Translations under genes and position numbers: made by a program | Shown: in pieces, positions 1 to 64,000 of the stretch | Layout of the letters: every line of letters starts with the position of its first letter | Position numbering within the stretch: the stretch's first letter is position 1 | Source: Carpediemonas membranifera BICM | Lineage: Eukaryota > Protista > Fornicata | Length of the DNA stretch: 64,000 nucleotides | Direction: 5' to 3' | Assembly: GCA_019828565.1 (NCBI GenBank) | Contig: JAHDYR010000020.1 | Span: 124,001-188,000 of the forward strand | Notes under the pieces: model-generated | What the model was told of the DNA's origin: nothing | The model's database searches: none | Seen by the model: the letters and a program-made list of their open reading frames with translations, nothing else

Positions 1-882
1 ATATTTGCCATGGCCACCACTAGCGCAGGCCGACCCACATGGTGGGCGAGCACAAGAGTACGTGAACCGTTTACTAAGGCGACGATCTATCAAGTACTAG
101 TTGCTGTGTTTGAGCCAACAAGTGTGAGTGCTGAGGGTGGATTGAGTCAACTGAGTCGTAATCTTCGACGACTTCAGAAATTAAGGTTGGCAGTTTAAAA
201 ATAAAGATGGGCCAACCATCCTATATGAGCTTGTATCCTGATGCGATGGTGTGAGTTTCAGCCCACAATGATATCTATTCGTCAAGTTCGATGCCGGTCG
301 AAATCGAAGTTTGGGCCGACTCCAAACGCATACTTCCAGTGTGCGCCCGCTGGTAATGGCCCGGATCCAGATGTTAGAGAACTATACAAGCTTTATGGCA
401 GAGCGACAGCGGTTCGATGGTTGTAGTCGAGGTGACAGTATCGCTCAGCTTCGGACCCGCAGACTCGGAACGATTTCGAAAGTCAGGTGAACATGTCGCC
501 AACCAGATTGATGGCATGTATAGCTTCAGAATGGCATATGAATCGAGCATGCTCGCCCCATTTCGAGTGATCGAGCTCGGGGTGTGGGGTCTGTCTGTCT
601 GGAAATGTGGTCGACCCCCAAACCGCGATCTGGGTGTTCCAGGACTGCGCGCTCCTGGAATCAACAGGGCGAATAACACCCTGCGTATTCCAGTGGCGCG
701 CGGTTCTGGCGCACTTTACCCACCTCGCCCGCGACCCGACCTCGATGCACCGAACGCTCTGCCGCAAGAGTAACCACAGCTCATCGATCTAATGCATCAG
801 ATTCACATGACTCAACTTCATCAGGCGAATATTTATGCGTTGCCGGCATGTATCAGTTGTGATGAATCAGCACCAGCCTGCC

Positions 883-1509
883 TCACCACGACCTGGGGGG
901 CTCCGGGACAACCATGTTCCTCATCGGACTCCTGCTCTTGGGGTCGACCTTGAGGCCCTCTGTGACGTCCGTGTGGAAGCAGTGGCGGCAGACGGCGACG
1001 TACATGTCCGCACCGCCAATCACCTCGACGTCGGTGTCTGCCGTGATCCGTCTGGAGAAGGGCGCGTTCCTCCCGCAGATGTGGCAGACGGCGCTGAGCT
1101 TCGTGACATGCTCAGCCCGGGGAAGCAGGTCAATCACACGCGACGGGAAGGGGTCGCGGCGGAAGGTACCGTCCAGCGCGGCCACGATGACGTGTTTGCC
1201 GGCGTTGGCCATGTCGTCTGCGAACTGGACAATGTCGGGGAAGAACTGGCCCTCGTCGATGCCGATGACCTCGGCGTCAAGGGCTGCATCGAGGATTGAG
1301 AACAGATTGTCCGTCGGAATCGCCGGCAACTTGTGCCCTACATGCGTTGATACCTCATTGTTAGCTGTGTAGCGCGTATCCTTGGAGTATTTGATGACGA
1401 GGACCTTTCGTCCAGCTAGTTGCTGTCTGTCGCACAATCTAATCAGCTCTGTCGTCTTTCCACTGAACATTGGCCCGAATACGAGCGTTATTGACCCTCC
1501 GAAGTTCAT
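883..1509 (-). CDS. TK1: Thymidine kinase (TK1 family)
   Basis: P-loop GPMFSGKTTELIR, VIGIDEGQFF, ALDGTF, Zn CxxC...CRHC. The true ATG is probably 1509; the upstream part of the 431-aa ORF is transposon-derived. Confidence 0.95.
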   Translation of the reverse strand: MNFGGSITLVFGPMFSGKTTELIRLCDRQQLAGRKVLVIKYSKDTRYTANNEVSTHVGHKLPAIPTDNLFSILDAALDAEVIGIDEGQFFPDIVQFADDMANAGKHVIVAALDGTFRRDPFPSRVIDLLPRAEHVTKLSAVCHICGRNAPFSRRITADTDVEVIGGADMYVAVCRHCFHTDVTEGLKVDPKSRSPMRNMVVPEPPRSW

Positions 1510-1544
1510 GGATGGCGATTCCTTGTGATGGCGCAATTCGATCC

Positions 1545-2377
1545 TGTTGCGCAGTATAAACACATTTTTCGAACCTCCAAGACAGGGCCTGAAAGGAACG
1601 ATCAAAGTGCCAAACTGTACAATATCATCCGTCCGTAGACGAATGTTGGCGGTTAGCCAATTGATGATACTGGAATGAAGTTTGAAGACGTGGGATGTGC
1701 GACTGAACGGAGAGCCACTGAGCTCATCTTCCGTGGCAAGAGAACGCCACAGGATGTTCTCTGCAGCACTCTTGTCCCGATGATCAACATTCGGAGCATC
1801 AGGAATTGTTGCGCGCCACTGAGCACCACGGCACTGTCGATTTTCGCAGAGCATCACACGATGTGGGTGAACGTGCTGGTCATCACGCGGACGAACTCGC
1901 TTGTAGGTGGCGTGGCAGTGAGGGCAGACGACGGTGGTGCGATCCTCGTTAACCATGTTAAGATCGACGACAATGTTATACCCCTTGAGAAGGGAACTAT
2001 CTCTCTCGCGAACTTTCGATATGGCGCGCAAGGAATGAACATACCAGCAGGCGTGGTGAATCCCGAGCTCCCGTAGAAGACTTTCAGGCGAATGGGGGTG
2101 GCGATGGGATGGTGGCGACCGAACTCCCGAGCCAACTGTTGGCCGCAGCGGGCGAAGTGCTTCTGGCGAACTATACAAGTGTAGAGGTGAATTTAATGTG
2201 GAATAGAAGACAATGAGACGACGTGTGAGCGATTGTGATGTTTGCAGCTGTGCTGACGTCCACGAAGAAGACGCTTTGTGGAAGCCCTGGAGAAGACGAT
2301 CTCCCTACCGACTTAAGACGTGAGTAGGAGGGAGACAGGGCAGTGTTGCGCAGTATAAACACATTGTTCGACGTGCA
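1545..2377 (-). mobile_element. Non-autonomous Fanzor element family A, copy 1 (C-terminal Fanzor fragment, terminal direct repeats)
   Basis: Near-identical to 24905-25743 and 53311-54149. Encodes VNEDRTTVVCPHC...CENRQC...HRDKSAAENI (RuvC-II, Zn finger, RuvC-III). Direct repeats at 1545-1572 and 2344-2371; flanking duplication ATTCGATCC at 1536-1544 and 2377-2385. Confidence 0.88.
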
Positions 2378-3120
2378 TTCGATCCAACCGCGCAAAGCTG
2401 CACCGATTGAGCCAAAGCTGAGATGATAAGATTCTGCCATCTATCCCGTCCCGAACAAGGCCTACCTGCGCTATTTGGCTGAACACCGAGGATGGTGCCC
2501 GAGCACTGCGGTGCCGGTGTGGGTTGACACGGTGAGCGTACAAGCGGGCCCCACTCGTGCGGCCCTTCTGCGACACACCGGACAATGAAAATTTACGTGA
2601 ATAATAGTATCTAATGTAACTAAAGCTTGCTCACAGTCCACGGCACGGCTCACCTCCACCTGCGGCCCACAGTCAGCCTCACTTCCCCGGGAGACAGGCC
2701 CCTGGAGATAGAGGTCCCGGACGAGGGGATGAATGTGCTCTTGGACTCATACTGAAGGGGCGACGTCACCTCGGGGCCGGTGTCCGACAGGGAGGCAGAC
2801 AGTGGGGGCGCTGACTCGGGCTTAGGGGGCTGGACCGGGTTGGCCGTCTCCGGGGCCGGGCGAGCGAAGAATGTTTCGCCTTTCTGATCATTATGAAGTT
2901 CATGAACTCTTCTGCAAAGATTGCGGGGTCAATATCATTCTCAACCCGACGGTGTTCGATATGAACGAACCAAAATTCGCACCAAAAGGTGCAGACCAGT
3001 GGAGGCTTCCACGCGTGGATTTAGTAGTAGTGATGGCCTACCTTGGGGGTTTGGCAGGATAGTTGGTAGTGGCGACAGCTGTGAAGCCTGATCAGATCAT
3101 AAATAGAAAGAAAATTTAAA

Positions 3121-3888
3121 CTAGCATATGTCGTCTCTTGATGCGAACAGGTTCTCTACGAACTGCATCGCAGCCTGGTAGTTAGCCTTGGGGTCGAAGC
3201 TGGTCTGTTGAGCTTTGATGAAGCTGGCACAGGCGTTCCACGACCACCCGAGGGCCCTCTCATCGGCAGGCCAGGCCAGGTGCTTGTGGTCGCATAGGTC
3301 ACCCTCGATGACGTCAAGGTGCTTCTTGATTGAATCATTTGAGTAATCGTGGAAGTCCTTCTGGCCATCGTGGTTGAACTTGTCTGACTCGTCCACAAAC
3401 TTGGACAGCTTGCCCTCCTTCATGCCAGCATAGTTGGCGGCGTCGTACACCAGCGATGCGGCGACAGCAGGGGTGGGGAAGAAGTGGGTGTACCAGACCA
3501 ATGCCTGGAGCTGCAGCACGGCGTCCGTCGCCTTGGACACGTCATGGTAGTGGTGGTCCGCAATCGAGTGCTTGTGGTGAGCCACGGCGTCCTCGATGAG
3601 GTGGCAGCAATAGCCCAGAGCAAATGGCTCGGCCGGGAACCCGTGGTAGTCGGGGTGCTCGTGAGCGTAGGCCAGAAGCGCCAGGGCAAATTCGTCGCTG
3701 TGGTACGTCATATCGATCTTTTTGAAGGCATCGGGGACGGCGGCAGCGGCTATAAAGGCCGCACGCTCCTCAACGGTGCCAAAGACGTCGTCAAAGTCAG
3801 TTGTGATGTTATAACCGAGCATTTGGTGAGTTTCGTGAGACCAACAAAGCGTAATGGCGATAAAAAGACTGAAAAAGGCAAAGCGCAT
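3121..3888 (-). CDS. Secreted zinc-dependent phospholipase C / S1-P1-like protein
   Basis: Signal peptide, then mature N-terminal W-x-x-x-T-H; GYCCHLIEDAVAHH motif. Confidence 0.65.
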   Translation of the reverse strand: MRFAFFSLFIAITLCWSHETHQMLGYNITTDFDDVFGTVEERAAFIAAAAVPDAFKKIDMTYHSDEFALALLAYAHEHPDYHGFPAEPFALGYCCHLIEDAVAHHKHSIADHHYHDVSKATDAVLQLQALVWYTHFFPTPAVAASLVYDAANYAGMKEGKLSKFVDESDKFNHDGQKDFHDYSNDSIKKHLDVIEGDLCDHKHLAWPADERALGWSWNACASFIKAQQTSFDPKANYQAAMQFVENLFASRDDIC

Positions 3889-4117
3889 CGTTTGTGGTGT
3901 TGAGAGATGGTTGAACGATTGGATTTGGACAGAATCTAGTTGAATCTGACGATAATATTGCCGGCATGACCCAGCGCGAACACACACACACACCATTGGC
4001 GCTATTGCCGCGGCCTTGTCACCCGGCTACGCCCAATCCGCACAGGATCGATACCACATCCGCGATACGATTTCCACCCAGAAACTTGTGGACCGCCCAT
4101 TAAATCTCACAACAGAT

Positions 4118-4585
4118 TTATTCGGCAAGGCCAACCTTGTCCTTGACGGCCTCCGGGGTGGGGCGGGCATCGAGAGCCTTGCCAAGAGTGTCCTTGACCT
4201 GAGCCCGCTTCAGAGAGTCGGCGGCACCCTGCTGGTTGGCAGGGCCGGTCTTGAGGATGCCCTTATCGATCAGATCCTTCTTGTCCTGACGGATCTTGAG
4301 CTTGGTGTCGAGGGAGGCCTTGGCCTGCTCGACCTTGAGCTGCTCGGATTGGGCCTGCAGCTGAGGAGCGCCTGGCTTCAGAATTCCCTTCTCAAGGAGG
4401 TCCTTCTTGTCCTGACGAAGCTTAAGCTTGGTATCCAGCTGAGCCTTGGCGGTTTCGCGCTTCAACTCTTCGGATTTGGCTTGAAGAGTCGCGGGGCCGG
4501 TCTTCAAAATGCCACGCTCAACAAGATCCTTCCGCTCTTGGCGAACCTTAAGCTTGCTATCCAGTTGGGTCTTTGCTTCCTCCAT
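4118..4585 (-). CDS. RPEL-repeat (actin-binding) protein
   Basis: Three to four ~40-aa repeats LDxKLKxRQxKKDLxExGILK. Confidence 0.8.
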   Translation of the reverse strand: MEEAKTQLDSKLKVRQERKDLVERGILKTGPATLQAKSEELKRETAKAQLDTKLKLRQDKKDLLEKGILKPGAPQLQAQSEQLKVEQAKASLDTKLKIRQDKKDLIDKGILKTGPANQQGAADSLKRAQVKDTLGKALDARPTPEAVKDKVGLAE

Positions 4586-5193
4586 GTTGTCAAAAATGTC
4601 TCGGTTTGTGGTGTTGTGTTGTCAAGGAAAAAAAGATGCGGATTTTTTTTAGCATTGCGAGACGTCGAGCATGATTGAGGCCACCGCGGCCGCGACGCTG
4701 ACATATGTGGATCTGAAGGAAATCTTGACAGATTCAAAAATTCTCCGGTCGACCAGATACGATCAGTTCACCTTCGAGCCTTGGGATGATCCGGAAAGGC
4801 TTTAAAAAACTATGATCCTATTAACACCCCTATCGCGACTTCTGCTCCGGCGACCTAATGTCGCCGGTCATAGGCATCCCCAAGAACGATGGGATGGCCA
4901 TCTTGACAATGAGGACGAACCAGTAGAGGTGGAGCACGAGCAGGGTGCAGAGGAAGAGGATGCAGCCGGGCCTCATTCATGTAGTTCTCGTCGCCCGGGT
5001 GCAGGGCGGGGTGACCCTTGAACTCTGCGGCAACGGAGGGTGAGTGCAGGATATAGTTGAAGACGCAGAAGCATGAGTCAGCCACTTGATATTCATACCG
5101 TCCGGTGAATGCCCTGACTGCCACATCTTTCAGTTGCCCTGGTACAAAGCTGGGAGCGACCATTCTCAAACCATCCATCACATTCTTTACCTC

Positions 5194-5728
5194 TTAGGCC
5201 TGGGGCTGCTGGATGCCGCGCAAAACCTGCGCATCGACCACGAGCATGCCGTGCTCGTTTTGGCCGACCATCTCGAGAGTTTCGATGATGTTTCTGTGTG
5301 AGGGGCCGTGGAGGTACAAACCTGGTCTCGTTCATCTCGTTCACCTGTCCCTCGAGAAGGCTCTGGAGGGCAAACTGGGTGACGAAGTCCTTCTCCTTGT
5401 TGGCGAGCACGTAGAGGGCCTGGATGCTCTCGGTCGTCTTCTCCTCGAGCTCCAAGGCCAGCTTCATACACTGCATGGGGGATGTCAGCTTGAGGTCGGG
5501 GGCCTTGATGTCGGTGAAGACGGGGGTAGCGCCGCGCTTGATCAGATAGTCGTACCAGCGCTTGGCGTGGTTCAGCTCGTCTTCAGCCTGCTGGTGAAGC
5601 CAGGAAGAGAAGCCGGGAAGAGGCTTGGAGTCGAAGAATGAGGCGAGCTGCAGGTACGTGAACCAGTTCTGCATTTCCATATGGAACCGGTTGTTGATTT
5701 CAGCGGCAATCGTGGCGGAGAGCTTCAT
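5194..5728 (-). CDS. Ferritin, bacterial FtnA-like; intron 5294-5321
   Basis: Ferritin helices and ferroxidase-like residues (E...Y, AEDELNHA, ELE...T, Q..E); a 28-nt GTTTGT...CTCACACAG intron restores the C-terminus. Confidence 0.85.
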
Positions 5729-5904
5729 ATTCCTGGATGTTTGCTCGATGGTTGTAGTTGTGACAGAAAAAAAGAAGTACTATGACATGTTGAAACCATA
5801 CATGGCAAAAAGATAGATCCTGACATGCCGTAGCGTGTCAAACGAGATTATGACATTGGCTAGAAATCGCAGTTTAGCCCATATTCAACGTCTACCGGTG
5901 TCAG

Positions 5905-5986
5905 GTGGGGGCTGCTTCGGCGGCTGTCTAACCAGACAACGAATCACCTCATGCCGCGCGGGGCGCGGTTTTGCTGCTGTTTACGA
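5905..5986 (+). repeat. ~82-bp structured repeat (second copy at 52294-52375), candidate stand-alone omegaRNA-like ncRNA
   Basis: GCTGC-TTCG-GCGGC hairpin, TGTCT-AACC-AGACA hairpin and downstream GGTT; the two copies are ~85-90% similar by eye. Confidence 0.6.
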
Positions 5987-6192
5987 ATTTATCCGTGAGT
6001 TGTTTGTGAGCGTAAATAAATAGAGTTTAGCCCGTGTGGCAATCAGCCACATCAGATGCCGGACGGCCTGTGGACGCAGACTCAGAGCCGGTGTAGTAGA
6101 GCCCTGCTGCACTAAGACGTACAGTGGGAGAAATAACTAGGATCTATCGAGAGCAGGGGCCATGTCCGGACAGTACAGGCGGAGACTGAGAC

Positions 6193-7137
6193 TCACCCCT
6201 TTCGCTGCTGCATCTGCCGCATGTACTGCTGCTGCTGCATCTGCTGCTGGCTCATAGTCCGCTGCATCTGCATCTGACTGTTGGGCGGTCGGATTGGCGC
6301 CAGGCTGGCCGCCGTGTGGATGGCCGGTCGACCGGGGGCCACGGGAACGGCGTCCTCGCTGGCAGGCTTAGCAATCAGACGCCTAATGGGGCCGGCGGGC
6401 ACGTACTGTCTGTCAGATTGCCGCACGGCGAGCAGCAAGTCGGCTGCAGTCAGCAGGCCCCGGCCTTCGGATTCGTGCCGCCGCCTCATCGGCATCTGCA
6501 CGGGATCCGCCGTGAACGACTTCAGCTCGTCGTTGTTTTTGCGTGCAGCTTGGAGAAAGGTCGCAGCCTCTTGGTTGCAGGAGAGATAGGCGTTGTGATA
6601 CGACTGGGCGCGCGGGTCGTTCTGCATCTTGAAGTTGTTAACATGGCTCTGGTATATGGCTGCGGCGCCCCTCTTCTGCTGGTACTGCCGGTAGTTGAGG
6701 TCCCGCGACAGGCGGATCGTGTCGACCTTCGCGCTGTCGTCAATGCGGACCTGGTGCGAGGGAACGTCCTCAGGCTCTGCAGGTGGCTCGTCGGAAATTG
6801 CCTCCTGCTCCATCGCCTCGCTCTCAAGCCGGGCGTTTCTGATTGCGACGGCATTATCGATGATGTCGCTGAGATAGACGACAAGATTACGGCGGATCAG
6901 CCCCGGGAAATTCTGATCACTGACACGTGTTGTTCTATCCATGGTTTTCCTGATCGTGTTGAGGACGGGATCCCTCGTTATCAAGTCTGTGAGCGTTGGA
7001 AGGTGTAATGTTCGCTGTAGCTGAGCCTGTTGCTGCTGAATTGCCTGCATGTATTGCATCTGCTGCTGTGGCGTCATTTGTTGCGGATTCATGACCTTTC
7101 TAGACCTGCTCAGCGCTTTTGGCATAAAGTGCACCAT
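6193..7137 (-). CDS. TAF4-like histone-fold protein with Q-rich ends (start may be 7092)
   Basis: LVVYLSDIIDNAVAIRNAR and LTAADLLLAV resemble TAF4 histone-fold and C-terminal helices. Confidence 0.5.
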   Translation of the reverse strand: MVHFMPKALSRSRKVMNPQQMTPQQQMQYMQAIQQQQAQLQRTLHLPTLTDLITRDPVLNTIRKTMDRTTRVSDQNFPGLIRRNLVVYLSDIIDNAVAIRNARLESEAMEQEAISDEPPAEPEDVPSHQVRIDDSAKVDTIRLSRDLNYRQYQQKRGAAAIYQSHVNNFKMQNDPRAQSYHNAYLSCNQEAATFLQAARKNNDELKSFTADPVQMPMRRRHESEGRGLLTAADLLLAVRQSDRQYVPAGPIRRLIAKPASEDAVPVAPGRPAIHTAASLAPIRPPNSQMQMQRTMSQQQMQQQQYMRQMQQRKG

Positions 7138-7140
7138 TTT

Positions 7141-7485
7141 TGTGTTTGTTTATTTTCATCAATCAGTGCTTCTCCAGTCCTCTCGCCAAGGTGTCAAGGT
7201 GCTCCATGGTACAGACAGCAACGCCTCAATTCCGATCCTACCACCACTTGGCTCAATCTCTCCCACAGAGACAAGACTGCTGCACAGAACATCTTGGATT
7301 GCGGCCTCATGACGGATGCACAGCATCAAGCCAGTGCTTTCAGAAATCCAAGACCTCCAGCCCGTCTTCCCAACTATAACCCCAATACACCAATTATGGC
7401 TAACCAGCCGCTTGTCTTCGCCTCCGGGCAAGCTAATTGAAGTGGAGAGACGCAGTGCTTGCACTGTGCACTCTATGATACTTCA
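7141..7485 (+). mobile_element. Fanzor element family C relic (C-terminal fragment plus 3' structured end)
   Basis: RCQGAPW...HRDKTAAQNIL (RuvC-III). TG...CA ends with imperfect flanking duplication ATTTT/ATTTA. The last 30 bp are identical to 34222-34251. Confidence 0.7.
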
Positions 7486-7616
7486 ATTTAAGAAGCACCA
7501 TCAAGGCTTTGTTGTGCTTTTATGACCACGGCTGACATAATGTAGCATACACACCAGTAATCATCCATCAACCAATGCGTCAGACGTTTTACAAACACAA
7601 GCCAGACCCCGGCGCC

Positions 7617-9710
7617 CTACTCCCAATCTCCAACGCCGAACATCATGGCCACCTCGCCTGGATCGAGCCTCTCGCTGTCGAGCAGCATCCTCAGCCGGCC
7701 CTCGTATCCGGCCCCGCCCCTCAGGGCAACGAGCGCCGAGTATTGCCGGATGAGGTTGTCCTTCAGCGGGGCCAGGTCGACCGCGGGGGCCGTCTCCGTG
7801 AGCTCCGGGGGGATGGGCTCGTCGTCCTCGTCGGCAAACGCGGTAAGCTGGGCAGCGATGTTCGCTATCGTGGTTTGGCGTTGGGCCGCGGCCTCTCTCT
7901 CGAGCGGGGCGAGGCTCAGCTTGAGGGCGGACACCACGCCGACAGGCCCGACCTGCACGTCCTGGTCGACCTCGGTGTCCAACTCAGACAGCTTCAGAGT
8001 CAAATACGATGCAATAAACTGCACTGCAGCTATATCTGACGACATTACGGAAAAGCTGCCGTTCGACACAACAAGGGTGAGGATCGCACCAGTTGACCTG
8101 TGGCGGTAGTTAAACGTGGCCGAGTCAGCATGCGCCTTGGGCGGCTCCGGGAAGACAGACCCGAGCAGGGGGCAGATCAGAAGAATGTTGACCTCGGCGC
8201 CGGTGAGCGTCACGCGAGTACCACCAAGGGAAGGCTCGTCTGAGGCGTAGCGTTCGTAGCTGTGCAGAGGGCAGACGTCGACTCGGCTGACTGCGCACAG
8301 ACTGCTCGTTGGGAAGAACGACGACAGCGTGAAGAGTCCGCCGACGCCCTCGGTCAGCCCAATCGTAATCGTCGCAGAGGTTGACGCTTGCTGGAACAGG
8401 AGCCGTGCTACCTCAGCCGAGTCTGCGGTGGCAGGGCTTGACATAATCACAGATTCAGGAGTGGATCTAATGATGTGCCATCCTGATTCTGGACATGAAA
8501 CTAATACGGAAGCCATCGGACTGACAGATGAAATCTGGATCTCTATCGCGTTCGCGACATACGAGGTCGAAACCTGCACAGTCGGTAGAGTCACTAGGGA
8601 GCTTGACCCGGCGTCCTTCTTCGCAACCTTGCCTCGGAGCTTCGCCTCCTCGGCTGTAAGCTTCTGTATAGTCGCCCGAAGTCCTTTGATGCGGTCTGCC
8701 CGGTGCGTTGACGATGTCACGGCATGCTCGGGGCCGACCTCGTTGTCATCGAACGTGTAGGCTGCCGACTCGGTGAAATAAAGCACGGAAACTTGGCCAG
8801 CATCTGTCACTACGAGGACGGTCGGGCTAGTGTCCATGGGGAGAAGATCTGACACAAATCTGACCCGTATGACTCCGTTGAGTCGCCGGTGGAACATGAC
8901 TCGGCCCTTGAGGTCGACAGCAATCAAACTGTCCACTGTGGCAATCAGAGTGTATTCCGGAGTGCCGGAAGTTGCCGGGCAGACTGCGATGTGTCTTCCC
9001 TGTGCAGCTTCGGGCAGCGAGATGACGCTGAGGGACCCGTCGTCAGGGTCGACGTGGACGATCTCCCCGGTGCAAAGGATGGCCAGTCTGCCCGTGTCTT
9101 CGCAGATGCCAACAGCGAGACCGTTGCTTGGCAGGGACTCGACTCGGATCAAGTCGCCTCTGATTGAGATAATCTTAAACTCAGTTGCTGTGAGGTATAA
9201 AATCTGACCTTGTGCGAGCATTGGGATGACATCGATGATCGTGTGGGTGGACACAAGCTTGTTGAGCACCTGCCCGTCGTGATCGAGGAGTACTACCATC
9301 AGCTCCGTGATGGTGACGATAGTTTCATCCACAACGACCAGACCGGTGATCGGTTCGATAAACGAGGAGTGAATCTCATCGGATATGCGGCCGCTGGATA
9401 GAACGTGGTATACTGAGTGGCCGATGGCGACGTAGGCGGAAGAGGTGTCGATCTTGCCGTCAGAGTATGAGAAGCATGCGGCTGTGATCGGTTCAGTGAG
9501 AATCACATCTGGCGCAGTCCATTCCCACTCTATAGTTGCCCCCTTGGTCGTATCACGCCAACACTTCACCTGGTTACGCCCAGATGTGGTCAGAACGAAG
9601 CGCCCCTTCTTATTTGAGCCCCCGGATGGAAGGCTGGGGCCAACATCGATACTACATTGGTGCATTAGATCTAGCGATATAATAGTGTCCACATTGGTCT
9701 GAAAAGACAT
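7617..9710 (-). CDS. BBS7: BBSome subunit BBS7-like
   Basis: Propeller, coiled coil and GAE/platform organisation; VCPLHSYER...VTLTG...FPEPP...TFNYR resembles BBS7. Confidence 0.7.
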   Translation of the reverse strand: MSFQTNVDTIISLDLMHQCSIDVGPSLPSGGSNKKGRFVLTTSGRNQVKCWRDTTKGATIEWEWTAPDVILTEPITAACFSYSDGKIDTSSAYVAIGHSVYHVLSSGRISDEIHSSFIEPITGLVVVDETIVTITELMVVLLDHDGQVLNKLVSTHTIIDVIPMLAQGQILYLTATEFKIISIRGDLIRVESLPSNGLAVGICEDTGRLAILCTGEIVHVDPDDGSLSVISLPEAAQGRHIAVCPATSGTPEYTLIATVDSLIAVDLKGRVMFHRRLNGVIRVRFVSDLLPMDTSPTVLVVTDAGQVSVLYFTESAAYTFDDNEVGPEHAVTSSTHRADRIKGLRATIQKLTAEEAKLRGKVAKKDAGSSSLVTLPTVQVSTSYVANAIEIQISSVSPMASVLVSCPESGWHIIRSTPESVIMSSPATADSAEVARLLFQQASTSATITIGLTEGVGGLFTLSSFFPTSSLCAVSRVDVCPLHSYERYASDEPSLGGTRVTLTGAEVNILLICPLLGSVFPEPPKAHADSATFNYRHRSTGAILTLVVSNGSFSVMSSDIAAVQFIASYLTLKLSELDTEVDQDVQVGPVGVVSALKLSLAPLEREAAAQRQTTIANIAAQLTAFADEDDEPIPPELTETAPAVDLAPLKDNLIRQYSALVALRGGAGYEGRLRMLLDSERLDPGEVAMMFGVGDWE

Positions 9711-9766
9711 CCCTTGCCTCCGCTTTCGTCAAAAAGGCAATGTGCAGTTTAACAAAAAAAATACTC

Positions 9767-9810
9767 GGTGCTCTCAAGGGTCAGTCAAGTGTTTAATACT
9801 GCGAAATACA
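9767..9810 (+). repeat. Diverged solo copy of family A terminal repeat
   Basis: GGTGCTCTCAAGGGTCAGTCAAGTGTTTAATACTGCGAAATACA resembles (T/G)GTGC..TGAAGGGTCGAACAATGTGTTTATACTGCGCAACA; no TSD seen. Confidence 0.5.
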
Positions 9811-9818
9811 GTTGTCTC

Positions 9819-10736
9819 TCACTTACCCTTCGACAAACTAGTCCAGAACTGCTCGAGCTTCTTACTCTTCCCTCCCTTCATCGCCGGCTTGGGGGACGTC
9901 GTCTCCGACCCGGTCTTCGCCGCTGCCGAGGCTGGACCAAGCTGGGAGGCGAGATCCTTAGCGAACTGCTCTTCCGATCTCACGCGCGACTCCTGGCCGG
10001 CCACGACCTTCGACACAGACGGGGCGGGGATCTTGGCTGTCGCTAGTGACCCCAGTTTCGCGGTCATGTCAGCAAGTGCCGTGCGCTTGTCCAGGCCGGG
10101 CGGACAGAACAACGCCTCTGCTCCCCGCACGTTAATCTGCGGCCTCTTGAAAACGCCAGAAACGGCCGCCTCTATGATTGGGCGGACAGTGGGTCCGTGG
10201 GCGACCATGCCGACGCCCCGCTCAATACAGAAGGAGCGGATGGAGTGGACGACCATGTCATTGATCTCTGCGAAAGTTTCTGCGTCGCACGAGGACAACA
10301 TCGCCTCATACTCGGTGGGGATGGAGAACTGCGCAGTCTTAAGCGCGGCAAGCCTATCACCGCCAGTCACCAGCACGAATGCTTCCTTTGAGCCACTAGC
10401 CCCGGCCCATGTCGACGGCGCATCGTCCGTGGACACCCGAGCAAGGTCGAGGGTCGGCCCAAGCTTGATCAGCGCCTCCTGGACAGACCAGGGCCTTGCG
10501 GCGTTGACCACGCCAAACACGACGGCCGGCTTGCCGATGACCGCGGGTATGTCCACGGTCGGATGGGTTGGGTCGACGCTTACGGCCCAAAGAACTACGG
10601 AGGAGAGGCCTGGGATCGAACGGATGATCACTGGAGCACTCACAGTGGTTGTTGATGTACCACTGAGCTTCTGAAAGTCTGTAGATTCTGAATTAGAAGA
10701 AGAGGGGAAGGAACGAACTCTCTTCAGACAGCTCAT
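9819..10736 (-). CDS. Hypothetical protein (C-terminal PIP-box-like KKLEQFW)
   Basis: 305-aa ORF in the host orientation. Confidence 0.6.
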   Translation of the reverse strand: MSCLKRVRSFPSSSNSESTDFQKLSGTSTTTVSAPVIIRSIPGLSSVVLWAVSVDPTHPTVDIPAVIGKPAVVFGVVNAARPWSVQEALIKLGPTLDLARVSTDDAPSTWAGASGSKEAFVLVTGGDRLAALKTAQFSIPTEYEAMLSSCDAETFAEINDMVVHSIRSFCIERGVGMVAHGPTVRPIIEAAVSGVFKRPQINVRGAEALFCPPGLDKRTALADMTAKLGSLATAKIPAPSVSKVVAGQESRVRSEEQFAKDLASQLGPASAAAKTGSETTSPKPAMKGGKSKKLEQFWTSLSKGK

Positions 10737-11056
10737 CGAGGATCAGGTCGTGGCCGCTGCCAGATTGTCCAATAAAAACAATGTGAATGGCTTCTTGCCC
10801 AGCTAATCCGATTGAGTCCTCGGATTTCTGTTCAGCGACCAGCTCCTGCCAGGTCGTCATCAAGCGTGTCGTTTTCTTGCCTCGAATACATTTTCGATTT
10901 ACGGAACAGTAAATCTGAATTCATACCTTAACCCAGGACAGCAGTCGCCATTAAATCAGCTGAGGCCTTCTTCTACCACATTTCCGCATCACCTCGCCCT
11001 CTTTCCAAGCATTCAACCAGCCGGCCACCCAAGCGTCAAACTACTCTTTATACATC

Positions 11057-11947
11057 TCACTGCTCCCTCAGATCTGCAAAATATGGGTGCTGCAGTGCCG
11101 CAGCCGCAGATATACGCTTCTTCGGGTCGTATTGAAGCAGCGAGTTGAGCAAATCAATACCGTCAACCCCCAGCTTCGGGACCACATCCTCGAGACGCAT
11201 GCCAGGGTACTTGGGCCACGTGCTCTTCTCCCCATACTGCGGCATTGAGACAATCGAGGGCCAGATATTCTCATTGGGGGTGCCGAGGATCTTGAAGATC
11301 CGCACGAGCTCATCCCTCTCGGTTCGGCCCGGGAACAGGGGTTCGCCGTTCGACATCTCCGCGAAGATCACCCCGCATGACCACATGTCGACCGAAGTGT
11401 CGTACACGCGGTTGCCCATGAGGATGTCGGGTGCCCTGTACCAGAGCGTGACAACCTCGTTCGTGTATGTGCGGACTGGGATGCCGAAGGCCCGGGCGAG
11501 GCCGAAGTCAGCCAGTTTGAGGACGCCCTTGTCGCTGATGAGGAGGTTTTGGGGCTTGAGGTCGCGATGGAGGACCTTCTTTTCATGGCAAAAGGCGATG
11601 CCCTTGAGTAGTTGGTACATGTAGTGCTTCACCTCCTTGGGAGTGAGCTTCTGGTTGTGTAGGTCCATGACTTTCTTGAGATCATGGTCGAGGAACTCGA
11701 AGACGAGTGTCAGCTTGTTCTCAGTGTGGATGACTTCGATCAGCTTCACGATGTTCGGGTGGTTGAGTTCTCGAAGAAGGCTGATTTCGCGAATAGCGGT
11801 GCTAGGCACGCCTTCGTCCTCAGATTCAAGGCGAATACGCTTCAGGGCAACAATGAGCTTCGGATCGGCCTTTGAATGCGCCTTCCAGACAACACCATAA
11901 GTTCCTTCACCAACACGGTCTTCTCTAACGTACCTGCTTAGCGACAT
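11057..11947 (-). CDS. Cyclin-dependent kinase, PSTAIRE class (CDK1/2-like)
   Basis: [27 protein letters not shown]. Confidence 0.97.
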
Positions 11948-12465
11948 GGAGAATTAGTCAGGTTTGAAGCTCGCTTTCGTTTTGACACGCATCCGGGCCG
12001 CAGGTTACGCGCCGGTGACCGCTCCGACTAATATCCCCCCTCCCGCTGACACCGCGGTCGCCCCAGACCGTGGACCCGAGTCAGTGTTTGATGTGTCGTC
12101 TCCTCCTCCCGGTGACACAGTGGTGTCGCTCTGGGTGGACTTGAGTCAGTCGGACGTGCCGGCCTACATGCTTCCCTGCGGTGTATGTAGATGTGGTCAG
12201 TTAGCCTGTTGCTCGGGTGGTTAACAAGGGTGAAGGAATAAAATGATGGTTACGCCATATCTCAGTAAATGTCAAAGATTTGGTCTGATTGTCTCGAATA
12301 CGATTCAAATGCGGGGCAGAGTCAACAATGCCATGCTTGACTCGCGCCAGAGTCGAGTGAGGCAACACAGTGACCGTTTCGATCCAACGACTGACAGGAG
12401 TACTCAGAGCCAAAACCAGACAGAATACGACCCAGAGCGCTCTTTACAAATGTCAGTATGATACA

Positions 12466-14180
12466 TCAGCGCTGCTCCCCCAGGCCCATGAGCTGTGCCT
12501 GCTCCCTCAGCATCCCGTTCTCACTCTCGAGTCGCGACAGCTCGCCCTTAAGCTGCCCGACGTACCGGGTCATCCTCTCCTCATACGCCCTGCACCGAGT
12601 GCCCAGCTCGCCCAGCAGTTGGACAAGGAACACCGCCCCGTCCTCGGGGATGGTCTTGCGGCCGTCTGAGAGAAGCGTCCGGACGCTGGTGGCGGCGTGC
12701 CCGAGGATCTCCTCGTACACCAGCCGCGGGACACCGTTGCTGAACGTCAGTGGGGCCTCGGTCGTCTCTGCGATCTCCGACATGATCCCTTCATAGTCGA
12801 TCACGGGGGTGGGGTCGGGCGCCACGTCTCGTCCTCCGTGGGCCAGGGCGTTGAGCACACTGAGAGCTGCGCTGGCGACCACGTGCCTGTCCTCTGCGGC
12901 GTCCTCGTCGCTCCCGTCGACCGGCTCGACGTACTCGAACTCGTGCCACCTCCTCTCCTCCCTCCCGCGGGGGGGTCTTCCAGCCTCAGCCTGGGGCCTG
13001 GTGTGGTCCAGCTCTCTGGGCTCCCTGGGAATACCGGCGTCGTCGCTGTCGAGCTCCTTGAGCATCCGTCGGGTGTCGGGGGTGCGGCTAATTTGCAGGT
13101 TCAACTCGGTCTCGAGCCGCAACTCCTCCTTGCGGGTATCCTCGAGCATTTGCAGGTCTCTTGGCAGCTTGCCGCGGGAGGAGGATCTTTGCTGGCGAGC
13201 GGTGGCGTTGTCGGCAATAATCCGGTCCAACTCGGTCAGCTTCCCCGCAGACAGCTTGTTGTGCTTCAAAATCAGCTCAGTAAGCGAATGATTACTCTTG
13301 AGTGCGCTGGCAATCGCTCTAAACGATGTAGTACCCACGCCGTTCGCCGTCAGGTCGAGTGTCGACAGTGACAGGTTATACTGCAAGTTCTGGACTAGTT
13401 CGACGACATGGCGCTGTATGTTGTTGGACCCGAGCCTCAGGACCTCGAGCTGGAAGCGGGCCCCGAGAATGTTGAACGTTCGCGCCATGGCTTCGGCGAA
13501 CTGTCCTCCGAGGTCGTTCGTGGTGAAGTCAAGCACGGTGAGCTCTGGGGCAGTGGGGGTAGAGCCGCTGTGGAGCGCGTCTGCTATTCTGGCGGCGTTT
13601 CCGTCGGAGAGGTGGCACGTGTCCAGATAGAGCTCCCGGATATGGGTCCCCTGCTGCAAAAACTTCGTCAACTCACCGGTGCACTTGTCGTTCATCACAT
13701 TGCGGGAGAGGCGGAGGATGAATCCCTTGGGGGAGCGAAGGAGCGTGCGCATGAGGGGGCGCAGGTCTGCATGAGTGATGGCGGGGAAAACGAACCTTCG
13801 GGCTTCAACTTCCGCTCAGAAAGGTTGAAGTCAAATACTGAATCGTCGCTGTCGTCCACATGATTGATGAACGTGTTGCGTACGAGCGAGAGCGGCTGGA
13901 CATTGGAATCACGAGTGGCAGCGCAATAGCTGGATAACAAAGGGGATCAGAAGACATACAATTCGTCCAAAAGCTCTGGTGTTACTTGTTCTGCAGTCAT
14001 ATTGGGTACTCCGCCCGTGAAGCCCACGACAAATTTCTTCGTCCTTAAACTGCGCGGAGGTCGGCAAAACGCTCCAAACTGGCTGCTCAGTCGTTCCGCC
14101 CTCTTCACGAGTCGATATCTGGTCAGATGAACGTCGCGCATTTGACCAGGTCCGATTGCCACTAATCTGTCATTTACCAT
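12466..14180 (-). CDS. RNI-like leucine-rich repeat protein with coiled coil; introns 13930-13959 and 13767-13795
   Basis: LxxLxLxxNxI repeats; two short GT-AG introns join ORFs 13947-14180, 13695-13940 and 12466-13752. Confidence 0.8.
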
Positions 14181-14194
14181 GGGATACTCTGCCT

Positions 14195-14792
14195 TTAGAG
14201 CACGAGGCAGCCACCGCCGCTCTTCTTGGCGGGCTTGGTGGGGTTCTTGGCCTCCTCCTCGAGCACCTTGGTCGTCAGGTCCATGAAGGTCTGCTCGATG
14301 TTGATGTCCTCCTTGGCAGAGGTCTCGATGAACAGGCAGCTGAACTCCTCGGCAAGAGCCTTGCCCTCCTCTTCGGAGACGGCGCGCTCCTCGTCGAGAT
14401 CGGACTTGTTGCCGACAAGGATGAGGGGAACCTCGGTCTTCTCCTTGACGCGGAGGATCTGCTCGCGGAGAGTGCGGCAGTCATCGAAGGACGCCTGGGA
14501 GGTAACAGAGTAGACAAGGACGAAACCATTGGCATCGCGCATGTACTGGTCGCGGAGAGAAGAATACTCCTCCTGGCCAGCGGTATCAAGGATGTCGAGA
14601 AGAATAGCCTCGCCACCGCAGTCCACCTGCTTCTTGTAGAAGTCCTGTGTGAGAAATGGAAAGAATTGGACAAACCTGGATTGTGGGATCATATTTGGCG
14701 ACGAACTTGCCCTTCACGAATCTTACAGTGATTGCGGACTTACCGACACCACCAGATCCCATCACCACTACCTTTGCGCTGCTCAGACTCAT
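14195..14792 (-). CDS. Ras-family small GTPase (Rap-like); intron 14645-14675
   Basis: [15 protein letters not shown] after splicing, DTAGQE, NKSD, ETSAK, CaaX CLVL. Confidence 0.93.
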
Positions 14793-14976
14793 AGTTTTCG
14801 AATTAGAAACAACGCACTTTAAGAATTACTTGCATACGCTAGGGCACACATAAATAATGGGAAAGTATTAAATGACTTCCAGAGTGGTCAATACCCTCGA
14901 CAGGAAACGAGGCATGCCATCAAATGCCACAGGTTGCGCTCCAATCTCTTCAGAAAATGGCTATCTTCGGTATCGC

Positions 14977-15477
14977 TCAATAACGGCCTCTTCGGTCGCG
15001 ATTATCGAACGGGCGATCCCTCCGGTCGCTATACCCACCGTCTCTGGGTCCCCTCCGGTCATCGCGGCCTCTCGTATCGTATCGATCGCGGCTGTCATAG
15101 CGCTTGTCATCGAAACGGGACCGGTCCTGAGGGTATCCACCGCGTCTATCTCTGTTGTACCCACGGCCACGGTCATCCCGGTCGTCCCAGCGCATATCAC
15201 GCCTTTCGGTGCGCTGAGGGGCAAACTTCTGAAGAGCAATGCGCATTCGAATCTGACGCTGTAGGTACAAGGCCCAAATAGCGTCTGTAAAGCCATAGTT
15301 GTACCGTGTATCGAGCTCAACGCGATTTGTAACGTGCTCCTGCTCGTGAGCGAGCAGCTGCAGAAGAGATCCCTCTTCAAGCACAATTTCAACGGGATCC
15401 TCCTCTTCTTCATACTGCTCCTCCTCATCATACCCAGAGAGGTACATCAGCCTCGGATCCTCCGCTATATCCTCCAT
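14977..15477 (-). CDS. Hypothetical acidic/RD-rich protein
   Basis: 166-aa ORF with low-complexity R/D/G tail. Confidence 0.6.
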   Translation of the reverse strand: MEDIAEDPRLMYLSGYDEEEQYEEEEDPVEIVLEEGSLLQLLAHEQEHVTNRVELDTRYNYGFTDAIWALYLQRQIRMRIALQKFAPQRTERRDMRWDDRDDRGRGYNRDRRGGYPQDRSRFDDKRYDSRDRYDTRGRDDRRGPRDGGYSDRRDRPFDNRDRRGRY

Positions 15478-15515
15478 AACGTTGCCGAGTGTTTCGCAGG
15501 TTATGCAACACGCGG

Positions 15516-15553
15516 TGTGCTCCGAAGGGTCAGTAAAGTGACTGCGAGTGTAA
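15516..15553 (+). repeat. Diverged solo family A-like terminal repeat
   Basis: TGTGCTCCGAAGGGTCAGTAAAGTG-ACTGCG matches the 9767 solo. Confidence 0.4.
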
Positions 15554-15828
15554 CGCCGGAGTCGCGGGGGGGGGGGCTCAAGAGCGGTCTCAAATACGTG
15601 ATCCTTGCGCTCGCGACAGTATCGGTTCGGCTGCCAGTTGACTCGACCTGTGCCAGCGATGCTGTCTGAGAGACTAAGCTATACATTGTGCTATGACATA
15701 CAGATAGCGGGCCTGTAACCTGCCCCCGCCGGAACCTGTGATCGCCCTGCTCTGAGCCTTCGAGATATCCGGATTCCCGAGGTGTAAGTGCCCGGGCCGA
15801 GAATTGTATGCGATAATAGACTATATAT

Positions 15829-16293
15829 TTAGTTGTTGGACTCCTTGAAGGAGATGATGGACTCCTCGCCCATAGCCTTCTGGACGGAGACGATGAGGTC
15901 CTTGCCGTCGTCGAAAGCGGCACGCATCTCGTCGCCAATCTCGCCCTCGGGGCACTTGAGGTCGTCGCGGGTCTTGCCATCGTCGGTCATGAGGGAGCAG
16001 AAGCCGTCCTCCTCGATGTCGATGAGCATGTAATCGCCCTTGGTGACGAAGGGGATCTCGGTGTTGTGGGTGGAGGGGCAGATATCCTCAAGCTTGCGGC
16101 CAGTGAAGATGTCGATAGCGACAACGTGGACCTTGGCGTGGCCGTGCTTGCCGGTCTTGGAGACAGAGGTCTCAACAACCTTGCAGGGACGGTTCTTGAT
16201 GACGACAAAGCCGCCCTTTCTCAAGGTACCAGCCTGAGCGGGGTAGGTGGTAGCGGCACCAGCATCGGCACGTTCGAACTCGACGTCAGACAT
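15829..16293 (-). CDS. EIF5A: Translation factor eIF5A
   Basis: Hypusine motif SKTGKHGHAK. Confidence 0.97.
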   Translation of the reverse strand: MSDVEFERADAGAATTYPAQAGTLRKGGFVVIKNRPCKVVETSVSKTGKHGHAKVHVVAIDIFTGRKLEDICPSTHNTEIPFVTKGDYMLIDIEEDGFCSLMTDDGKTRDDLKCPEGEIGDEMRAAFDDGKDLIVSVQKAMGEESIISFKESNN

Positions 16294-16487
16294 GAGGATC
16301 GCAGTCTCTGTCAATTGAAGGAAAACCCGCGCGACAAAATTGGCTTTAACTTGGTCTTCACGCAGACGACAAAAATCATGGGCAGCACGCATGCCACCCG
16401 CTTTAATAGCGAATTTCGAATGCCTTTTGATAATGATTTCTTGGAAAAAGGCAGGATAAAAAAGAGCAATAACTTGTTTTACAAGAA

Positions 16488-17099
<612 letters not shown>

Positions 17100-17414
17100 T
17101 GATTGTCTTTTGCACGACAAGAGATTATTGCCAAAAATTCTCGCAAGAAAAAAAGTAGCCTTGCATCAATTTCCGGCGCAGCGTAAGCGTGGTTTGCAGC
17201 AGCAGAAGCCCAGTTTGGGATGCATGCTGGTTATTGCCCTCAGATTATCGTGCTCCGAGACAAAAATTCTCTGAGTCTGATTGTGAGCAAAAAATGGAAA
17301 AATGGATTTGGCTTTATGGGCTTGAAGTGGGGCTTTAAGTCGGGCATCGAGGTTGCCTTCTGGCGTTGGGCGATTAGTCGACCACAGCGCTATCAGAGGC
17401 TGTCTTATACTGTA

Positions 17415-19199
17415 TCACCAAATGCCCCAACGATGAAAGAACCGCCCTGCACCTCGAACCACTACATCAAGCCTCGCAGGTTTCTCTACCCTTGTCAAGG
17501 CTGGGTCGCACTCCCATTGCTCGACCGTGGCGAGGTGGACGGGGAGCTCCTCGACCTCCACGGGCACGTGGCAGGCTGAGTCGAAGCCGGGGACGTAACC
17601 TGAGGCAAAGATAATCCCGTCCGTTGTCACGAAGGCAGAGGTCCTATTGGACACGAATATCGACTGAATCTGTTTCCCGGGCGGGGTCAGGACTCTGGTC
17701 CATTCGATGATCTCAGGCGCCTTCGACCCAACCCCGAGTCGACCCGAGCTATTGAGCCCCATAGCATGCCAGCTGCCGTCCACGGCGCTCTGGGCAAAGT
17801 ACACGTCATCGAATGCATTGCCAGCCGAGACAACGGACGGCAACTCGAAGCTGGACGCCCCAAACCTGATCACAGGCCAGGGGAAGGGCAGCCGGGTTAC
17901 CGGTAAGGTCTCACCCCTCAGATAGTACCACAATAGGCTCTCCTTCTTTGTCCCAGAGTCCTGCCGAAGACACCCGGCGACACACACAGTGCCCGCATGG
18001 ATGAGGGCGAAGTCGTGGGCTGGGGTCAGCCAGTCGACCCTCGTGGCGACAACACCACTCTCCGCGCCGCCGTGTGTCAGATCCACGGTGGGCAGGGGCG
18101 CCGGGGTGACCGCGATGCTGGTGTGGCCCAGCCCCAGCTCGCCACTCTTGTTCAGGCCACAGACAAAGGTGCGGGTCTTGGTGAATATCGCAGAGCGGTG
18201 CGGAGTTGCCGTGACCCTGCTGATCTCGGCCGCCGGGATTCGAGTGGGGAACTCGACACGGTGGAATGACGACGTCATTTCGCCGCCTGCCACGCCGAGG
18301 GCGCCATGGGTGTTGAGGCCGCAGGAGTAGAGGCCTGCTGGCGTGAGGACGAAGGTAGTGACGCTCGAGGTCCAGATACCCCTGATCATGCGAGGCAGCT
18401 CAGCAGACCTCGCAGCAGCGAACACGGTGGCAAACGGCCTGTCTTTCGAGAGGGAAGCGGCGTGTACGGGCCTCCTCCTGAACCCGGGCTGGCCCCCCAC
18501 GCCGAGCTCGCCGCACTTGTTCGCACCCCATGCAAACAGTCCTGATGAAGTCACTGCAAATACATGGCAGTGCTCGTCAACGTAAATACGATATGTATAC
18601 GGCGTCCTGAGTCTTATAAACCGCTGTGCTCTCTGCCTCGGGTTGAGTGTCATGCCCGCAGACTCAGAGGACTGGTACAGCCGGCCCTCGAGAAGCCGAT
18701 AGGCTGGGGTCTGCGGGAGTAGAGACATCCTATCACTCTTGAGCGTCTCGTCTAGCATAAGCTGGCTCAAGAAGAGAGGTGCCGCTGCCCTCGAGCGGAG
18801 GAGGGGGTCTGCCCCGGTCTGGACGAGGATGGGCCAGAGAAGGCGGGAGGGGATGTCTAGAAGTGTGTGTTGTGATGCTGGGTGGTCCGTAGCCACCATG
18901 ATTGTGGGTGTTTTGGGTGATTGGGCGGCAATCAATGTTTGTGCTTGCTGAAGAAGAATTCTCGTCCCATCATACAAAGAATCAATGCTATCAACGAGCA
19001 TTCTAGTATGCATTAGCAGTACTTCCGTGGTTAGATCCTCCGTGAGCTCCGTGCTGTCCATGGTACAGCCTGTTTGACGACAGAACAGGGAGAACGCCTG
19101 CTCAAGCAATGAAGCCGGATCCCCAGGCATTTCAGCGCATAGAATTCTCGCTTGGCTACTCAGGATGCCAAGTTCAGCAGCTATCGACGAGACATCCAT
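17415..19199 (-). CDS. RCC1/BLIP-II repeat family protein
   Basis: FAWGANKCGELGVG, CGLNTHGALG, GLNSSGRLGVG repeats. Confidence 0.85.
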   Translation of the reverse strand: MDVSSIAAELGILSSQARILCAEMPGDPASLLEQAFSLFCRQTGCTMDSTELTEDLTTEVLLMHTRMLVDSIDSLYDGTRILLQQAQTLIAAQSPKTPTIMVATDHPASQHTLLDIPSRLLWPILVQTGADPLLRSRAAAPLFLSQLMLDETLKSDRMSLLPQTPAYRLLEGRLYQSSESAGMTLNPRQRAQRFIRLRTPYTYRIYVDEHCHVFAVTSSGLFAWGANKCGELGVGGQPGFRRRPVHAASLSKDRPFATVFAAARSAELPRMIRGIWTSSVTTFVLTPAGLYSCGLNTHGALGVAGGEMTSSFHRVEFPTRIPAAEISRVTATPHRSAIFTKTRTFVCGLNKSGELGLGHTSIAVTPAPLPTVDLTHGGAESGVVATRVDWLTPAHDFALIHAGTVCVAGCLRQDSGTKKESLLWYYLRGETLPVTRLPFPWPVIRFGASSFELPSVVSAGNAFDDVYFAQSAVDGSWHAMGLNSSGRLGVGSKAPEIIEWTRVLTPPGKQIQSIFVSNRTSAFVTTDGIIFASGYVPGFDSACHVPVEVEELPVHLATVEQWECDPALTRVEKPARLDVVVRGAGRFFHRWGIW

Positions 19200-19412
19200 T
19201 GAGCACTGAAGTTATGAGGGCACGGGTAAATACGTAATTCCCTTGGGCCGAGCAGTGACGATCGTGCCGGTAAGACCGAGTATGGTTGCTGTCGTGGGTT
19301 CAACTTGCGTCTCCAACAACCTCTGACGTTCAGCAGGCTAGCCCTCGTTGCTACATATTTGACCGCTGACCTTGCTTCTGGACTTGCTAAGCTAGGGGTC
19401 AAGTATAAAGGG

Positions 19413-19592
19413 CCATGTGAATGTAACGCGTGTTGGTGTTGGGCAGTCTCGAGGGACGTAAGCACGCAAAACCCGCGGGGCGACCCCGGCAACGAACAGG
19501 CCGCCTCCACTGACAAAGAATGCCGCGCCCTCCAGCCACACGCAATCGTCCACCGGCAGGGGCACCCTGACGAACTTGGCCGTGGCGGTCGA
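19413..19592 (-). pseudogene. 180-bp duplicated internal fragment of the RCC1-like gene at 26015-27631
   Basis: Matches 26336-26515 with about 2 mismatches. Confidence 0.85.
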
Positions 19593-19846
19593 CTCTCGAC
19601 TGTTCGCCGGAAACATTGATTGTTACCCTGGACAATACTCGCTCAACCCCATGACAGTATCGATCGGCATCCTGCGCGCAGCGACGAGCTCCTCTGTACG
19701 TTCACTTCTTTCCACGCCATGACTATAGGAATACCCCAGGTCTTTAGTTGATCCTCTACGGGGCGGCTAATCGGGTGGTACGGAACGCTCGATTGCCTAA
19801 TCTTTACATAACCTCGATAAAACTGCTGACACATATGCAGATCGAA

Positions 19847-21244
19847 TCAAATCATGAGATCTCGCTCACTCTCTGTGAGATTTCGGTACTGATCCCTGGT
19901 CTTTTTGCCGCCAATAGACACGCACGCGAGGACTAAAAACCCGGTCGCTGATAGAAGCAGCAGAATGCTCACAGCCACGGCGACAGCAACGAGAATGACC
20001 ATCGCCACGCCCATCAGGATCTTCTCAGCCAGCGAATCGCCGTTGGACGGGGGAGTCACAATGACCGCAGGAAGCGCGTTTGTCGAGACATAAACTGCAC
20101 CAGTAAGAAGGTCGCCGTCTGCGGGCGTGCCAAACATTACGACATGATCGTATATGGCGATGGAGCGGCCGAAGAAGCCCGCGCCTTCAGGTGGGTTGAA
20201 GAAGTCCGAGTAGACGTACTGGTTGTTGACGTCGACGAGGGTGTAAAGATAGCCCCCTCCTATGTACTTGCCGGAATCATCCGTGATTAGATCGGATCCA
20301 ATCACAACGTAATCTCCAGATCTCGCCATACTCACCCCGAATCCGTCGTTGACTTTTGTTGACGGAGAGATGACCTGCTCAGTAGACCAAGTGCCGTTGA
20401 CGACACGCACCACGGCCACCGCCCCGGGAGTGGCACTATCAGTGTCGGCGGTGACGCCCACAAGGATGTCACCATCCGCTGCACTGATGGAGACAGATCT
20501 CACGCGCTCCATGTTGATGGTGTTGACAGAAGCGGTCAGAGTAGATCCGGTGTATATATAGAGCCGTCCTGTAGAATCTAATGTGCCAGCCGAGGCGACC
20601 AATATCATGTTGTCCATGATGCCCACAGCCACACCAACCGCAATGCTCTCTATTTGGTCATTCCCCGCGAGAGTCTCTGTGGGCAACCAGGTGTTCCCCG
20701 AGACACGGAACACGAACGCCGCTCCATGGTCGGTCATTCCATTGTAGCTGTAGCCGGGTGACCCTACGACAAGCTCCGTCCTTGTGAGCGCCAGGGCAGC
20801 CCCGAAGAAGTCCGGCTTCGTCTGAGACTGCTGCCCGCTGTTGATGACGCTGCGGTACGGGAAGTCGAAGGCGCCGTGCTGGAAGAGGAAGACGCTCCCG
20901 GCAGTGGACGTCTGTAGAGGAGAGCCTACGGCGACCCAATTCTCTGAAACGGCGAGGGCGTAGCCAAATAACGACTGAGCTGCAAGAACGGGGGGAACGA
21001 TCTTTGCAAAGGAAACCCACTTGCCATTCTCCTTCAAAAAGGCGTAAACTGTGCCGCAAGTAACCTTTTCCACAACATCACTCGGTGCCGAGGCAAAAAC
21101 AACGTCATCGCTTAACACAACGACGTCTCCAAGGCCAGCACCGGGCGCAATGCCTTGCACTGTTATTGGGATGAATTCTGCTGCTGTGAAAGCCAGCATG
21201 GCTGCCAAGAGCGCAGCTGTGAACAGAATATGCCGCGCAAACAT
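19847..21244 (-). CDS. FG-GAP repeat (integrin-alpha-like propeller) type I membrane protein
   Basis: Signal peptide, FGYALAV/FGAALAL/FGVSMA...GSP repeats, C-terminal TM helix. Confidence 0.85.
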   Translation of the reverse strand: MFARHILFTAALLAAMLAFTAAEFIPITVQGIAPGAGLGDVVVLSDDVVFASAPSDVVEKVTCGTVYAFLKENGKWVSFAKIVPPVLAAQSLFGYALAVSENWVAVGSPLQTSTAGSVFLFQHGAFDFPYRSVINSGQQSQTKPDFFGAALALTRTELVVGSPGYSYNGMTDHGAAFVFRVSGNTWLPTETLAGNDQIESIAVGVAVGIMDNMILVASAGTLDSTGRLYIYTGSTLTASVNTINMERVRSVSISAADGDILVGVTADTDSATPGAVAVVRVVNGTWSTEQVISPSTKVNDGFGVSMARSGDYVVIGSDLITDDSGKYIGGGYLYTLVDVNNQYVYSDFFNPPEGAGFFGRSIAIYDHVVMFGTPADGDLLTGAVYVSTNALPAVIVTPPSNGDSLAEKILMGVAMVILVAVAVAVSILLLLSATGFLVLACVSIGGKKTRDQYRNLTESERDLMI

Positions 21245-21391
21245 CTTTGCAGTGCTTCCATCATTTGATGACCCGCCCTGGGGGCCCTGGCCGCCGGCTC
21301 CACCCCCAGCACCCATACATCGTGCCTTGTACTGCGAGCTGGCCTTTCCCGCCTCAAAACCGCCGACCCTCATCGCAACTAAACTAGGCTT

Positions 21392-22619
21392 TTACTGGGG
21401 CTCACTAAACCATTCCATCTCGAGAAGCTGTGCCGCCGTCGGCCTGTGTGACGGGTTGAAGGCCAGCATCTTGCTGAGCACTTCCGCCACCTCCTCCGCC
21501 TCGCGAGTGGGCATGTCATAAGTCTCCGTGAGCATCGTGGTCAAGCTGATAAACTTAAGCGTCTTAATGTGCTTAAGCTGCCCCCTCCTATTGAAGAACA
21601 GCTTCGAGTGCCTGCCCATGATGTCCGTCGGCTCCGGCCTGCCAAACAGCTCGAACATGAGGGCCAGATGGTCCTCGTCCTTCGGACACCCGCCGCCGCC
21701 GACCTCCATCGGCTCAAACAGCACGTTCCCGGTAAGCAGCTCGAACAGGCAGCACCCGGCGGACCAGATGTCCGCGGACGGGCCGTACTCGGACCCCAAG
21801 ATGACCTCGGGGCTGCGGTACTGGCGCGTTTGGATCACATCGCAGAAGTGCCGGTCGATGAAGCAGGCGTTGCCGAGGTCTACGATGCGCACGTCGAAGT
21901 CGCCCATGACAAGCTCGTCGTGGCGCTTCGATGACGCGTGGGCACAGACCTTCCGTCGTGCAAGGGCAACGATGTCCCTCTTGAGAGCGTCCGCGGCCTC
22001 TATGTCCGTCACGGGGTTCCTGCAGTCGGTGTATGGCTTCCCAGACCTCGAGGCGGGCGATGTTGCCAGCAGGATGTTCTCCGGCTTCAAGTCCGTGTGG
22101 ATGATGCCCGCCTGGTCGTGTAGAACGCTCAGTCCGGTGAGCACCTGCCGCATGATGTGCTTCACGATGCTTATAGAGAGCCCGCGGTGATGGTACCTCC
22201 TGATGAGGGAGAGTACTGAGTGACCCATCAGGGGGAACACCATCACGTGGTGCTCGCCATTCTCCGTCTCGATGGTGAAGGTGTCCAGGAGTTGGCAGAG
22301 TCTGTTGTCGGCGTTGTGAGAGCATTTGTCGTTGACGACCTGGAGCAGGGTGATTTCGTCCAATGCAGCAGCTGTATAGGTAGCGGAGGACTTCTGGATC
22401 TTGAGAGCGACGTGGGGAGCATTGGGATCGTCTACAATGGCACATTGCCAGACGGTACCTGTGTTACGATTCTAGAAGAGGAAACAAACTGAAGTGGCCG
22501 AATCCGATCTTGAAAAGGACCTGATAGCGGTTGTTGTACACGTCTCCGATCTTAACGGGAGCGTAGCCGCCGTGCTTGTAGCCATCAGTGCCCTCGTCGA
22601 ACTGGATGGAGGAGGTCAT
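21392..22619 (-). CDS. SRPK: SR-protein kinase (SRPK/Sky1); intron 22459-22489
   Basis: YKHGGYAPV, GFGHFSTVW after splicing, HTDLKPEN, DLGNAC, IQTRQYRSPE. Confidence 0.93.
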
Positions 22620-22842
22620 TCGTCCGATCGCGCTCTGAGCATAAACTGCACCAAGGACAGCAGACAGCGCTCTCGGGGCTGGCATGACTGGAGGAGTGTC
22701 ACTGACCTCATTGAACGAGATTCTAACATTGGAAAATATTGCTTCACTTCAAATCTGAATCATCTGATTGAATCAGCCATGTCTACTTTATGATCAAATT
22801 ATGCGCTGCATGTCTATTCTTCCAACTAGCCATCTCCAGCTA

Positions 22843-23406
22843 CTAACTCCCAATACCGATGAACAGCTTCTTCAGCCGCGCGCCGTCAAGCCCAGCGTTA
22901 GTCTTCGAGGCCGAGTCCTTGGAGCCTACAGTAACCTTGGTCGGGGCCCACTCCGCCAGGATCTCGTTGTACTGGCTGTCTGTGTCGGTCTGTCTGCCGG
23001 CAGAGGCACGATGGGCATCAACCAGCTCAGAGCAAACGGCGGGATCGAACGCAATTGCTGGCTTACGAGGTTCTCTCTGGCGCGGGACAGAGGCTTGCTG
23101 GACAAGCATCGCGCGGTGCTGCCGGGAAACCTGGATGGCGCGCCGAAGATGCGCCATTTTTGCAGTTTCAACGTGAGGCCTTGATTTGAGTAATTTCACG
23201 CATTTCTTGACTGCATCTATGTCCCATGTGTCTGGTGGGTGCGGAACTATCCTCTTGGGCACCGTTTTTGGTGTCCTCGTGACTTTGTGGCTTGATCGAA
23301 CAAGCTTGTAGCTCTTCGGCTCTTTTGGTGTCCTCGATTCCGGTGTTTGTCTCTTGGGTGTTGCCTTTTTGGCCTTGATGACCTTTACACCAGGAATACT
23401 ATCCAT
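22843..23406 (-). CDS. Hypothetical basic protein
   Basis: ORF from MDSIPG; the upstream extension runs into a solo repeat. Confidence 0.55.
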   Translation of the reverse strand: MDSIPGVKVIKAKKATPKRQTPESRTPKEPKSYKLVRSSHKVTRTPKTVPKRIVPHPPDTWDIDAVKKCVKLLKSRPHVETAKMAHLRRAIQVSRQHRAMLVQQASVPRQREPRKPAIAFDPAVCSELVDAHRASAGRQTDTDSQYNEILAEWAPTKVTVGSKDSASKTNAGLDGARLKKLFIGIGS

Positions 23407-23465
23407 TGACCAGGACTTTGCATATTCCGCACAGTAAACTTTTCGCAGAATAACGACGAACCGTC

Positions 23466-23513
23466 TGTGCTTTTGATTGAACGGTTCGAAAAATGTGTTT
23501 ATACTGCGCAGCA
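23466..23513 (+). mobile_element. Solo family A terminal repeat (48 bp, TG...CA) with 5-bp TSD CCGTC
   Basis: CCGTC at 23461-23465 and 23514-23518; core TCGAAAAATGTGTTTATACTGCGCAGCA. Confidence 0.8.
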
Positions 23514-23665
23514 CCGTCAATGTTCGATGAGTCGCCCCTCAGTGAACCCCTCAGTAATTTAAGACATTCACACACCAAAATAACAGCCCAATGGCCCCTA
23601 TTCCAACCGAAGAGAAGTTTGCACATGCTGAAGAAAAGAAGAAAAAGATGCAGACAGCACCGTCG

Positions 23666-24832
23666 TCACCACGAACCAGTCTTGCGGGTGCCGACCCTCT
23701 CAATGGTCCGACTTAGTCCATCCCGACATTCCTTAAGCTGCACCACATCCGACTGAGCTGTCCGAATCCCGGACTTGAGATCATCAAGCGAATTCTCAAG
23801 TTGTCTCAGATCTACAGCCTCAAATCTACCCTGGAGTTCGTTAAATTCACGGGCGTGTCTCGTCTCGGCTGACTCGGCAAGGTCTCGGACACGGTTGAGT
23901 CCTGTTTCGTCATCAAGGAAACGCTCCTGCCGTATCAAATCAATCGCGTCTGCATGACTAGCCACCGATTGCCTAAGCTTTGCCAGCGCGTTATCCTGCT
24001 CCGCGGCGCTCAGTTGTAGTGAGTTCAATGAGGCCTGGAACTGGGCCCCCATCGCCTGACAGCGCTGCTCGGTCACACAGGCCCGCTTGCTGACCTCGCC
24101 GAGTCGGTTGAGATCATCAACGTGTGCTTCCTCGTCGCGCTGGGCGATTGAAGTGCACCTTGTCTCCATCTCGGGGACGGCATCCGAGACTTTGGCGGCC
24201 TGGGCGGTCAGGGTAGAGTTGGCGCGCTTCAAGTCACTCAGCTGAAGAGTGATAGAGTTAAGCTCGTCCGTAAGATGATGATGCATTGCTGTAACTCGGG
24301 CTTCAGCCAAATCTGCCACATCCCGCTCAACCTTGTCGACCGCCTTGGCCAATGTCTCGCGTGTCACGGTGCCATGTGCTATTGTAGCCTGCCTTTCCTC
24401 CATGGACCTCTTGAGGGAGGACATGTCGTCCACCACGTCCGACAGGGCTCCGTCGGTGTGTCTGATCCGGTCGATAAGTGTCTTAACCTGCGTCCCCTCG
24501 GCCGTGTCCATGATCCTGCCGTGCAGCTCGCCCATGGCGTTGGCCCTGCGCGTGTCAATGTCCTGTAGAATGTTGATGGATTGGCCGAAGGCCATCATTC
24601 GCTCCTCGTGGGTCCGAAGCTGGGCTTGTATCTGGTCTAGGCGGCTTGAAAAGACATCAACGGTCATACACGTGGCTTCTATACGCTCTAGTTGGTTCTC
24701 TAGGTATGAAATGTACGCGGGGCGTTCGATTGGAGCCTCGTCCTGGCCGTTTCGGGCAAAGCTGGTGGTATCCTCCTGCAGCTTCCGCTTCATGTAGTTC
24801 TTAGAGTATGACATCGGTGATCCAGTGAGCAT
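23666..24832 (-). CDS. Coiled-coil protein
   Basis: ~390-aa heptad-rich ORF. Confidence 0.7.
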   Translation of the reverse strand: MLTGSPMSYSKNYMKRKLQEDTTSFARNGQDEAPIERPAYISYLENQLERIEATCMTVDVFSSRLDQIQAQLRTHEERMMAFGQSINILQDIDTRRANAMGELHGRIMDTAEGTQVKTLIDRIRHTDGALSDVVDDMSSLKRSMEERQATIAHGTVTRETLAKAVDKVERDVADLAEARVTAMHHHLTDELNSITLQLSDLKRANSTLTAQAAKVSDAVPEMETRCTSIAQRDEEAHVDDLNRLGEVSKRACVTEQRCQAMGAQFQASLNSLQLSAAEQDNALAKLRQSVASHADAIDLIRQERFLDDETGLNRVRDLAESAETRHAREFNELQGRFEAVDLRQLENSLDDLKSGIRTAQSDVVQLKECRDGLSRTIERVGTRKTGSW

Positions 24833-24904
24833 AGACGCCAAATGTCACTTATGAGTGCCAAACGGGGCCAAAAGTTGTGCCGCGCAGGATTAGCCACCTC
24901 CGAC

Positions 24905-25743
24905 TGTGTTGAAGGGTCGAACAATGTTTATACTGCGCAACACTGCCCTGTCTCCCTCCTACTCACGTCTTAAGTCGGTAGGGAGATCGTCTTCTCCAGG
25001 GCTTCCACAAAGCGTCTTCTTCGTGGACGTCAGCACAGCTGCAAACATCACAACAATCGCTCACATGTCGTCTCATTGTCTTCTATTCCACATTAAATTC
25101 ACCTCTACACTTGTATAGTTCGCCAGAAGCACTTCGCCCGCTGCGGCCAACAGTTGGCTCGGGAGTTCGGTCGCCACCATCCCATCGCCACCCCCATTCG
25201 CCTGAAAGTCTTCTACGGGAGCTCGGGATTCACCACGCCTGCTGGTATGTTCATTCCTTGCGCGCCATATCGAAAGTTCGCGAGAGAGATAGTTCCCTTC
25301 TCAAGGGGTATAACATTGTCGTCGATCTTAACATGGTTAACGAGGATCGCACCACCGTCGTCTGCCCTCACTGCCACGCCCCTGCAAGCGAGTTCGTCCG
25401 CGTGATGGCCAGCACGTTCACCCACATCGTGTGATGCTCTGCGAAAATCCACAGTGCCGTGGTGCTCAGTGGCGCGCAACAATTCCTGATGCTCCGAATG
25501 TTGATCATCGGGACAAGAGTGCTGCAGAGAACATCCTGTGGCGTTCTCTTGCCACGGAAGATGAGCTCAGTGGCTCTCCGTTCAGTCGCACATCCCACGT
25601 CTTCAAACTTCATTCCAGTATCATCAATTGGCTAACCGCCAACATTCGTCTACGGACGGATGATATTGTACAGTTTGGCACTTTGATCGTTCCTTTCAGG
25701 CCCTGTCTTGGAGGTTCGAACAATGTGTTTATACTGCGCAACA
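24905..25743 (+). mobile_element. Non-autonomous Fanzor element family A, copy 2
   Basis: TG...CA ends, 5-bp TSD CCGAC (24900-24904 / 25744-25748); the empty site is visible at 29101-29120; frameshifted Fanzor C-terminus. Confidence 0.9.
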
Positions 25744-26014
25744 CCGACACAATTGGGGTGGTGCTCAGCCGCCGAAGCAGCAAAGATCACCTGACTATGA
25801 ATTTGATGGCGAATTAAGCCCGCAAGTGAGAAATGGGGCCGAAGCCCGGTGGTATGGGCTGTTGGACACTAGACCAGAGGCTGGCTGACGAAGGAGATGA
25901 TGGGGGTCAATTCAGATCGAGTAGGCTCGTGCACCTCCTCGGCTTCACAGTCATCAACACTGGTCCCAACCTGGCATTGTGCTCCAGATAAATGTTTGAA
26001 ATATGAATGAAATT

Positions 26015-27631
26015 CTAGCCCCCGAGGTCCAAGCGCTTCACCGCAGACCCCCCGCTCATCTGTCCAGTTGCCAGCCGCACCCTCGTCGGAGTCGGCACGT
26101 GCTTCTCATCAGACCCGACGCCCAGACACCCGTCGCGGTTATCCCCGAACGCCCAGAGCGCCTCGTCCGTCTCAAGCCAGTACGAAGGCAACCATGCGCC
26201 CCTAAACACGCCCCTGATCGTCCCTTGAGTCTCCCACGTGATGATCGACTCCTTCGACCCGAAGCGGAGTCGAATTCCACCGCCGCGGAGTTCGCAGATC
26301 AGGAGACTGCCGTCGACCCAGACTGCTTCGACGTCCCATGGGAATGTAACGCTTGTTGGTGTTGGGCAGTCTCGAGGGACGTAAGCACGCAAAACCCGCG
26401 GGGCGACCCCGGCAACGAACAGGCCGCCTCCACTGACAAAGAATGCCGCGCCCTCCAGCCACACGCAATCGTCCACCGGCAGGGGCACCCTGACGAACTT
26501 GGCCGTGGCGGTCGATCCCTCACCGGCGGCCCCGTGGAGCTCCCCCGAGGCGATAAGGACCCTGCCACTCATCATGGTACTGATCCCGAGAGAGGGGTGG
26601 AAGTCGACCGACTCGAGGGAGAATCCGGCAGGCAGCGGGATCTGCCGGAAAGTTCGTATCCGGCGCTCCGGCAGACCAACACCGAGCTCGCCATGCCTGT
26701 TGGTACCGGCAGCAATCGTCCCGCAGGGTGTACGGATGACAGTGAAGCAGTTCTTGACGAACATGGCGCAGACCAGCTCGTGCTTCCGCCACGTGGGCAA
26801 CGCCTGTTCGAATGCAGCGACAGCTGGGGCATCGGGAAAGGCCAGCCGGCGAACGGGAGAGAACAGTCCGTCAACCCCGAGAGCGATAGTGTCGTTCCGT
26901 CCCCAAACGAAGATGCCCTTCGGGGTGAGTGCGAAGGTGCCGCTTCCCACAAAGAGCGAGGACACCAGCGGGATGGCCACCCTGCCGTACTGCGATAAGA
27001 CCCTGCCATCCTCCTGGGGCAGACCGGTCTGGCCCTTGCCGTTGTCTCCACGGGAAAACACCCGCCCCGCGAACATCCGAAAGTATGTGGGTGGGCTGAC
27101 ACCAACAGACTCCACAAGACCCTCGGACACTGCTAGCTTGTGCGAGTAGTGGAACTTCTTGCAGAGGAACCAAAGCTGGGCAGACTTGGTGTCGCCACAC
27201 GAGACCTTCTCAGAGCCCTCAAGGTCGGGGTCAGCGCCAGCTCGCATGAGGGTCGCCCACATAGTGCCGTGGGGGAGTGTGTACATGGTCGCGGGGAGGT
27301 TTCGGCCGGGTCTTGGGCGTACGCTGACGGCGAGAGGGGGACCGTTCGATAGATACTGGCGGATCTGCTCAATGAGAGCGGAGGCAGCAGCTGTTTCACA
27401 AGATAGAGATTCTATTCCTTCCGTTAGTTCGGGAATGGACGTTATTCGCTTCAATGGAGGCGTTGGCTTTAGAAGGTCGCGAGCATCGCCGTACTCGAGC
27501 GAAAACGCCTTCGTTAGCAGCCCGGGAATATCAGCAGCAATCGAACCAGTGAGGGAATAAGCTCCATCTATAGACCGAGCCCATTCCATGTGACTTGAAT
27601 TCCTTGGTGGAGGATTGGTGAGCGAAGCCAA
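26015..27631 (-). CDS. RCC1/BLIP-II repeat family protein
   Basis: GDNGKGQTG, WGRNDTIALG, GTNRHGELGVG, FGDNRDGCLGVG. Confidence 0.85.
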   Translation of the reverse strand: MASLTNPPPRNSSHMEWARSIDGAYSLTGSIAADIPGLLTKAFSLEYGDARDLLKPTPPLKRITSIPELTEGIESLSCETAAASALIEQIRQYLSNGPPLAVSVRPRPGRNLPATMYTLPHGTMWATLMRAGADPDLEGSEKVSCGDTKSAQLWFLCKKFHYSHKLAVSEGLVESVGVSPPTYFRMFAGRVFSRGDNGKGQTGLPQEDGRVLSQYGRVAIPLVSSLFVGSGTFALTPKGIFVWGRNDTIALGVDGLFSPVRRLAFPDAPAVAAFEQALPTWRKHELVCAMFVKNCFTVIRTPCGTIAAGTNRHGELGVGLPERRIRTFRQIPLPAGFSLESVDFHPSLGISTMMSGRVLIASGELHGAAGEGSTATAKFVRVPLPVDDCVWLEGAAFFVSGGGLFVAGVAPRVLRAYVPRDCPTPTSVTFPWDVEAVWVDGSLLICELRGGGIRLRFGSKESIITWETQGTIRGVFRGAWLPSYWLETDEALWAFGDNRDGCLGVGSDEKHVPTPTRVRLATGQMSGGSAVKRLDLGG

Positions 27632-27939
27632 TCAGACCATCCATCTGATTACCTTGCCTGGCCACGCCAAGCCGTCTCTCTGACCCCTGGTGATAGATTG
27701 GAATCCCTGATCGCTTGGGGTTTCATGTGATCCCTTGGTCATCTCGACGATTTGACTTTTCGACTCGGACCCGACTCATGGACAGATCCCAGGATGAACA
27801 GTGCACCCATAGGGGCTATAGTTGATATCATATGAAGAATCCGTTGCCAGTGCGACATCGCCTTTCTCTTGGGGATTTGATGCAACAGCAGACAGTGGAC
27901 CCAGGCCTCCGTCGAAAACCCCCTCACTCCAAACACCAT

Positions 27940-28704
27940 TTACATGTCCATATCACCGTTGACCTCCACCAGCCTCGTGGAGGGCAGCTTATAGGGCACA
28001 TCCCTGCGGTACTTGCGGGGGTTGGCAATGTCGGTGTTGCGCCGGTAATCCGCGGCAACCTTGCCAGCCTCATCCTTGGTGATCACGCAGATGTCCACAT
28101 TTGACCCGGACCCCATATCATTGAAGATGCCCGCGTGGATCGCTCTCTTGACGAGATCCACCGCCTCCTCGACCTCCATGTTCGGCCGCCATCCCTGGTG
28201 GTCTGCGTCACCCTGCTCCAGCATAGAGATGGCAGCGAGGGAGCCTGACCCCATAGCAACGAAGGGCAGAGTGTCCGTCGACCCGTGGGGGTAGATGGTG
28301 TGGAGATGGGGGCCAAGGACGTCGACTCCACCGAGGACGAGAGCCGCTGAGACATGGCCCTGGTACTGGAACAGGTGGCGCGTCAGCATCGTCTTGGCTG
28401 TGGCGACGCGCGTGTCGCGGTCGGTTCTGTAGCGGTGGAGCTTGCACTGGCTGCTAATGAGTTCCGTGGTGTATTCGGTATCCGCGGCGGTTCCAGCACC
28501 ACAGCAGTAGATGTTGGGGGCAATATAGTGGATCTTCTCGCAGTTCTTGTCCATAACGATGTCGCCAGCAGTACTCCGGGTATCTGCGCCGAGAACCACG
28601 CCGTTCTTGCATATAACACCACAAATTGTGGTGCCGGTCTTTGTGAACTGGTTCTTAGATGTCAATCCGGCCAGTACTTGCTGCGGAGTATCTTGTTTCG
28701 GCAT
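27940..28704 (-). CDS. PSMB7: 20S proteasome subunit beta-2
   Basis: KTG/TTICG processing site, [22 protein letters not shown]. Confidence 0.95.
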
Positions 28705-28990
28705 CTTTGTCGCTTTTCGCCGTGGCTGACAAGACCAATCAACCCAAAGGAACTCAGCAAATGGCCCGAGCAGAGTGCCGCAGAGAGCAACGCAGGGCAT
28801 GTGAGGGTCCGTAGTCATGGGCAAAGTGGCCTTGTCTCGGGCACGGCGTGATCCCGGTGTGTTGAGTGAGCTGGACCAGACAAGGATTGTGCTGGCCACA
28901 CCCATGAGTGAGAGCCTGGCGATAGCAGGGCAGATGTGCGCTTTCTTGAGCGACTAAATCATTCAATCTGAACGATCCGTTTGTAGCATC

Positions 28991-29171
28991 TGTGCCGCGC
29001 AGGATTAGAATTGTTGAGTCTAAAAAACAGGCTGAACCTGTTTAGTCCCCTGGAGTTCATCCCGGGGGGGGGGGTTGCGGTGGCCATGGCGGAGCCACAT
29101 CCACCTCCGACACAATTGGGGTGGTGCTCAGCCGCCGAAGCAGCAAAGATCACCTGACTATGATTTTGATG
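28991..29171 (-). repeat. ~180-bp non-coding element ending in the family B terminal repeat; deleted copy at 24876-24904 + 25749-25808
   Basis: Reverse complement ends GACTCAACAATTCTAATCCTGCGCGGCACA; contains GCTGC-TTCG-GCGGC and AAACAGG/CCTGTTT stems. Confidence 0.7.
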
Positions 29172-29255
29172 ACGTCATAGGAACTTCAGATCAGCACCGA
29201 TCAAATCTGATTGCCTTACGCCCCACGAAGCTTTGTTTACAGATGCCATGGCTCG

Positions 29256-30134
29256 TCATGACTGGCCCATTAACCTGGCCACGCTGTCCGGCTGCGGCTT
29301 GATACTCTTCCCACCGGCAGGGAAGTCTCCCCGAGCATGCTCATTGCCGCGGGGCACGTCGTAATGGTCGATCCGCACGCTGCTCTTGCTCATGGGGTTG
29401 GGCTCCTTCGTCTTCTCGACCACGACCCCGATGAGCCCCGTGGTCTCGGGGTGGTCCCACCGCTCGATGGGCACAGTTTGCCTCGGCGCCTGCTTCTTGG
29501 GCTTGGGCAGACCGACCTTAACGTGCTCCGTGACCATCTTGCGGAGGGGTCTGTCGAGCGGGTCGTCGATCCTCACGCTCGCCTTCGTGTCCTCGGCCCT
29601 CCACTTGAGGGGGTCATAGTCGTCGATGAGGATGTCCCGGTAGACCCCGCCGACCTTCTTCCGGGCCACCGTGGAGAGGTACTGGTCGTACAGCTCCCGC
29701 TTCTGCTTCATGAGCTCCTCCTTGCGGGGGGCGACCTTCTCCCGGATGCGGGACTGGATCGGGTCAAACACCTGCTGCTCCCACTCGCTGTGGAGTGCCT
29801 TCTTGCGGCGGCGGACCTCTTTGTCGTATTCCTCGGCGAGACGCTTCATGTCCTCGATGAAGCCCTCTCTTTCAAGCTTCAGGGCGGTGAGGTTCTTTTC
29901 AAACGCCAAGTTCTTCCGTCTGGCAGCTTCTTGGACAAGCTTATCGCGTTGGCGCTGATCTTGCTCGAATTCCATCTTGTATCTCTCCTTCTGGGCCTTT
30001 TGCTTGAGCTCCATCTTCGTCAGGACTCGCGTTTGCTTTGGTGTGTCGTTCTCGCCAGAATTTTCTTTCGGAGCGCGTAAGCTCAGTAGTTTTGCAGCTC
30101 GTTCCATACTTTCGATTGTTAGATGAGCGGACAT
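29256..30134 (-). CDS. FAM228-like coiled-coil (ciliary) protein
   Basis: LHSEWEQQVFDPIQ...YDPL...DDPL motif pattern. Confidence 0.55.
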   Translation of the reverse strand: MSAHLTIESMERAAKLLSLRAPKENSGENDTPKQTRVLTKMELKQKAQKERYKMEFEQDQRQRDKLVQEAARRKNLAFEKNLTALKLEREGFIEDMKRLAEEYDKEVRRRKKALHSEWEQQVFDPIQSRIREKVAPRKEELMKQKRELYDQYLSTVARKKVGGVYRDILIDDYDPLKWRAEDTKASVRIDDPLDRPLRKMVTEHVKVGLPKPKKQAPRQTVPIERWDHPETTGLIGVVVEKTKEPNPMSKSSVRIDHYDVPRGNEHARGDFPAGGKSIKPQPDSVARLMGQS

Positions 30135-30631
30135 CAGTGTTGATCGGGAATATTGAGGAGCAGAATAAGGCTCATTCGGTCAGCTTCCGAACAGTGCAAC
30201 AGCCGGTCTAGTCTTGGAGGTTGATATGCACCGGCCCAGGGCAGCTCTCCGTAATCAGGATCAAGGTGCGGTCTTCGCGTCACCCGACCTGGCATGGAGA
30301 TGACAGGGCTTGCTGGTGATCTGCAGGCAGTGACACTACAGAAGCTGGCCCATTGCAGCCGCCATACGGCAACCTGGGTTCAGCCTCCCCTCGCTGCTAA
30401 GGAGTTCCCCTCCCCAGGACATGGCCAGTGCGGGCACGGCTCATGAAGCATGGGTGACTCTCGCCAGGCCGGGGAGGTACCATGCACGCTGATCACCAAG
30501 GCGGGAATGACAAGCGTTGGATGTGAGTTGGGTAGATGTAGGTCACCAGCCTGCTCAGTTTTAGAGACGAGGCCTGAATAAGAGGTGATAGAGGCTGTCT
30601 GCTGTTTACATCTACGGTTCCACGCCAAGGC

Positions 30632-31204
30632 TCATACGTTGCCAAAGGGAAGCGGGGCCTGGAACCCGCTTGGCGCCCCCTCCCCGTGCTCCCCCGCCCT
30701 AGACGCCCCGTACATGCCATACATGCTACCGTCAGCAGCCTTGCTGAGGCCTGCGTTGGCTGTGATGGCGATGGCGCGTGAGACATGGTCGAACTTTTCC
30801 ACCGTCGCCTGGTTCTGGGAGACAAGCTCGCGCTGGAGCGATGCGACCTTGCGCTCAAGGTCGCGCATCTGTTCGTCGTGCATGGCGTTGTCTCTATCGA
30901 TTTTGGCCATGATTTGCTGCCCTTGCCGCTTCAAGCTGTCTTTCAGCGTGAGGATTTCATCGTTGATGACCTCTGAAAGTGTTTGAAACCCATGTCTAAG
31001 GACCCTAAGTTGCTCATTGAGCGATTGAATGTTCTTTTCATTCGTAGATGACAGCGCGACGGCCTCGTCGGATGTTTCCTGGACCTCATGGCGCAGTTCT
31101 CTCACCTGGTCCTGTAGTCTCCGGACCCGCGTTGTGGAGGTGGCTTTCTTTGTAGCCAGTGACGTTGGCGCGCGACGAGACGGTGTAGAAGCTCTCCTCA
31201 TCAT
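30632..31204 (-). CDS. Coiled-coil hypothetical protein
   Basis: 190-aa heptad ORF. Confidence 0.6.
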   Translation of the reverse strand: MMRRASTPSRRAPTSLATKKATSTTRVRRLQDQVRELRHEVQETSDEAVALSSTNEKNIQSLNEQLRVLRHGFQTLSEVINDEILTLKDSLKRQGQQIMAKIDRDNAMHDEQMRDLERKVASLQRELVSQNQATVEKFDHVSRAIAITANAGLSKAADGSMYGMYGASRAGEHGEGAPSGFQAPLPFGNV

Positions 31205-31546
31205 CAGGTTGCTTGCAATTTCTGCTCGAAAATGTGCACTTTTACCGGACCGTTACGGTCGCGTCACGGCTGTCAAGAAAGAAGTCAACATCACTTGTCA
31301 CCATCGTCAGTAGTCAGCATACTCAACAAACTTTGAATCAAACTCAAAGGAATGGAGGAAAAGGCCAAGCCATGCCAAGAGTTGTCCAAGAGATTGGATC
31401 ATTGCAACAAGCTGTCCAGACCACGCGTCGTAGTCACTGCCTTGGACATGCCATGTGCGGTACTGCAGGCTGCAGTTAGAAACACACCCGCCAGTATCGT
31501 CTTCACAATGATCCCAAGAGATGGCGAGATGGGAAGATCGTCTAAC

Positions 31547-31909
31547 TCAACTGTCCGAATACACCGGGGTGCGGAGATCCATGTAGTAGATCTCAGTGAT
31601 GATGCGGATGATGAACATGATGGTGTTGAGGAAGAAGTAGACGACCATCAGCCACGTGTCTCGGATGGCCCGGGATTCCACAGCAAAGACGAAGCTTGCC
31701 GTGCATGTGTAGATGTGGACAGCGTGAAAGAGAAGCAGGGATGGTCTCCAGCCGGATGGGACAATTGATGCCTGAGAAATGAGGTCGACAACCTCGAAAA
31801 TGAAGATATACACCGTGAGGGTGCCGGTAAAGTTACGGTACGTTGATTTCTTCCAGTATGGGACAGCAGCGCCATGATAACCCAAGGCAATATTCACTAA
31901 GCGGCCCAT
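31547..31909 (-). CDS. Small multi-pass membrane protein
   Basis: Three hydrophobic segments in 120 aa. Confidence 0.5.
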   Translation of the reverse strand: MGRLVNIALGYHGAAVPYWKKSTYRNFTGTLTVYIFIFEVVDLISQASIVPSGWRPSLLLFHAVHIYTCTASFVFAVESRAIRDTWLMVVYFFLNTIMFIIRIITEIYYMDLRTPVYSDS

Positions 31910-32005
31910 TCTTCACTTCAACGGATGAATTCTTGCCATAAGGTGCACCAGCCATAACGCCGTCATTTATGATCTGCCGTCTCAATCCGATGAGCTTTGC
32001 ACTGC

Positions 32006-32316
32006 TCATTGAGCCTTCTTCGCGGCCTGGGCCTTCCGGTCACGCTTCTGAGCGAGCTTTCTCTTGCGTTCCTTCTCTTCCTCAGCGGCCTTCTGTTGCG
32101 CCAGCATAGCCTGGAGCATCTCTTCCTTGAAAGGACAATCGTTGGGGATCTGGAACTTCTCTGTTGGAGGTCTGCGCATCTGTCCAGCGGCCTTGTTGGC
32201 CTTAGATCTGTGCTTGCCTTGCGCCTGGCCGATTTTGCGCTTCAGTGTGATCGACTTCTTCTTCGATAGGCGTTCTGTGTTATACTAACAGTAGCTAACG
32301 AACTCTTTGCGACCAT
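32006..32316 (-). CDS. Stand-alone GNL3/Grn1 (nucleostemin) N-terminal basic domain protein, 93 aa; intron 32275-32303
   Basis: Spliced product MVAKKRLSKKKSITLKRKI...IPNDCPFKEEML; absent from the ORF track. Confidence 0.7.
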
Positions 32317-32624
32317 CCCCGATTCACAGCCGATGCTTCCTTTTTGCATGAAAAAAAGATGATCGGCCTTCTCGCGTTCCTAGGGCGGGCAGAGGGCCTT
32401 GACACAGAGTCCAGGTCCATCTCATCAGCCGGTATATAGTCGACACCGCCGGTCAGAGTGTCTCTGTTGATGGATGGAGGAACAGGTCGAGATCAATGGA
32501 CCAGTTCCTCGCTTTCGTATGCAGCGAGAGCAGGGTCAACGTAAAGAACTTGATTTATCGACATAAGACAGTGGCAAGTCTGCAAAACCGCCCAGAATAC
32601 ATCTACAACGCGGACTAAACCACC

Positions 32625-34151
32625 CTAGAATATGAGGTCGCCGTCCGACTCGAACCCATCCGACTCCTCGTAGTCAAAGAAGTCGTCAATGATCTGCTGT
32701 GCAGCCGCAGCCAGGGTCTGGTAATGGCTGAACGCCAGGGAGTTGAGGACATCGAACCCGCCGGCATCCTCCACCTGTCGGGCGGCCTTGGGCTCTCTGC
32801 GGAGGATCTTCGTCAGACACTCCAGCAGCGTAGACTTCGCCTTCCTGCTCGTCGTCCGCTTCAACGTGCCGACGAGGGTGATAATAGTGTCACAGTCGAG
32901 CAGGGTCGCGAGCTGGTCGGGTGTGCATGATCCGGCAAAGTTGTACAGGACGAACGCACACTCTGTCACTACTTCCGCCGTGTCCCTGTGGACCAGCTCG
33001 AGTGTCTTTGTGATGAACCCGCTGTCGAGGAAGCACTGCATCTGCTTGGGCGTCCCTGCCGCGAAGTTGGCCATGGCCCACATGACCTCCATGCGCACAG
33101 AGGCCGTGGGGGATGTCAGCATGCGGTCGAACGCGGGGAATATACCGCACTGGATGAGGTAGTCGGCGATGGTGGCGCTGTTGTCCATGGAGATGACGTT
33201 GCCGACGTACCGGATGATCGCCGTGCTCATCTTGGCGAAGGGGACGCTGGCGTATTGGATGATGGCGGGCGTGAGGTTGGCGTTGAGGATACAGCGGATA
33301 TCTGACTCATTGCCGTCTCCGATGAAAGACATGAAGAAGATGACATCTGCTAAAATTTCCAAGCTGATCTTGGACTCCTTCGAAAACTCAGCTGCAGGGT
33401 CGACTTGGTTCCGGACAAACACGGCAGTCATTGCCGGGATCAGATCACACAGCAGGGTGATGTGGGCTGGGTCCAACGGTGTCCGGGCGATGTTGCTGGT
33501 AGACCACGTGAAGTTCCTCACTCGCTTGGGGGGCATGTCCTTACCCAGGAAGCGGGCAATGTCGGCCATGACCCCGGTGTCGAGCGTTGTGATGCGGTAC
33601 TCGGCGCCCTCGCCTGCCACGTTGCCGAGAGTCCAAATAGCCTGCTCGGCGATGGAGGTGCTCTCGGTGTTCTTCAGTACGCTAGCCATCACGGGTATCA
33701 CACCCGCATCTATGAGGGCGACGGCAATCTCGTGCTCACGGGAAGCAATATTCGTGCAGATCCAGCAGGCTTCCTTGCAGTGCTCCTCCTGGGCGGGGTT
33801 GCAGAAGGCGAAGATCTTTGGCATCATGTTGTGAGCAATCAGGCTGCGATAGATGTTGAAATTCCGGCTTTGCTTTGCGGAAACAAGCATGCGGATGGCA
33901 GTGAGCGCGGTAAGTGCATCGTTGAGGTCCCCAGTGTCAAATTTGGCGTAGTATTCCGCAATATACTCCTCGGTGATCTTTGGTGGGAAATGGATCTCAA
34001 TTCCCGGCGTAGTGGTCGGCGCTTCAATTGCTGCCGGGAAACTGTCCATCGCGGCATCACGCTTCTTCTTACGAAGACTGGTTACATCGTCTTTGATAGA
34101 CTTTCTCTGACTTCCTCGTTGGAAGCCTCCGCGGATGTTCTTGTCCGACAT
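32625..34151 (-). CDS. Importin alpha
   Basis: IBB-like LRKKKRD, ARM repeats EACWICTNIAS, QAIWTLGNVAG, EVMWAMANFAAG. Confidence 0.92.
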   Translation of the reverse strand: MSDKNIRGGFQRGSQRKSIKDDVTSLRKKKRDAAMDSFPAAIEAPTTTPGIEIHFPPKITEEYIAEYYAKFDTGDLNDALTALTAIRMLVSAKQSRNFNIYRSLIAHNMMPKIFAFCNPAQEEHCKEACWICTNIASREHEIAVALIDAGVIPVMASVLKNTESTSIAEQAIWTLGNVAGEGAEYRITTLDTGVMADIARFLGKDMPPKRVRNFTWSTSNIARTPLDPAHITLLCDLIPAMTAVFVRNQVDPAAEFSKESKISLEILADVIFFMSFIGDGNESDIRCILNANLTPAIIQYASVPFAKMSTAIIRYVGNVISMDNSATIADYLIQCGIFPAFDRMLTSPTASVRMEVMWAMANFAAGTPKQMQCFLDSGFITKTLELVHRDTAEVVTECAFVLYNFAGSCTPDQLATLLDCDTIITLVGTLKRTTSRKAKSTLLECLTKILRREPKAARQVEDAGGFDVLNSLAFSHYQTLAAAAQQIIDDFFDYEESDGFESDGDLIF

Positions 34152-34221
34152 ATGATCTCGGCATAAACTGCGAAACGTTTACTTGAAGTCTGCGCGGAGA
34201 CGATTGAGAGTCCTACTTTAC

Positions 34222-34251
34222 TGCTTGCACTGTGCACTCTATGATACTTCA
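34222..34251 (+). repeat. Solo copy of family C terminal 30-mer
   Basis: TGCTTGCACTGTGCACTCTATGATACTTCA identical to 7456-7485. Confidence 0.75.
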
Positions 34252-34425
34252 TCACTTGACATGTTTACGTGTTTACGTGATACATGCGGCATCCGATGAG
34301 TTGTCATTGTAGGTATTCCGTCCAAAGCATCAAACCCATTTTTAGGCCCAATTCTAGCATTTCTCAGTCCATTCTCCTGCCAAAAGATCCACCGAAGAAG
34401 GAGAGATCAATTTATCACAGGCTGC

Positions 34426-35487
34426 TCATATCCAAAGCCCCATCCGGATGTGATAGCTCTTCTTGCCTCCGTGTCCGCCTGGGGCATAGAATGCGGGGCC
34501 GGGGACGCCCTTGGGCTTGTACTCAAACCTCCGCGACCCCGAGACAAAGGCGGCGCTGCTTACGGCCTTGGGCACTGTGGCCGCCGCATCGCTGGCATAC
34601 TGACCAGGGCCTGGCATGCTGTCCTTTCGGGCCATGTTCCTGATTGGTCTGCCAAATCTGTCCAGGTTACCGACCTTGAACACGCGGGACTCTGGTGCGG
34701 GCTTGAAGTCGGCCTGGGCGTTGTTGTCGGACAAAATCCGCTTATGAATCTCCCGCTGCCGCTCAGAGTAGGCTAGAAGCTTGGTGTCCGCAATAAATGG
34801 GTCGACGAGGTCGACCTGGCGCTGAGTGAGTGTGGCGTTCGGGTTCAGCTTGGGCAGCCTGTTATTCTTGCCCAGTCGCTCCTTACTGCTCTGCGCCCTC
34901 GAGTTGAGTGCCGCCCGGCCGGTATAGTAGGTGAGGGGGTCCTCGTTCAACCCCCTCTCACTACGGTCGAACGACTCAGCTATGCCACCGGTGTCGTTTG
35001 CCTTCACTTCGAACTTGGGGCCAGCAAACCTCGGGGCGTGGCTCATAGACGGCGCTGGGGCAGTTCTGGCGAAAGGGGCGGGCACGGAATACTGTCCGGG
35101 GCCCGGGGAAGGCGCTCGAGGCACCTTGTAGCCAACAGTCTTGCCAAACGCCGCGGTCGACACCTTCATCTTCGTCCCTTCAGGCAGCTTCGGGCTATAC
35201 GACGTGGGGCCGGCCCGGTGCCGGGCAGTCCGGGGGATCGAGTGACCGGTGGACTTCGACGCCATCGGGCCGAACCCGCGGTAGCTATATGATACAGATT
35301 CCGTGTTCAGAGCGCTTCTCGGTGGGCTATAATCCGCTGGCGATGGCGCAAAGCTCTTGGTCTCGGAAAATCGCGGTGCGCCACTAAGCATGGGCTTCGG
35401 TCGTGTTTCAAAATCTCTGGCGAAGCGTATTGAAGATGAAATTGCTCCTTTCGTCTTTGCTGTGCCGCCCTTGGAGCGATGATTCAT
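34426..35487 (-). CDS. STPG/ODF3-like SHIPPO-repeat ciliary protein
   Basis: PSPADY, PGPGQY (twice), PGPAFY repeats. Confidence 0.8.
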   Translation of the reverse strand: MNHRSKGGTAKTKGAISSSIRFARDFETRPKPMLSGAPRFSETKSFAPSPADYSPPRSALNTESVSYSYRGFGPMASKSTGHSIPRTARHRAGPTSYSPKLPEGTKMKVSTAAFGKTVGYKVPRAPSPGPGQYSVPAPFARTAPAPSMSHAPRFAGPKFEVKANDTGGIAESFDRSERGLNEDPLTYYTGRAALNSRAQSSKERLGKNNRLPKLNPNATLTQRQVDLVDPFIADTKLLAYSERQREIHKRILSDNNAQADFKPAPESRVFKVGNLDRFGRPIRNMARKDSMPGPGQYASDAAATVPKAVSSAAFVSGSRRFEYKPKGVPGPAFYAPGGHGGKKSYHIRMGLWI

Positions 35488-35700
35488 ATTGAGGAATTCG
35501 GTCGTTGTGGAACGCGCAGATTACGGCACGTCTCCGATAGAGACGCCCAGAGCCCTGTGTCAGCGGATCGTCGTCTGCATCACTCGGGGCAGCTGCAGTT
35601 TTATCGCCGTCTCGTCAAGCTTCACCAAGCGCCGATCCAGGGTTCTATCATGAGTCGGACACCCGGGCCAAAAATGCCTCGATTTACTCCGCGTGTAGCG

Positions 35701-36468
35701 TCATATGACCTGTGCGAGGATATCTGCTAGCAGATCCCGCACTCGCGCCTCGAACCCGTGGTACCCATGGTCGCAGCCCTCGAACAACACCCGAGTGGCC
35801 TCGCACCCGCCCGCACCAATGTACTGAGTCAAGAGATCCGCGTCCTTGTAGGGAATGATCTCGTCGGCGGTGCCATGGACGACAGTGACACACACGGAGG
35901 GGGGTATGGCGCTAATCTGCCGCATGTCGAGACTGACGCGCTCGTCCATCATTGCTTGGGTCACCACTCGATCCACATCACCGAACCGCTTAATGAACTG
36001 CCCGGTTGAGGCGAGCTGGGCCATCTGCTGGGTACTGTACCTGCCCTCGGGCTGCACTGCCATGTCGCCCCGACCGGAGAGCGCCACGACGGCGGGGACT
36101 GAGGCGCGCTGGGCAGCGTGGAGCAGGACCTCGTCCGCGCCCTTGCTGTGGCCTACAACGAGGGTGGGGGCGAGGCCGCGGGCAAGGGCCCAGTTCACCA
36201 CGGAATCAATGGCATCGACTTCGGCCTGGTACCCAAGCGTGAACATGCCAGGACTGTCGCCATTACCGGGCATATCGAAGCGTATAGTGCTGTATCCGGG
36301 AAGATGAGCCGCAAGATAGGCGAGAAAGCGCTGATCCTTGTGTGCCCCAAGGCCGTGTGCGAATATGACGAGCTTTTTGCCGCATTCAATGAACTTGCCT
36401 ACAAGGTGCGCATCATTATGAGGGATGCGGACTATTTCTCCGACGAGTCTGCTATCCTCGAGCTCCAT
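35701..36468 (-). CDS. Alpha/beta hydrolase
   Basis: HG, GHSKG nucleophile, HGTAD, DH catalytic triad. Confidence 0.88.
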   Translation of the reverse strand: MELEDSRLVGEIVRIPHNDAHLVGKFIECGKKLVIFAHGLGAHKDQRFLAYLAAHLPGYSTIRFDMPGNGDSPGMFTLGYQAEVDAIDSVVNWALARGLAPTLVVGHSKGADEVLLHAAQRASVPAVVALSGRGDMAVQPEGRYSTQQMAQLASTGQFIKRFGDVDRVVTQAMMDERVSLDMRQISAIPPSVCVTVVHGTADEIIPYKDADLLTQYIGAGGCEATRVLFEGCDHGYHGFEARVRDLLADILAQVI

Positions 36469-36619
36469 CGACCGTGGCCGAGTCGAAAGCCGAGACACGG
36501 AGCTGGGGTTGATGCCAGCTCAGCGTCGACGCCAGCTCTAGTACAGCTCAGTATCGGTTGGTCGGTGAGGGTCATCAATCTCCCATCCTCACGCCACTCA
36601 GCTAATAAACGAGTTTAAA

Positions 36620-37339
36620 CTACAGCTGTGGGCCACCAAACTTGTGCTGTGAAAGCACATGGTCTAATGCGCCCTCCTCGTACATCTTGATGAGCCTCTC
36701 CGACATGAGCGAGCACTGAACCTCACGGTCGATGCTGTACGCCGCCTCGAACGGGGCCGTCGTCGGCCCGTCCACCCCGGTGCCGGTGGTCAGCGGTACC
36801 GCGTCCTGCACAGTCCGGGCAGACCCGTCGAGGATCTGTTCGCCGGTGACGGGGATATCAACCACACCCGATTGATCTGGGATACCACGAACTCGGCAGT
36901 TCTGGAACCAAATCTTACATTTTTCCACAGAGAGGTCGACAAACTGGGCTATGTTGGCCAGTTGATCCCGACTGGGGTAGTTCTGGACCTTATAACACTT
37001 GATCAAGGCGGAATACTGGGTGGGGCGAAAGGCGCGGCCCCGGGAATTGCGGCTTGTCTTCCCCCCGTCCTTGGTACTTCGGCTTCGCTTCTTCTTAATT
37101 GGACTACACGGATTGTATACCGGATCATCGGCTAAGTTCGCCTCGACGGTCAAATCAGGAAGAATGTGATGCTTTGCGTCAACAGGCGGTGGAGAGACGC
37201 CAATCTTCCCCACACTGATTTCGCTTGTAATTGCTGGAATATCATGTGGAGCCACGATAGGTAGAGAGGCATCCGCGGACATCGCGCGAGCCTGAGGCTT
37301 ATTCCTGGCATAAAATGCGGGATCCGCTCTGGCATGCAT
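36620..37339 (-). CDS. Homeodomain protein
   Basis: F...Q...L...Y....YP......IA....L......IWFQNCR. Confidence 0.85.
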   Translation of the reverse strand: MHARADPAFYARNKPQARAMSADASLPIVAPHDIPAITSEISVGKIGVSPPPVDAKHHILPDLTVEANLADDPVYNPCSPIKKKRSRSTKDGGKTSRNSRGRAFRPTQYSALIKCYKVQNYPSRDQLANIAQFVDLSVEKCKIWFQNCRVRGIPDQSGVVDIPVTGEQILDGSARTVQDAVPLTTGTGVDGPTTAPFEAAYSIDREVQCSLMSERLIKMYEEGALDHVLSQHKFGGPQL

Positions 37340-37968
37340 GATGGCCTCAAAAACGTCAGCGATGGATGCAACGTATCACAGTGAGCGTCATACTTCGTCA
37401 TTTTAATTATTGTGGGTCTCGAGTTATCGTTTTCAAGAGCAGCTCACTGAGACATTGGATGACAATTTTGACTGAAGCCACCGTCAAGGTCAGAAATGAA
37501 GATTGTACTCACTCAGCAAACTTCATATTTACACGCATGCTACCTGTATAGCCGTTGCCAGGGCGCCGACCGCCCCGGTGTTGCCCTTGTGTCACGGGTT
37601 GGATCATCCGAGAAAGAGGGGAGGTCGGCGAGTGCTGGTCATTCTGAACCATGTCAGTATAAATTATTCAACCCAATCCTTTTCATGCGTCACCTTCATT
37701 GCCATTGCCTGATCGTCATCATGGGTGGACATGAACACCCGCATTCTGGCAACATCGCCAAGTGATACACGTAGTGAACCATCATGAGTTATGCGGCATA
37801 TTTTATGGTAGTTTATTATGACTCCACGGTCGACCCTCGGACCAGACCAGACGGGCGGATGCTGTCTGCGGCACCAACGGCATCGATTGTTCTGAGACTA
37901 GGCAATTGCTGAAACCTAACAATGCGCTCTCCAGAGCTAGCGTTGCTCTATTTATGTCAATAAGTTCC

Positions 37969-38658
37969 TTAGAGGTCATCCTCCTTGATGTACCGGTTGC
38001 CCTCACTCTGCCGGCCGTAGTAGATATATCGGCACTTTCCCACAGTTGTCGTGACCTTTGGCGTCTTCATGGGGGAGTCTGGGATCTCCTCGACCTTGAT
38101 CCGGTTCTTCTGGCTCGCGAGGACCGACCTTCTCGTGCTCATCCGGATGTGTCGGACTTGCATGGCGTCCGTAGTCTCACTCTGAGTCACGGCAGAGAAG
38201 TCAATGTGCTTGAGGGTCGGGACCTCGCTGATGAGTCTGTATCTAAACTGCTGGTATTGGTCGGTCACGGCAGACGCCGTGAAGATGTTGGGGATGCCTG
38301 GGTTCTTCAGAACAGAGAGGTGGGCGAGCGAGGGGAAGCCTTGGGCGAGGGCTGTGATGAATATGGCCATGTCTCTGATCTTGTTCTGGTTCAAGGAGAG
38401 GTAGGTGACAGAAGGAAGCTCAGGGAAGCAGCCCTTCTCCCCGATAATGGCGTTATCGTCGAGGTTCACGGTGTGAGCACAGATAAATTGCTCTAGGCCG
38501 TGCAGATTGCTGAGCATGTTGTGTGAAAGGTCCACCACGGAGTACTTCTCGGGGTTTTCTACTGTGGGGATTTCGGTAAGAGATTTCCCGCTCAAATCAA
38601 ACGTGATACTGTGAGCAATTGGTGATCTTGGTACTGTCGGTGATTTTGGTGCCACCAT
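37969..38658 (-). CDS. LRMDA (C10orf11)-like leucine-rich repeat protein
   Basis: LRRs plus C-terminal GKCRYIYYGRQSEGNRYI. Confidence 0.8.
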   Translation of the reverse strand: MVAPKSPTVPRSPIAHSITFDLSGKSLTEIPTVENPEKYSVVDLSHNMLSNLHGLEQFICAHTVNLDDNAIIGEKGCFPELPSVTYLSLNQNKIRDMAIFITALAQGFPSLAHLSVLKNPGIPNIFTASAVTDQYQQFRYRLISEVPTLKHIDFSAVTQSETTDAMQVRHIRMSTRRSVLASQKNRIKVEEIPDSPMKTPKVTTTVGKCRYIYYGRQSEGNRYIKEDDL

Positions 38659-38679
38659 TATACAGAAATCTTGATGTCG

Positions 38680-38910
38680 GCCGATTGTCTCGGGCAGTTT
38701 AGTGCAGGCGCCGATGGCTTCATCGCTGGGCAGTCACTGAACTTCCTCAAGAAGATCGCTGCAATGGCGGGCTTCTCGTCGCGCTATCTGCCCCAGTCGC
38801 TGAGTCGCTGGGACATCCACCGACTCAAATTCGACATCGCCGTCACACTCGCTGAGGGTAACTGCCGGGTCTACAACGCCTCCAAGGGGGCGACTGACCC
38901 CTCCTTTTAA
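38680..38910 (+). mobile_element. 5'-truncated fragment of an RLE (CRE/SLACS-like) non-LTR retrotransposon C-terminus
   Basis: FSAGADG....SLNFLKKIA...RLKFDIAVTLAEGN resembles the CRE-type C-terminal pattern (G...flk.la...lsvalqrGN). Confidence 0.5.
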
Positions 38911-39116
38911 CCCTCTTCGATTTGAAGAGATTGCCGGGCGCTGTGTACAGTGGCGAGATGCAGTGCGCGTGTGTGAGAGTGTGCAGGTGTGAGACGTGAG
39001 TATCGGACCCCGGTGCGCTGCTGATTGGCTCGACTTTGGCGAGGCTGATTCATCGAGACGAGACCAAGGGTCAGGGTGATGGTTATAAAGATGTTTGTTT
39101 AGTGCAGAAAAACACA

Positions 39117-39240
39117 TGTGCGTGTATTGAATGGTCGGACAAAGTGTCTTATTCTGCGACAACACGTGCCCTGTCTCCCTCCTACCCAGTCTACTCTTAT
39201 GTCGGCAGGGGTGCTGTCTTCTTCAGAGACACCACAAAAC
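39117..39240 (+). mobile_element. Diverged left end of a family A-like element (48-bp repeat plus pyrimidine tract)
   Basis: TGTGCGTGTATTGAATGGTCGGACAAAGTGTCTTATTCTGCGACAACA followed by TGCCCTGTCTCCCTCCTAC, as at 24944. Confidence 0.7.
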
Positions 39241-39289
39241 GAGCTATCTGGCAAACGGCAAGACTAGAGCCATTCACCATCACCCCCAT

Positions 39290-39868
39290 TCACACACCAT
39301 CTCTCTCCGTAAGCACTAGGGCGAATGCCGCGATGACCGCGACTTTATCGCTCACGCCCAGGGCACCCCTCCAGCACCACGCGAACCAGCGCACGTCAGG
39401 GTCGTCTCGTCTCATCATTGCCGCCCTTAGTCTGGACGGGTTGAGCTTCAGGCTACTGGGCGCGATGCTCCTCGCAAGGGATTCGACGCGGTCTATCTCG
39501 GCAGGAGTCAGCCGCGTCGCCTCGAACCTCGACCCGCTTGCCAGCATCGTTGCACGCAAGCTGAGGTGAGCCTGCACTTCGCGGTCATCAGGGGTGAGTT
39601 GGACGGCTGTCTCCAGCGAGTCGGCTGTGTTGGCGAGCTCGTCGTCGGGGGAAGGGGAGCGTGTGAAGCGGAGGCTCTGCCTTGGCAGGGGTGGAGGTGG
39701 CGTCAGGGACTCGGGAACCTCGGGCTCGGGCTCCGAGGGTTCGTGGGGCTTGGTGTGAGGGGATTTGGGTGCAGCTGGAGCTCTGATAGGGGATATATGC
39801 TCCTCTATTGGGATCAAATCCTCAATTTCAGCCACGATATGCTGGTATACATTGTGGTAGTGGAACAT
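39290..39868 (-). CDS. Hypothetical protein with Pro-rich linker
   Basis: ORF from MFHYHN. Confidence 0.5.
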   Translation of the reverse strand: MFHYHNVYQHIVAEIEDLIPIEEHISPIRAPAAPKSPHTKPHEPSEPEPEVPESLTPPPPLPRQSLRFTRSPSPDDELANTADSLETAVQLTPDDREVQAHLSLRATMLASGSRFEATRLTPAEIDRVESLARSIAPSSLKLNPSRLRAAMMRRDDPDVRWFAWCWRGALGVSDKVAVIAAFALVLTERDGV

Positions 39869-40269
39869 GCGGCTGTGTGATAACGAGGAGGGCGATAACT
39901 CACTAACGGACAAGCCAGCCACGGGCAAAGCGCTGGAGCGTAACTGCAGCGCGATATTTCTCCCCAGTATAATCGATATCGCGGCGAACACCCGTCCTTC
40001 GGCCGGCAATGCTCGCGGTCATTTGTGCCGACTCGATGGTGTAGTCAACCGACCCGACCCACATCACTGACAGGGGGCTGCATTGCGTACGATGTGCAAA
40101 CGACGTAGCTTAAGCCAGATTCTTTGCTCCATGGTTTGCTTTCCGTCGGGTTGTCAAACAAACAACCAAGCGGTCCTCCTCCCTCAGAATGGGCCCAGCA
40201 ACCACGCATTCATCTTCTTGACTTAATAAACGATAGCTTGGTGCTTGAAAGATAGTCACGATTTACCAC

Positions 40270-40671
40270 TTACTGCTTGGTGCGCTTAGCCTTCTTGAGC
40301 TCCGCCATCGCAGCCTTGCGAGCATCGGCGGAAAGAGAGGTGGTGCGGCGCTTAGCAGCGAGGTCCTTGGAGTCGAGGCCAGAGTAGCCACGGACAACAA
40401 CGTTGGACTTGACAGAGCGCTGGTGGCGACGGCGAGTGGTGATCTCAACGTCCTTCTTGAGGGCGCGGCGGTAGGCAGCAGTCCAGCAGATCTTGCGGGG
40501 AGCCCACTTGTTCTGGAAATGAACAGCAGCCTTCCGGTTGAGGAAGGTGAAAGAACGACCGTCGAGGCGGACGTACTTCTGACCGCGACCGGGATGGATC
40601 TTGATGCCAGAGTAGCTGCAGATCTCGTGACGGACCTATATAAGCTGAAAACGTGCTGGTTAACATGCCAT
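40270..40671 (-). CDS. RPL24: 60S ribosomal protein L24; GC-AG intron 40636-40668
   Basis: Spliced MVRHEICSYSGIKIHPGRG...FLNRKA...WAPRKICWT. Confidence 0.9.
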
Positions 40672-40800
40672 TGGGGTATTCAAGCGCTCTTCTTTTTTTC
40701 AGAAAAAAATGATCACATCATTCCTTCGCGGCCTTGTTTCCCGCAACCACGCATGCCTAATGATTTAATTAGCCACTCCAGCCAACTGAGCTCCTCTATA

Positions 40801-41404
40801 TTACAACCTCCGCATCATCTTTTTGTCCTTCTTGGGCTGAGCGGGTTTTGACCCTTCTTTCGCATGGACATTACTAGGTAAGCAAGGTCACGACAACAAC
40901 GTACGTCCACATTTTCGCCCGACTGACGTACTCCTCGTAGTCCTCCATCTCCAGTTTGGCGGCCTCATCGTTGAGCGCAGACTCGGGGAAGGGCTCGAGC
41001 AAGAGGCAGCGGATGATCATCAGCACATGCCGAAGGGTGGTGTCTGGGGTCCAGTCCCTCTTCAAGACCTGAGTGAGGCGGCTGCAGTGGACATACGTTG
41101 ACGCAGATCTCCCCATCGACGCTGATGTTGGGGTGAAACACCTTGGTCATGAACCGGCCGAGGGGCGGCGAGTTGGGGTAATCGGAAGGGAACCGGAATC
41201 TTGGTGAGAGGCGCAGTGGGGAACATACTTCACGAGGAACTTGCCTCCTTCGAACGGGGACGCCTCTGGGCCCTCCAACGTGGCGGTGACGTCCTGGATG
41301 TTGGTTTCGTTTACCGCAATCGTCCAGCCAGTTGGCTGATCATTAACCATGTCTTTCAGCTGCGCCATGATTTGCTTCATGGCTGAAATGGAGAGATCAC
41401 TCAT
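40801..41404 (-). CDS. UBE2S: Ubiquitin-conjugating enzyme E2 S-like; introns 41200-41228, 41069-41096, 40874-40904
   Basis: [29 protein letters not shown]-terminal KKMMRRL. Confidence 0.88.
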
Positions 41405-41632
41405 TGTTGGTTGTGTCGAAAAATGCTGAACTTTTCGCGAGCATGTCACGAAGCTCAGCTTGGCACTGTGACACTAACCAACATTATCTGCATTATCGAG
41501 TATTTTTGTAGTGACTGACCTTTGAAAGTCTTTAGGAATGGGCAGGTCGACCCCGGGTCTCAAATGCTCCACTCACCCCACACCATAACCGATTTAGAAC
41601 AAAATGGACAAGTACGGACCGCTTGGCAGCAT

Positions 41633-41950
41633 TCATTGGTCGTTCATGGCCTGTACAGCGATGAACTGGTAGCCCGCCTCGGGGATGGCAATGATCTCGT
41701 GCTTCTGCGACCGAATGCGGACAAAACGAAGATCGTTTGTGGGATCAATGTCACGAACAGACGCACGGCTCATGGAAGTGAACTGGGAGACGAGAGTAGC
41801 GTATTTGCTGCTGAGCTCCTGATCCTCGAAGGTTGTGCGCACGACATCGCCATCATTTGAAAGGATTACGACACCAAGAACGCCGGGTTGCGCCGAAATA
41901 CGAGAAAGAGTTGCCTCGACTTCGTTTGTAGCCTGTTTCTCCCCGCTCAT
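41633..41950 (-). CDS. DYNLRB: Dynein light chain roadblock
   Basis: EVEATLSRI...GV...VRDIDPTNDLRFVRIRSQKHEI. Confidence 0.93.
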   Translation of the reverse strand: MSGEKQATNEVEATLSRISAQPGVLGVVILSNDGDVVRTTFEDQELSSKYATLVSQFTSMSRASVRDIDPTNDLRFVRIRSQKHEIIAIPEAGYQFIAVQAMNDQ

Positions 41951-42106
41951 GATCAGGAACGAAGGCCAAGAATTATCTGAGCGCATAACCTGCACCTTGC
42001 CGCAGTCTGCCGCCTGACAGTCTGACTGCGGCGACCAGTGGGCCTACTGATCGAGGGCTACTCTAATCTACAAACATTTAGTCCGGCGCCACCCCTCTAC
42101 TCTAAT

Positions 42107-44284
42107 CTAATAGTTAGTTGCCAGCGTTCTCCTCGAGATGCTGGTAATCGCCGTGTTACCGACAGTCTTGCTCGCCCTAGCCGGCGACGTCGCCTCCGTC
42201 TCACAAGCATCTGGGTTGACGTCACTCCGAGTGTTGGGGCTGCCGCACGTGTCTGTACCGCATACCGCAACAGCGAGGGCAAACTCGCGGGACGGGCGCA
42301 AGACAACCGCTGAATCCACCACCCCGTACGCATTGGGGCACTTCGTGGGCGGGATGACGGTGCCACTCTTCATGTACGACACGACGTTCGCCATGTCCGC
42401 CTTGGCCGTCCGCTCTCGACCGGCATCCGGGTCGAAGTCGAGACCAGCAATCGCCAGGTCTTGTAGAGTCCGCAGCATCTTGATCGAGAGGGCCATGTCG
42501 TCGTCGTTCGGCGTGTACCGCTCCTCGAACAGGAGTCGGCGCAGTCTGGCCCGCTCGGGGAACTGGGTGGGCTTCTTCCGCTCCCGCTTGCTCTCGGAGC
42601 TGCTGTCCATGGAGAAGAAGCGGAGGGCGTCTTCGGGCACAATCATGCCTGGCCAGAGCGTGTGGTCATCGACGTCATAAACTGCACATTTCAACGCCCA
42701 GGCGGCACGTTCGGCCCTCTTCTTTTCGGCGGGGTTGAAACCATCCTGGGCGGTGCTCTGGGCGATCGACCTGGGCCGGATCATGCCCGTCAGAGGGGCG
42801 GCCTCGACCGCGTCCTGCCAGCCGCCAGACGCGGACATGCCCGCGCTGAGGATGGCAGGTACGGTGTTGCTGACGCCCTTCGGGGTGGGTACAAAGAGAG
42901 CAAGGGCGTTGACCACGGTTTGCACGGCGTTCTCGTCCGCCCCAACGACGACAGTCGAGTGTCCGATCATCAGGCCGCAGACGACAGAGGCGACCACGGT
43001 CTGCCACACGGACTTGTCGGGCCCGCAGTGCTGCCAGAAGGCCATGAGCCGCGAAAGCCCGTTCCCCGGGAGTGCCAGGGCGGGGTCCAGCTGCGGGGCC
43101 CGGCGGACCGCCCTCTTGCGGCGACCCAGGTTGGGGAGGGACCAGCCCTTCTGACTCTTACGCCCGCCCCCGTCACTCGGCGTGGCGGAGGTCGACCCCG
43201 CGGTCTTGTGGGACAGAGTGGTGTGGGTGTCGGCGCACGGGTCGTCGGCCCACACTGCTGCGGCGTCAATCACTGAGCTGAACACCCGCTCGGTGCCCAT
43301 GGCGTGGCACAGTCGCCGGTCCATGTCCCGGATCATATGGAACGTCAGCGGCGGGGCCAGCTCGGCGTGAACGGCCTCAATCTCACGACGGGTCTCCTCC
43401 TCCGTGCTTCTGAACAGGTCGGTGACGTCTCTGACCTCGGACCTGGAGGTGTTGTAGAACTCGCTGTGGTGGACGAAGGCCCGGTCCCCGGACTGGCCCG
43501 TCATCTGCCGCTCCAGCATGCGTCGGTCGGTGTGGCCGTCAGAACGGGACAGGATAAACTCAGTCAGGGCCTCGTACTGCGCAAGGGCGTTCTCGACGTC
43601 CTTGATAAATTTGAGAGGCGACTGACGGCAGCAGACGTCTAGTGCCTCGTCGGGCTGGCCGGCGTCCCTCAGCGCCTTCTGTGGGATCGGTCTAGTCAGG
43701 TCTGGGGGCTCGGGGAGGGCCTTGAGCGCCTCCACGGTCTCCTGCATGACGGCGAGAGTGGCTCGAAGTCTGGGGCGGTGGTTGTTCTCGTCCGAGATGA
43801 ACTGTGCTTCCGAACCGCGACAGATGATACCGGCGAGCGCCTTGAACTTTGTGGCGAGGAAGTCGTAGTTGTGCAGCAGCTTATTCATCTCAGTGGTAAT
43901 GTAGGCGAGGGCCATGCGACGGATGTTGCCGCGGCCCTGGAAGTCGTAGATCTGGAAGTGGTAGTAGAAGACGTAGTGGCCGCTGGGAAGGGACTGCACC
44001 ATCATATAGTCCGGGTCCAGGGCGTCCTTGTACGTCTTGCCCTTGTATGGGAACTCCCGCGGCGCACCACAGTCTACGTTGATGTTGGACATGCCAAGGC
44101 ACATAGCTTGGATGTTGATCGACAGTTCGATCTCGCTGGAGGGGATCTGGAAGCTGGAGACTGAAAGCGGGCCTTGTCTCTCATCAAACGTCGTAAGCAC
44201 GATGATGTCCTCGTTATCGCGGATAGGACGATCACAGAAGTCGTCTGAGCTGTTTTTGACGGCAGGGCTTCCATCCACTGCCAT
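42107..44284 (-). CDS. SMCR8/folliculin-like longin-DENN protein
   Basis: FDERQGP and YHFQIYDFQGRGNIRRMALAYIT resemble the SMCR8 longin domain. Confidence 0.65.
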   Translation of the reverse strand: MAVDGSPAVKNSSDDFCDRPIRDNEDIIVLTTFDERQGPLSVSSFQIPSSEIELSINIQAMCLGMSNINVDCGAPREFPYKGKTYKDALDPDYMMVQSLPSGHYVFYYHFQIYDFQGRGNIRRMALAYITTEMNKLLHNYDFLATKFKALAGIICRGSEAQFISDENNHRPRLRATLAVMQETVEALKALPEPPDLTRPIPQKALRDAGQPDEALDVCCRQSPLKFIKDVENALAQYEALTEFILSRSDGHTDRRMLERQMTGQSGDRAFVHHSEFYNTSRSEVRDVTDLFRSTEEETRREIEAVHAELAPPLTFHMIRDMDRRLCHAMGTERVFSSVIDAAAVWADDPCADTHTTLSHKTAGSTSATPSDGGGRKSQKGWSLPNLGRRKRAVRRAPQLDPALALPGNGLSRLMAFWQHCGPDKSVWQTVVASVVCGLMIGHSTVVVGADENAVQTVVNALALFVPTPKGVSNTVPAILSAGMSASGGWQDAVEAAPLTGMIRPRSIAQSTAQDGFNPAEKKRAERAAWALKCAVYDVDDHTLWPGMIVPEDALRFFSMDSSSESKRERKKPTQFPERARLRRLLFEERYTPNDDDMALSIKMLRTLQDLAIAGLDFDPDAGRERTAKADMANVVSYMKSGTVIPPTKCPNAYGVVDSAVVLRPSREFALAVAVCGTDTCGSPNTRSDVNPDACETEATSPARASKTVGNTAITSISRRTLATNY

Positions 44285-44529
44285 CGGGTGTTCGTCTTTA
44301 GTCGACTTCGAGCTCTAAACTGCACCAATCAGGGAGAATGCAAGGTGCACCCGGGCGCCTACGGAGACTGTTGGTGCCACTCTAACATCCTTTTAGTCAT
44401 CGCCCAACCGAAGTTTGGCCCAATCCCGTGGGTGACAGGTTTATTACACACTGGACCCCAGAGTCTGCGGCGTCCGACCAGCCTCAGTCTGAATAGTTCT
44501 ACTCGTACATCTACCCAACTCGATCCTAA

Positions 44530-45645
44530 TCAATCAAATCTGATCGGAGCCACCATCCCGCTGCCGAGGAGGCCGTGTGATGACAGATAACTGTCGAACG
44601 CCCGGGCCAGCAGGCTACAGAACTCAGCAGTGCCGCTACCCTGCCGAACGTCGCCAAAGATAGCGAGCACAAGGCTCTCACTCATCGGCGGCTGGACGAA
44701 ACCGGGCTGCCGCAGAATGTCGGCGAGGGACTGCAGGGCGGCGCTCGAAAGGAGGCCCGTCGAGTGCAGCGCGACGTTGGCACAGAATGAGATGAATTCG
44801 CTCATGTAGTTGGGGATCCGTCCGAGGGCCCCGCACATGGCCCCCTCGACGGCGGCCCGGATGATGATCGCAGTCGCGGCGTCAGGGAGTGTGCCAGTCT
44901 GGTACGACCGGAGGATGAGGAACACATCCCCGTAAATTGCCACTAAATCCTCAATTTCCCCGCTGGCGAGGCTGTCTCCAAGAGACAGGATGGCGTCAGA
45001 CACTGCCCCGGCGACCACGTTGATCAGCGTCGCTCTCTCGGGACCCTCCTCGGCGGACGGGATGACCGACAGGATTGCCCGGAGGAGGCCGATGTGGGGC
45101 TCGCCGACAGTGCGGACGGTCGCGACGGAGACGAGGATGTCCTTGGATGACACGGCAGTCACCAGCAAAGGGAGGAACGTGCCGCGGTGCTTGAGCTGGT
45201 TGCGTAAGACGAGCGTGAGATTCGACAACAGGATTTCGATTTGTTGGTGATATAGAGTAGAGTCGGGTGGGAGCAACAGGGCCAGGCGGGAAAGAAGGCC
45301 TGCACTGTATGCTGTGATGAATGTGTCCCGGCGACTGAGGAGGCTAGTGGCGTCGTTGACCATCCGCTCGATGTCAAACGCCTGGAGTGAAGAAAGATAC
45401 GGAAGGTCGCAGCATCCCGCGATGAAGAGGGCGCGGACAAGAAGAGATTGGGAAGAAATGCGACCAGAGTTGAATGCTGTGGCAACATAATCAGCGATAC
45501 GGCTAACATCAGTGATCTTTTCCTCTTCGAGTCTGTTTTGCATGAAACGGATTGTTTTCAGGCAGCGTACAGAGCTAGGCTCCCTCTCAATACCTGCAAG
45601 GAACGATGATATGTCCTTATATAGCCTTTGCTGCTCCTCTGCCAT
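44530..45645 (-). CDS. Hypothetical helical-repeat protein
   Basis: 371-aa Leu-rich ORF. Confidence 0.65.
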   Translation of the reverse strand: MAEEQQRLYKDISSFLAGIEREPSSVRCLKTIRFMQNRLEEEKITDVSRIADYVATAFNSGRISSQSLLVRALFIAGCCDLPYLSSLQAFDIERMVNDATSLLSRRDTFITAYSAGLLSRLALLLPPDSTLYHQQIEILLSNLTLVLRNQLKHRGTFLPLLVTAVSSKDILVSVATVRTVGEPHIGLLRAILSVIPSAEEGPERATLINVVAGAVSDAILSLGDSLASGEIEDLVAIYGDVFLILRSYQTGTLPDAATAIIIRAAVEGAMCGALGRIPNYMSEFISFCANVALHSTGLLSSAALQSLADILRQPGFVQPPMSESLVLAIFGDVRQGSGTAEFCSLLARAFDSYLSSHGLLGSGMVAPIRFD

Positions 45646-45695
45646 GATTTAGTCAGGCCGAAATTTCTTCAAAGTGCAGTTTAAGGACAGGTGGG

Positions 45696-47607
45696 TGTGG
45701 TATTTAGAGGTTTATGTGGAGGATTCATGTAAAGGTGACTTAAGCTGCTTTAGACTCAACAATTCTAATCCTGCGCAGCACACTACCTCCACTCACCCAC
45801 TTCAGCCCTCGTCTGTACAATCGGGCTTTCGTGCTTTCAGTCGTCGGTCTGCACGAAAAGATGCGTCGTCCATCGTCTGTGTCGAATGCTGCTGTCTTCT
45901 TTCGCGTCTGTGCTCGTCTGTTACGCGCTCATCTGTCGTCCATTGCCGGCGTCTGAAGCTCATGACGTCGTCGTCTTCGTCGTCTTCGTCTGTTGTGAGA
46001 GACACTAGTGGTGGAAAGCGGTTGTAGCTAGTAGTAAAGACGCTTTGTGCTGTATGATGCTGGTTTCTTGTGTTTTGAGGGATGCTGCTAGCTGATGAAC
46101 CCTGAAAAGAAATGATCGATGCAGGCAGCTCAATAGACTCCAATACCTTCCAAGATATACACGGTGAAGGCTTCCGTTAACAAGGCCATTGGCGAGATTA
46201 ACGGCGGAGGCGATAACAACGCGCCGCGGCGAGGAAATCTTGAACCCGGCATGCGTTCTTTCACGCAGGCTAAGTACACATTCACTTGCCTGCTTGCGTG
46301 CGTCTCTGCATCTGCGCACGCGTTGACCCACCGAGGACGGTCAACCTGTTCGACCAGGAGGTCCTCAAGCAGATCGTCAGCATTGCTCAGCAAAAGGTGT
46401 CGAAGGCAAAGGCAGCGGATCGGTGCAGGTGGATTGGCGACCTGGAGATGTGGAGGGACCCTGACATAACCCCACTCGTCCGGGACTTCAGGGAAGTCTA
46501 CGTTGGAATTGCAGCGCCATTTCAGAGCTGGTTGGGCGAGTACTCCACAGCCACCCGGGTCTGGCTCTCGCGCGCGTCACCCGGGTACCTGACCCGTCTT
46601 CGTGCTGGATTAGAACGGGTGCGTCCGCTCCTCCATGATCGGCCGGGTGTTCGACAGGATTTTCTCGACACCCAAGGCGAGCTCGACACTGAGGTTGCCG
46701 CCATAGCCGCCGATCATGGCATGCATCATCGTCAAATGCATGCATCGCCCGAGGGGCAACGGGTGGGTCGCACTGGTACCGTGGCCGAGGCCCTTGTCGG
46801 CGTGCTGTCGTGCGTCACGCGCATGAGTGCTGCAGTGACCAAGCTGGTCACACTCACTCGTGCCGTGAACCTCGAGCTCAGTCAGGCCCTGCCAGAGCCG
46901 AAGCTCGTTCCGTTCGTGCCGATGGCGCCGGTCAGGCCTGGGTTCATGACCATCGAGCGCGGAGTAACAGCGCTCACCCCAGCGATGAAGAGGCGCCTCC
47001 GTGTCTATCGGGATTGGTCAGCGAAGAGTAACTTGACCGACGAGCAGGTTGATAGATACGAGCGTGATCACGGCGACATCACCAAGCTCCGCAGAGTGCT
47101 CTCTGTGAAGACTGACGGGGTCTCTGCTGCTGTGACGGTTTGGGTGGGTCGCGAGAAATACCGTGGCGGTCGGGTGGCTGACCGGCCCACGTACAAAGGT
47201 AGCAGCAACAAGCGGGCTCGGCTCGGTCAGGATGACGCCGAGGCTACTCCTGCCCCGGACATTCAAGCTCTCATGGGCTTCGACCCTGGTGCTCGGTCGC
47301 TGGGCGGCTACACGATCCGCCGCCCAGACGGGCAGAGTGTATCTGGCGTACTCGCTAAGTGTGGCTACACTGCCACCCCCTCTTTCCGCGTGAATATGAG
47401 CGCAGCATCGTTCAAAACGACAAGTCTAGAGGCTCTCAAACAGTCGATTAGGTTTGTCCATGAGAACATCGTTCAGATCATCAACGAGGGGACGAGAAAA
47501 GTGTTTCCGCCGTGCGACTTTTGCCAATCACCGTCTGCGCCTGAAGCACTTCGCCCGGGCTGGACGTCATTGTTTTGGACTCAACAATTCTAATCCTGCG
47601 CAGCACA
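45696..47607 (+). mobile_element. Fanzor element family B (internally deleted), TG...CA, 30-bp direct repeats, 5-bp TSD GTGGG
   Basis: Perfect repeat GACTCAACAATTCTAATCCTGCGCAGCACA at 45753-45782 and 47578-47607. TSD at 45691-45695 and, after removing the Ty3, 47608-47609 + 52296-52298. Confidence 0.75.
46119..47570 (+). pseudogene. Fanzor1-like nuclease, N-terminal ~480 aa (premature stop, frameshifts, C-terminus deleted)
   Basis: YTVKASVNK start, RuvC-I MGFDPGARSL, bridge-helix RLKHFARAG matching RQKHFARCG of family A. Confidence 0.75.
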
Positions 47608-47609
47608 GT

Positions 47610-50600
47610 TGTCGCCACAATGGACTGATGTGAACAGGGTGCAGTTTATCTCACACTACATTCCCCTCCAGAGGAACTAGTCCAGTCTGTTGGCACGTCT
47701 GTGACCGGACTGAGGCTTGGCCTCGAAAGCCTTGATCGCACGGTCAAGGTCAGGGTGAGATGAACGATAGTGGGTGAGAGCGGAGAGCGTCTTGATCTCA
47801 GTGTAACGCCGCTCGCTGTCTTCATCTGATTCATGCCCAAGCCAGTGAACAGTCAGAACTGGCTCGAGAGTGTCGGCTTCAAGACGCCAACCAACGATAG
47901 AGTCTACGACACCCCAGACAGTGTCGGACATGAACGCAACCTTGGCCTCTCCAACAGAGGGCTTACGAGGGAGCTTTGCGAGTCTGTTCGCATGACGCTT
48001 GATGATGACCTTGGTCACAGGATTCATCAGGCTGTAGGTATCAGGACCGTCAGCGGCTCCTGTCACCAGATAAGGTCCGCGCAAGTGGAACTCAAGACGA
48101 GGTACAGGCTGGTCACGCTTAACCAGGACCCAATCGCCGATATTGAGCTGCTTCGAACCGAATCGAGGGAAATGCTCATCCTTCCACCTCCTCCGGTGAA
48201 GCTGAGCTGCCTGTAGCTTGGCAATAACGCTCTTAGCGCGCTCCTGCGTCTCGGCAGTGATATGCGATCTGTCAGGAGTGATAGGTTCGCCGTTCTTAAC
48301 AGCGTGATGGACAAGTGCAGCCGAAAGAGCAACCTCTCTAGGCGTAGCGCCTCCCAGTGACACACTGGGGGTAGCATTGATGTTAATCTCCGCTTGGGAC
48401 ATAGCATTGCGCCATTGGTGGCGCGGACAATCAGATAACGTTCCAATAGCGACCCTAAGGTGCTTGTTGGCCTCCCGGTTAAATCTCTCAACGAGGCCAT
48501 TTGCCTCGTGCCTTTCAGGCGTAGTTACGCGATGGTAAATGCCGAAGGTAGCGCAGAAGGTCTTAAAGTCATGGTTGCAAAACTGAGTACCACTGTCAGT
48601 TACAATCTGGTCGGGGCACGCCCAACGCGCGATGATGATCGACCGGATTGCCATAATAGTCTCGCGAGCCTCAGTGCTCTTAAGAGGGATAAGGTGGGTG
48701 AGGTGGGAACCTCCGTCAACGCATGTCATGATATACCGGTAGCCCGAGTCCTCAGGAGTTATAGGTCCGATAGTATCCACGTGGAGCGTGGCCAACGGCC
48801 TGTCAGCTGGCAGCTGGCGCTCGATGTACATGACATTTGGTTGAGCACGGTGTGAGCGCTGACATGTCACACACCGTTCTACATAAGACTCCACGTCCTT
48901 TCGAGCCCCAGTCCAACTGAGTCCGGCAACCTCCAAGAGGTGTAGGGTGGTGTCTACTCCGGCATGATGCCTGCTGTGCACAGACTGGAAGCGAGATTGC
49001 TTGATGTCGTCAGTCAGAACAGCGTTCTCCCCAATATACATGATGGGAAGCCTTGACAGGCTGTCAGCAGCCGTGTTGTCGCGCCCAGGGATATGCACGA
49101 CTTCATAGATGGGGAAGCGGGCCATCTCTAAGGCCCAACGAGTGACCTTGGGCGTCGAGGATGCAACCATCGACACAAGGCATGAGTTGTCAGTGTGGAG
49201 TGATATGGGCGTACCAATAAGCATAGGACGGAAGCGCTCCAGAGCAGCGAACACAGCCCACTGCTCTTTCTCGACAGTCTTCCAGACACACTGCTGTTTG
49301 TCAAAGCGGCGTGAAAAGAATGCCAAAGGGTGGCCATCCTGCACCAGGACGGCACCAACGCCCACGTTGCTCGCGTCAGTATAGAGATCGAGTGGCTTGT
49401 TGGGATTGAAATGATAGAGTGTGACCGCCTCACTTGCAGCCTCTCTCAAACACTCAAGGGAGTGGCGTCTCTGCTCAACTGAAATCGTCTCCCCGGCCTT
49501 AAACCTCTCGAGAGGGTCTGCCTTTCCGATGTAGTCCGGTATAAATCTTCTGATAAAGCCAAAAACCCCGAGCACATGTTGTGCTTCGGACTTGTTCAGA
49601 GGGACACGGATATTAGTCAATGAGTCGAGTCTGGATGGGTGGATCGAGACCCCCGTTCCAGACACAACCGAACCCAGATAATCAATTTGGGTTAAGCCAA
49701 TGTGAGACTTGGGCCCCGACAGCCGGATTCGATGATCACAGCAGACGTCAAACAGCTCCTCAACCACAGAAAGGAGGTCTGCAGCCGAGCCTGCGTAGCA
49801 GAGTACGTCATCAACAAAGATCAGGCACTTAAGCTTGTACTTGCGACGCAGACCATCAAGTCTGGACTGAAAGATCATAGGCCCATTCATGAGGCCAAAG
49901 GGCAGACGACGGAAGACATATCTCTCGCCACGATGTTCAAAGCCTGTCGCCATAGAGGCCTGCTCGGTCAGATTGAGCTGATGGAAACCCGAGCGGAGGT
50001 CGAAGCAGGCAAACACCTCGGAGCCTCGACATGCCTCGTAAAGCTCTTCCACAGTTGGCATAGGATGTTCCTCGACCTCAGTAGCCGCGTTAACATGGCG
50101 GTAGTCGAGAATGGGTCTGAACGGTGGGTTCGCGGAGGGCTTACCAACCATAAACACGGGGGAGAGCCATTTCAGGTCAGCAGTTGTGCTCTCGATGGTC
50201 CCGTTATCAAGCATAGACTCAATAAAGGTATCCATGGCCTCGAGGTGGGCCTTGTTCCGGATAGGTCTCATGATCTGGGAGGGGACGATGCCATCCTTCC
50301 AGATAATGTCAAACTCTGCCAAATCAGCTCCCGATGGGTGCAACGGACCAAAGAGCTCACTATGCTTCTCGCACAGTGCATGGAACTTAGGTGCAAGATC
50401 ACCGAGGTTCGAATCATGGATAGTAGGAAGAGTGTAGCCGCCGACATATAGGTTAGCTAACTCAACAAAGTCGTTGACCGGATCTGTCGAAGGAGTCTTA
50501 TCCTCCTCCGGCTCTGGCTTATTAACGCCAAAGGACAGTCCTACTGCACGCATGGCAGTCTTACCCAGGATGAGTGCCGTGGGTAGGTCAGGGATAATAA

Positions 50601-52290
50601 CAGCATCAAGCTGTCGGCCACGCACCGGGAAACAACCGGGCATGGAGACAATAGGGCTCAGCGTCGTAGTACCAACATAGCAGCCACACTGGCCATTCCA
50701 GCTGTTGACGTGGCCCTCGGCCGGTGTAACTGTTAGACCCAGGCGTTCAGCCGCCTCAGGCCTCATCATAACGGCAAACTGCTTGGCACAAGAGTCGGCC
50801 TCTGCAACAACCACAGGACCGCCGTGACGTGTGCTAACCTCGACGAGGAAGTCATCGTAGGTTTCAGGCAGCTCAGTCATCATGGGTTCAACATAGATAC
50901 CCGAGTGCTCAGCCTTCGGGATAAAACCATTGTAAGAGTTCTTGTTGCGTGTCGAGCGCCCTTCAGTCTTGACTCGGTCAGCGATGGACTCCAGAGTCAC
51001 ATTGTGCGCCTTCATAGCAGCTAAAGCAGTCTTACAAGGCTGCTTGTCGAGATCCTGAGCTCTCCGGACATGGTTCATGAGCTTGGGGATGGTAAGGACC
51101 TTAGTAATGTCGGCTTGCTGCTTTGCATTCGCAGCCTGTAGGACGTGGCAGTCACTGCTACCGTGGTCGTCGACGAGGTGGAAGCAACAGAATTTCCCAC
51201 CGGAGTTCTTCGGGCCTGCGGTCATCGCCCTCGGAGCGATGTCTCCCTTAACAGTACGGGAGAAGGGCTTGGACTGAGTGGAGATGGGGGTCACAGCCTC
51301 CATGACTCCATCAACTCTACGTAGAAAGTCGCGAAGCTCAGTGGACTTCTTGAGAGCCTCGCTAATCAAGGTGTCAACAGTCACAGTATGATCGAGTATG
51401 CGCCGAGAGTACCCCGTGCCAAAGAGGTAGTTGAGGGTGACGTCATTCGGGGCACGCACTCCTTCGATGAGGAGCCTCTTAATCTCACTTCTTAGACCAT
51501 GGTCATCGGAGCACTGAAGCGAATCCAGGGTCTGGCGGAAGGCCAATAGGAATGTGATGGTGGACTCGAGCGATTCGAGCCTTGTTCCGTGATTGACCTG
51601 CGACACAGCCGCCAAGATAGCTAGAGCATCAGAATCCGTCATCTTAAGTTCCTGACGCAAGTAGTCAAGGTAATTGTCGGCCTGCTTACCGAGGGCTTCG
51701 GTCTTGGATAGGGCCGTCTCCTTAGGGAGAGCGAGCGAGTGCTCTATGGTCTCCTCCATCGTCGTCAAATAGTTAGCTCTTGCCTTCGAGAGCTTGTCTT
51801 CACGCTTAGCCTTAGCATCAGGCGTCTCCTCATCGGGAACAATCTGAAGAGTAGTAATATACTCCTTAAGCATGGTTACTGTTCGAGAGAGCTTCGTGAA
51901 ACGGTCAGATGAACCGTTATACATCTTCGATGAGAGGTATGGCTCTATCTCTTGGGCCAAATACGACACGAGTTCAGTAGCAGAGGTGAACTTTCGTGTT
52001 GATGAAGAGTAGGAATTGGGCAGAACCTTCAGCTCCGCCGTGGGGTCATGAATGGTGGCTAAGAAAGCCAATGCGGGTGCGTTCGATAGAACCTTCCCAA
52101 GTGTCAGCACGTTCTTGTTATCACTGAGATTGTGATTTTTCAGTAGGAGGATCCAGTGATTCCATGCAGCATAATCCCGTTTGTTAGGGGGATCCTTCAA
52201 AGCTGATATGTCCATGTTCTTAATAGCAGTAGAAGCTTCTGTCGCCACAATGGACTGATGTGAACAGGGTGCAGTTTATCTCACACTACA
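47610..52290 (-). mobile_element. Intact Ty3/gypsy chromovirus-like LTR retrotransposon with 51-bp identical LTRs and 5-bp TSD ACAGT
   Basis: LTRs at 47610-47660 and 52240-52290 (TG...CA); PPT GGAGGGGAA adjacent to the 3' LTR; TSD at 47605-47609 and 52291-52295. Confidence 0.95.
47677..52215 (-). CDS. Gag-Pol polyprotein (Gag Zn knuckle, protease, RT, RNase H, integrase, chromodomain)
   Basis: CFH...H....C; ADSCA; DLRSGFHQ, LPFGL, FVDD; YTDAS; HH..CC, VDTIG, TDSG, VERFN; IVG.R...VHWLG. Confidence 0.95.
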   Translation of the reverse strand: MDISALKDPPNKRDYAAWNHWILLLKNHNLSDNKNVLTLGKVLSNAPALAFLATIHDPTAELKVLPNSYSSSTRKFTSATELVSYLAQEIEPYLSSKMYNGSSDRFTKLSRTVTMLKEYITTLQIVPDEETPDAKAKREDKLSKARANYLTTMEETIEHSLALPKETALSKTEALGKQADNYLDYLRQELKMTDSDALAILAAVSQVNHGTRLESLESTITFLLAFRQTLDSLQCSDDHGLRSEIKRLLIEGVRAPNDVTLNYLFGTGYSRRILDHTVTVDTLISEALKKSTELRDFLRRVDGVMEAVTPISTQSKPFSRTVKGDIAPRAMTAGPKNSGGKFCCFHLVDDHGSSDCHVLQAANAKQQADITKVLTIPKLMNHVRRAQDLDKQPCKTALAAMKAHNVTLESIADRVKTEGRSTRNKNSYNGFIPKAEHSGIYVEPMMTELPETYDDFLVEVSTRHGGPVVVAEADSCAKQFAVMMRPEAAERLGLTVTPAEGHVNSWNGQCGCYVGTTTLSPIVSMPGCFPVRGRQLDAVIIPDLPTALILGKTAMRAVGLSFGVNKPEPEEDKTPSTDPVNDFVELANLYVGGYTLPTIHDSNLGDLAPKFHALCEKHSELFGPLHPSGADLAEFDIIWKDGIVPSQIMRPIRNKAHLEAMDTFIESMLDNGTIESTTADLKWLSPVFMVGKPSANPPFRPILDYRHVNAATEVEEHPMPTVEELYEACRGSEVFACFDLRSGFHQLNLTEQASMATGFEHRGERYVFRRLPFGLMNGPMIFQSRLDGLRRKYKLKCLIFVDDVLCYAGSAADLLSVVEELFDVCCDHRIRLSGPKSHIGLTQIDYLGSVVSGTGVSIHPSRLDSLTNIRVPLNKSEAQHVLGVFGFIRRFIPDYIGKADPLERFKAGETISVEQRRHSLECLREAASEAVTLYHFNPNKPLDLYTDASNVGVGAVLVQDGHPLAFFSRRFDKQQCVWKTVEKEQWAVFAALERFRPMLIGTPISLHTDNSCLVSMVASSTPKVTRWALEMARFPIYEVVHIPGRDNTAADSLSRLPIMYIGENAVLTDDIKQSRFQSVHSRHHAGVDTTLHLLEVAGLSWTGARKDVESYVERCVTCQRSHRAQPNVMYIERQLPADRPLATLHVDTIGPITPEDSGYRYIMTCVDGGSHLTHLIPLKSTEARETIMAIRSIIIARWACPDQIVTDSGTQFCNHDFKTFCATFGIYHRVTTPERHEANGLVERFNREANKHLRVAIGTLSDCPRHQWRNAMSQAEININATPSVSLGGATPREVALSAALVHHAVKNGEPITPDRSHITAETQERAKSVIAKLQAAQLHRRRWKDEHFPRFGSKQLNIGDWVLVKRDQPVPRLEFHLRGPYLVTGAADGPDTYSLMNPVTKVIIKRHANRLAKLPRKPSVGEAKVAFMSDTVWGVVDSIVGWRLEADTLEPVLTVHWLGHESDEDSERRYTEIKTLSALTHYRSSHPDLDRAIKAFEAKPQSGHRRANRLD

Positions 52291-52293
52291 ACA

Positions 52294-52375
52294 GTGGGGA
52301 CTGCTTCGGCGGCCATCTAACCAGGCAACAAGTCACCTCATGCCGCGCGGGGTGCGGTTTTGCTACTGTTTACGA
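52294..52375 (+). repeat. Second copy of the 5905-5986 structured repeat; target of the family B insertion
   Basis: Sequence similarity; the reconstructed empty site CAGGTGGGGACTGCTTCGG matches 5902-5920. Confidence 0.7.
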
Positions 52376-52511
52376 GGGGTTGTATGTAAAAAGTTGAAGG
52401 AGCCACATGCTGAACGAGCTGACTGTGCCTAGCGGCATAGCAACTCTACCGCACAGTCATAACATATAATTTACCGTTGCGGAAATGCCATGACCTCGCC
52501 GCTCACCCCGT

Positions 52512-53291
52512 TCATCCCTGGAGGTGGCTGATGGCAGCATTCGGGGCATCAGCGAGACACCTCTCGATCGACCCCGGCTCACTGCACCCGACACAAATCA
52601 GGCCCCGCCTCTGCATCTCCACCACACACTTGTAATGGTATAGCTTCCCGCAGTCACAGGTGGCGAAGATGGATACCGGCTTGTCGCAGAAAGTGCACAC
52701 TGGGTCATGGGGAGTTGCCAGCTCTGCCAGGGCTCTCGGGCCGAGGATCAGGCGGAAGCTGTTGGGATCCTGCCCCAGGTAGTGGTGCTGCTTGAGAGTC
52801 TTGATGACGGTGTCCATCACGGCCCTGGAGATCTTCGCAGATGTCCGCAGGTTGTTCAGCTGGGTCTCGGCGAGGGGGCCGTCCTTCTTGAGCCGAGCAA
52901 TGAGAGAGGAGATGAAGACCCCGCGTTCTTTCTGGCCGATGCCGAGGACGTTGCTGAATATAATGGGATCAACAGTGTTTGTGGAGGTCAGGACGACGTA
53001 TGCGGCTTCGTCGAATGGATCATCGCTGCCTTGTAGCCAGTAGTAGTCTGGGAGTTCCTGCAGGACCAGTCGGTAGACGTTGGGCATTAGCTTGTTGACT
53101 TTGTCGATCATTTCGCGCACTAACTCTGTCTGACGCTCAACACCATCGACACCGGCTGAGTAATGGAGAAAAAGAAAGAACAAACGCGAGCATGTCTTTG
53201 AGAACATGTCCAGACGCATCACTGGATGCGCAAAGAACAACTTGAGCATTTGTGCCGGCGTCGGAACGGGTTCAGTTGGATCACGCGCCAT
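52512..53291 (-). CDS. Nse1-like SMC5/6 subunit (winged helices plus C-terminal RING)
   Basis: LILGPRALAEL followed by C4HC3-type RING CTFC...CDC...H..C...CVGC. Confidence 0.75.
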   Translation of the reverse strand: MARDPTEPVPTPAQMLKLFFAHPVMRLDMFSKTCSRLFFLFLHYSAGVDGVERQTELVREMIDKVNKLMPNVYRLVLQELPDYYWLQGSDDPFDEAAYVVLTSTNTVDPIIFSNVLGIGQKERGVFISSLIARLKKDGPLAETQLNNLRTSAKISRAVMDTVIKTLKQHHYLGQDPNSFRLILGPRALAELATPHDPVCTFCDKPVSIFATCDCGKLYHYKCVVEMQRRGLICVGCSEPGSIERCLADAPNAAISHLQG

Positions 53292-53310
53292 CCTCACTTA
53301 TCGCCCGCTT

Positions 53311-54149
53311 TGTTGCGCAGTATAAACACATTGTTCGAACCTCCAAGACAGGGCCTGAAAGGAACGATCAAAGTGCCAAACTGTACAATATCATCCGTCC
53401 GTAGACGAATGTTGGCGGTTAGCCAATTGATGATACTGGAATGAAGTTTGAAGACGTGGGATGTGCGACTGAACGGAGAGCCACTGAGCTCATCTTCCGT
53501 GGCAAGAGAACGCCACAGGATGTTCTCTGCAGCACTCTTGTCCCGATGATCAACATTCAGAGCATCAGGAACTGTTGCGCGCCACTGAGCACCACGGCAC
53601 TGTCGATTTTCGCAGAGCATCACACGATGTGGGTGAACGTGCTGGTCATCACGCGGACGAACTCGCTTGCAGGGGCGTGGCAGTGAGGGCAGACGACGGT
53701 GGTGCGATCCTCGTTAACCATGTTAAGATCGACGACAATGTTATACCCCTTGAGAAGGGGAACTATCTCTCTCGCGAACTTTCGATATGGCGCGCAAGGA
53801 ATGAACATACCAGCAGGCGTGGTGAATCCCGAGCTCCCGTAGAAGACTTTCAGGCGAATGGGGGTGGCGATGGGATGGTGGCGACCGAACTCCCGAGCCA
53901 ACTGTTGGCCGCAGTGGGCGAAGTGCTTCTGGCGAACTATACAAGTGTAGAGGTGAATTTAATGTGGAATAGAAGACAATGAGACGACGTGTGAGCGATT
54001 GTGATGTTGCAGCTGTGCTGACGTCCACGAAGAAGACGCTTTGTGGAAGCCCTGGAGAAGACGATCTCCCTACCGACTTTAGACGTGAGTAGGAGGGAGA
54101 CAGGGCAGTGTTGCGCAGTATAAACACATTGTTCGACCCTTCAATAGCA
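53311..54149 (-). mobile_element. Non-autonomous Fanzor element family A, copy 3
   Basis: Near-identical to copies 1 and 2. Flanking duplication CCCGCTT at 53304-53310 and 54150-54156 (or 5 bp if the end reads GGTGC). Keeps VFYGSSGF...CAPYRKF...VNEDRTTVVCPHC in one frame. Confidence 0.9.
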
Positions 54150-54247
54150 CCCGCTTCCATCCATAAAACTGCACTAAGTCAGCGAGCGTCCAAGTCATCG
54201 TCAAACTGTCATCACTCGAAAAATCTTTACTATATACTATACTACAC

Positions 54248-56391
54248 TCACAGCTCCCGCTTCCGGCTCATGATGCGGCGCTTGGCCACCATTTGCAGAG
54301 TATTACGCGTCACGGTCTTCCTGGCCTCATCAAAGGGGTTCCCCTCCTCGGGGACCACGGGGCCGTCGTCCTCGAGCTCTTCCCCGGTGTTTGGGAAGGA
54401 TGAGGCGTACCACTCCTCGAACGATGCCAGCAGCTGGGCCTTGGCCCTGTTGCCGAGCGTCTGGATTGCCTTGACCTCCGCGGTGACCTCACGCAGCCGG
54501 TCGTACGCCGCCCTGTACACGTTCTTCGCGGCATTGAGCTCGTCTGTCATCTGAGAGGCCTCCGCGTCAACGATGCCCTTTGCCTCGTCCTCCTCGGCGG
54601 GGTGGGTCCTCGAGCACTCAGCCAGACGCTCCGTGAGAGTGTCGATGCGGCTCTTGGCATCGTTCACCTCGTTGGCCAGCGAACGGCGGTCCGCCTTCTT
54701 GCGGGCGAGCTCGGCCTTGTTCTCTGAGACAGAAGCGGACATCACCGCGCCCTCGCCGGCACAGAAGCGTTCAAACCCTTCCTCCTTCGACGGGGCGGGC
54801 TCAGCGTCCTTATTCTGCTCCTGGACAACGCGGGGGACGATCTTCGGTTTCATCTTCACGGGCGAGGCCGACGATGCGATGGCAGAGAGCCCCACGCTGA
54901 ACCCGGACGTGGCGGTGACGTTGCCGACACCAGAGGTCGAGGGGCGGCTGGCGGCGGCAGTTGGCTTGCCTGCGCCGCTCGTCATTTCCTGGGCGTGGTC
55001 CTGGTCGTCGATCGTGCCAGAAGGATCAGTGACAGTTCCGGCAAGAGACTTGAATTGCCGGAAAACTTCCTTGATCTGACCGACAGATACGATTTCAATA
55101 TCGTTAGATTCGCCGGCCATGTACATGCGGACCTGCTGCCGGATGTCGAAGATCTGATCGTCGGACAGCGTGCCGTAGTTGACGCCGGCACGGTTGGCAA
55201 TGGCGTCATGCATCGCAAGCTCCTGCTTAAGCTCGCGGACCTCCCTCTCGAGCTTCTTAACCATCATCACGGGGTCCATCGACTCGTTGACGACGGCGTG
55301 GTTGTTGACGCACATAACGCGCTCAGCGAAACGCAGTGTGGACACCGTTTCATCCAGATGCGCTGTCTCCCCATGGATGTTGGCGATCATGGACGTCTTG
55401 CTGTTACCCCCCAGGGAGTCCCGCAGCACGTTCGTCAGCTTGCTCTGGCGGTATGGGATGTGGTCCCGGTTCTTGGTCGAGAGCGCCACGACCACCTGCT
55501 CGAGGAAAGTGAGTGATTTGTTGATGTAGTTGGCTTCCTGGAGGATCTTGCCGTCAGACTTGGTCTTGGTCACGCGCTCAGAGCCGGCGAGATCAACCAG
55601 ATGAAGCTTGCTCATCACCACCTTCTCAGCGACAGACGTGTTGTGGCGCTGCTCGACGTGGATGGTGAATATGCAGTGAGACCGGGAGCTAGCGTTGTTC
55701 ATCTGGTGCTCGGCAATGACACGGGTCGTGTCGCCCTGAAAGAGATAGTGCATGCACTCCTCCTCGGTGGCGCATACAGGCATCGTGAGACCGCGGACAA
55801 CGGTGTTGCCGCTTGAATCGTCCTGTATCTGAAGATGGCCAGTCATTTCGTTTGGAGACAGAAGATCGTAAAGCTGCTCGTTATAAATCTCAAGATACGA
55901 AACGCGCACGGTAGCGATTGTGCCTGGGCGTTCGTTGAGGAGTCGGAATAAGTCAATGATGGCCCGGGGGACGACGCCTCGCTGCAGATAAGACATGGAA
56001 GTGTCGCCCGTCATCGTGTAGGTCTTTCCTGGGTAAGATGCGTCTGGGAACGGTGTCACGGGTCCCTTTTAGCCTAAAGCGGCACAACGGTGGGGTACAT
56101 ACCTGCGCCAGTCTGGCCGTAGCAGAAGACAGTGCCGTTGAATCCAGAGACGACGCTCTCAACAGTAGGACGGGCACAGCTCTCGTACACGTCCTGCTGC
56201 GGTGCGTCCTTCATCACTCTGTCAAAGTTGAATGTGTATACCTTCTGCTGGTTGTCGAGGAACGAGCTGCTGTCGCTCTTCGAATGCCCCAAGTTCACGG
56301 TAACTCCGGCGTCGGTAACGGAGAGAGCTTCAGAAAAGGCTGCTGTGGGGCGCAGACGAACAGCTACTTGAATATTGCCGCGTTTTGGCAT
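54248..56391 (-). CDS. Kinesin-9 family motor (KIF9/KIF6-like); intron 56029-56102
   Basis: GQTGAGKT after splicing, [29 protein letters not shown]. Confidence 0.92.
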
Positions 56392-56596
56392 AGTTTCCTT
56401 GATAAGAACTCGAAGAAGGCTGATGCTGTTGTTGGGCTAAACTGCGATAATTTTTCGGACGACGGCTTAGAAGCCAGTACATGCCCCCCTAGAGGCAGAA
56501 TCACAGAACAGACGCATCAATAAGGAAGCACAAGAAACTTTTCAGAGAGATCCCGAGTGGACCCTTCCAAGTCCAACCACGGCCAGCCCTCATGCG

Positions 56597-57373
56597 TCAC
56601 TCAGGCGCCCTCTTATCGCCCTTCTCGAACGCCACAGGCCCCTTCCGCTTGACGGCCCCACTCACCCCCTCGGCCCCCTCGAACGCCTTGCTGGCCTCGT
56701 GTCTCGCCCCCTCGGCCCAGCTCCGGTCGCTAACACTGTACAGCTTGTCCACGGCATGGCTCTTGAACATTGGGCGGCTGTACATCCCGGGACCGTGGCC
56801 CGAGTCCTTGTCCTTTGTGAAGAGACGAGGGTCAAACTTGGATGTCGAGGCGGCTGGACGCTGGCCCAGTGCCACCTTCTCGCTGATGTCGCGGTGCCGG
56901 TCACGGTTGGCATCACGCATGCGGGCTGCGCTGCTTTCACCGAGGTTCAAAGCAAGCTTGGCGGCGGCGGCGCGGAGGCGCTCTTCCTTCTCCCGCTGGG
57001 CAGCAGATTCGGCGGCTTCCTTGAGATCTGCACGTTGCTTCATCTCTGCAGCAACATTAGCCTCTGCAGCACGGATTGCGTCGGCGTTGTCCACGTGTTT
57101 CTCTGACCAGGCGCCGTCCTCTCGCTGGAGAGCATCGGTTGCCACTCGTTGAGCTAGTGGCATGATGTAGCCTCGTTGGTTCTTCCAGGCGGAGACGAGG
57201 CTGGGCACTTTCCATTCTGCTGCCTCTTCTTTGCTCAGTTTCTTTGGTTCACGGTGAAGGACGACGACAGGGTCATCATCAATCACCATCTCCTTGTGTC
57301 TACGTGCCTTTGATGGCTGAAGGGGGTCCTTTTTGGCCTGGCGTACTTGGATCAACTGTCCCTTCGGTGGCAT
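56597..57373 (-). CDS. SNW1: SKIP/SNW1/Prp45 splicing factor (short form)
   Basis: WKVPSLVSAWKNQRGY, RDISEKVALG, FDPRLF, GPVAFEK. Confidence 0.88.
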   Translation of the reverse strand: MPPKGQLIQVRQAKKDPLQPSKARRHKEMVIDDDPVVVLHREPKKLSKEEAAEWKVPSLVSAWKNQRGYIMPLAQRVATDALQREDGAWSEKHVDNADAIRAAEANVAAEMKQRADLKEAAESAAQREKEERLRAAAAKLALNLGESSAARMRDANRDRHRDISEKVALGQRPAASTSKFDPRLFTKDKDSGHGPGMYSRPMFKSHAVDKLYSVSDRSWAEGARHEASKAFEGAEGVSGAVKRKGPVAFEKGDKRAPE

Positions 57374-57666
57374 TGTTCTCAGGCCCGATACATTGCCAAT
57401 GTAACACCGTAAATGGTCAGCTCGGGCCCTTCAAACACCATCGCTCTGCGGGGAGCGTCGGGGGACAGCACGCGGGTGAGCATGCGTAGTGCTTGGTGTG
57501 TGACAGAATTCGAGTGTCGGTAGACCTTGCCTCGCCGAGCCGATGACAAGGTCCCTCGGCCTTGCTACGACCCTGATGCCCAAGACCCACTATCCTAGAT
57601 ACACAGCTGCTAGTAACGCTATTTATGACTGGGCCTGCCTTCAAGGCTCGACCCTCCCCACCCCAC

Positions 57667-58449
57667 CTACTGCCACAGCCGACGCCCAACCCTCCCGACT
57701 CGGCCAAACCAGCCGCGGGCCCCAGTGGCCTCGGGCGACACGTACCCGTCGATGGTGAGCTGCCTCCCCTTGCTAGGGGTCACGACGGGGCTCTTGAGCG
57801 CCGGGGCCTCAACCACCGTCGCCCGGTAGCCCATGGAGCGGACTCGGTCGATGTAGCTGGCGTCAGGGTTGGACCCGCTGATGATGAGGATGTGGTCGTC
57901 GTCAGGGTGCTGCGTGACCGAGAGGACGCCTGGCTGGACGGCGACGCCGCGGACAATGGCCTCGATCTCGTCATAGCGAACGGAGTGGTCGAGTGAGATG
58001 CGGCTGGTCTTGAGGATCCCGCCGAGGCCCTTGCCAACTGGCATAGTCATGTTCATCCTGGAGGCGACAGAGCGGCGGGCGGCACGGGGCGTAGGGAAGT
58101 CAGGAACGGTGGAGAGGATGTCTAGAGACGTGTTGATGGACGTGCATGCGTCTCTGAGGCGGGTGCCCTGTGGGGAAGCGGGGTCCGTGCTCGTGAAGAC
58201 CATAATCAGTGCCTTTTCGATGAGGCCCTTTGTTGGCGACGCAAGGAGATGTTTGCTGCTTTCACCTGTCTGTGCGAGTAAGTCAAGAGCATCAGCAGCG
58301 GTACACTGCAGTTCTCTATTCGTGGTGGTCTCAAGGAAAGATACAAGCCCCGAGACGACACCGGGCATCTGCGCAACAGCAGGCCTGTTAGATTCTACTT
58401 CAGCTAGAGCGAGAAATTGCCGTGCAAGCGAAAGAGGATCGGCAGACAT
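57667..58449 (-). CDS. ARMC1-like armadillo/HMA protein
   Basis: DPLSLARQFLALA...NRPAV...GVVSGLVSFL; C-terminal GWFGRV. Confidence 0.55.
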   Translation of the reverse strand: MSADPLSLARQFLALAEVESNRPAVAQMPGVVSGLVSFLETTTNRELQCTAADALDLLAQTGESSKHLLASPTKGLIEKALIMVFTSTDPASPQGTRLRDACTSINTSLDILSTVPDFPTPRAARRSVASRMNMTMPVGKGLGGILKTSRISLDHSVRYDEIEAIVRGVAVQPGVLSVTQHPDDDHILIISGSNPDASYIDRVRSMGYRATVVEAPALKSPVVTPSKGRQLTIDGYVSPEATGARGWFGRVGRVGRRLWQ

Positions 58450-58809
58450 CGAGAATTTCACGGATTTCTGCTTTTTCGCTAGGCTGCGGAGCGTTCATCG
58501 ATGGTCAAACATCGGCTTCAACGCCAACTACAGCCATGTTTGTACTAGCAGTGTGTCTGTAGACAGCAACAGCACGGTCACCATCCATCACCACTCGAAC
58601 AAACACAGTTGAGGTCGACCCGCCAGCAGTCGTGTGACGAGACCAAGCCCCGCCGCCGCGAGCAGGCGAAGAGACTACCCATGCCCGTGGTCAGGATGGC
58701 CAGAAGTCACCATCGCCATTGCCATTCCCCTCCCACGGTCATTAGAGCGGGCGTTTATTAAGCAACGACGAAAATAAACAGCACAACACAACCAACAACA
58801 CACGGCCCC

Positions 58810-60260
58810 TCACGGCTTGCAGTACACCTGCTCCCCGCCCTCCGTCGCCCACAACACGGGACGACCGAACTGGACCACGAGCTGCCCCAAGGACCCGCCC
58901 CCCATCACCGGCCCCACCAGCGGGGCAAGCTCGGACACTGTCCAGTGCGGCTTCTGGGCAAGGTTCAGCAGCACCGTGAGCCGGGCCACAGAGTCGAGGG
59001 GGAGCTGGTCGCCGTCATCCAGGGGCGGTAGGGAGAGATTGCCCGTAGCCTCCCGGGCCCGGCGGTACGCGGTGAGCAGGTCGGACATGAGGTACACCAG
59101 GCCATCGTGCTCCACCACATGGGCCCCGCAGGCCCGGAATGACTCAGTGCGAGTCATCATGAGGTCGGCGTGAGGGTCTGAGTCAGCCCCGTACGAGTTG
59201 GACGCCAGCGACTCGTTCACTGCCGCGTCACGAAGATCCGCAGCCTCTGCGCAGCTGGCGTCCCGGGTGGTGGCGTCCTCACTGGTCCGTAGCTTGCTGG
59301 CGGCGATGAGGCCGTGCAGCACCGGTTTGTTGACTCGGGCACTGAACCCCTCGGCCCCGACCACGGTCTGGAGGGCGTCAGTCTGCCCGTCCATGGCCGC
59401 GAGCACGTACTGCACCCTCTGGTCGTGGGTCAGGTCGAGACACGTCAGGAGGGCACGGTCGGCCTCGCCCACAGAGAGCTCGGCGTTCATCGCGATGGCG
59501 TCTCTTAGCTCAAGTGTCGTCTCTCCGTTGAGCACTATTGCCTGGTCAATGTCAAACTGCCCTGCCAGCTTCCTGACGAGGGCAACGACTGCGGGAACGT
59601 CACCCTCAGAGTCGGCGTCGAGGTGCCATTCAGAGGGGTAGAGCACGCGGTCATAGGGATGCCCCGGCTTGAAGTACACGTTTGCATCGGCGATGAGGCA
59701 GGCCAGCGTGTGCCGGCTGACGGGCAGCTCGGCCAAGACAGAGCTCACAGTGCACACACCCTGGCCGGACTGGTCGTCCACAAGGCGCTCTACGTCTGTG
59801 TGAGTGGGCGGGCGGGTACGAACACTCGGCGGGGACCTCAGTCGCTTTCAGCTCGATGGTATCGGAGAAACGGCCGACAATAGTGACAGCGTCGGGGTTG
59901 GGGGGCGGCACTGAGGATGTGATGGCGCCCCCACCTATCTCGGCCATGCTCCCCGAGTCTGTCTGGGTCAGGTGACACAGGTTGGTCGTCAGCAGCTTGG
60001 CGGCCTTGAAACTGTGTTAGGATCGCAAGTATGACGAACATGTGCTCTGTAGGGGGGGCCTGGGCTGAATCTTGGACTGGTTCAGCGAAGCGGAGGGCTA
60101 CACCGCCATTCCAGTGGCTGAATATCTCAGCAACAGGCTTCTCTGCGTCGTTGTGATCAAAGATGTGTGCAATAGCCTCGCTGGGGCACTCAATCACTAG
60201 GAACTCGTCATCTGGATCATATGTCTTACTGTACTGGAATGGTATGGCTTTCCCGCTCAT
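58810..60260 (-). CDS. DCC1: Sister chromatid cohesion protein DCC1-like; introns 60012-60039 and 59796-59823
   Basis: FLVIE..., KLLTTNLCHL after splicing, C-terminal winged helix WTVSELAP. Confidence 0.65.
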
Positions 60261-60543
60261 AATCTTCCCGCAGCGCACTGCGCCAAGACTAAAACTGCGT
60301 CTCCAGTATCGGCTGAGGCGGGTGGCAGACATGGGAGTCAGGTGTAAAGACACGTCATTATGCCGGACTTGACCTTAGCTAGAGGATCATGTTCAGTGAT
60401 GCCGATGTTATCATTTAAAACAGCATAAATTTCTCATAAACTTGTCAGCAATCGGACCTGGGTTCACACAATCACTCGAACATGACCAATCCCCGGGACC
60501 AACTATTTATAGATCTAGCACAATATGACAACCCCCATCGCCT

Positions 60544-61056
60544 TCATCCGGCCATGAGTTCAGCCAGACGGACAAGATATGGCGCCATGGCGTCGTCCGC
60601 AGCCTTGACCATCTCGTCCGTCATCTGCGACCCATCCTTGAAGCCGGACGACCGGAAGTACAGGTAATGGGTGAACGGGCGGATGACGTAGACGGTAACC
60701 AGGCTGTCGTCGCTCAGACGGATGTGGAAGCGCGGCATTCGGGACTTCTTTTCCGTTATTTCATTGCGGCGGTGGCTTCTGGCGGCACGGGCACCAGCCG
60801 AGAGCGTCTCACAAAGCTCTTTTGCTACTCCGCGGCAATTTTGTATTCTCGCATCATCTATTTGGCTAGCTTCGCCTACAACTAGAATTCTTCGGCTGTC
60901 TGCGCCCTTTGCTTTGACTATTGTACATTCCTGCGCCCCCTCGAAGAAGGTGCCGACTTGCTGCAAAATTCCTTGCGCAACTTTCCTTGATTCCCCTCTG
61001 AGCTCCTTTTCTGGCCTCATACAACATACAAATGGAGAACGCATGTTGATGTTCAC
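60544..61056 (-). CDS. Hypothetical protein
   Basis: 170-aa ORF in the host orientation. Confidence 0.5.
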   Translation of the reverse strand: MNINMRSPFVCCMRPEKELRGESRKVAQGILQQVGTFFEGAQECTIVKAKGADSRRILVVGEASQIDDARIQNCRGVAKELCETLSAGARAARSHRRNEITEKKSRMPRFHIRLSDDSLVTVYVIRPFTHYLYFRSSGFKDGSQMTDEMVKAADDAMAPYLVRLAELMAG

Positions 61057-61277
61057 GCTATTGTGCAGTTTTGGACAAATCCTTAAACTGCGCTCTATTC
61101 AAACCCCTCTCTTCGCCGTCAACAAGTCGTTTTTCCCAGAGACATTCCAATCTCGTCTTCCTCGTAGATGTTAGAAAACTATTGACTCTTCCAAATCTGC
61201 GTAATACCGTGGTTGGCATGGATTCTCACTCAGTCCCCCACTCAGAAATCGCAGTTTAACCATAGCATGCCGATTAC

Positions 61278-62747
61278 TCAGTTGCGGACGAGCCGCTTCT
61301 CCATGTCCTCGCGCTTCCTGTCAGCAAACTCCAGGGTGCCGTACACTGCGGGGGCAAACGGCTTCCTGGGCATGTACTGGCCGAACCCGGGGACGGCGGC
61401 CTCAGTCAGCTTGCAGTCGTCCACCATGACAGTGCCGCGGACCATGACGGTCTCGGGGCAGCCGTGGATCACCTTGCCCTCGAACACGGAGTAGTCGATC
61501 TTCGACCCGTGCGTCTGGGCACTGAGAGTGTAGTCGCGGGCCGGGTTCCAGATGGAGATGTCGGCGTCCGCACCCACAGCAATCACACCCTTCTTGCCGT
61601 AGAGGTTGTACAGGCGGCAGGGGTTGGCCGACACGAGGTTGACGAAGCCCGTGCGGGTCAGACGGCCGGCCATGACACCCTCCTCCCACATGATCAGCGT
61701 CCGCTCCTGGATGCCCGCACATCCATTGGGGATAAGAGTGAAGTCGTCACGGCCTCTCTGCCGCTGGGCCGTCGACCAGGAGCAGTGATCTGAGCCAACG
61801 AGGTCGACGTTGTTGTTGACAATGTGACCCCACAATGCGTCCACGTGCTCCCTCGCTCTGAGCGGCGGGGAGAGGACGTGATGGGCGACGTCGAGCCAGG
61901 TTCTGTCGGGGTCGAAGTAGCGGCTTTCGTCGAGGGCAAGGTGGATGCCGCAGACCTCGGTGAACACACGGTTGCCGCGCTTGCGGGAGCGCTCGATAGC
62001 GTCGATTGAGAACTTATTGGTGTTGTGGGCGACAACGAGGGGCACGCCGGCAGCGGCGGCGATGGTGCACGCCCTCTCGCAGGCCTCAGACTCGACGTGG
62101 GCGGGGCGGGTGGGGTGGGAGGCAGGGCCGGTCAGCCCACGGGCGAGGAAGTCCTTCTGCATGGCAACGATGATATCGCCGTTCTCAGCGTGAACTTGGG
62201 GAAGGGCGCCGAGGCGCTTGCAGTGCTGGAAAGAGGCGATGATATCCTCGTCGCTGAGCTGGAGGCGGCCCTTGTACGCGAGGAAGTGCTTGAAAGAGCA
62301 CACACCAAGCTCGTTGACGAGCGTCTCCATGTCCTTTGCGGTCTGCTCATCAAACCACGGCACTGAGCAGTGGAGTCCGTAGTCGGTGACTGTCTGGGCG
62401 TCGGCACGGGCACGCCAGTCGTTGTAGGCATCGACAAAGGTGCCGATCTCTCTGTCAGGGTTGATGAAGTCGATGTACGAGGTCGTCCCGCCGAGGAGGG
62501 CGGCCCGGGAGCCGGAGGTGTAGTCATCAATAGTGGAGAACACCCCAATGTTCATGTCAAGGTGAACGTGCGTGTCAATGCCGCCAGGCATCACGAACTT
62601 GCCCGTGGCATCAATCACGGTAGCTCCCTCGGGAACGGCGATCGTTTCAGCAACCTGAGCGATCTTCCCGTCCTCAATGAGCACATCTGCCTTAAATTCA
62701 TTATCGCTGTTGACGACAGTTCCGTTCTTGATGATAGTGAAGCCCAT
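61278..62747 (-). CDS. Dihydropyrimidinase / D-hydantoinase
   Basis: PGGIDTHVH, GGTT, SFKHF, VHAENG, SPPLR, GSDHC, GADAD. Confidence 0.93.
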   Translation of the reverse strand: MGFTIIKNGTVVNSDNEFKADVLIEDGKIAQVAETIAVPEGATVIDATGKFVMPGGIDTHVHLDMNIGVFSTIDDYTSGSRAALLGGTTSYIDFINPDREIGTFVDAYNDWRARADAQTVTDYGLHCSVPWFDEQTAKDMETLVNELGVCSFKHFLAYKGRLQLSDEDIIASFQHCKRLGALPQVHAENGDIIVAMQKDFLARGLTGPASHPTRPAHVESEACERACTIAAAAGVPLVVAHNTNKFSIDAIERSRKRGNRVFTEVCGIHLALDESRYFDPDRTWLDVAHHVLSPPLRAREHVDALWGHIVNNNVDLVGSDHCSWSTAQRQRGRDDFTLIPNGCAGIQERTLIMWEEGVMAGRLTRTGFVNLVSANPCRLYNLYGKKGVIAVGADADISIWNPARDYTLSAQTHGSKIDYSVFEGKVIHGCPETVMVRGTVMVDDCKLTEAAVPGFGQYMPRKPFAPAVYGTLEFADRKREDMEKRLVRN

Positions 62748-62816
62748 CCTTCGTCGTTCAGCACCGCGACTTTGCTTGACTCGAAACCGACCCACCCTCG
62801 TTAATCCGCTGTTTAC

Positions 62817-64000
62817 CTACATGTACTCGTCGTCGATCTTCTCCATCTCCTGCTCCATGATCTCCATGTACTCGTCATCGTCCTCGACGTTCCATTGGAC
62901 CTTGGTGCTCTCTCTCGTTGTCTTAACCTGCTCGAAGGTCTTGAAGAACTCCTCGACGTCATCCAGCCCTGCCGCCTTGCGCTTGACGGGAACGCCGACG
63001 TGACTAATGCCGGGTGCGTCCACACCGACGCGGGCCTTGGCCTTCTTGTCAGCAAACCGGTTCAGGTACTGGATGAACGCGAAGTCCACAGAGGGCGTGC
63101 CCTTGAACCCGATCTTGCCCTTCCTTGCAAGCTCGTCCGTGATTGCTCTGACGGAAGGGTGGTAGTGCCGTGTGAGAGCGTGCGCCTCCCACAGCGCCAC
63201 CCGGTTCGACCCGGACAGCCGGGGGTTTGGGCACACTGGGTCGTACGCCGTGACCGCGCTGGGGTCCGCTCGCTTGGCCTTGGCCTCGTCGTCGTCGGAG
63301 TCGGCGGTCTCAGCGGACTCGGGCTCGGGCTGGTGGGCCGCGACGTTAAGGATAAGACCGTCCTCCTCGTCGACTTCGAGCTCGACTGTGCGTGCCGTGG
63401 CCATCAGCATGGCGCCGATCTCCTTCCTCTGCCGGAGAATCGGGGGCAGGCGGATGACGGCCTCGCACAACAGCGCGCTCGGCTCGATCATCGTGACCTG
63501 GAGCATCCGCTTGACAAGGGCAGCCGACCGCTCGAGCTCCTTGTCCGCGAGCACGATCTTGGCCACGAGTCCCACTAGCTCGGTGCCGTGGGCGGTGTGG
63601 TGCAGCTCCGGGGACAGCAGCAGGCGGTACGTCAGCAGGACAATGTGCTGGAACATGGGCGTGCCGGGGTCCGCGATCTCCATGAGGAAGGAGAGGCAGG
63701 CAATGCTCGTGGCGAGCGGAGAGGTCCGGGCAAGCTCGAAGAGGGCGTTGGCGTGGGTCTCGAAGCGGGCAAGGGCCTTCTTCTTGTCTGCGATGAAGGG
63801 CCCAGCACGGGCGAGGCCTTTGAGGACCAGGGCGACGATGGCGGGGTCGTACGACAAGTCGTCGGCACCGCGGGTCTCGTCAGCAGCGGCAGCGGGCTTC
63901 TTCTTGCCCTTGCGGGGCTTCTTCGTCTTCTTAGCGAGCTCTCTGCCCTTCTTGGCGTCAGCGAGTTTGATGCTTTCCTGGATGGCCGAAGCAGAGTAGT
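62817..64000 (-). CDS. CBF/Mak21/Noc1 (CEBPZ-like) ribosome biogenesis protein, 5' end outside window
   Basis: YDP..NP....LWE...L..HYHPSV motif; frame open to the window edge. Confidence 0.8.
   Translation of the reverse strand, partial: YSASAIQESIKLADAKKGRELAKKTKKPRKGKKKPAAAADETRGADDLSYDPAIVALVLKGLARAGPFIADKKKALARFETHANALFELARTSPLATSIACLSFLMEIADPGTPMFQHIVLLTYRLLLSPELHHTAHGTELVGLVAKIVLADKELERSAALVKRMLQVTMIEPSALLCEAVIRLPPILRQRKEIGAMLMATARTVELEVDEEDGLILNVAAHQPEPESAETADSDDDEAKAKRADPSAVTAYDPVCPNPRLSGSNRVALWEAHALTRHYHPSVRAITDELARKGKIGFKGTPSVDFAFIQYLNRFADKKAKARVGVDAPGISHVGVPVKRKAAGLDDVEEFFKTFEQVKTTRESTKVQWNVEDDDEYMEIMEQEMEKIDDEYM

Follow-up and report, generated by a model that had tools for sequence, protein, structure and literature searches.

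The vehicles described for Fanzor1 genes are DNA transposons with inverted repeats, among them Mariner/Tc1, hAT, Helitron, Sola, CMC and others (PMC3627910, PMC10432273). Of the transposons lying up to 10 kb from a Fanzor gene, Gypsy was reported as the commonest (Jiang et al, preprint 10.1101/2023.06.13.544871; review PMC13565253), and Ty3 insertions in SpuFz loci have been recorded (PMC10432273). The window analysed here, a stretch of 64,000 nucleotides of Carpediemonas membranifera DNA, contains Fanzor1-like elements of three families (A in three copies, B and C), together with solo repeats and one Ty3/gypsy element whose LTRs measure 51 bp (Table 1). Unlike the described vehicles, the Fanzor1-like elements have direct repeats of LTR type, a purine tract and 5-bp duplications; and whereas the reports of Fanzor-Gypsy proximity are neighbourhood statistics, here the Fanzor gene lies inside an LTR-bounded, duplication-flanked unit. 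We propose that these units are probably non-autonomous derivatives of chromovirus-type Ty3/gypsy elements, mobilised by Ty3, in which an antisense Fanzor1-like (TnpB-family) gene replaces gag-pol as cargo. Element tallies refer to ~282 kb of the C. membranifera genome (~1%) in 11 loci, a sample that is biased because it was entered through annotated Fanzor fragments.

Anatomy of the elements

All five relics of the original prediction were located, with corrected coordinates. The unit of left repeat, Fanzor gene, purine tract and right repeat was found again at ~20 unlinked sites, and the duplication that flanks the whole unit is particular to each site. The bounding repeats are direct and of the form TG...CA, as had been claimed; the predicted length of 28-30 bp did not hold, the repeats being longer and asymmetric (left versus right, 40 versus 41-43 nt in A, 41 versus 41 to ~200 nt in B, 48 versus 65 nt in C). 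The U5-side parts of left and right repeats are unlike, with differences that are fixed among the copies: ACCTCCAAGACA versus CCCTTCAATAGCACA in A, and 17 versus 34 nt after a common 31 nt in C. The purine tract predicted beside one of the repeats, antisense to Fanzor, is real and G-rich. It directly precedes TG in all five element types, and the tracts of families A (..ACAGGGCAG), B (..GGAGGTAG) and C (..GGGGTAA) are similar to those of the two Ty3 elements, Ty3-A (..GGGGGGTAG) and Ty3w (GGAGGGGAA, adjoining its 3' LTR).

Table 1. Features of the Fanzor1-like elements and the Ty3 elements (window positions unless a locus is named)
Feature	Position	Strand	Structure	Flanking duplication
Fanzor element A1	1545-2377	-	Fanzor sense on minus strand; left repeat 1545-1584, purine tract 2322-2343, right repeat 2344-2377 (truncated)	TTCGATCC, 8-9 bp (atypical), 1537-1544 and 2378-2385
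Family C relic	7156-7485	+	RuvC-III motif HRDKTAAQNIL; left repeat ends at 7485	
Solo family-A repeat	23466-23513	+	48 nt, TG...CA ends	CCGTC, 5 bp
Fanzor element A2	24905-25743	+	right (U5-side) repeat 24905-24942, pyrimidine complement of purine tract 24943-24964, left repeat 25704-25743	CCGAC, 5 bp, 24900-24904 and 25744-25748
Family-B-type solo repeat	28991-29100	-	with part of long leader; far end uncertain	
Paralogous empty site of A2	29093-29113	+	CCACCTCCGAC followed directly by ACAATTGGGG	
Solo family-C repeat	34184-34251	+		AGTGA / AGTAA (LTR sense), 4/5 in agreement
Diverged, older family-A right repeat	39125-39241	+	with pyrimidine tract; 74% identity to family A	
Promoter-like motif GTGCAGTTTA	45674-45683	+	element B inserted 22 nt from motif start; other A and B insertions spaced alike	
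Fanzor element B	45696-47607	+	right (U5-side) repeat 45696-45782, complement of purine tract 45783-45810, left repeat 47567-47607	GTGGG, 45691-45695; other copy split, 47608-47609 and 52296-52298
Ty3w (Ty3/gypsy)	47610-52290	-	1523-aa single ORF with RT, RNase H and integrase; 51-bp LTRs 47610-47660 and 52240-52290	ACAGT, 5 bp, 47605-47609 and 52291-52295
Fanzor element A3	53311-54149	-	left repeat 53311-53350, purine tract 54087-54108, right repeat 54109-54149	CCCGCTT, 7 bp, 53304-53310 and 54150-54156
Ty3-A (chromovirus)	locus L005, 4787-9432	pol antisense to Fanzor	92-bp LTRs	AACAG

Among the 19 Fanzor elements and solos with two readable ends, 11 are flanked by perfect 5-bp duplications, as are both Ty3 elements, which were counted separately; two further duplications agree at four of five positions, three are of 5+2 bp with the U5 end 2 nt short, and at two elements (an A copy in L002 and a B copy in L007) the duplication is absent. 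Five base pairs is the clear mode, and all three 5-bp duplications predicted for the window are correct. That of A2 is verified by a paralogous empty site with neither repeat. That of B was split by Ty3w, whose insertion point is 2 nt past the end of B, and is intact once Ty3w and its own ACAGT duplication are subtracted; the third was read from the flanks of the solo family-A repeat. The longer duplications of A1 and A3, and the relics and solos at 28991, 34184 and 39125, are additions to the original description.

The A copies are mutually 98-99% identical, and with ~2% internal variation among A1-A3 the final 12-15 nt of the U5 end are yet different in each copy; the right repeat of A3 is without the terminal CA seen in the family consensus. 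A1 is an internally deleted relic that codes only for the RuvC-II, zinc-finger and RuvC-III end, and it lies ~35 nt upstream of the ATG of a thymidine-kinase gene. Element B retains an N-terminal ORF of 435 aa (46286-47593) and has its C-terminal part deleted, and the family C relic of the window lacks a right repeat and has been deleted over most of its gene.

The Fanzor1-like cargo

Close matches in a protein database search were all from C. membranifera, dozens of them fragments, and single relics gave only weak matches in Pfam and PDB searches. A family profile of the relics picks up proteins bearing PF07282, and the hhalign comparison of the two alignments (probability 99.5%, E 1.8e-22) spans RuvC-II, zinc finger and RuvC-III. 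The combined profile matches SpuFz1 (E 4.5e-14), PpFz1 (E 3.7e-12) and GtFz1 (E 9e-7), and the top Foldseek matches of an AF2 model (pLDDT 74) are SpuFz, in first place, CasX, Fanzor2 and Cas12f. Profile, alignment and fold searches agree on membership of the TnpB/Fanzor family, as originally predicted. The cargo has the RuvC/zinc-finger layout of Fanzor1 (GFDPG..., NEFRTS..CPxC, HRDKxAxxNI; Saito et al, 2023, PMC10432273). Its non-coding 3' region, which runs up to the element end, is predicted to be structured (z -3.5, -4.0 and -2.3; -1.1 in a coding-region control). An omega-RNA should have such structure, and the region is a putative omega-RNA of the antisense gene.

In contrast to the described Fanzor1 endonucleases, all sampled copies are pseudogenes. 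The Fanzor ORF was broken in 14 of the 14 checked; the present-day cargo is therefore dead, and spread today does not need Fanzor. Near-identical copies (98-99.5%) have internal deletions or frameshifts in common, a pattern that would speak for mobilisation in trans.

LTR homology, target register and mode of spread

The original prediction noted a loose resemblance of the repeats to the adjoining Ty3 LTR, and loose it is; a much closer match lies elsewhere in the genome, in Ty3-A, a chromovirus with zf-CCHC, RVT_1, RNase H, integrase zinc finger and chromodomain. Its LTR and the right repeat of family A end in the same 31 nt, and the family-A terminal repeat is a shortened form of a genuine chromovirus LTR. 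The helper of family A is likely to be Ty3-A-like rather than the adjoining element with 51-bp LTRs. Only two Ty3 elements occur in the sampled DNA, and neither a helper whose LTRs are of B or C type nor a composite element that combines pol with Fanzor was found there.

Ty3-A and the Fanzor elements are found at a common nucleotide distance from a promoter-like motif at 14 of 18 sites (binomial P ~3e-25 at a background rate of 1%). The motif, GYGCAG-WWWW or WWWW-CTGCRC, lies upstream of protein-coding genes, and the U5 end always points toward it. In all seven canonical A-type sites, Ty3-A among them, the distance from the U5 end to the start of CTGCR is exactly 17 nt, and in 7/7 B-type sites it is 16 nt; the register by family is 17, 16 or 11 nt.

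Read in LTR sense, each element starts with the short left repeat, made up of a U3 that holds a promoter motif of host type, some nucleotides of R and a diverged U5-like stub; the antisense Fanzor gene and the G-rich polypurine tract follow, and the last part is a right LTR with the U5 end of a resident autonomous element. We hypothesise the following cycle. Ty3-type reverse transcriptase and integrase would copy and insert the elements in trans, giving rise to TG...CA ends, 5-bp duplications and solo repeats, and integration would occur at a fixed nucleotide distance from the core-promoter-like motif, U5 end toward the motif. The Fanzor RNA would have no working primer-binding site (PBS), and minus-strand strong-stop DNA, made on co-packaged helper RNA, may jump to its 3' end. 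Because the strong-stop DNA would come from the helper RNA, the right-hand U5 would be made anew from the helper in each cycle, and the left stub inherited. The canonical two-jump cycle does not fit, since regeneration of the LTRs would erase the left/right differences that persist from copy to copy. We found in the Fanzor elements neither a PBS nor a self-priming complement, and no resemblance to the sequence that follows the LTR in either Ty3; there was no tRNA match, and the 282 kb contain no tRNA genes for comparison with a candidate PBS.

In eight B copies and one solo the distal end of the leader is constant, and its junction with the repeat end is different each time, with ~2 variable nucleotides between. 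These shifting junctions on the U5 side look like template switching and, together with the variable U5 ends of A1-A3, may be taken as signs of reverse transcription; we infer an RNA intermediate from them. The predicted role of Fanzor as antisense cargo of LTR elements thus stands on the Ty3-A homology, the purine tracts, the 5-bp mode and the common register, and is amended as to the likely helper of A, the non-canonical behaviour of the LTRs and the missing PBS.

It is unlikely that the elements are instead DNA transposons, moved by cut-and-paste or copy-and-paste through an integrase-like DDE enzyme (a Ginger-like transposase, or Ty3 integrase acting on DNA) that needs only TG...CA termini, the direct repeats being promoter or omega-RNA modules and not LTRs. 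Faithful inheritance of the repeat asymmetry is what copying of a whole element as DNA would give, the want of a PBS fits, and each family has short terminal inverted repeats (TGAAGT at both ends of C, TGTG in B). Such a mechanism leaves unexplained, however, a Ty3-type purine tract kept at the same position in three diverged families and the 31-nt identity with the U5 end of a retrotransposon LTR. Hypervariable U5 ends in near-identical copies and recurrent variable B-leader junctions are both unusual in DNA transposition, no transposase candidate was found in any of the 11 loci, and no excision footprints were seen in the sampled loci.

Far less probable is a non-mobile composite, in which a Fanzor from another type of transposon landed beside or in old solo LTRs, or movement by a serine or tyrosine recombinase with the direct repeats as att-like sites. 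Solo repeats are frequent near promoters, and terminal repeats that are direct and not inverted are typical of recombinase-driven elements such as IS607 and Crypton (PMC3627910). We regard this idea as largely refuted already, both by the empty site without either repeat and by the duplication that each copy of the whole unit carries, recombinase elements making no target duplication; no recombinase gene lies near the Fanzor elements in the sampled loci.

Most improbable of all is LINE-like, target-primed retroposition of a Fanzor-sense RNA with a precise 3' end, a variable 5' end and duplications of variable length: although some copies have 7-9-bp duplications and a variable end upstream of Fanzor (A1, A3, B in L001, C in L003a), and the flanking promoter motif could start such a transcript close to the element's first base, the 5-bp mode and the TG...CA ends are well defined, solos have the upstream-type leader and not the 3' end predicted by 5' truncation, the insertion register equals that of a true LTR element, and neither a non-LTR RT/endonuclease gene nor a poly(A) or simple-repeat tail was seen in the sampled loci.

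Relation to known mobile systems

As Ty3 derivatives, the elements resemble LARDs and TRIMs in their TG...CA direct repeats, purine tract, 5-bp duplications, solos and lack of gag-pol, and would share with them mobilisation in trans by an autonomous relative with common LTR ends. They differ in having very short (40-90 nt), unequal repeats, no recognisable PBS and, as internal region, an antisense gene whose origin is non-retroviral; moreover, the right U5 is apparently re-made from a helper and not from the element's own 5' end. The nucleotide-precise distance to promoters recalls Ty3 of S. cerevisiae (pol III start sites), Tf1 of S. pombe (pol II promoters) and DGLT-A and Skipper of Dictyostelium, and implies that the integrase is tethered to the transcription machinery; in contrast to these, the landmark here is a Carpediemonas motif, the orientation is fixed and the register family-specific. 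As in IS200/IS605 and IS607, a TnpB homologue adjoins one end of the element, so placed that a guide could extend into the flank, whereas here there is no TnpA and target duplications are genuine. Since the elements would copy out and not excise, the transposon-restoring role proposed for TnpB would not apply. In our comparison with the literature, this is the first element-level evidence found that a retrotransposon chassis can serve for the spread of Fanzor.

Identity and state of the Fanzor-like relics

The window is gene-dense, with about 55% G+C, and the close protein matches of its relics are all hypothetical proteins of Carpediemonas membranifera (GCA_019828565.1); on sequence grounds it is nuclear DNA of this free-living metamonad. 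The sample of copies consisted of the window and 11 further loci (L001-L011) fetched around annotated Fanzor fragments, approximately 282 kb in total, which represents roughly 1% of the genome with a bias towards annotated fragments. Rfam and tRNA scans of the window gave no match. The five Fanzor relics that the original prediction placed in the window all exist, with corrected coordinates (see the table). The three family-A copies (A1-A3) are 0.83 kb long, 98-99% identical and share one internal deletion. Families A and B derive from an element of roughly 2.3-2.5 kb by complementary deletions, element B retaining the N-terminal two thirds of the Fanzor gene and family A its RuvC-II, zinc-finger and RuvC-III end.

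Positions and target-site duplications of the elements. A, B and C are Fanzor-like families; Ty3w is the Ty3/gypsy element of the window and Ty3-A a second chromovirus, in locus L005. Duplications of the Fanzor elements and solo repeats are in LTR sense, the strand antisense to Fanzor; the U5 end is the outer end of the right repeat.
Feature	Location	Coordinates	Length	Duplication	Quality
Fanzor element A1	window	1545-2377			8-9 bp, truncated U5
Fanzor element A2	window	24905-25743		GTCGG	perfect 5 bp
Fanzor element A3	window	53311-54149			7 bp, U5 end without last 2 nt
Fanzor element B	window	45696-47607		CCCAC	perfect 5 bp
Fanzor relic C	window	7156-7485
Solo A repeat	window	23466-23513		GACGG	perfect 5 bp
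B-type solo repeat	window	28991 to about 29100
C solo repeat	window	34184-34251			4/5 positions match
Older A-type end	window	39125-39241
Ty3w	window	47610-52290		ACAGT	perfect 5 bp
Ty3w LTRs	window	47610-47660 / 52240-52290	51 bp
Ty3-A	L005	4787-9432		AACAG	perfect 5 bp
Ty3-A LTRs	L005	4787-4878 / 9341-9432	92 bp
A	L002				no duplication
A	L004			GCGAC	perfect 5 bp
A	L008			TTCGA	perfect 5 bp
B	L001				7 bp, U5 end without last 2 nt
B	L005			ACAGC	perfect 5 bp
B	L006				4/5 positions match
B	L007				no duplication
B	L009			AGATG	perfect 5 bp
B	L010			CGTCG	perfect 5 bp
B	L011			CCGGC	perfect 5 bp
C	L003a				7 bp, U5 end without last 2 nt
C	L003b			ATGCG	perfect 5 bp
C	L004			GCGAT	perfect 5 bp
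C solo	L011				out of register: GTAA in both flanks, displaced by 1 nt

The predicted Fanzor identity was borne out by profile and structure searches, and the assignment of the relics as Fanzor1-like is sound. Single relics gave only sub-threshold matches in Pfam and PDB. A family profile of 10 proteins, searched against 1.8 billion representatives, recovered 8 proteins beyond the close family (P0062-P0069; E 5.5e-7 to 1e-3), one of which matches SpuFz1; seven of them were scanned with Pfam, five scoring above the PF07282 (Cas12f1-like TNB) cut-off and two below it. Profile-profile alignment with hhalign gave a probability of 99.5% (E 1.8e-22), spanning RuvC-II (NEFRTS), CPxC...CxxxC and RuvC-III (HRDKxAxxNI). 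With a joint profile of the nuclease half, SpuFz1 (E 4.5e-14), PpFz1 (3.7e-12) and GtFz1 (9e-7) were retrieved, the next matches being Cas12f and a viral TnpB-like protein. The relics contain the RuvC-like D-E-D motifs split by a zinc finger by which Fanzor/TnpB membership is recognised. AF2 gave no usable structure from the 10-sequence alignment (pLDDT 38); the model of the nuclease half reached pLDDT 74, with SpuFz as its best Foldseek match and CasX, mimivirus Fanzor2 and Cas12f also among the best, at modest TM scores (0.3-0.44). The gene is broken by frameshifts, stops or large deletions in 14/14 copies checked; the longest ORF has 538 aa and none among these copies spans the whole gene.

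The annotation of GCA_019828565.1 presents the relics as dozens of protein models (P0001-P0061; L001, L004, L005), labelled 'hypothetical', 'transposase', 'secreted' or 'cytosine deaminase', some of which skip stops via invented introns; dozens of its 'hypothetical protein' models are fragments of these elements. A 431-aa ORF at 883-2178 of the window (minus strand) is an artefact in which the A1 relic reads through into a thymidine-kinase gene, whose real start lies near 1510. Heavily deleted or truncated B and A fragments are present at L005 12721-12833 and L010 4835-5105, the former being a left repeat plus about 70 nt that stops directly at a TAAACTGCAC motif.

LTR-like architecture and the relationship to Ty3

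The terminal direct repeats beginning with TG and ending with CA, as originally described, are seen in the three families (about 20 copies). In families A, B and C, respectively, the left repeat measures 40, 41 and 48 nt and the right repeat 41-43 nt, 41 to about 200 nt and 65 nt; the sequence common to both is limited to the first 28-37 nt, and their last few bases are alike (..ACA, ..CACA, ..CTTCA). In the common part, GCGCAG precedes an A/T-rich block, which is TATAAAC in A and GATTAGA in B. Directly upstream of the right repeat, in all three families and on the strand antisense to Fanzor as predicted, lies a G-rich purine tract ending in (T/C)A(G/A) immediately before the TG, and a tract of this kind occupies the equivalent position in both Ty3 elements.

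The predicted 5-bp target-site duplications also recur in the wider sample, being perfect in 11 of the 19 Fanzor elements and solo repeats with both ends readable and, counted apart, in both Ty3 elements. A paralogous copy of the A2 target that is empty (29093-29113) confirms the duplication of A2. Both repeats are absent from this site, which excludes that one of them is part of the target. The unequal duplications of some copies could be read as LINE-like insertion, a reading rejected once more copies gave a 5-bp mode and defined ends. An IS607 or Crypton-type recombinase element is contradicted by the true 5-bp duplication at the empty site and by the lack of any serine or tyrosine recombinase gene in the 11 sampled loci. 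The empty site derives from one of two short segmental duplications in the window (25739-25811 and 29102-29174, 95% identical), in which 84 nt of B-type repeat set the left flank apart from its paralogue; the other pair is 19413-19592 and 26336-26515 (99%).

Ty3w encodes protease, RT, RNase H and integrase, and Ty3-A a zf-CCHC, RT, RNase H, an integrase zinc finger and a chromodomain; their RTs share only 29% identity. The LTRs of both are unusually short, and the start codon lies about 27 nt (Ty3w) and about 13 nt (Ty3-A) past the 5' LTR, a gap with almost no room for R, U5 and PBS. The right repeat of the family-A copy in L004 ends in 31 nt identical to those at the end of the Ty3-A LTR, and the first bases are similar (TGATGCA in Ty3-A, TGTTGCG in A); the A repeat therefore looks like a Ty3-A LTR that would have lost about 55 internal nt. 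Furthermore, the Ty3-A pol is on the strand opposite to the Fanzor sense, so that the proposed antisense orientation of the cargo rests on homology and not on the purine tract alone. An autonomous relative with common LTR ends was found for family A only; the window and the 11 loci contain no helper with B- or C-type ends. A homology search with the Ty3-A gag region gave no match, Ty3 genes being apparently unannotated in this assembly, in which neither Ty3 element has an annotation.

Insertion register at a promoter-like motif

Motifs resembling GTGCAGTTTA are enriched about 7-fold in the window, with 18 matches versus 2.5 expected. They consist of GYGCAG followed by an A/T run (reverse complement WWWW-CTGCRC), occur at 45674-45683, 9742-9751, 44316-44325 and 15 further positions, and are also found in loci L001-L009. 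In the two orientations, 18/89 and 15/89 genes have the motif within 80 nt upstream of their annotated start codon, often at 20-60 nt, compared with a background of 2.3%. This motif, which the LTRs carry as well, is probably a core element of Carpediemonas promoters.

The insertions are placed relative to this motif with a precision of one nucleotide. Counting outward from the U5 end, its CTGCR half starts at offset 17 in all seven canonical A-type insertions, Ty3-A included, and at offset 16 in 7/7 canonical B-type insertions. In the three '5+2' copies, which combine a 7-bp duplication with a U5 end lacking its last 2 nt, the register is shifted by exactly 2. With a chance rate of 1%, the binomial P is 3e-25. 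Family C has the opposite motif orientation and an offset of 11 (13 in the '5+2' copy of L003a); Ty3w shares the orientation of family C, with an offset of 9. At one promoter in L005, Ty3-A and a B element are inserted 1 nt apart, and Ty3w lies 8 nt from a motif inside the left repeat of element B. The Ty3 elements are located exactly at B termini because the register is common to them; cutting by Fanzor as the origin of this juxtaposition was rejected, since the promoter motif accounts for the sites. An autonomous chromovirus and Fanzor elements that have duplication length, terminal sequence and register in common point to the use of the same integrase machinery by Ty3-A and the Fanzor elements. 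The DNA-processing machinery of Carpediemonas is very unusual, and these nucleotide-precise insertions would reveal a core promoter element in a deep-branching metamonad, together with a system that probably tethers the integrase.

Two further observations concern these sites. In front of a DEAD-box helicase gene in L006 (12048-12062), a 15-nt fragment preceded by a G-run matches perfectly the U5 end shared by Ty3-A and family A (CCCTTCAATAGCACA) and stands in the canonical 17-nt register, the motif there being CTGCC instead of CTGCR. This fragment represents either an element reduced by extreme deletion or an insertion that was aborted. In addition, an 82-nt sequence is present in two copies that are 90% identical (window 5905-5986 and 52294-52375), downstream of the promoter motif, each with a GCUGCUUCGGCGGC hairpin (UUCG loop), a second GC-rich hairpin and a U-run. 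It has no match in Rfam and is a candidate gene for a small RNA; the insertions of element B and Ty3w lie at its first bases, and a 14-mer of it recurs beside A2 (25768) and in the A2-site paralogue (29131).

Non-canonical replication and the role of Fanzor

The standard two-jump LTR cycle produces two identical repeats. In the Fanzor elements, the U5-side parts differ between left and right, these differences are constant over copies at different insertion sites, and a T/G polymorphism of the left repeat (A1 and the L002 copy versus A2 and A3) has no counterpart in the right one. Canonical LTR regeneration was rejected in either orientation because of this fixed asymmetry. Neither a PBS-like match to the post-LTR sequence of Ty3w or Ty3-A nor a self-priming complement was found in the Fanzor elements, and the scan of the window and the 11 loci for tRNA genes as PBS partners was blank. 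Internally, A1-A3 vary in about 2% of the columns, but at the U5 end none of the final 12-15 nt is conserved among these copies. In family B (8 copies and one solo), the distal end of the long leader is constant (..AAATACCACA); the point at which the leader meets the terminus of the shared repeat (..GAGTCTAAA) is different in each copy, and about 2 nt at the junction are variable. Such a fixed acceptor with a variable donor is the pattern of template switching, which random deletion would not give. We infer that the U5 variability and the B leader junctions are signs of reverse transcription.

We propose a model in three steps. An LTR-sense RNA would start near the end of the left repeat and stop where the shared part of the right repeat ends (GAGUCUAAA in family B). 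Minus-strand strong-stop DNA of variable length, made from the RNA of a helper, would then jump to the 3' end of this RNA, and plus-strand DNA primed at the purine tract would restore the left repeat via the short shared segment. This model would account for the helper-identical U5 of family A, the variable leaders of family B and the inherited left stub. The original prediction of Fanzor as cargo mobilised by the resident Ty3 machinery stands for the antisense Fanzor in LTR-derived, Ty3-integrated, non-autonomous elements; it has to be amended in that the probable helper belongs to a different Ty3 family, replication is non-canonical and the cargo is dead in all copies sampled. It can be hypothesised, tentatively and with somewhat less than even confidence, that Fanzor colonised PBS-less LTR shells which capture the strong-stop DNA of a co-packaged helper chromovirus and which the helper integrase inserts next to a core promoter element, precise to the single nucleotide. 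In that case, the variable repeat and leader junctions would be fossil strand-transfer events, and the asymmetric repeats with their variable junctions would offer a natural test case for strand transfer with almost no R region.

Copies with identical lesions have transposed (the three A copies; the C copies of L003a and L003b, 99.5% identical), so that at present Fanzor is dispensable in cis. Read in Fanzor sense, the final 150 nt form better folds than shuffled sequence does (z -3.5, -4.0 and -2.3; coding control -1.1) and have no match in Rfam; this folding is compatible with an omega-RNA and equally with a retroelement leader structure on the other strand. TnpB and Fanzor are thought to persist by helping excising DNA transposons to survive. 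If the proposed colonisation of LTR shells is true, an RNA-guided nuclease can spread by copy-out retrotransposition, and the nuclease would be likely to benefit by homing into empty alleles, not by restoring an excised donor. The use of Fanzor to its carrier would need to be rethought, the candidates being homing into empty sites, existence as a mere passenger, or a role that had disappeared before the genes decayed.

Our search found no literature linking Fanzor with Carpediemonas. The described vehicles of Fanzor are DNA transposons (Bao and Jurka, PMC3627910; Saito et al., PMC10432273), and Ty3 in the SpuFz loci was treated as incidental (Saito et al., PMC10432273). Within 10 kb of Fanzors, Gypsy is more frequent than any other transposon (Jiang et al., 10.1101/2023.06.13.544871), an unexplained excess that Fanzor-carrying LTR elements would explain. 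According to a 2026 review, no retrotransposon is known to encode Fanzor and no advantage is seen in doing so (PMC13565253); the elements described here would be the first counter-example to this statement at the level of architecture.
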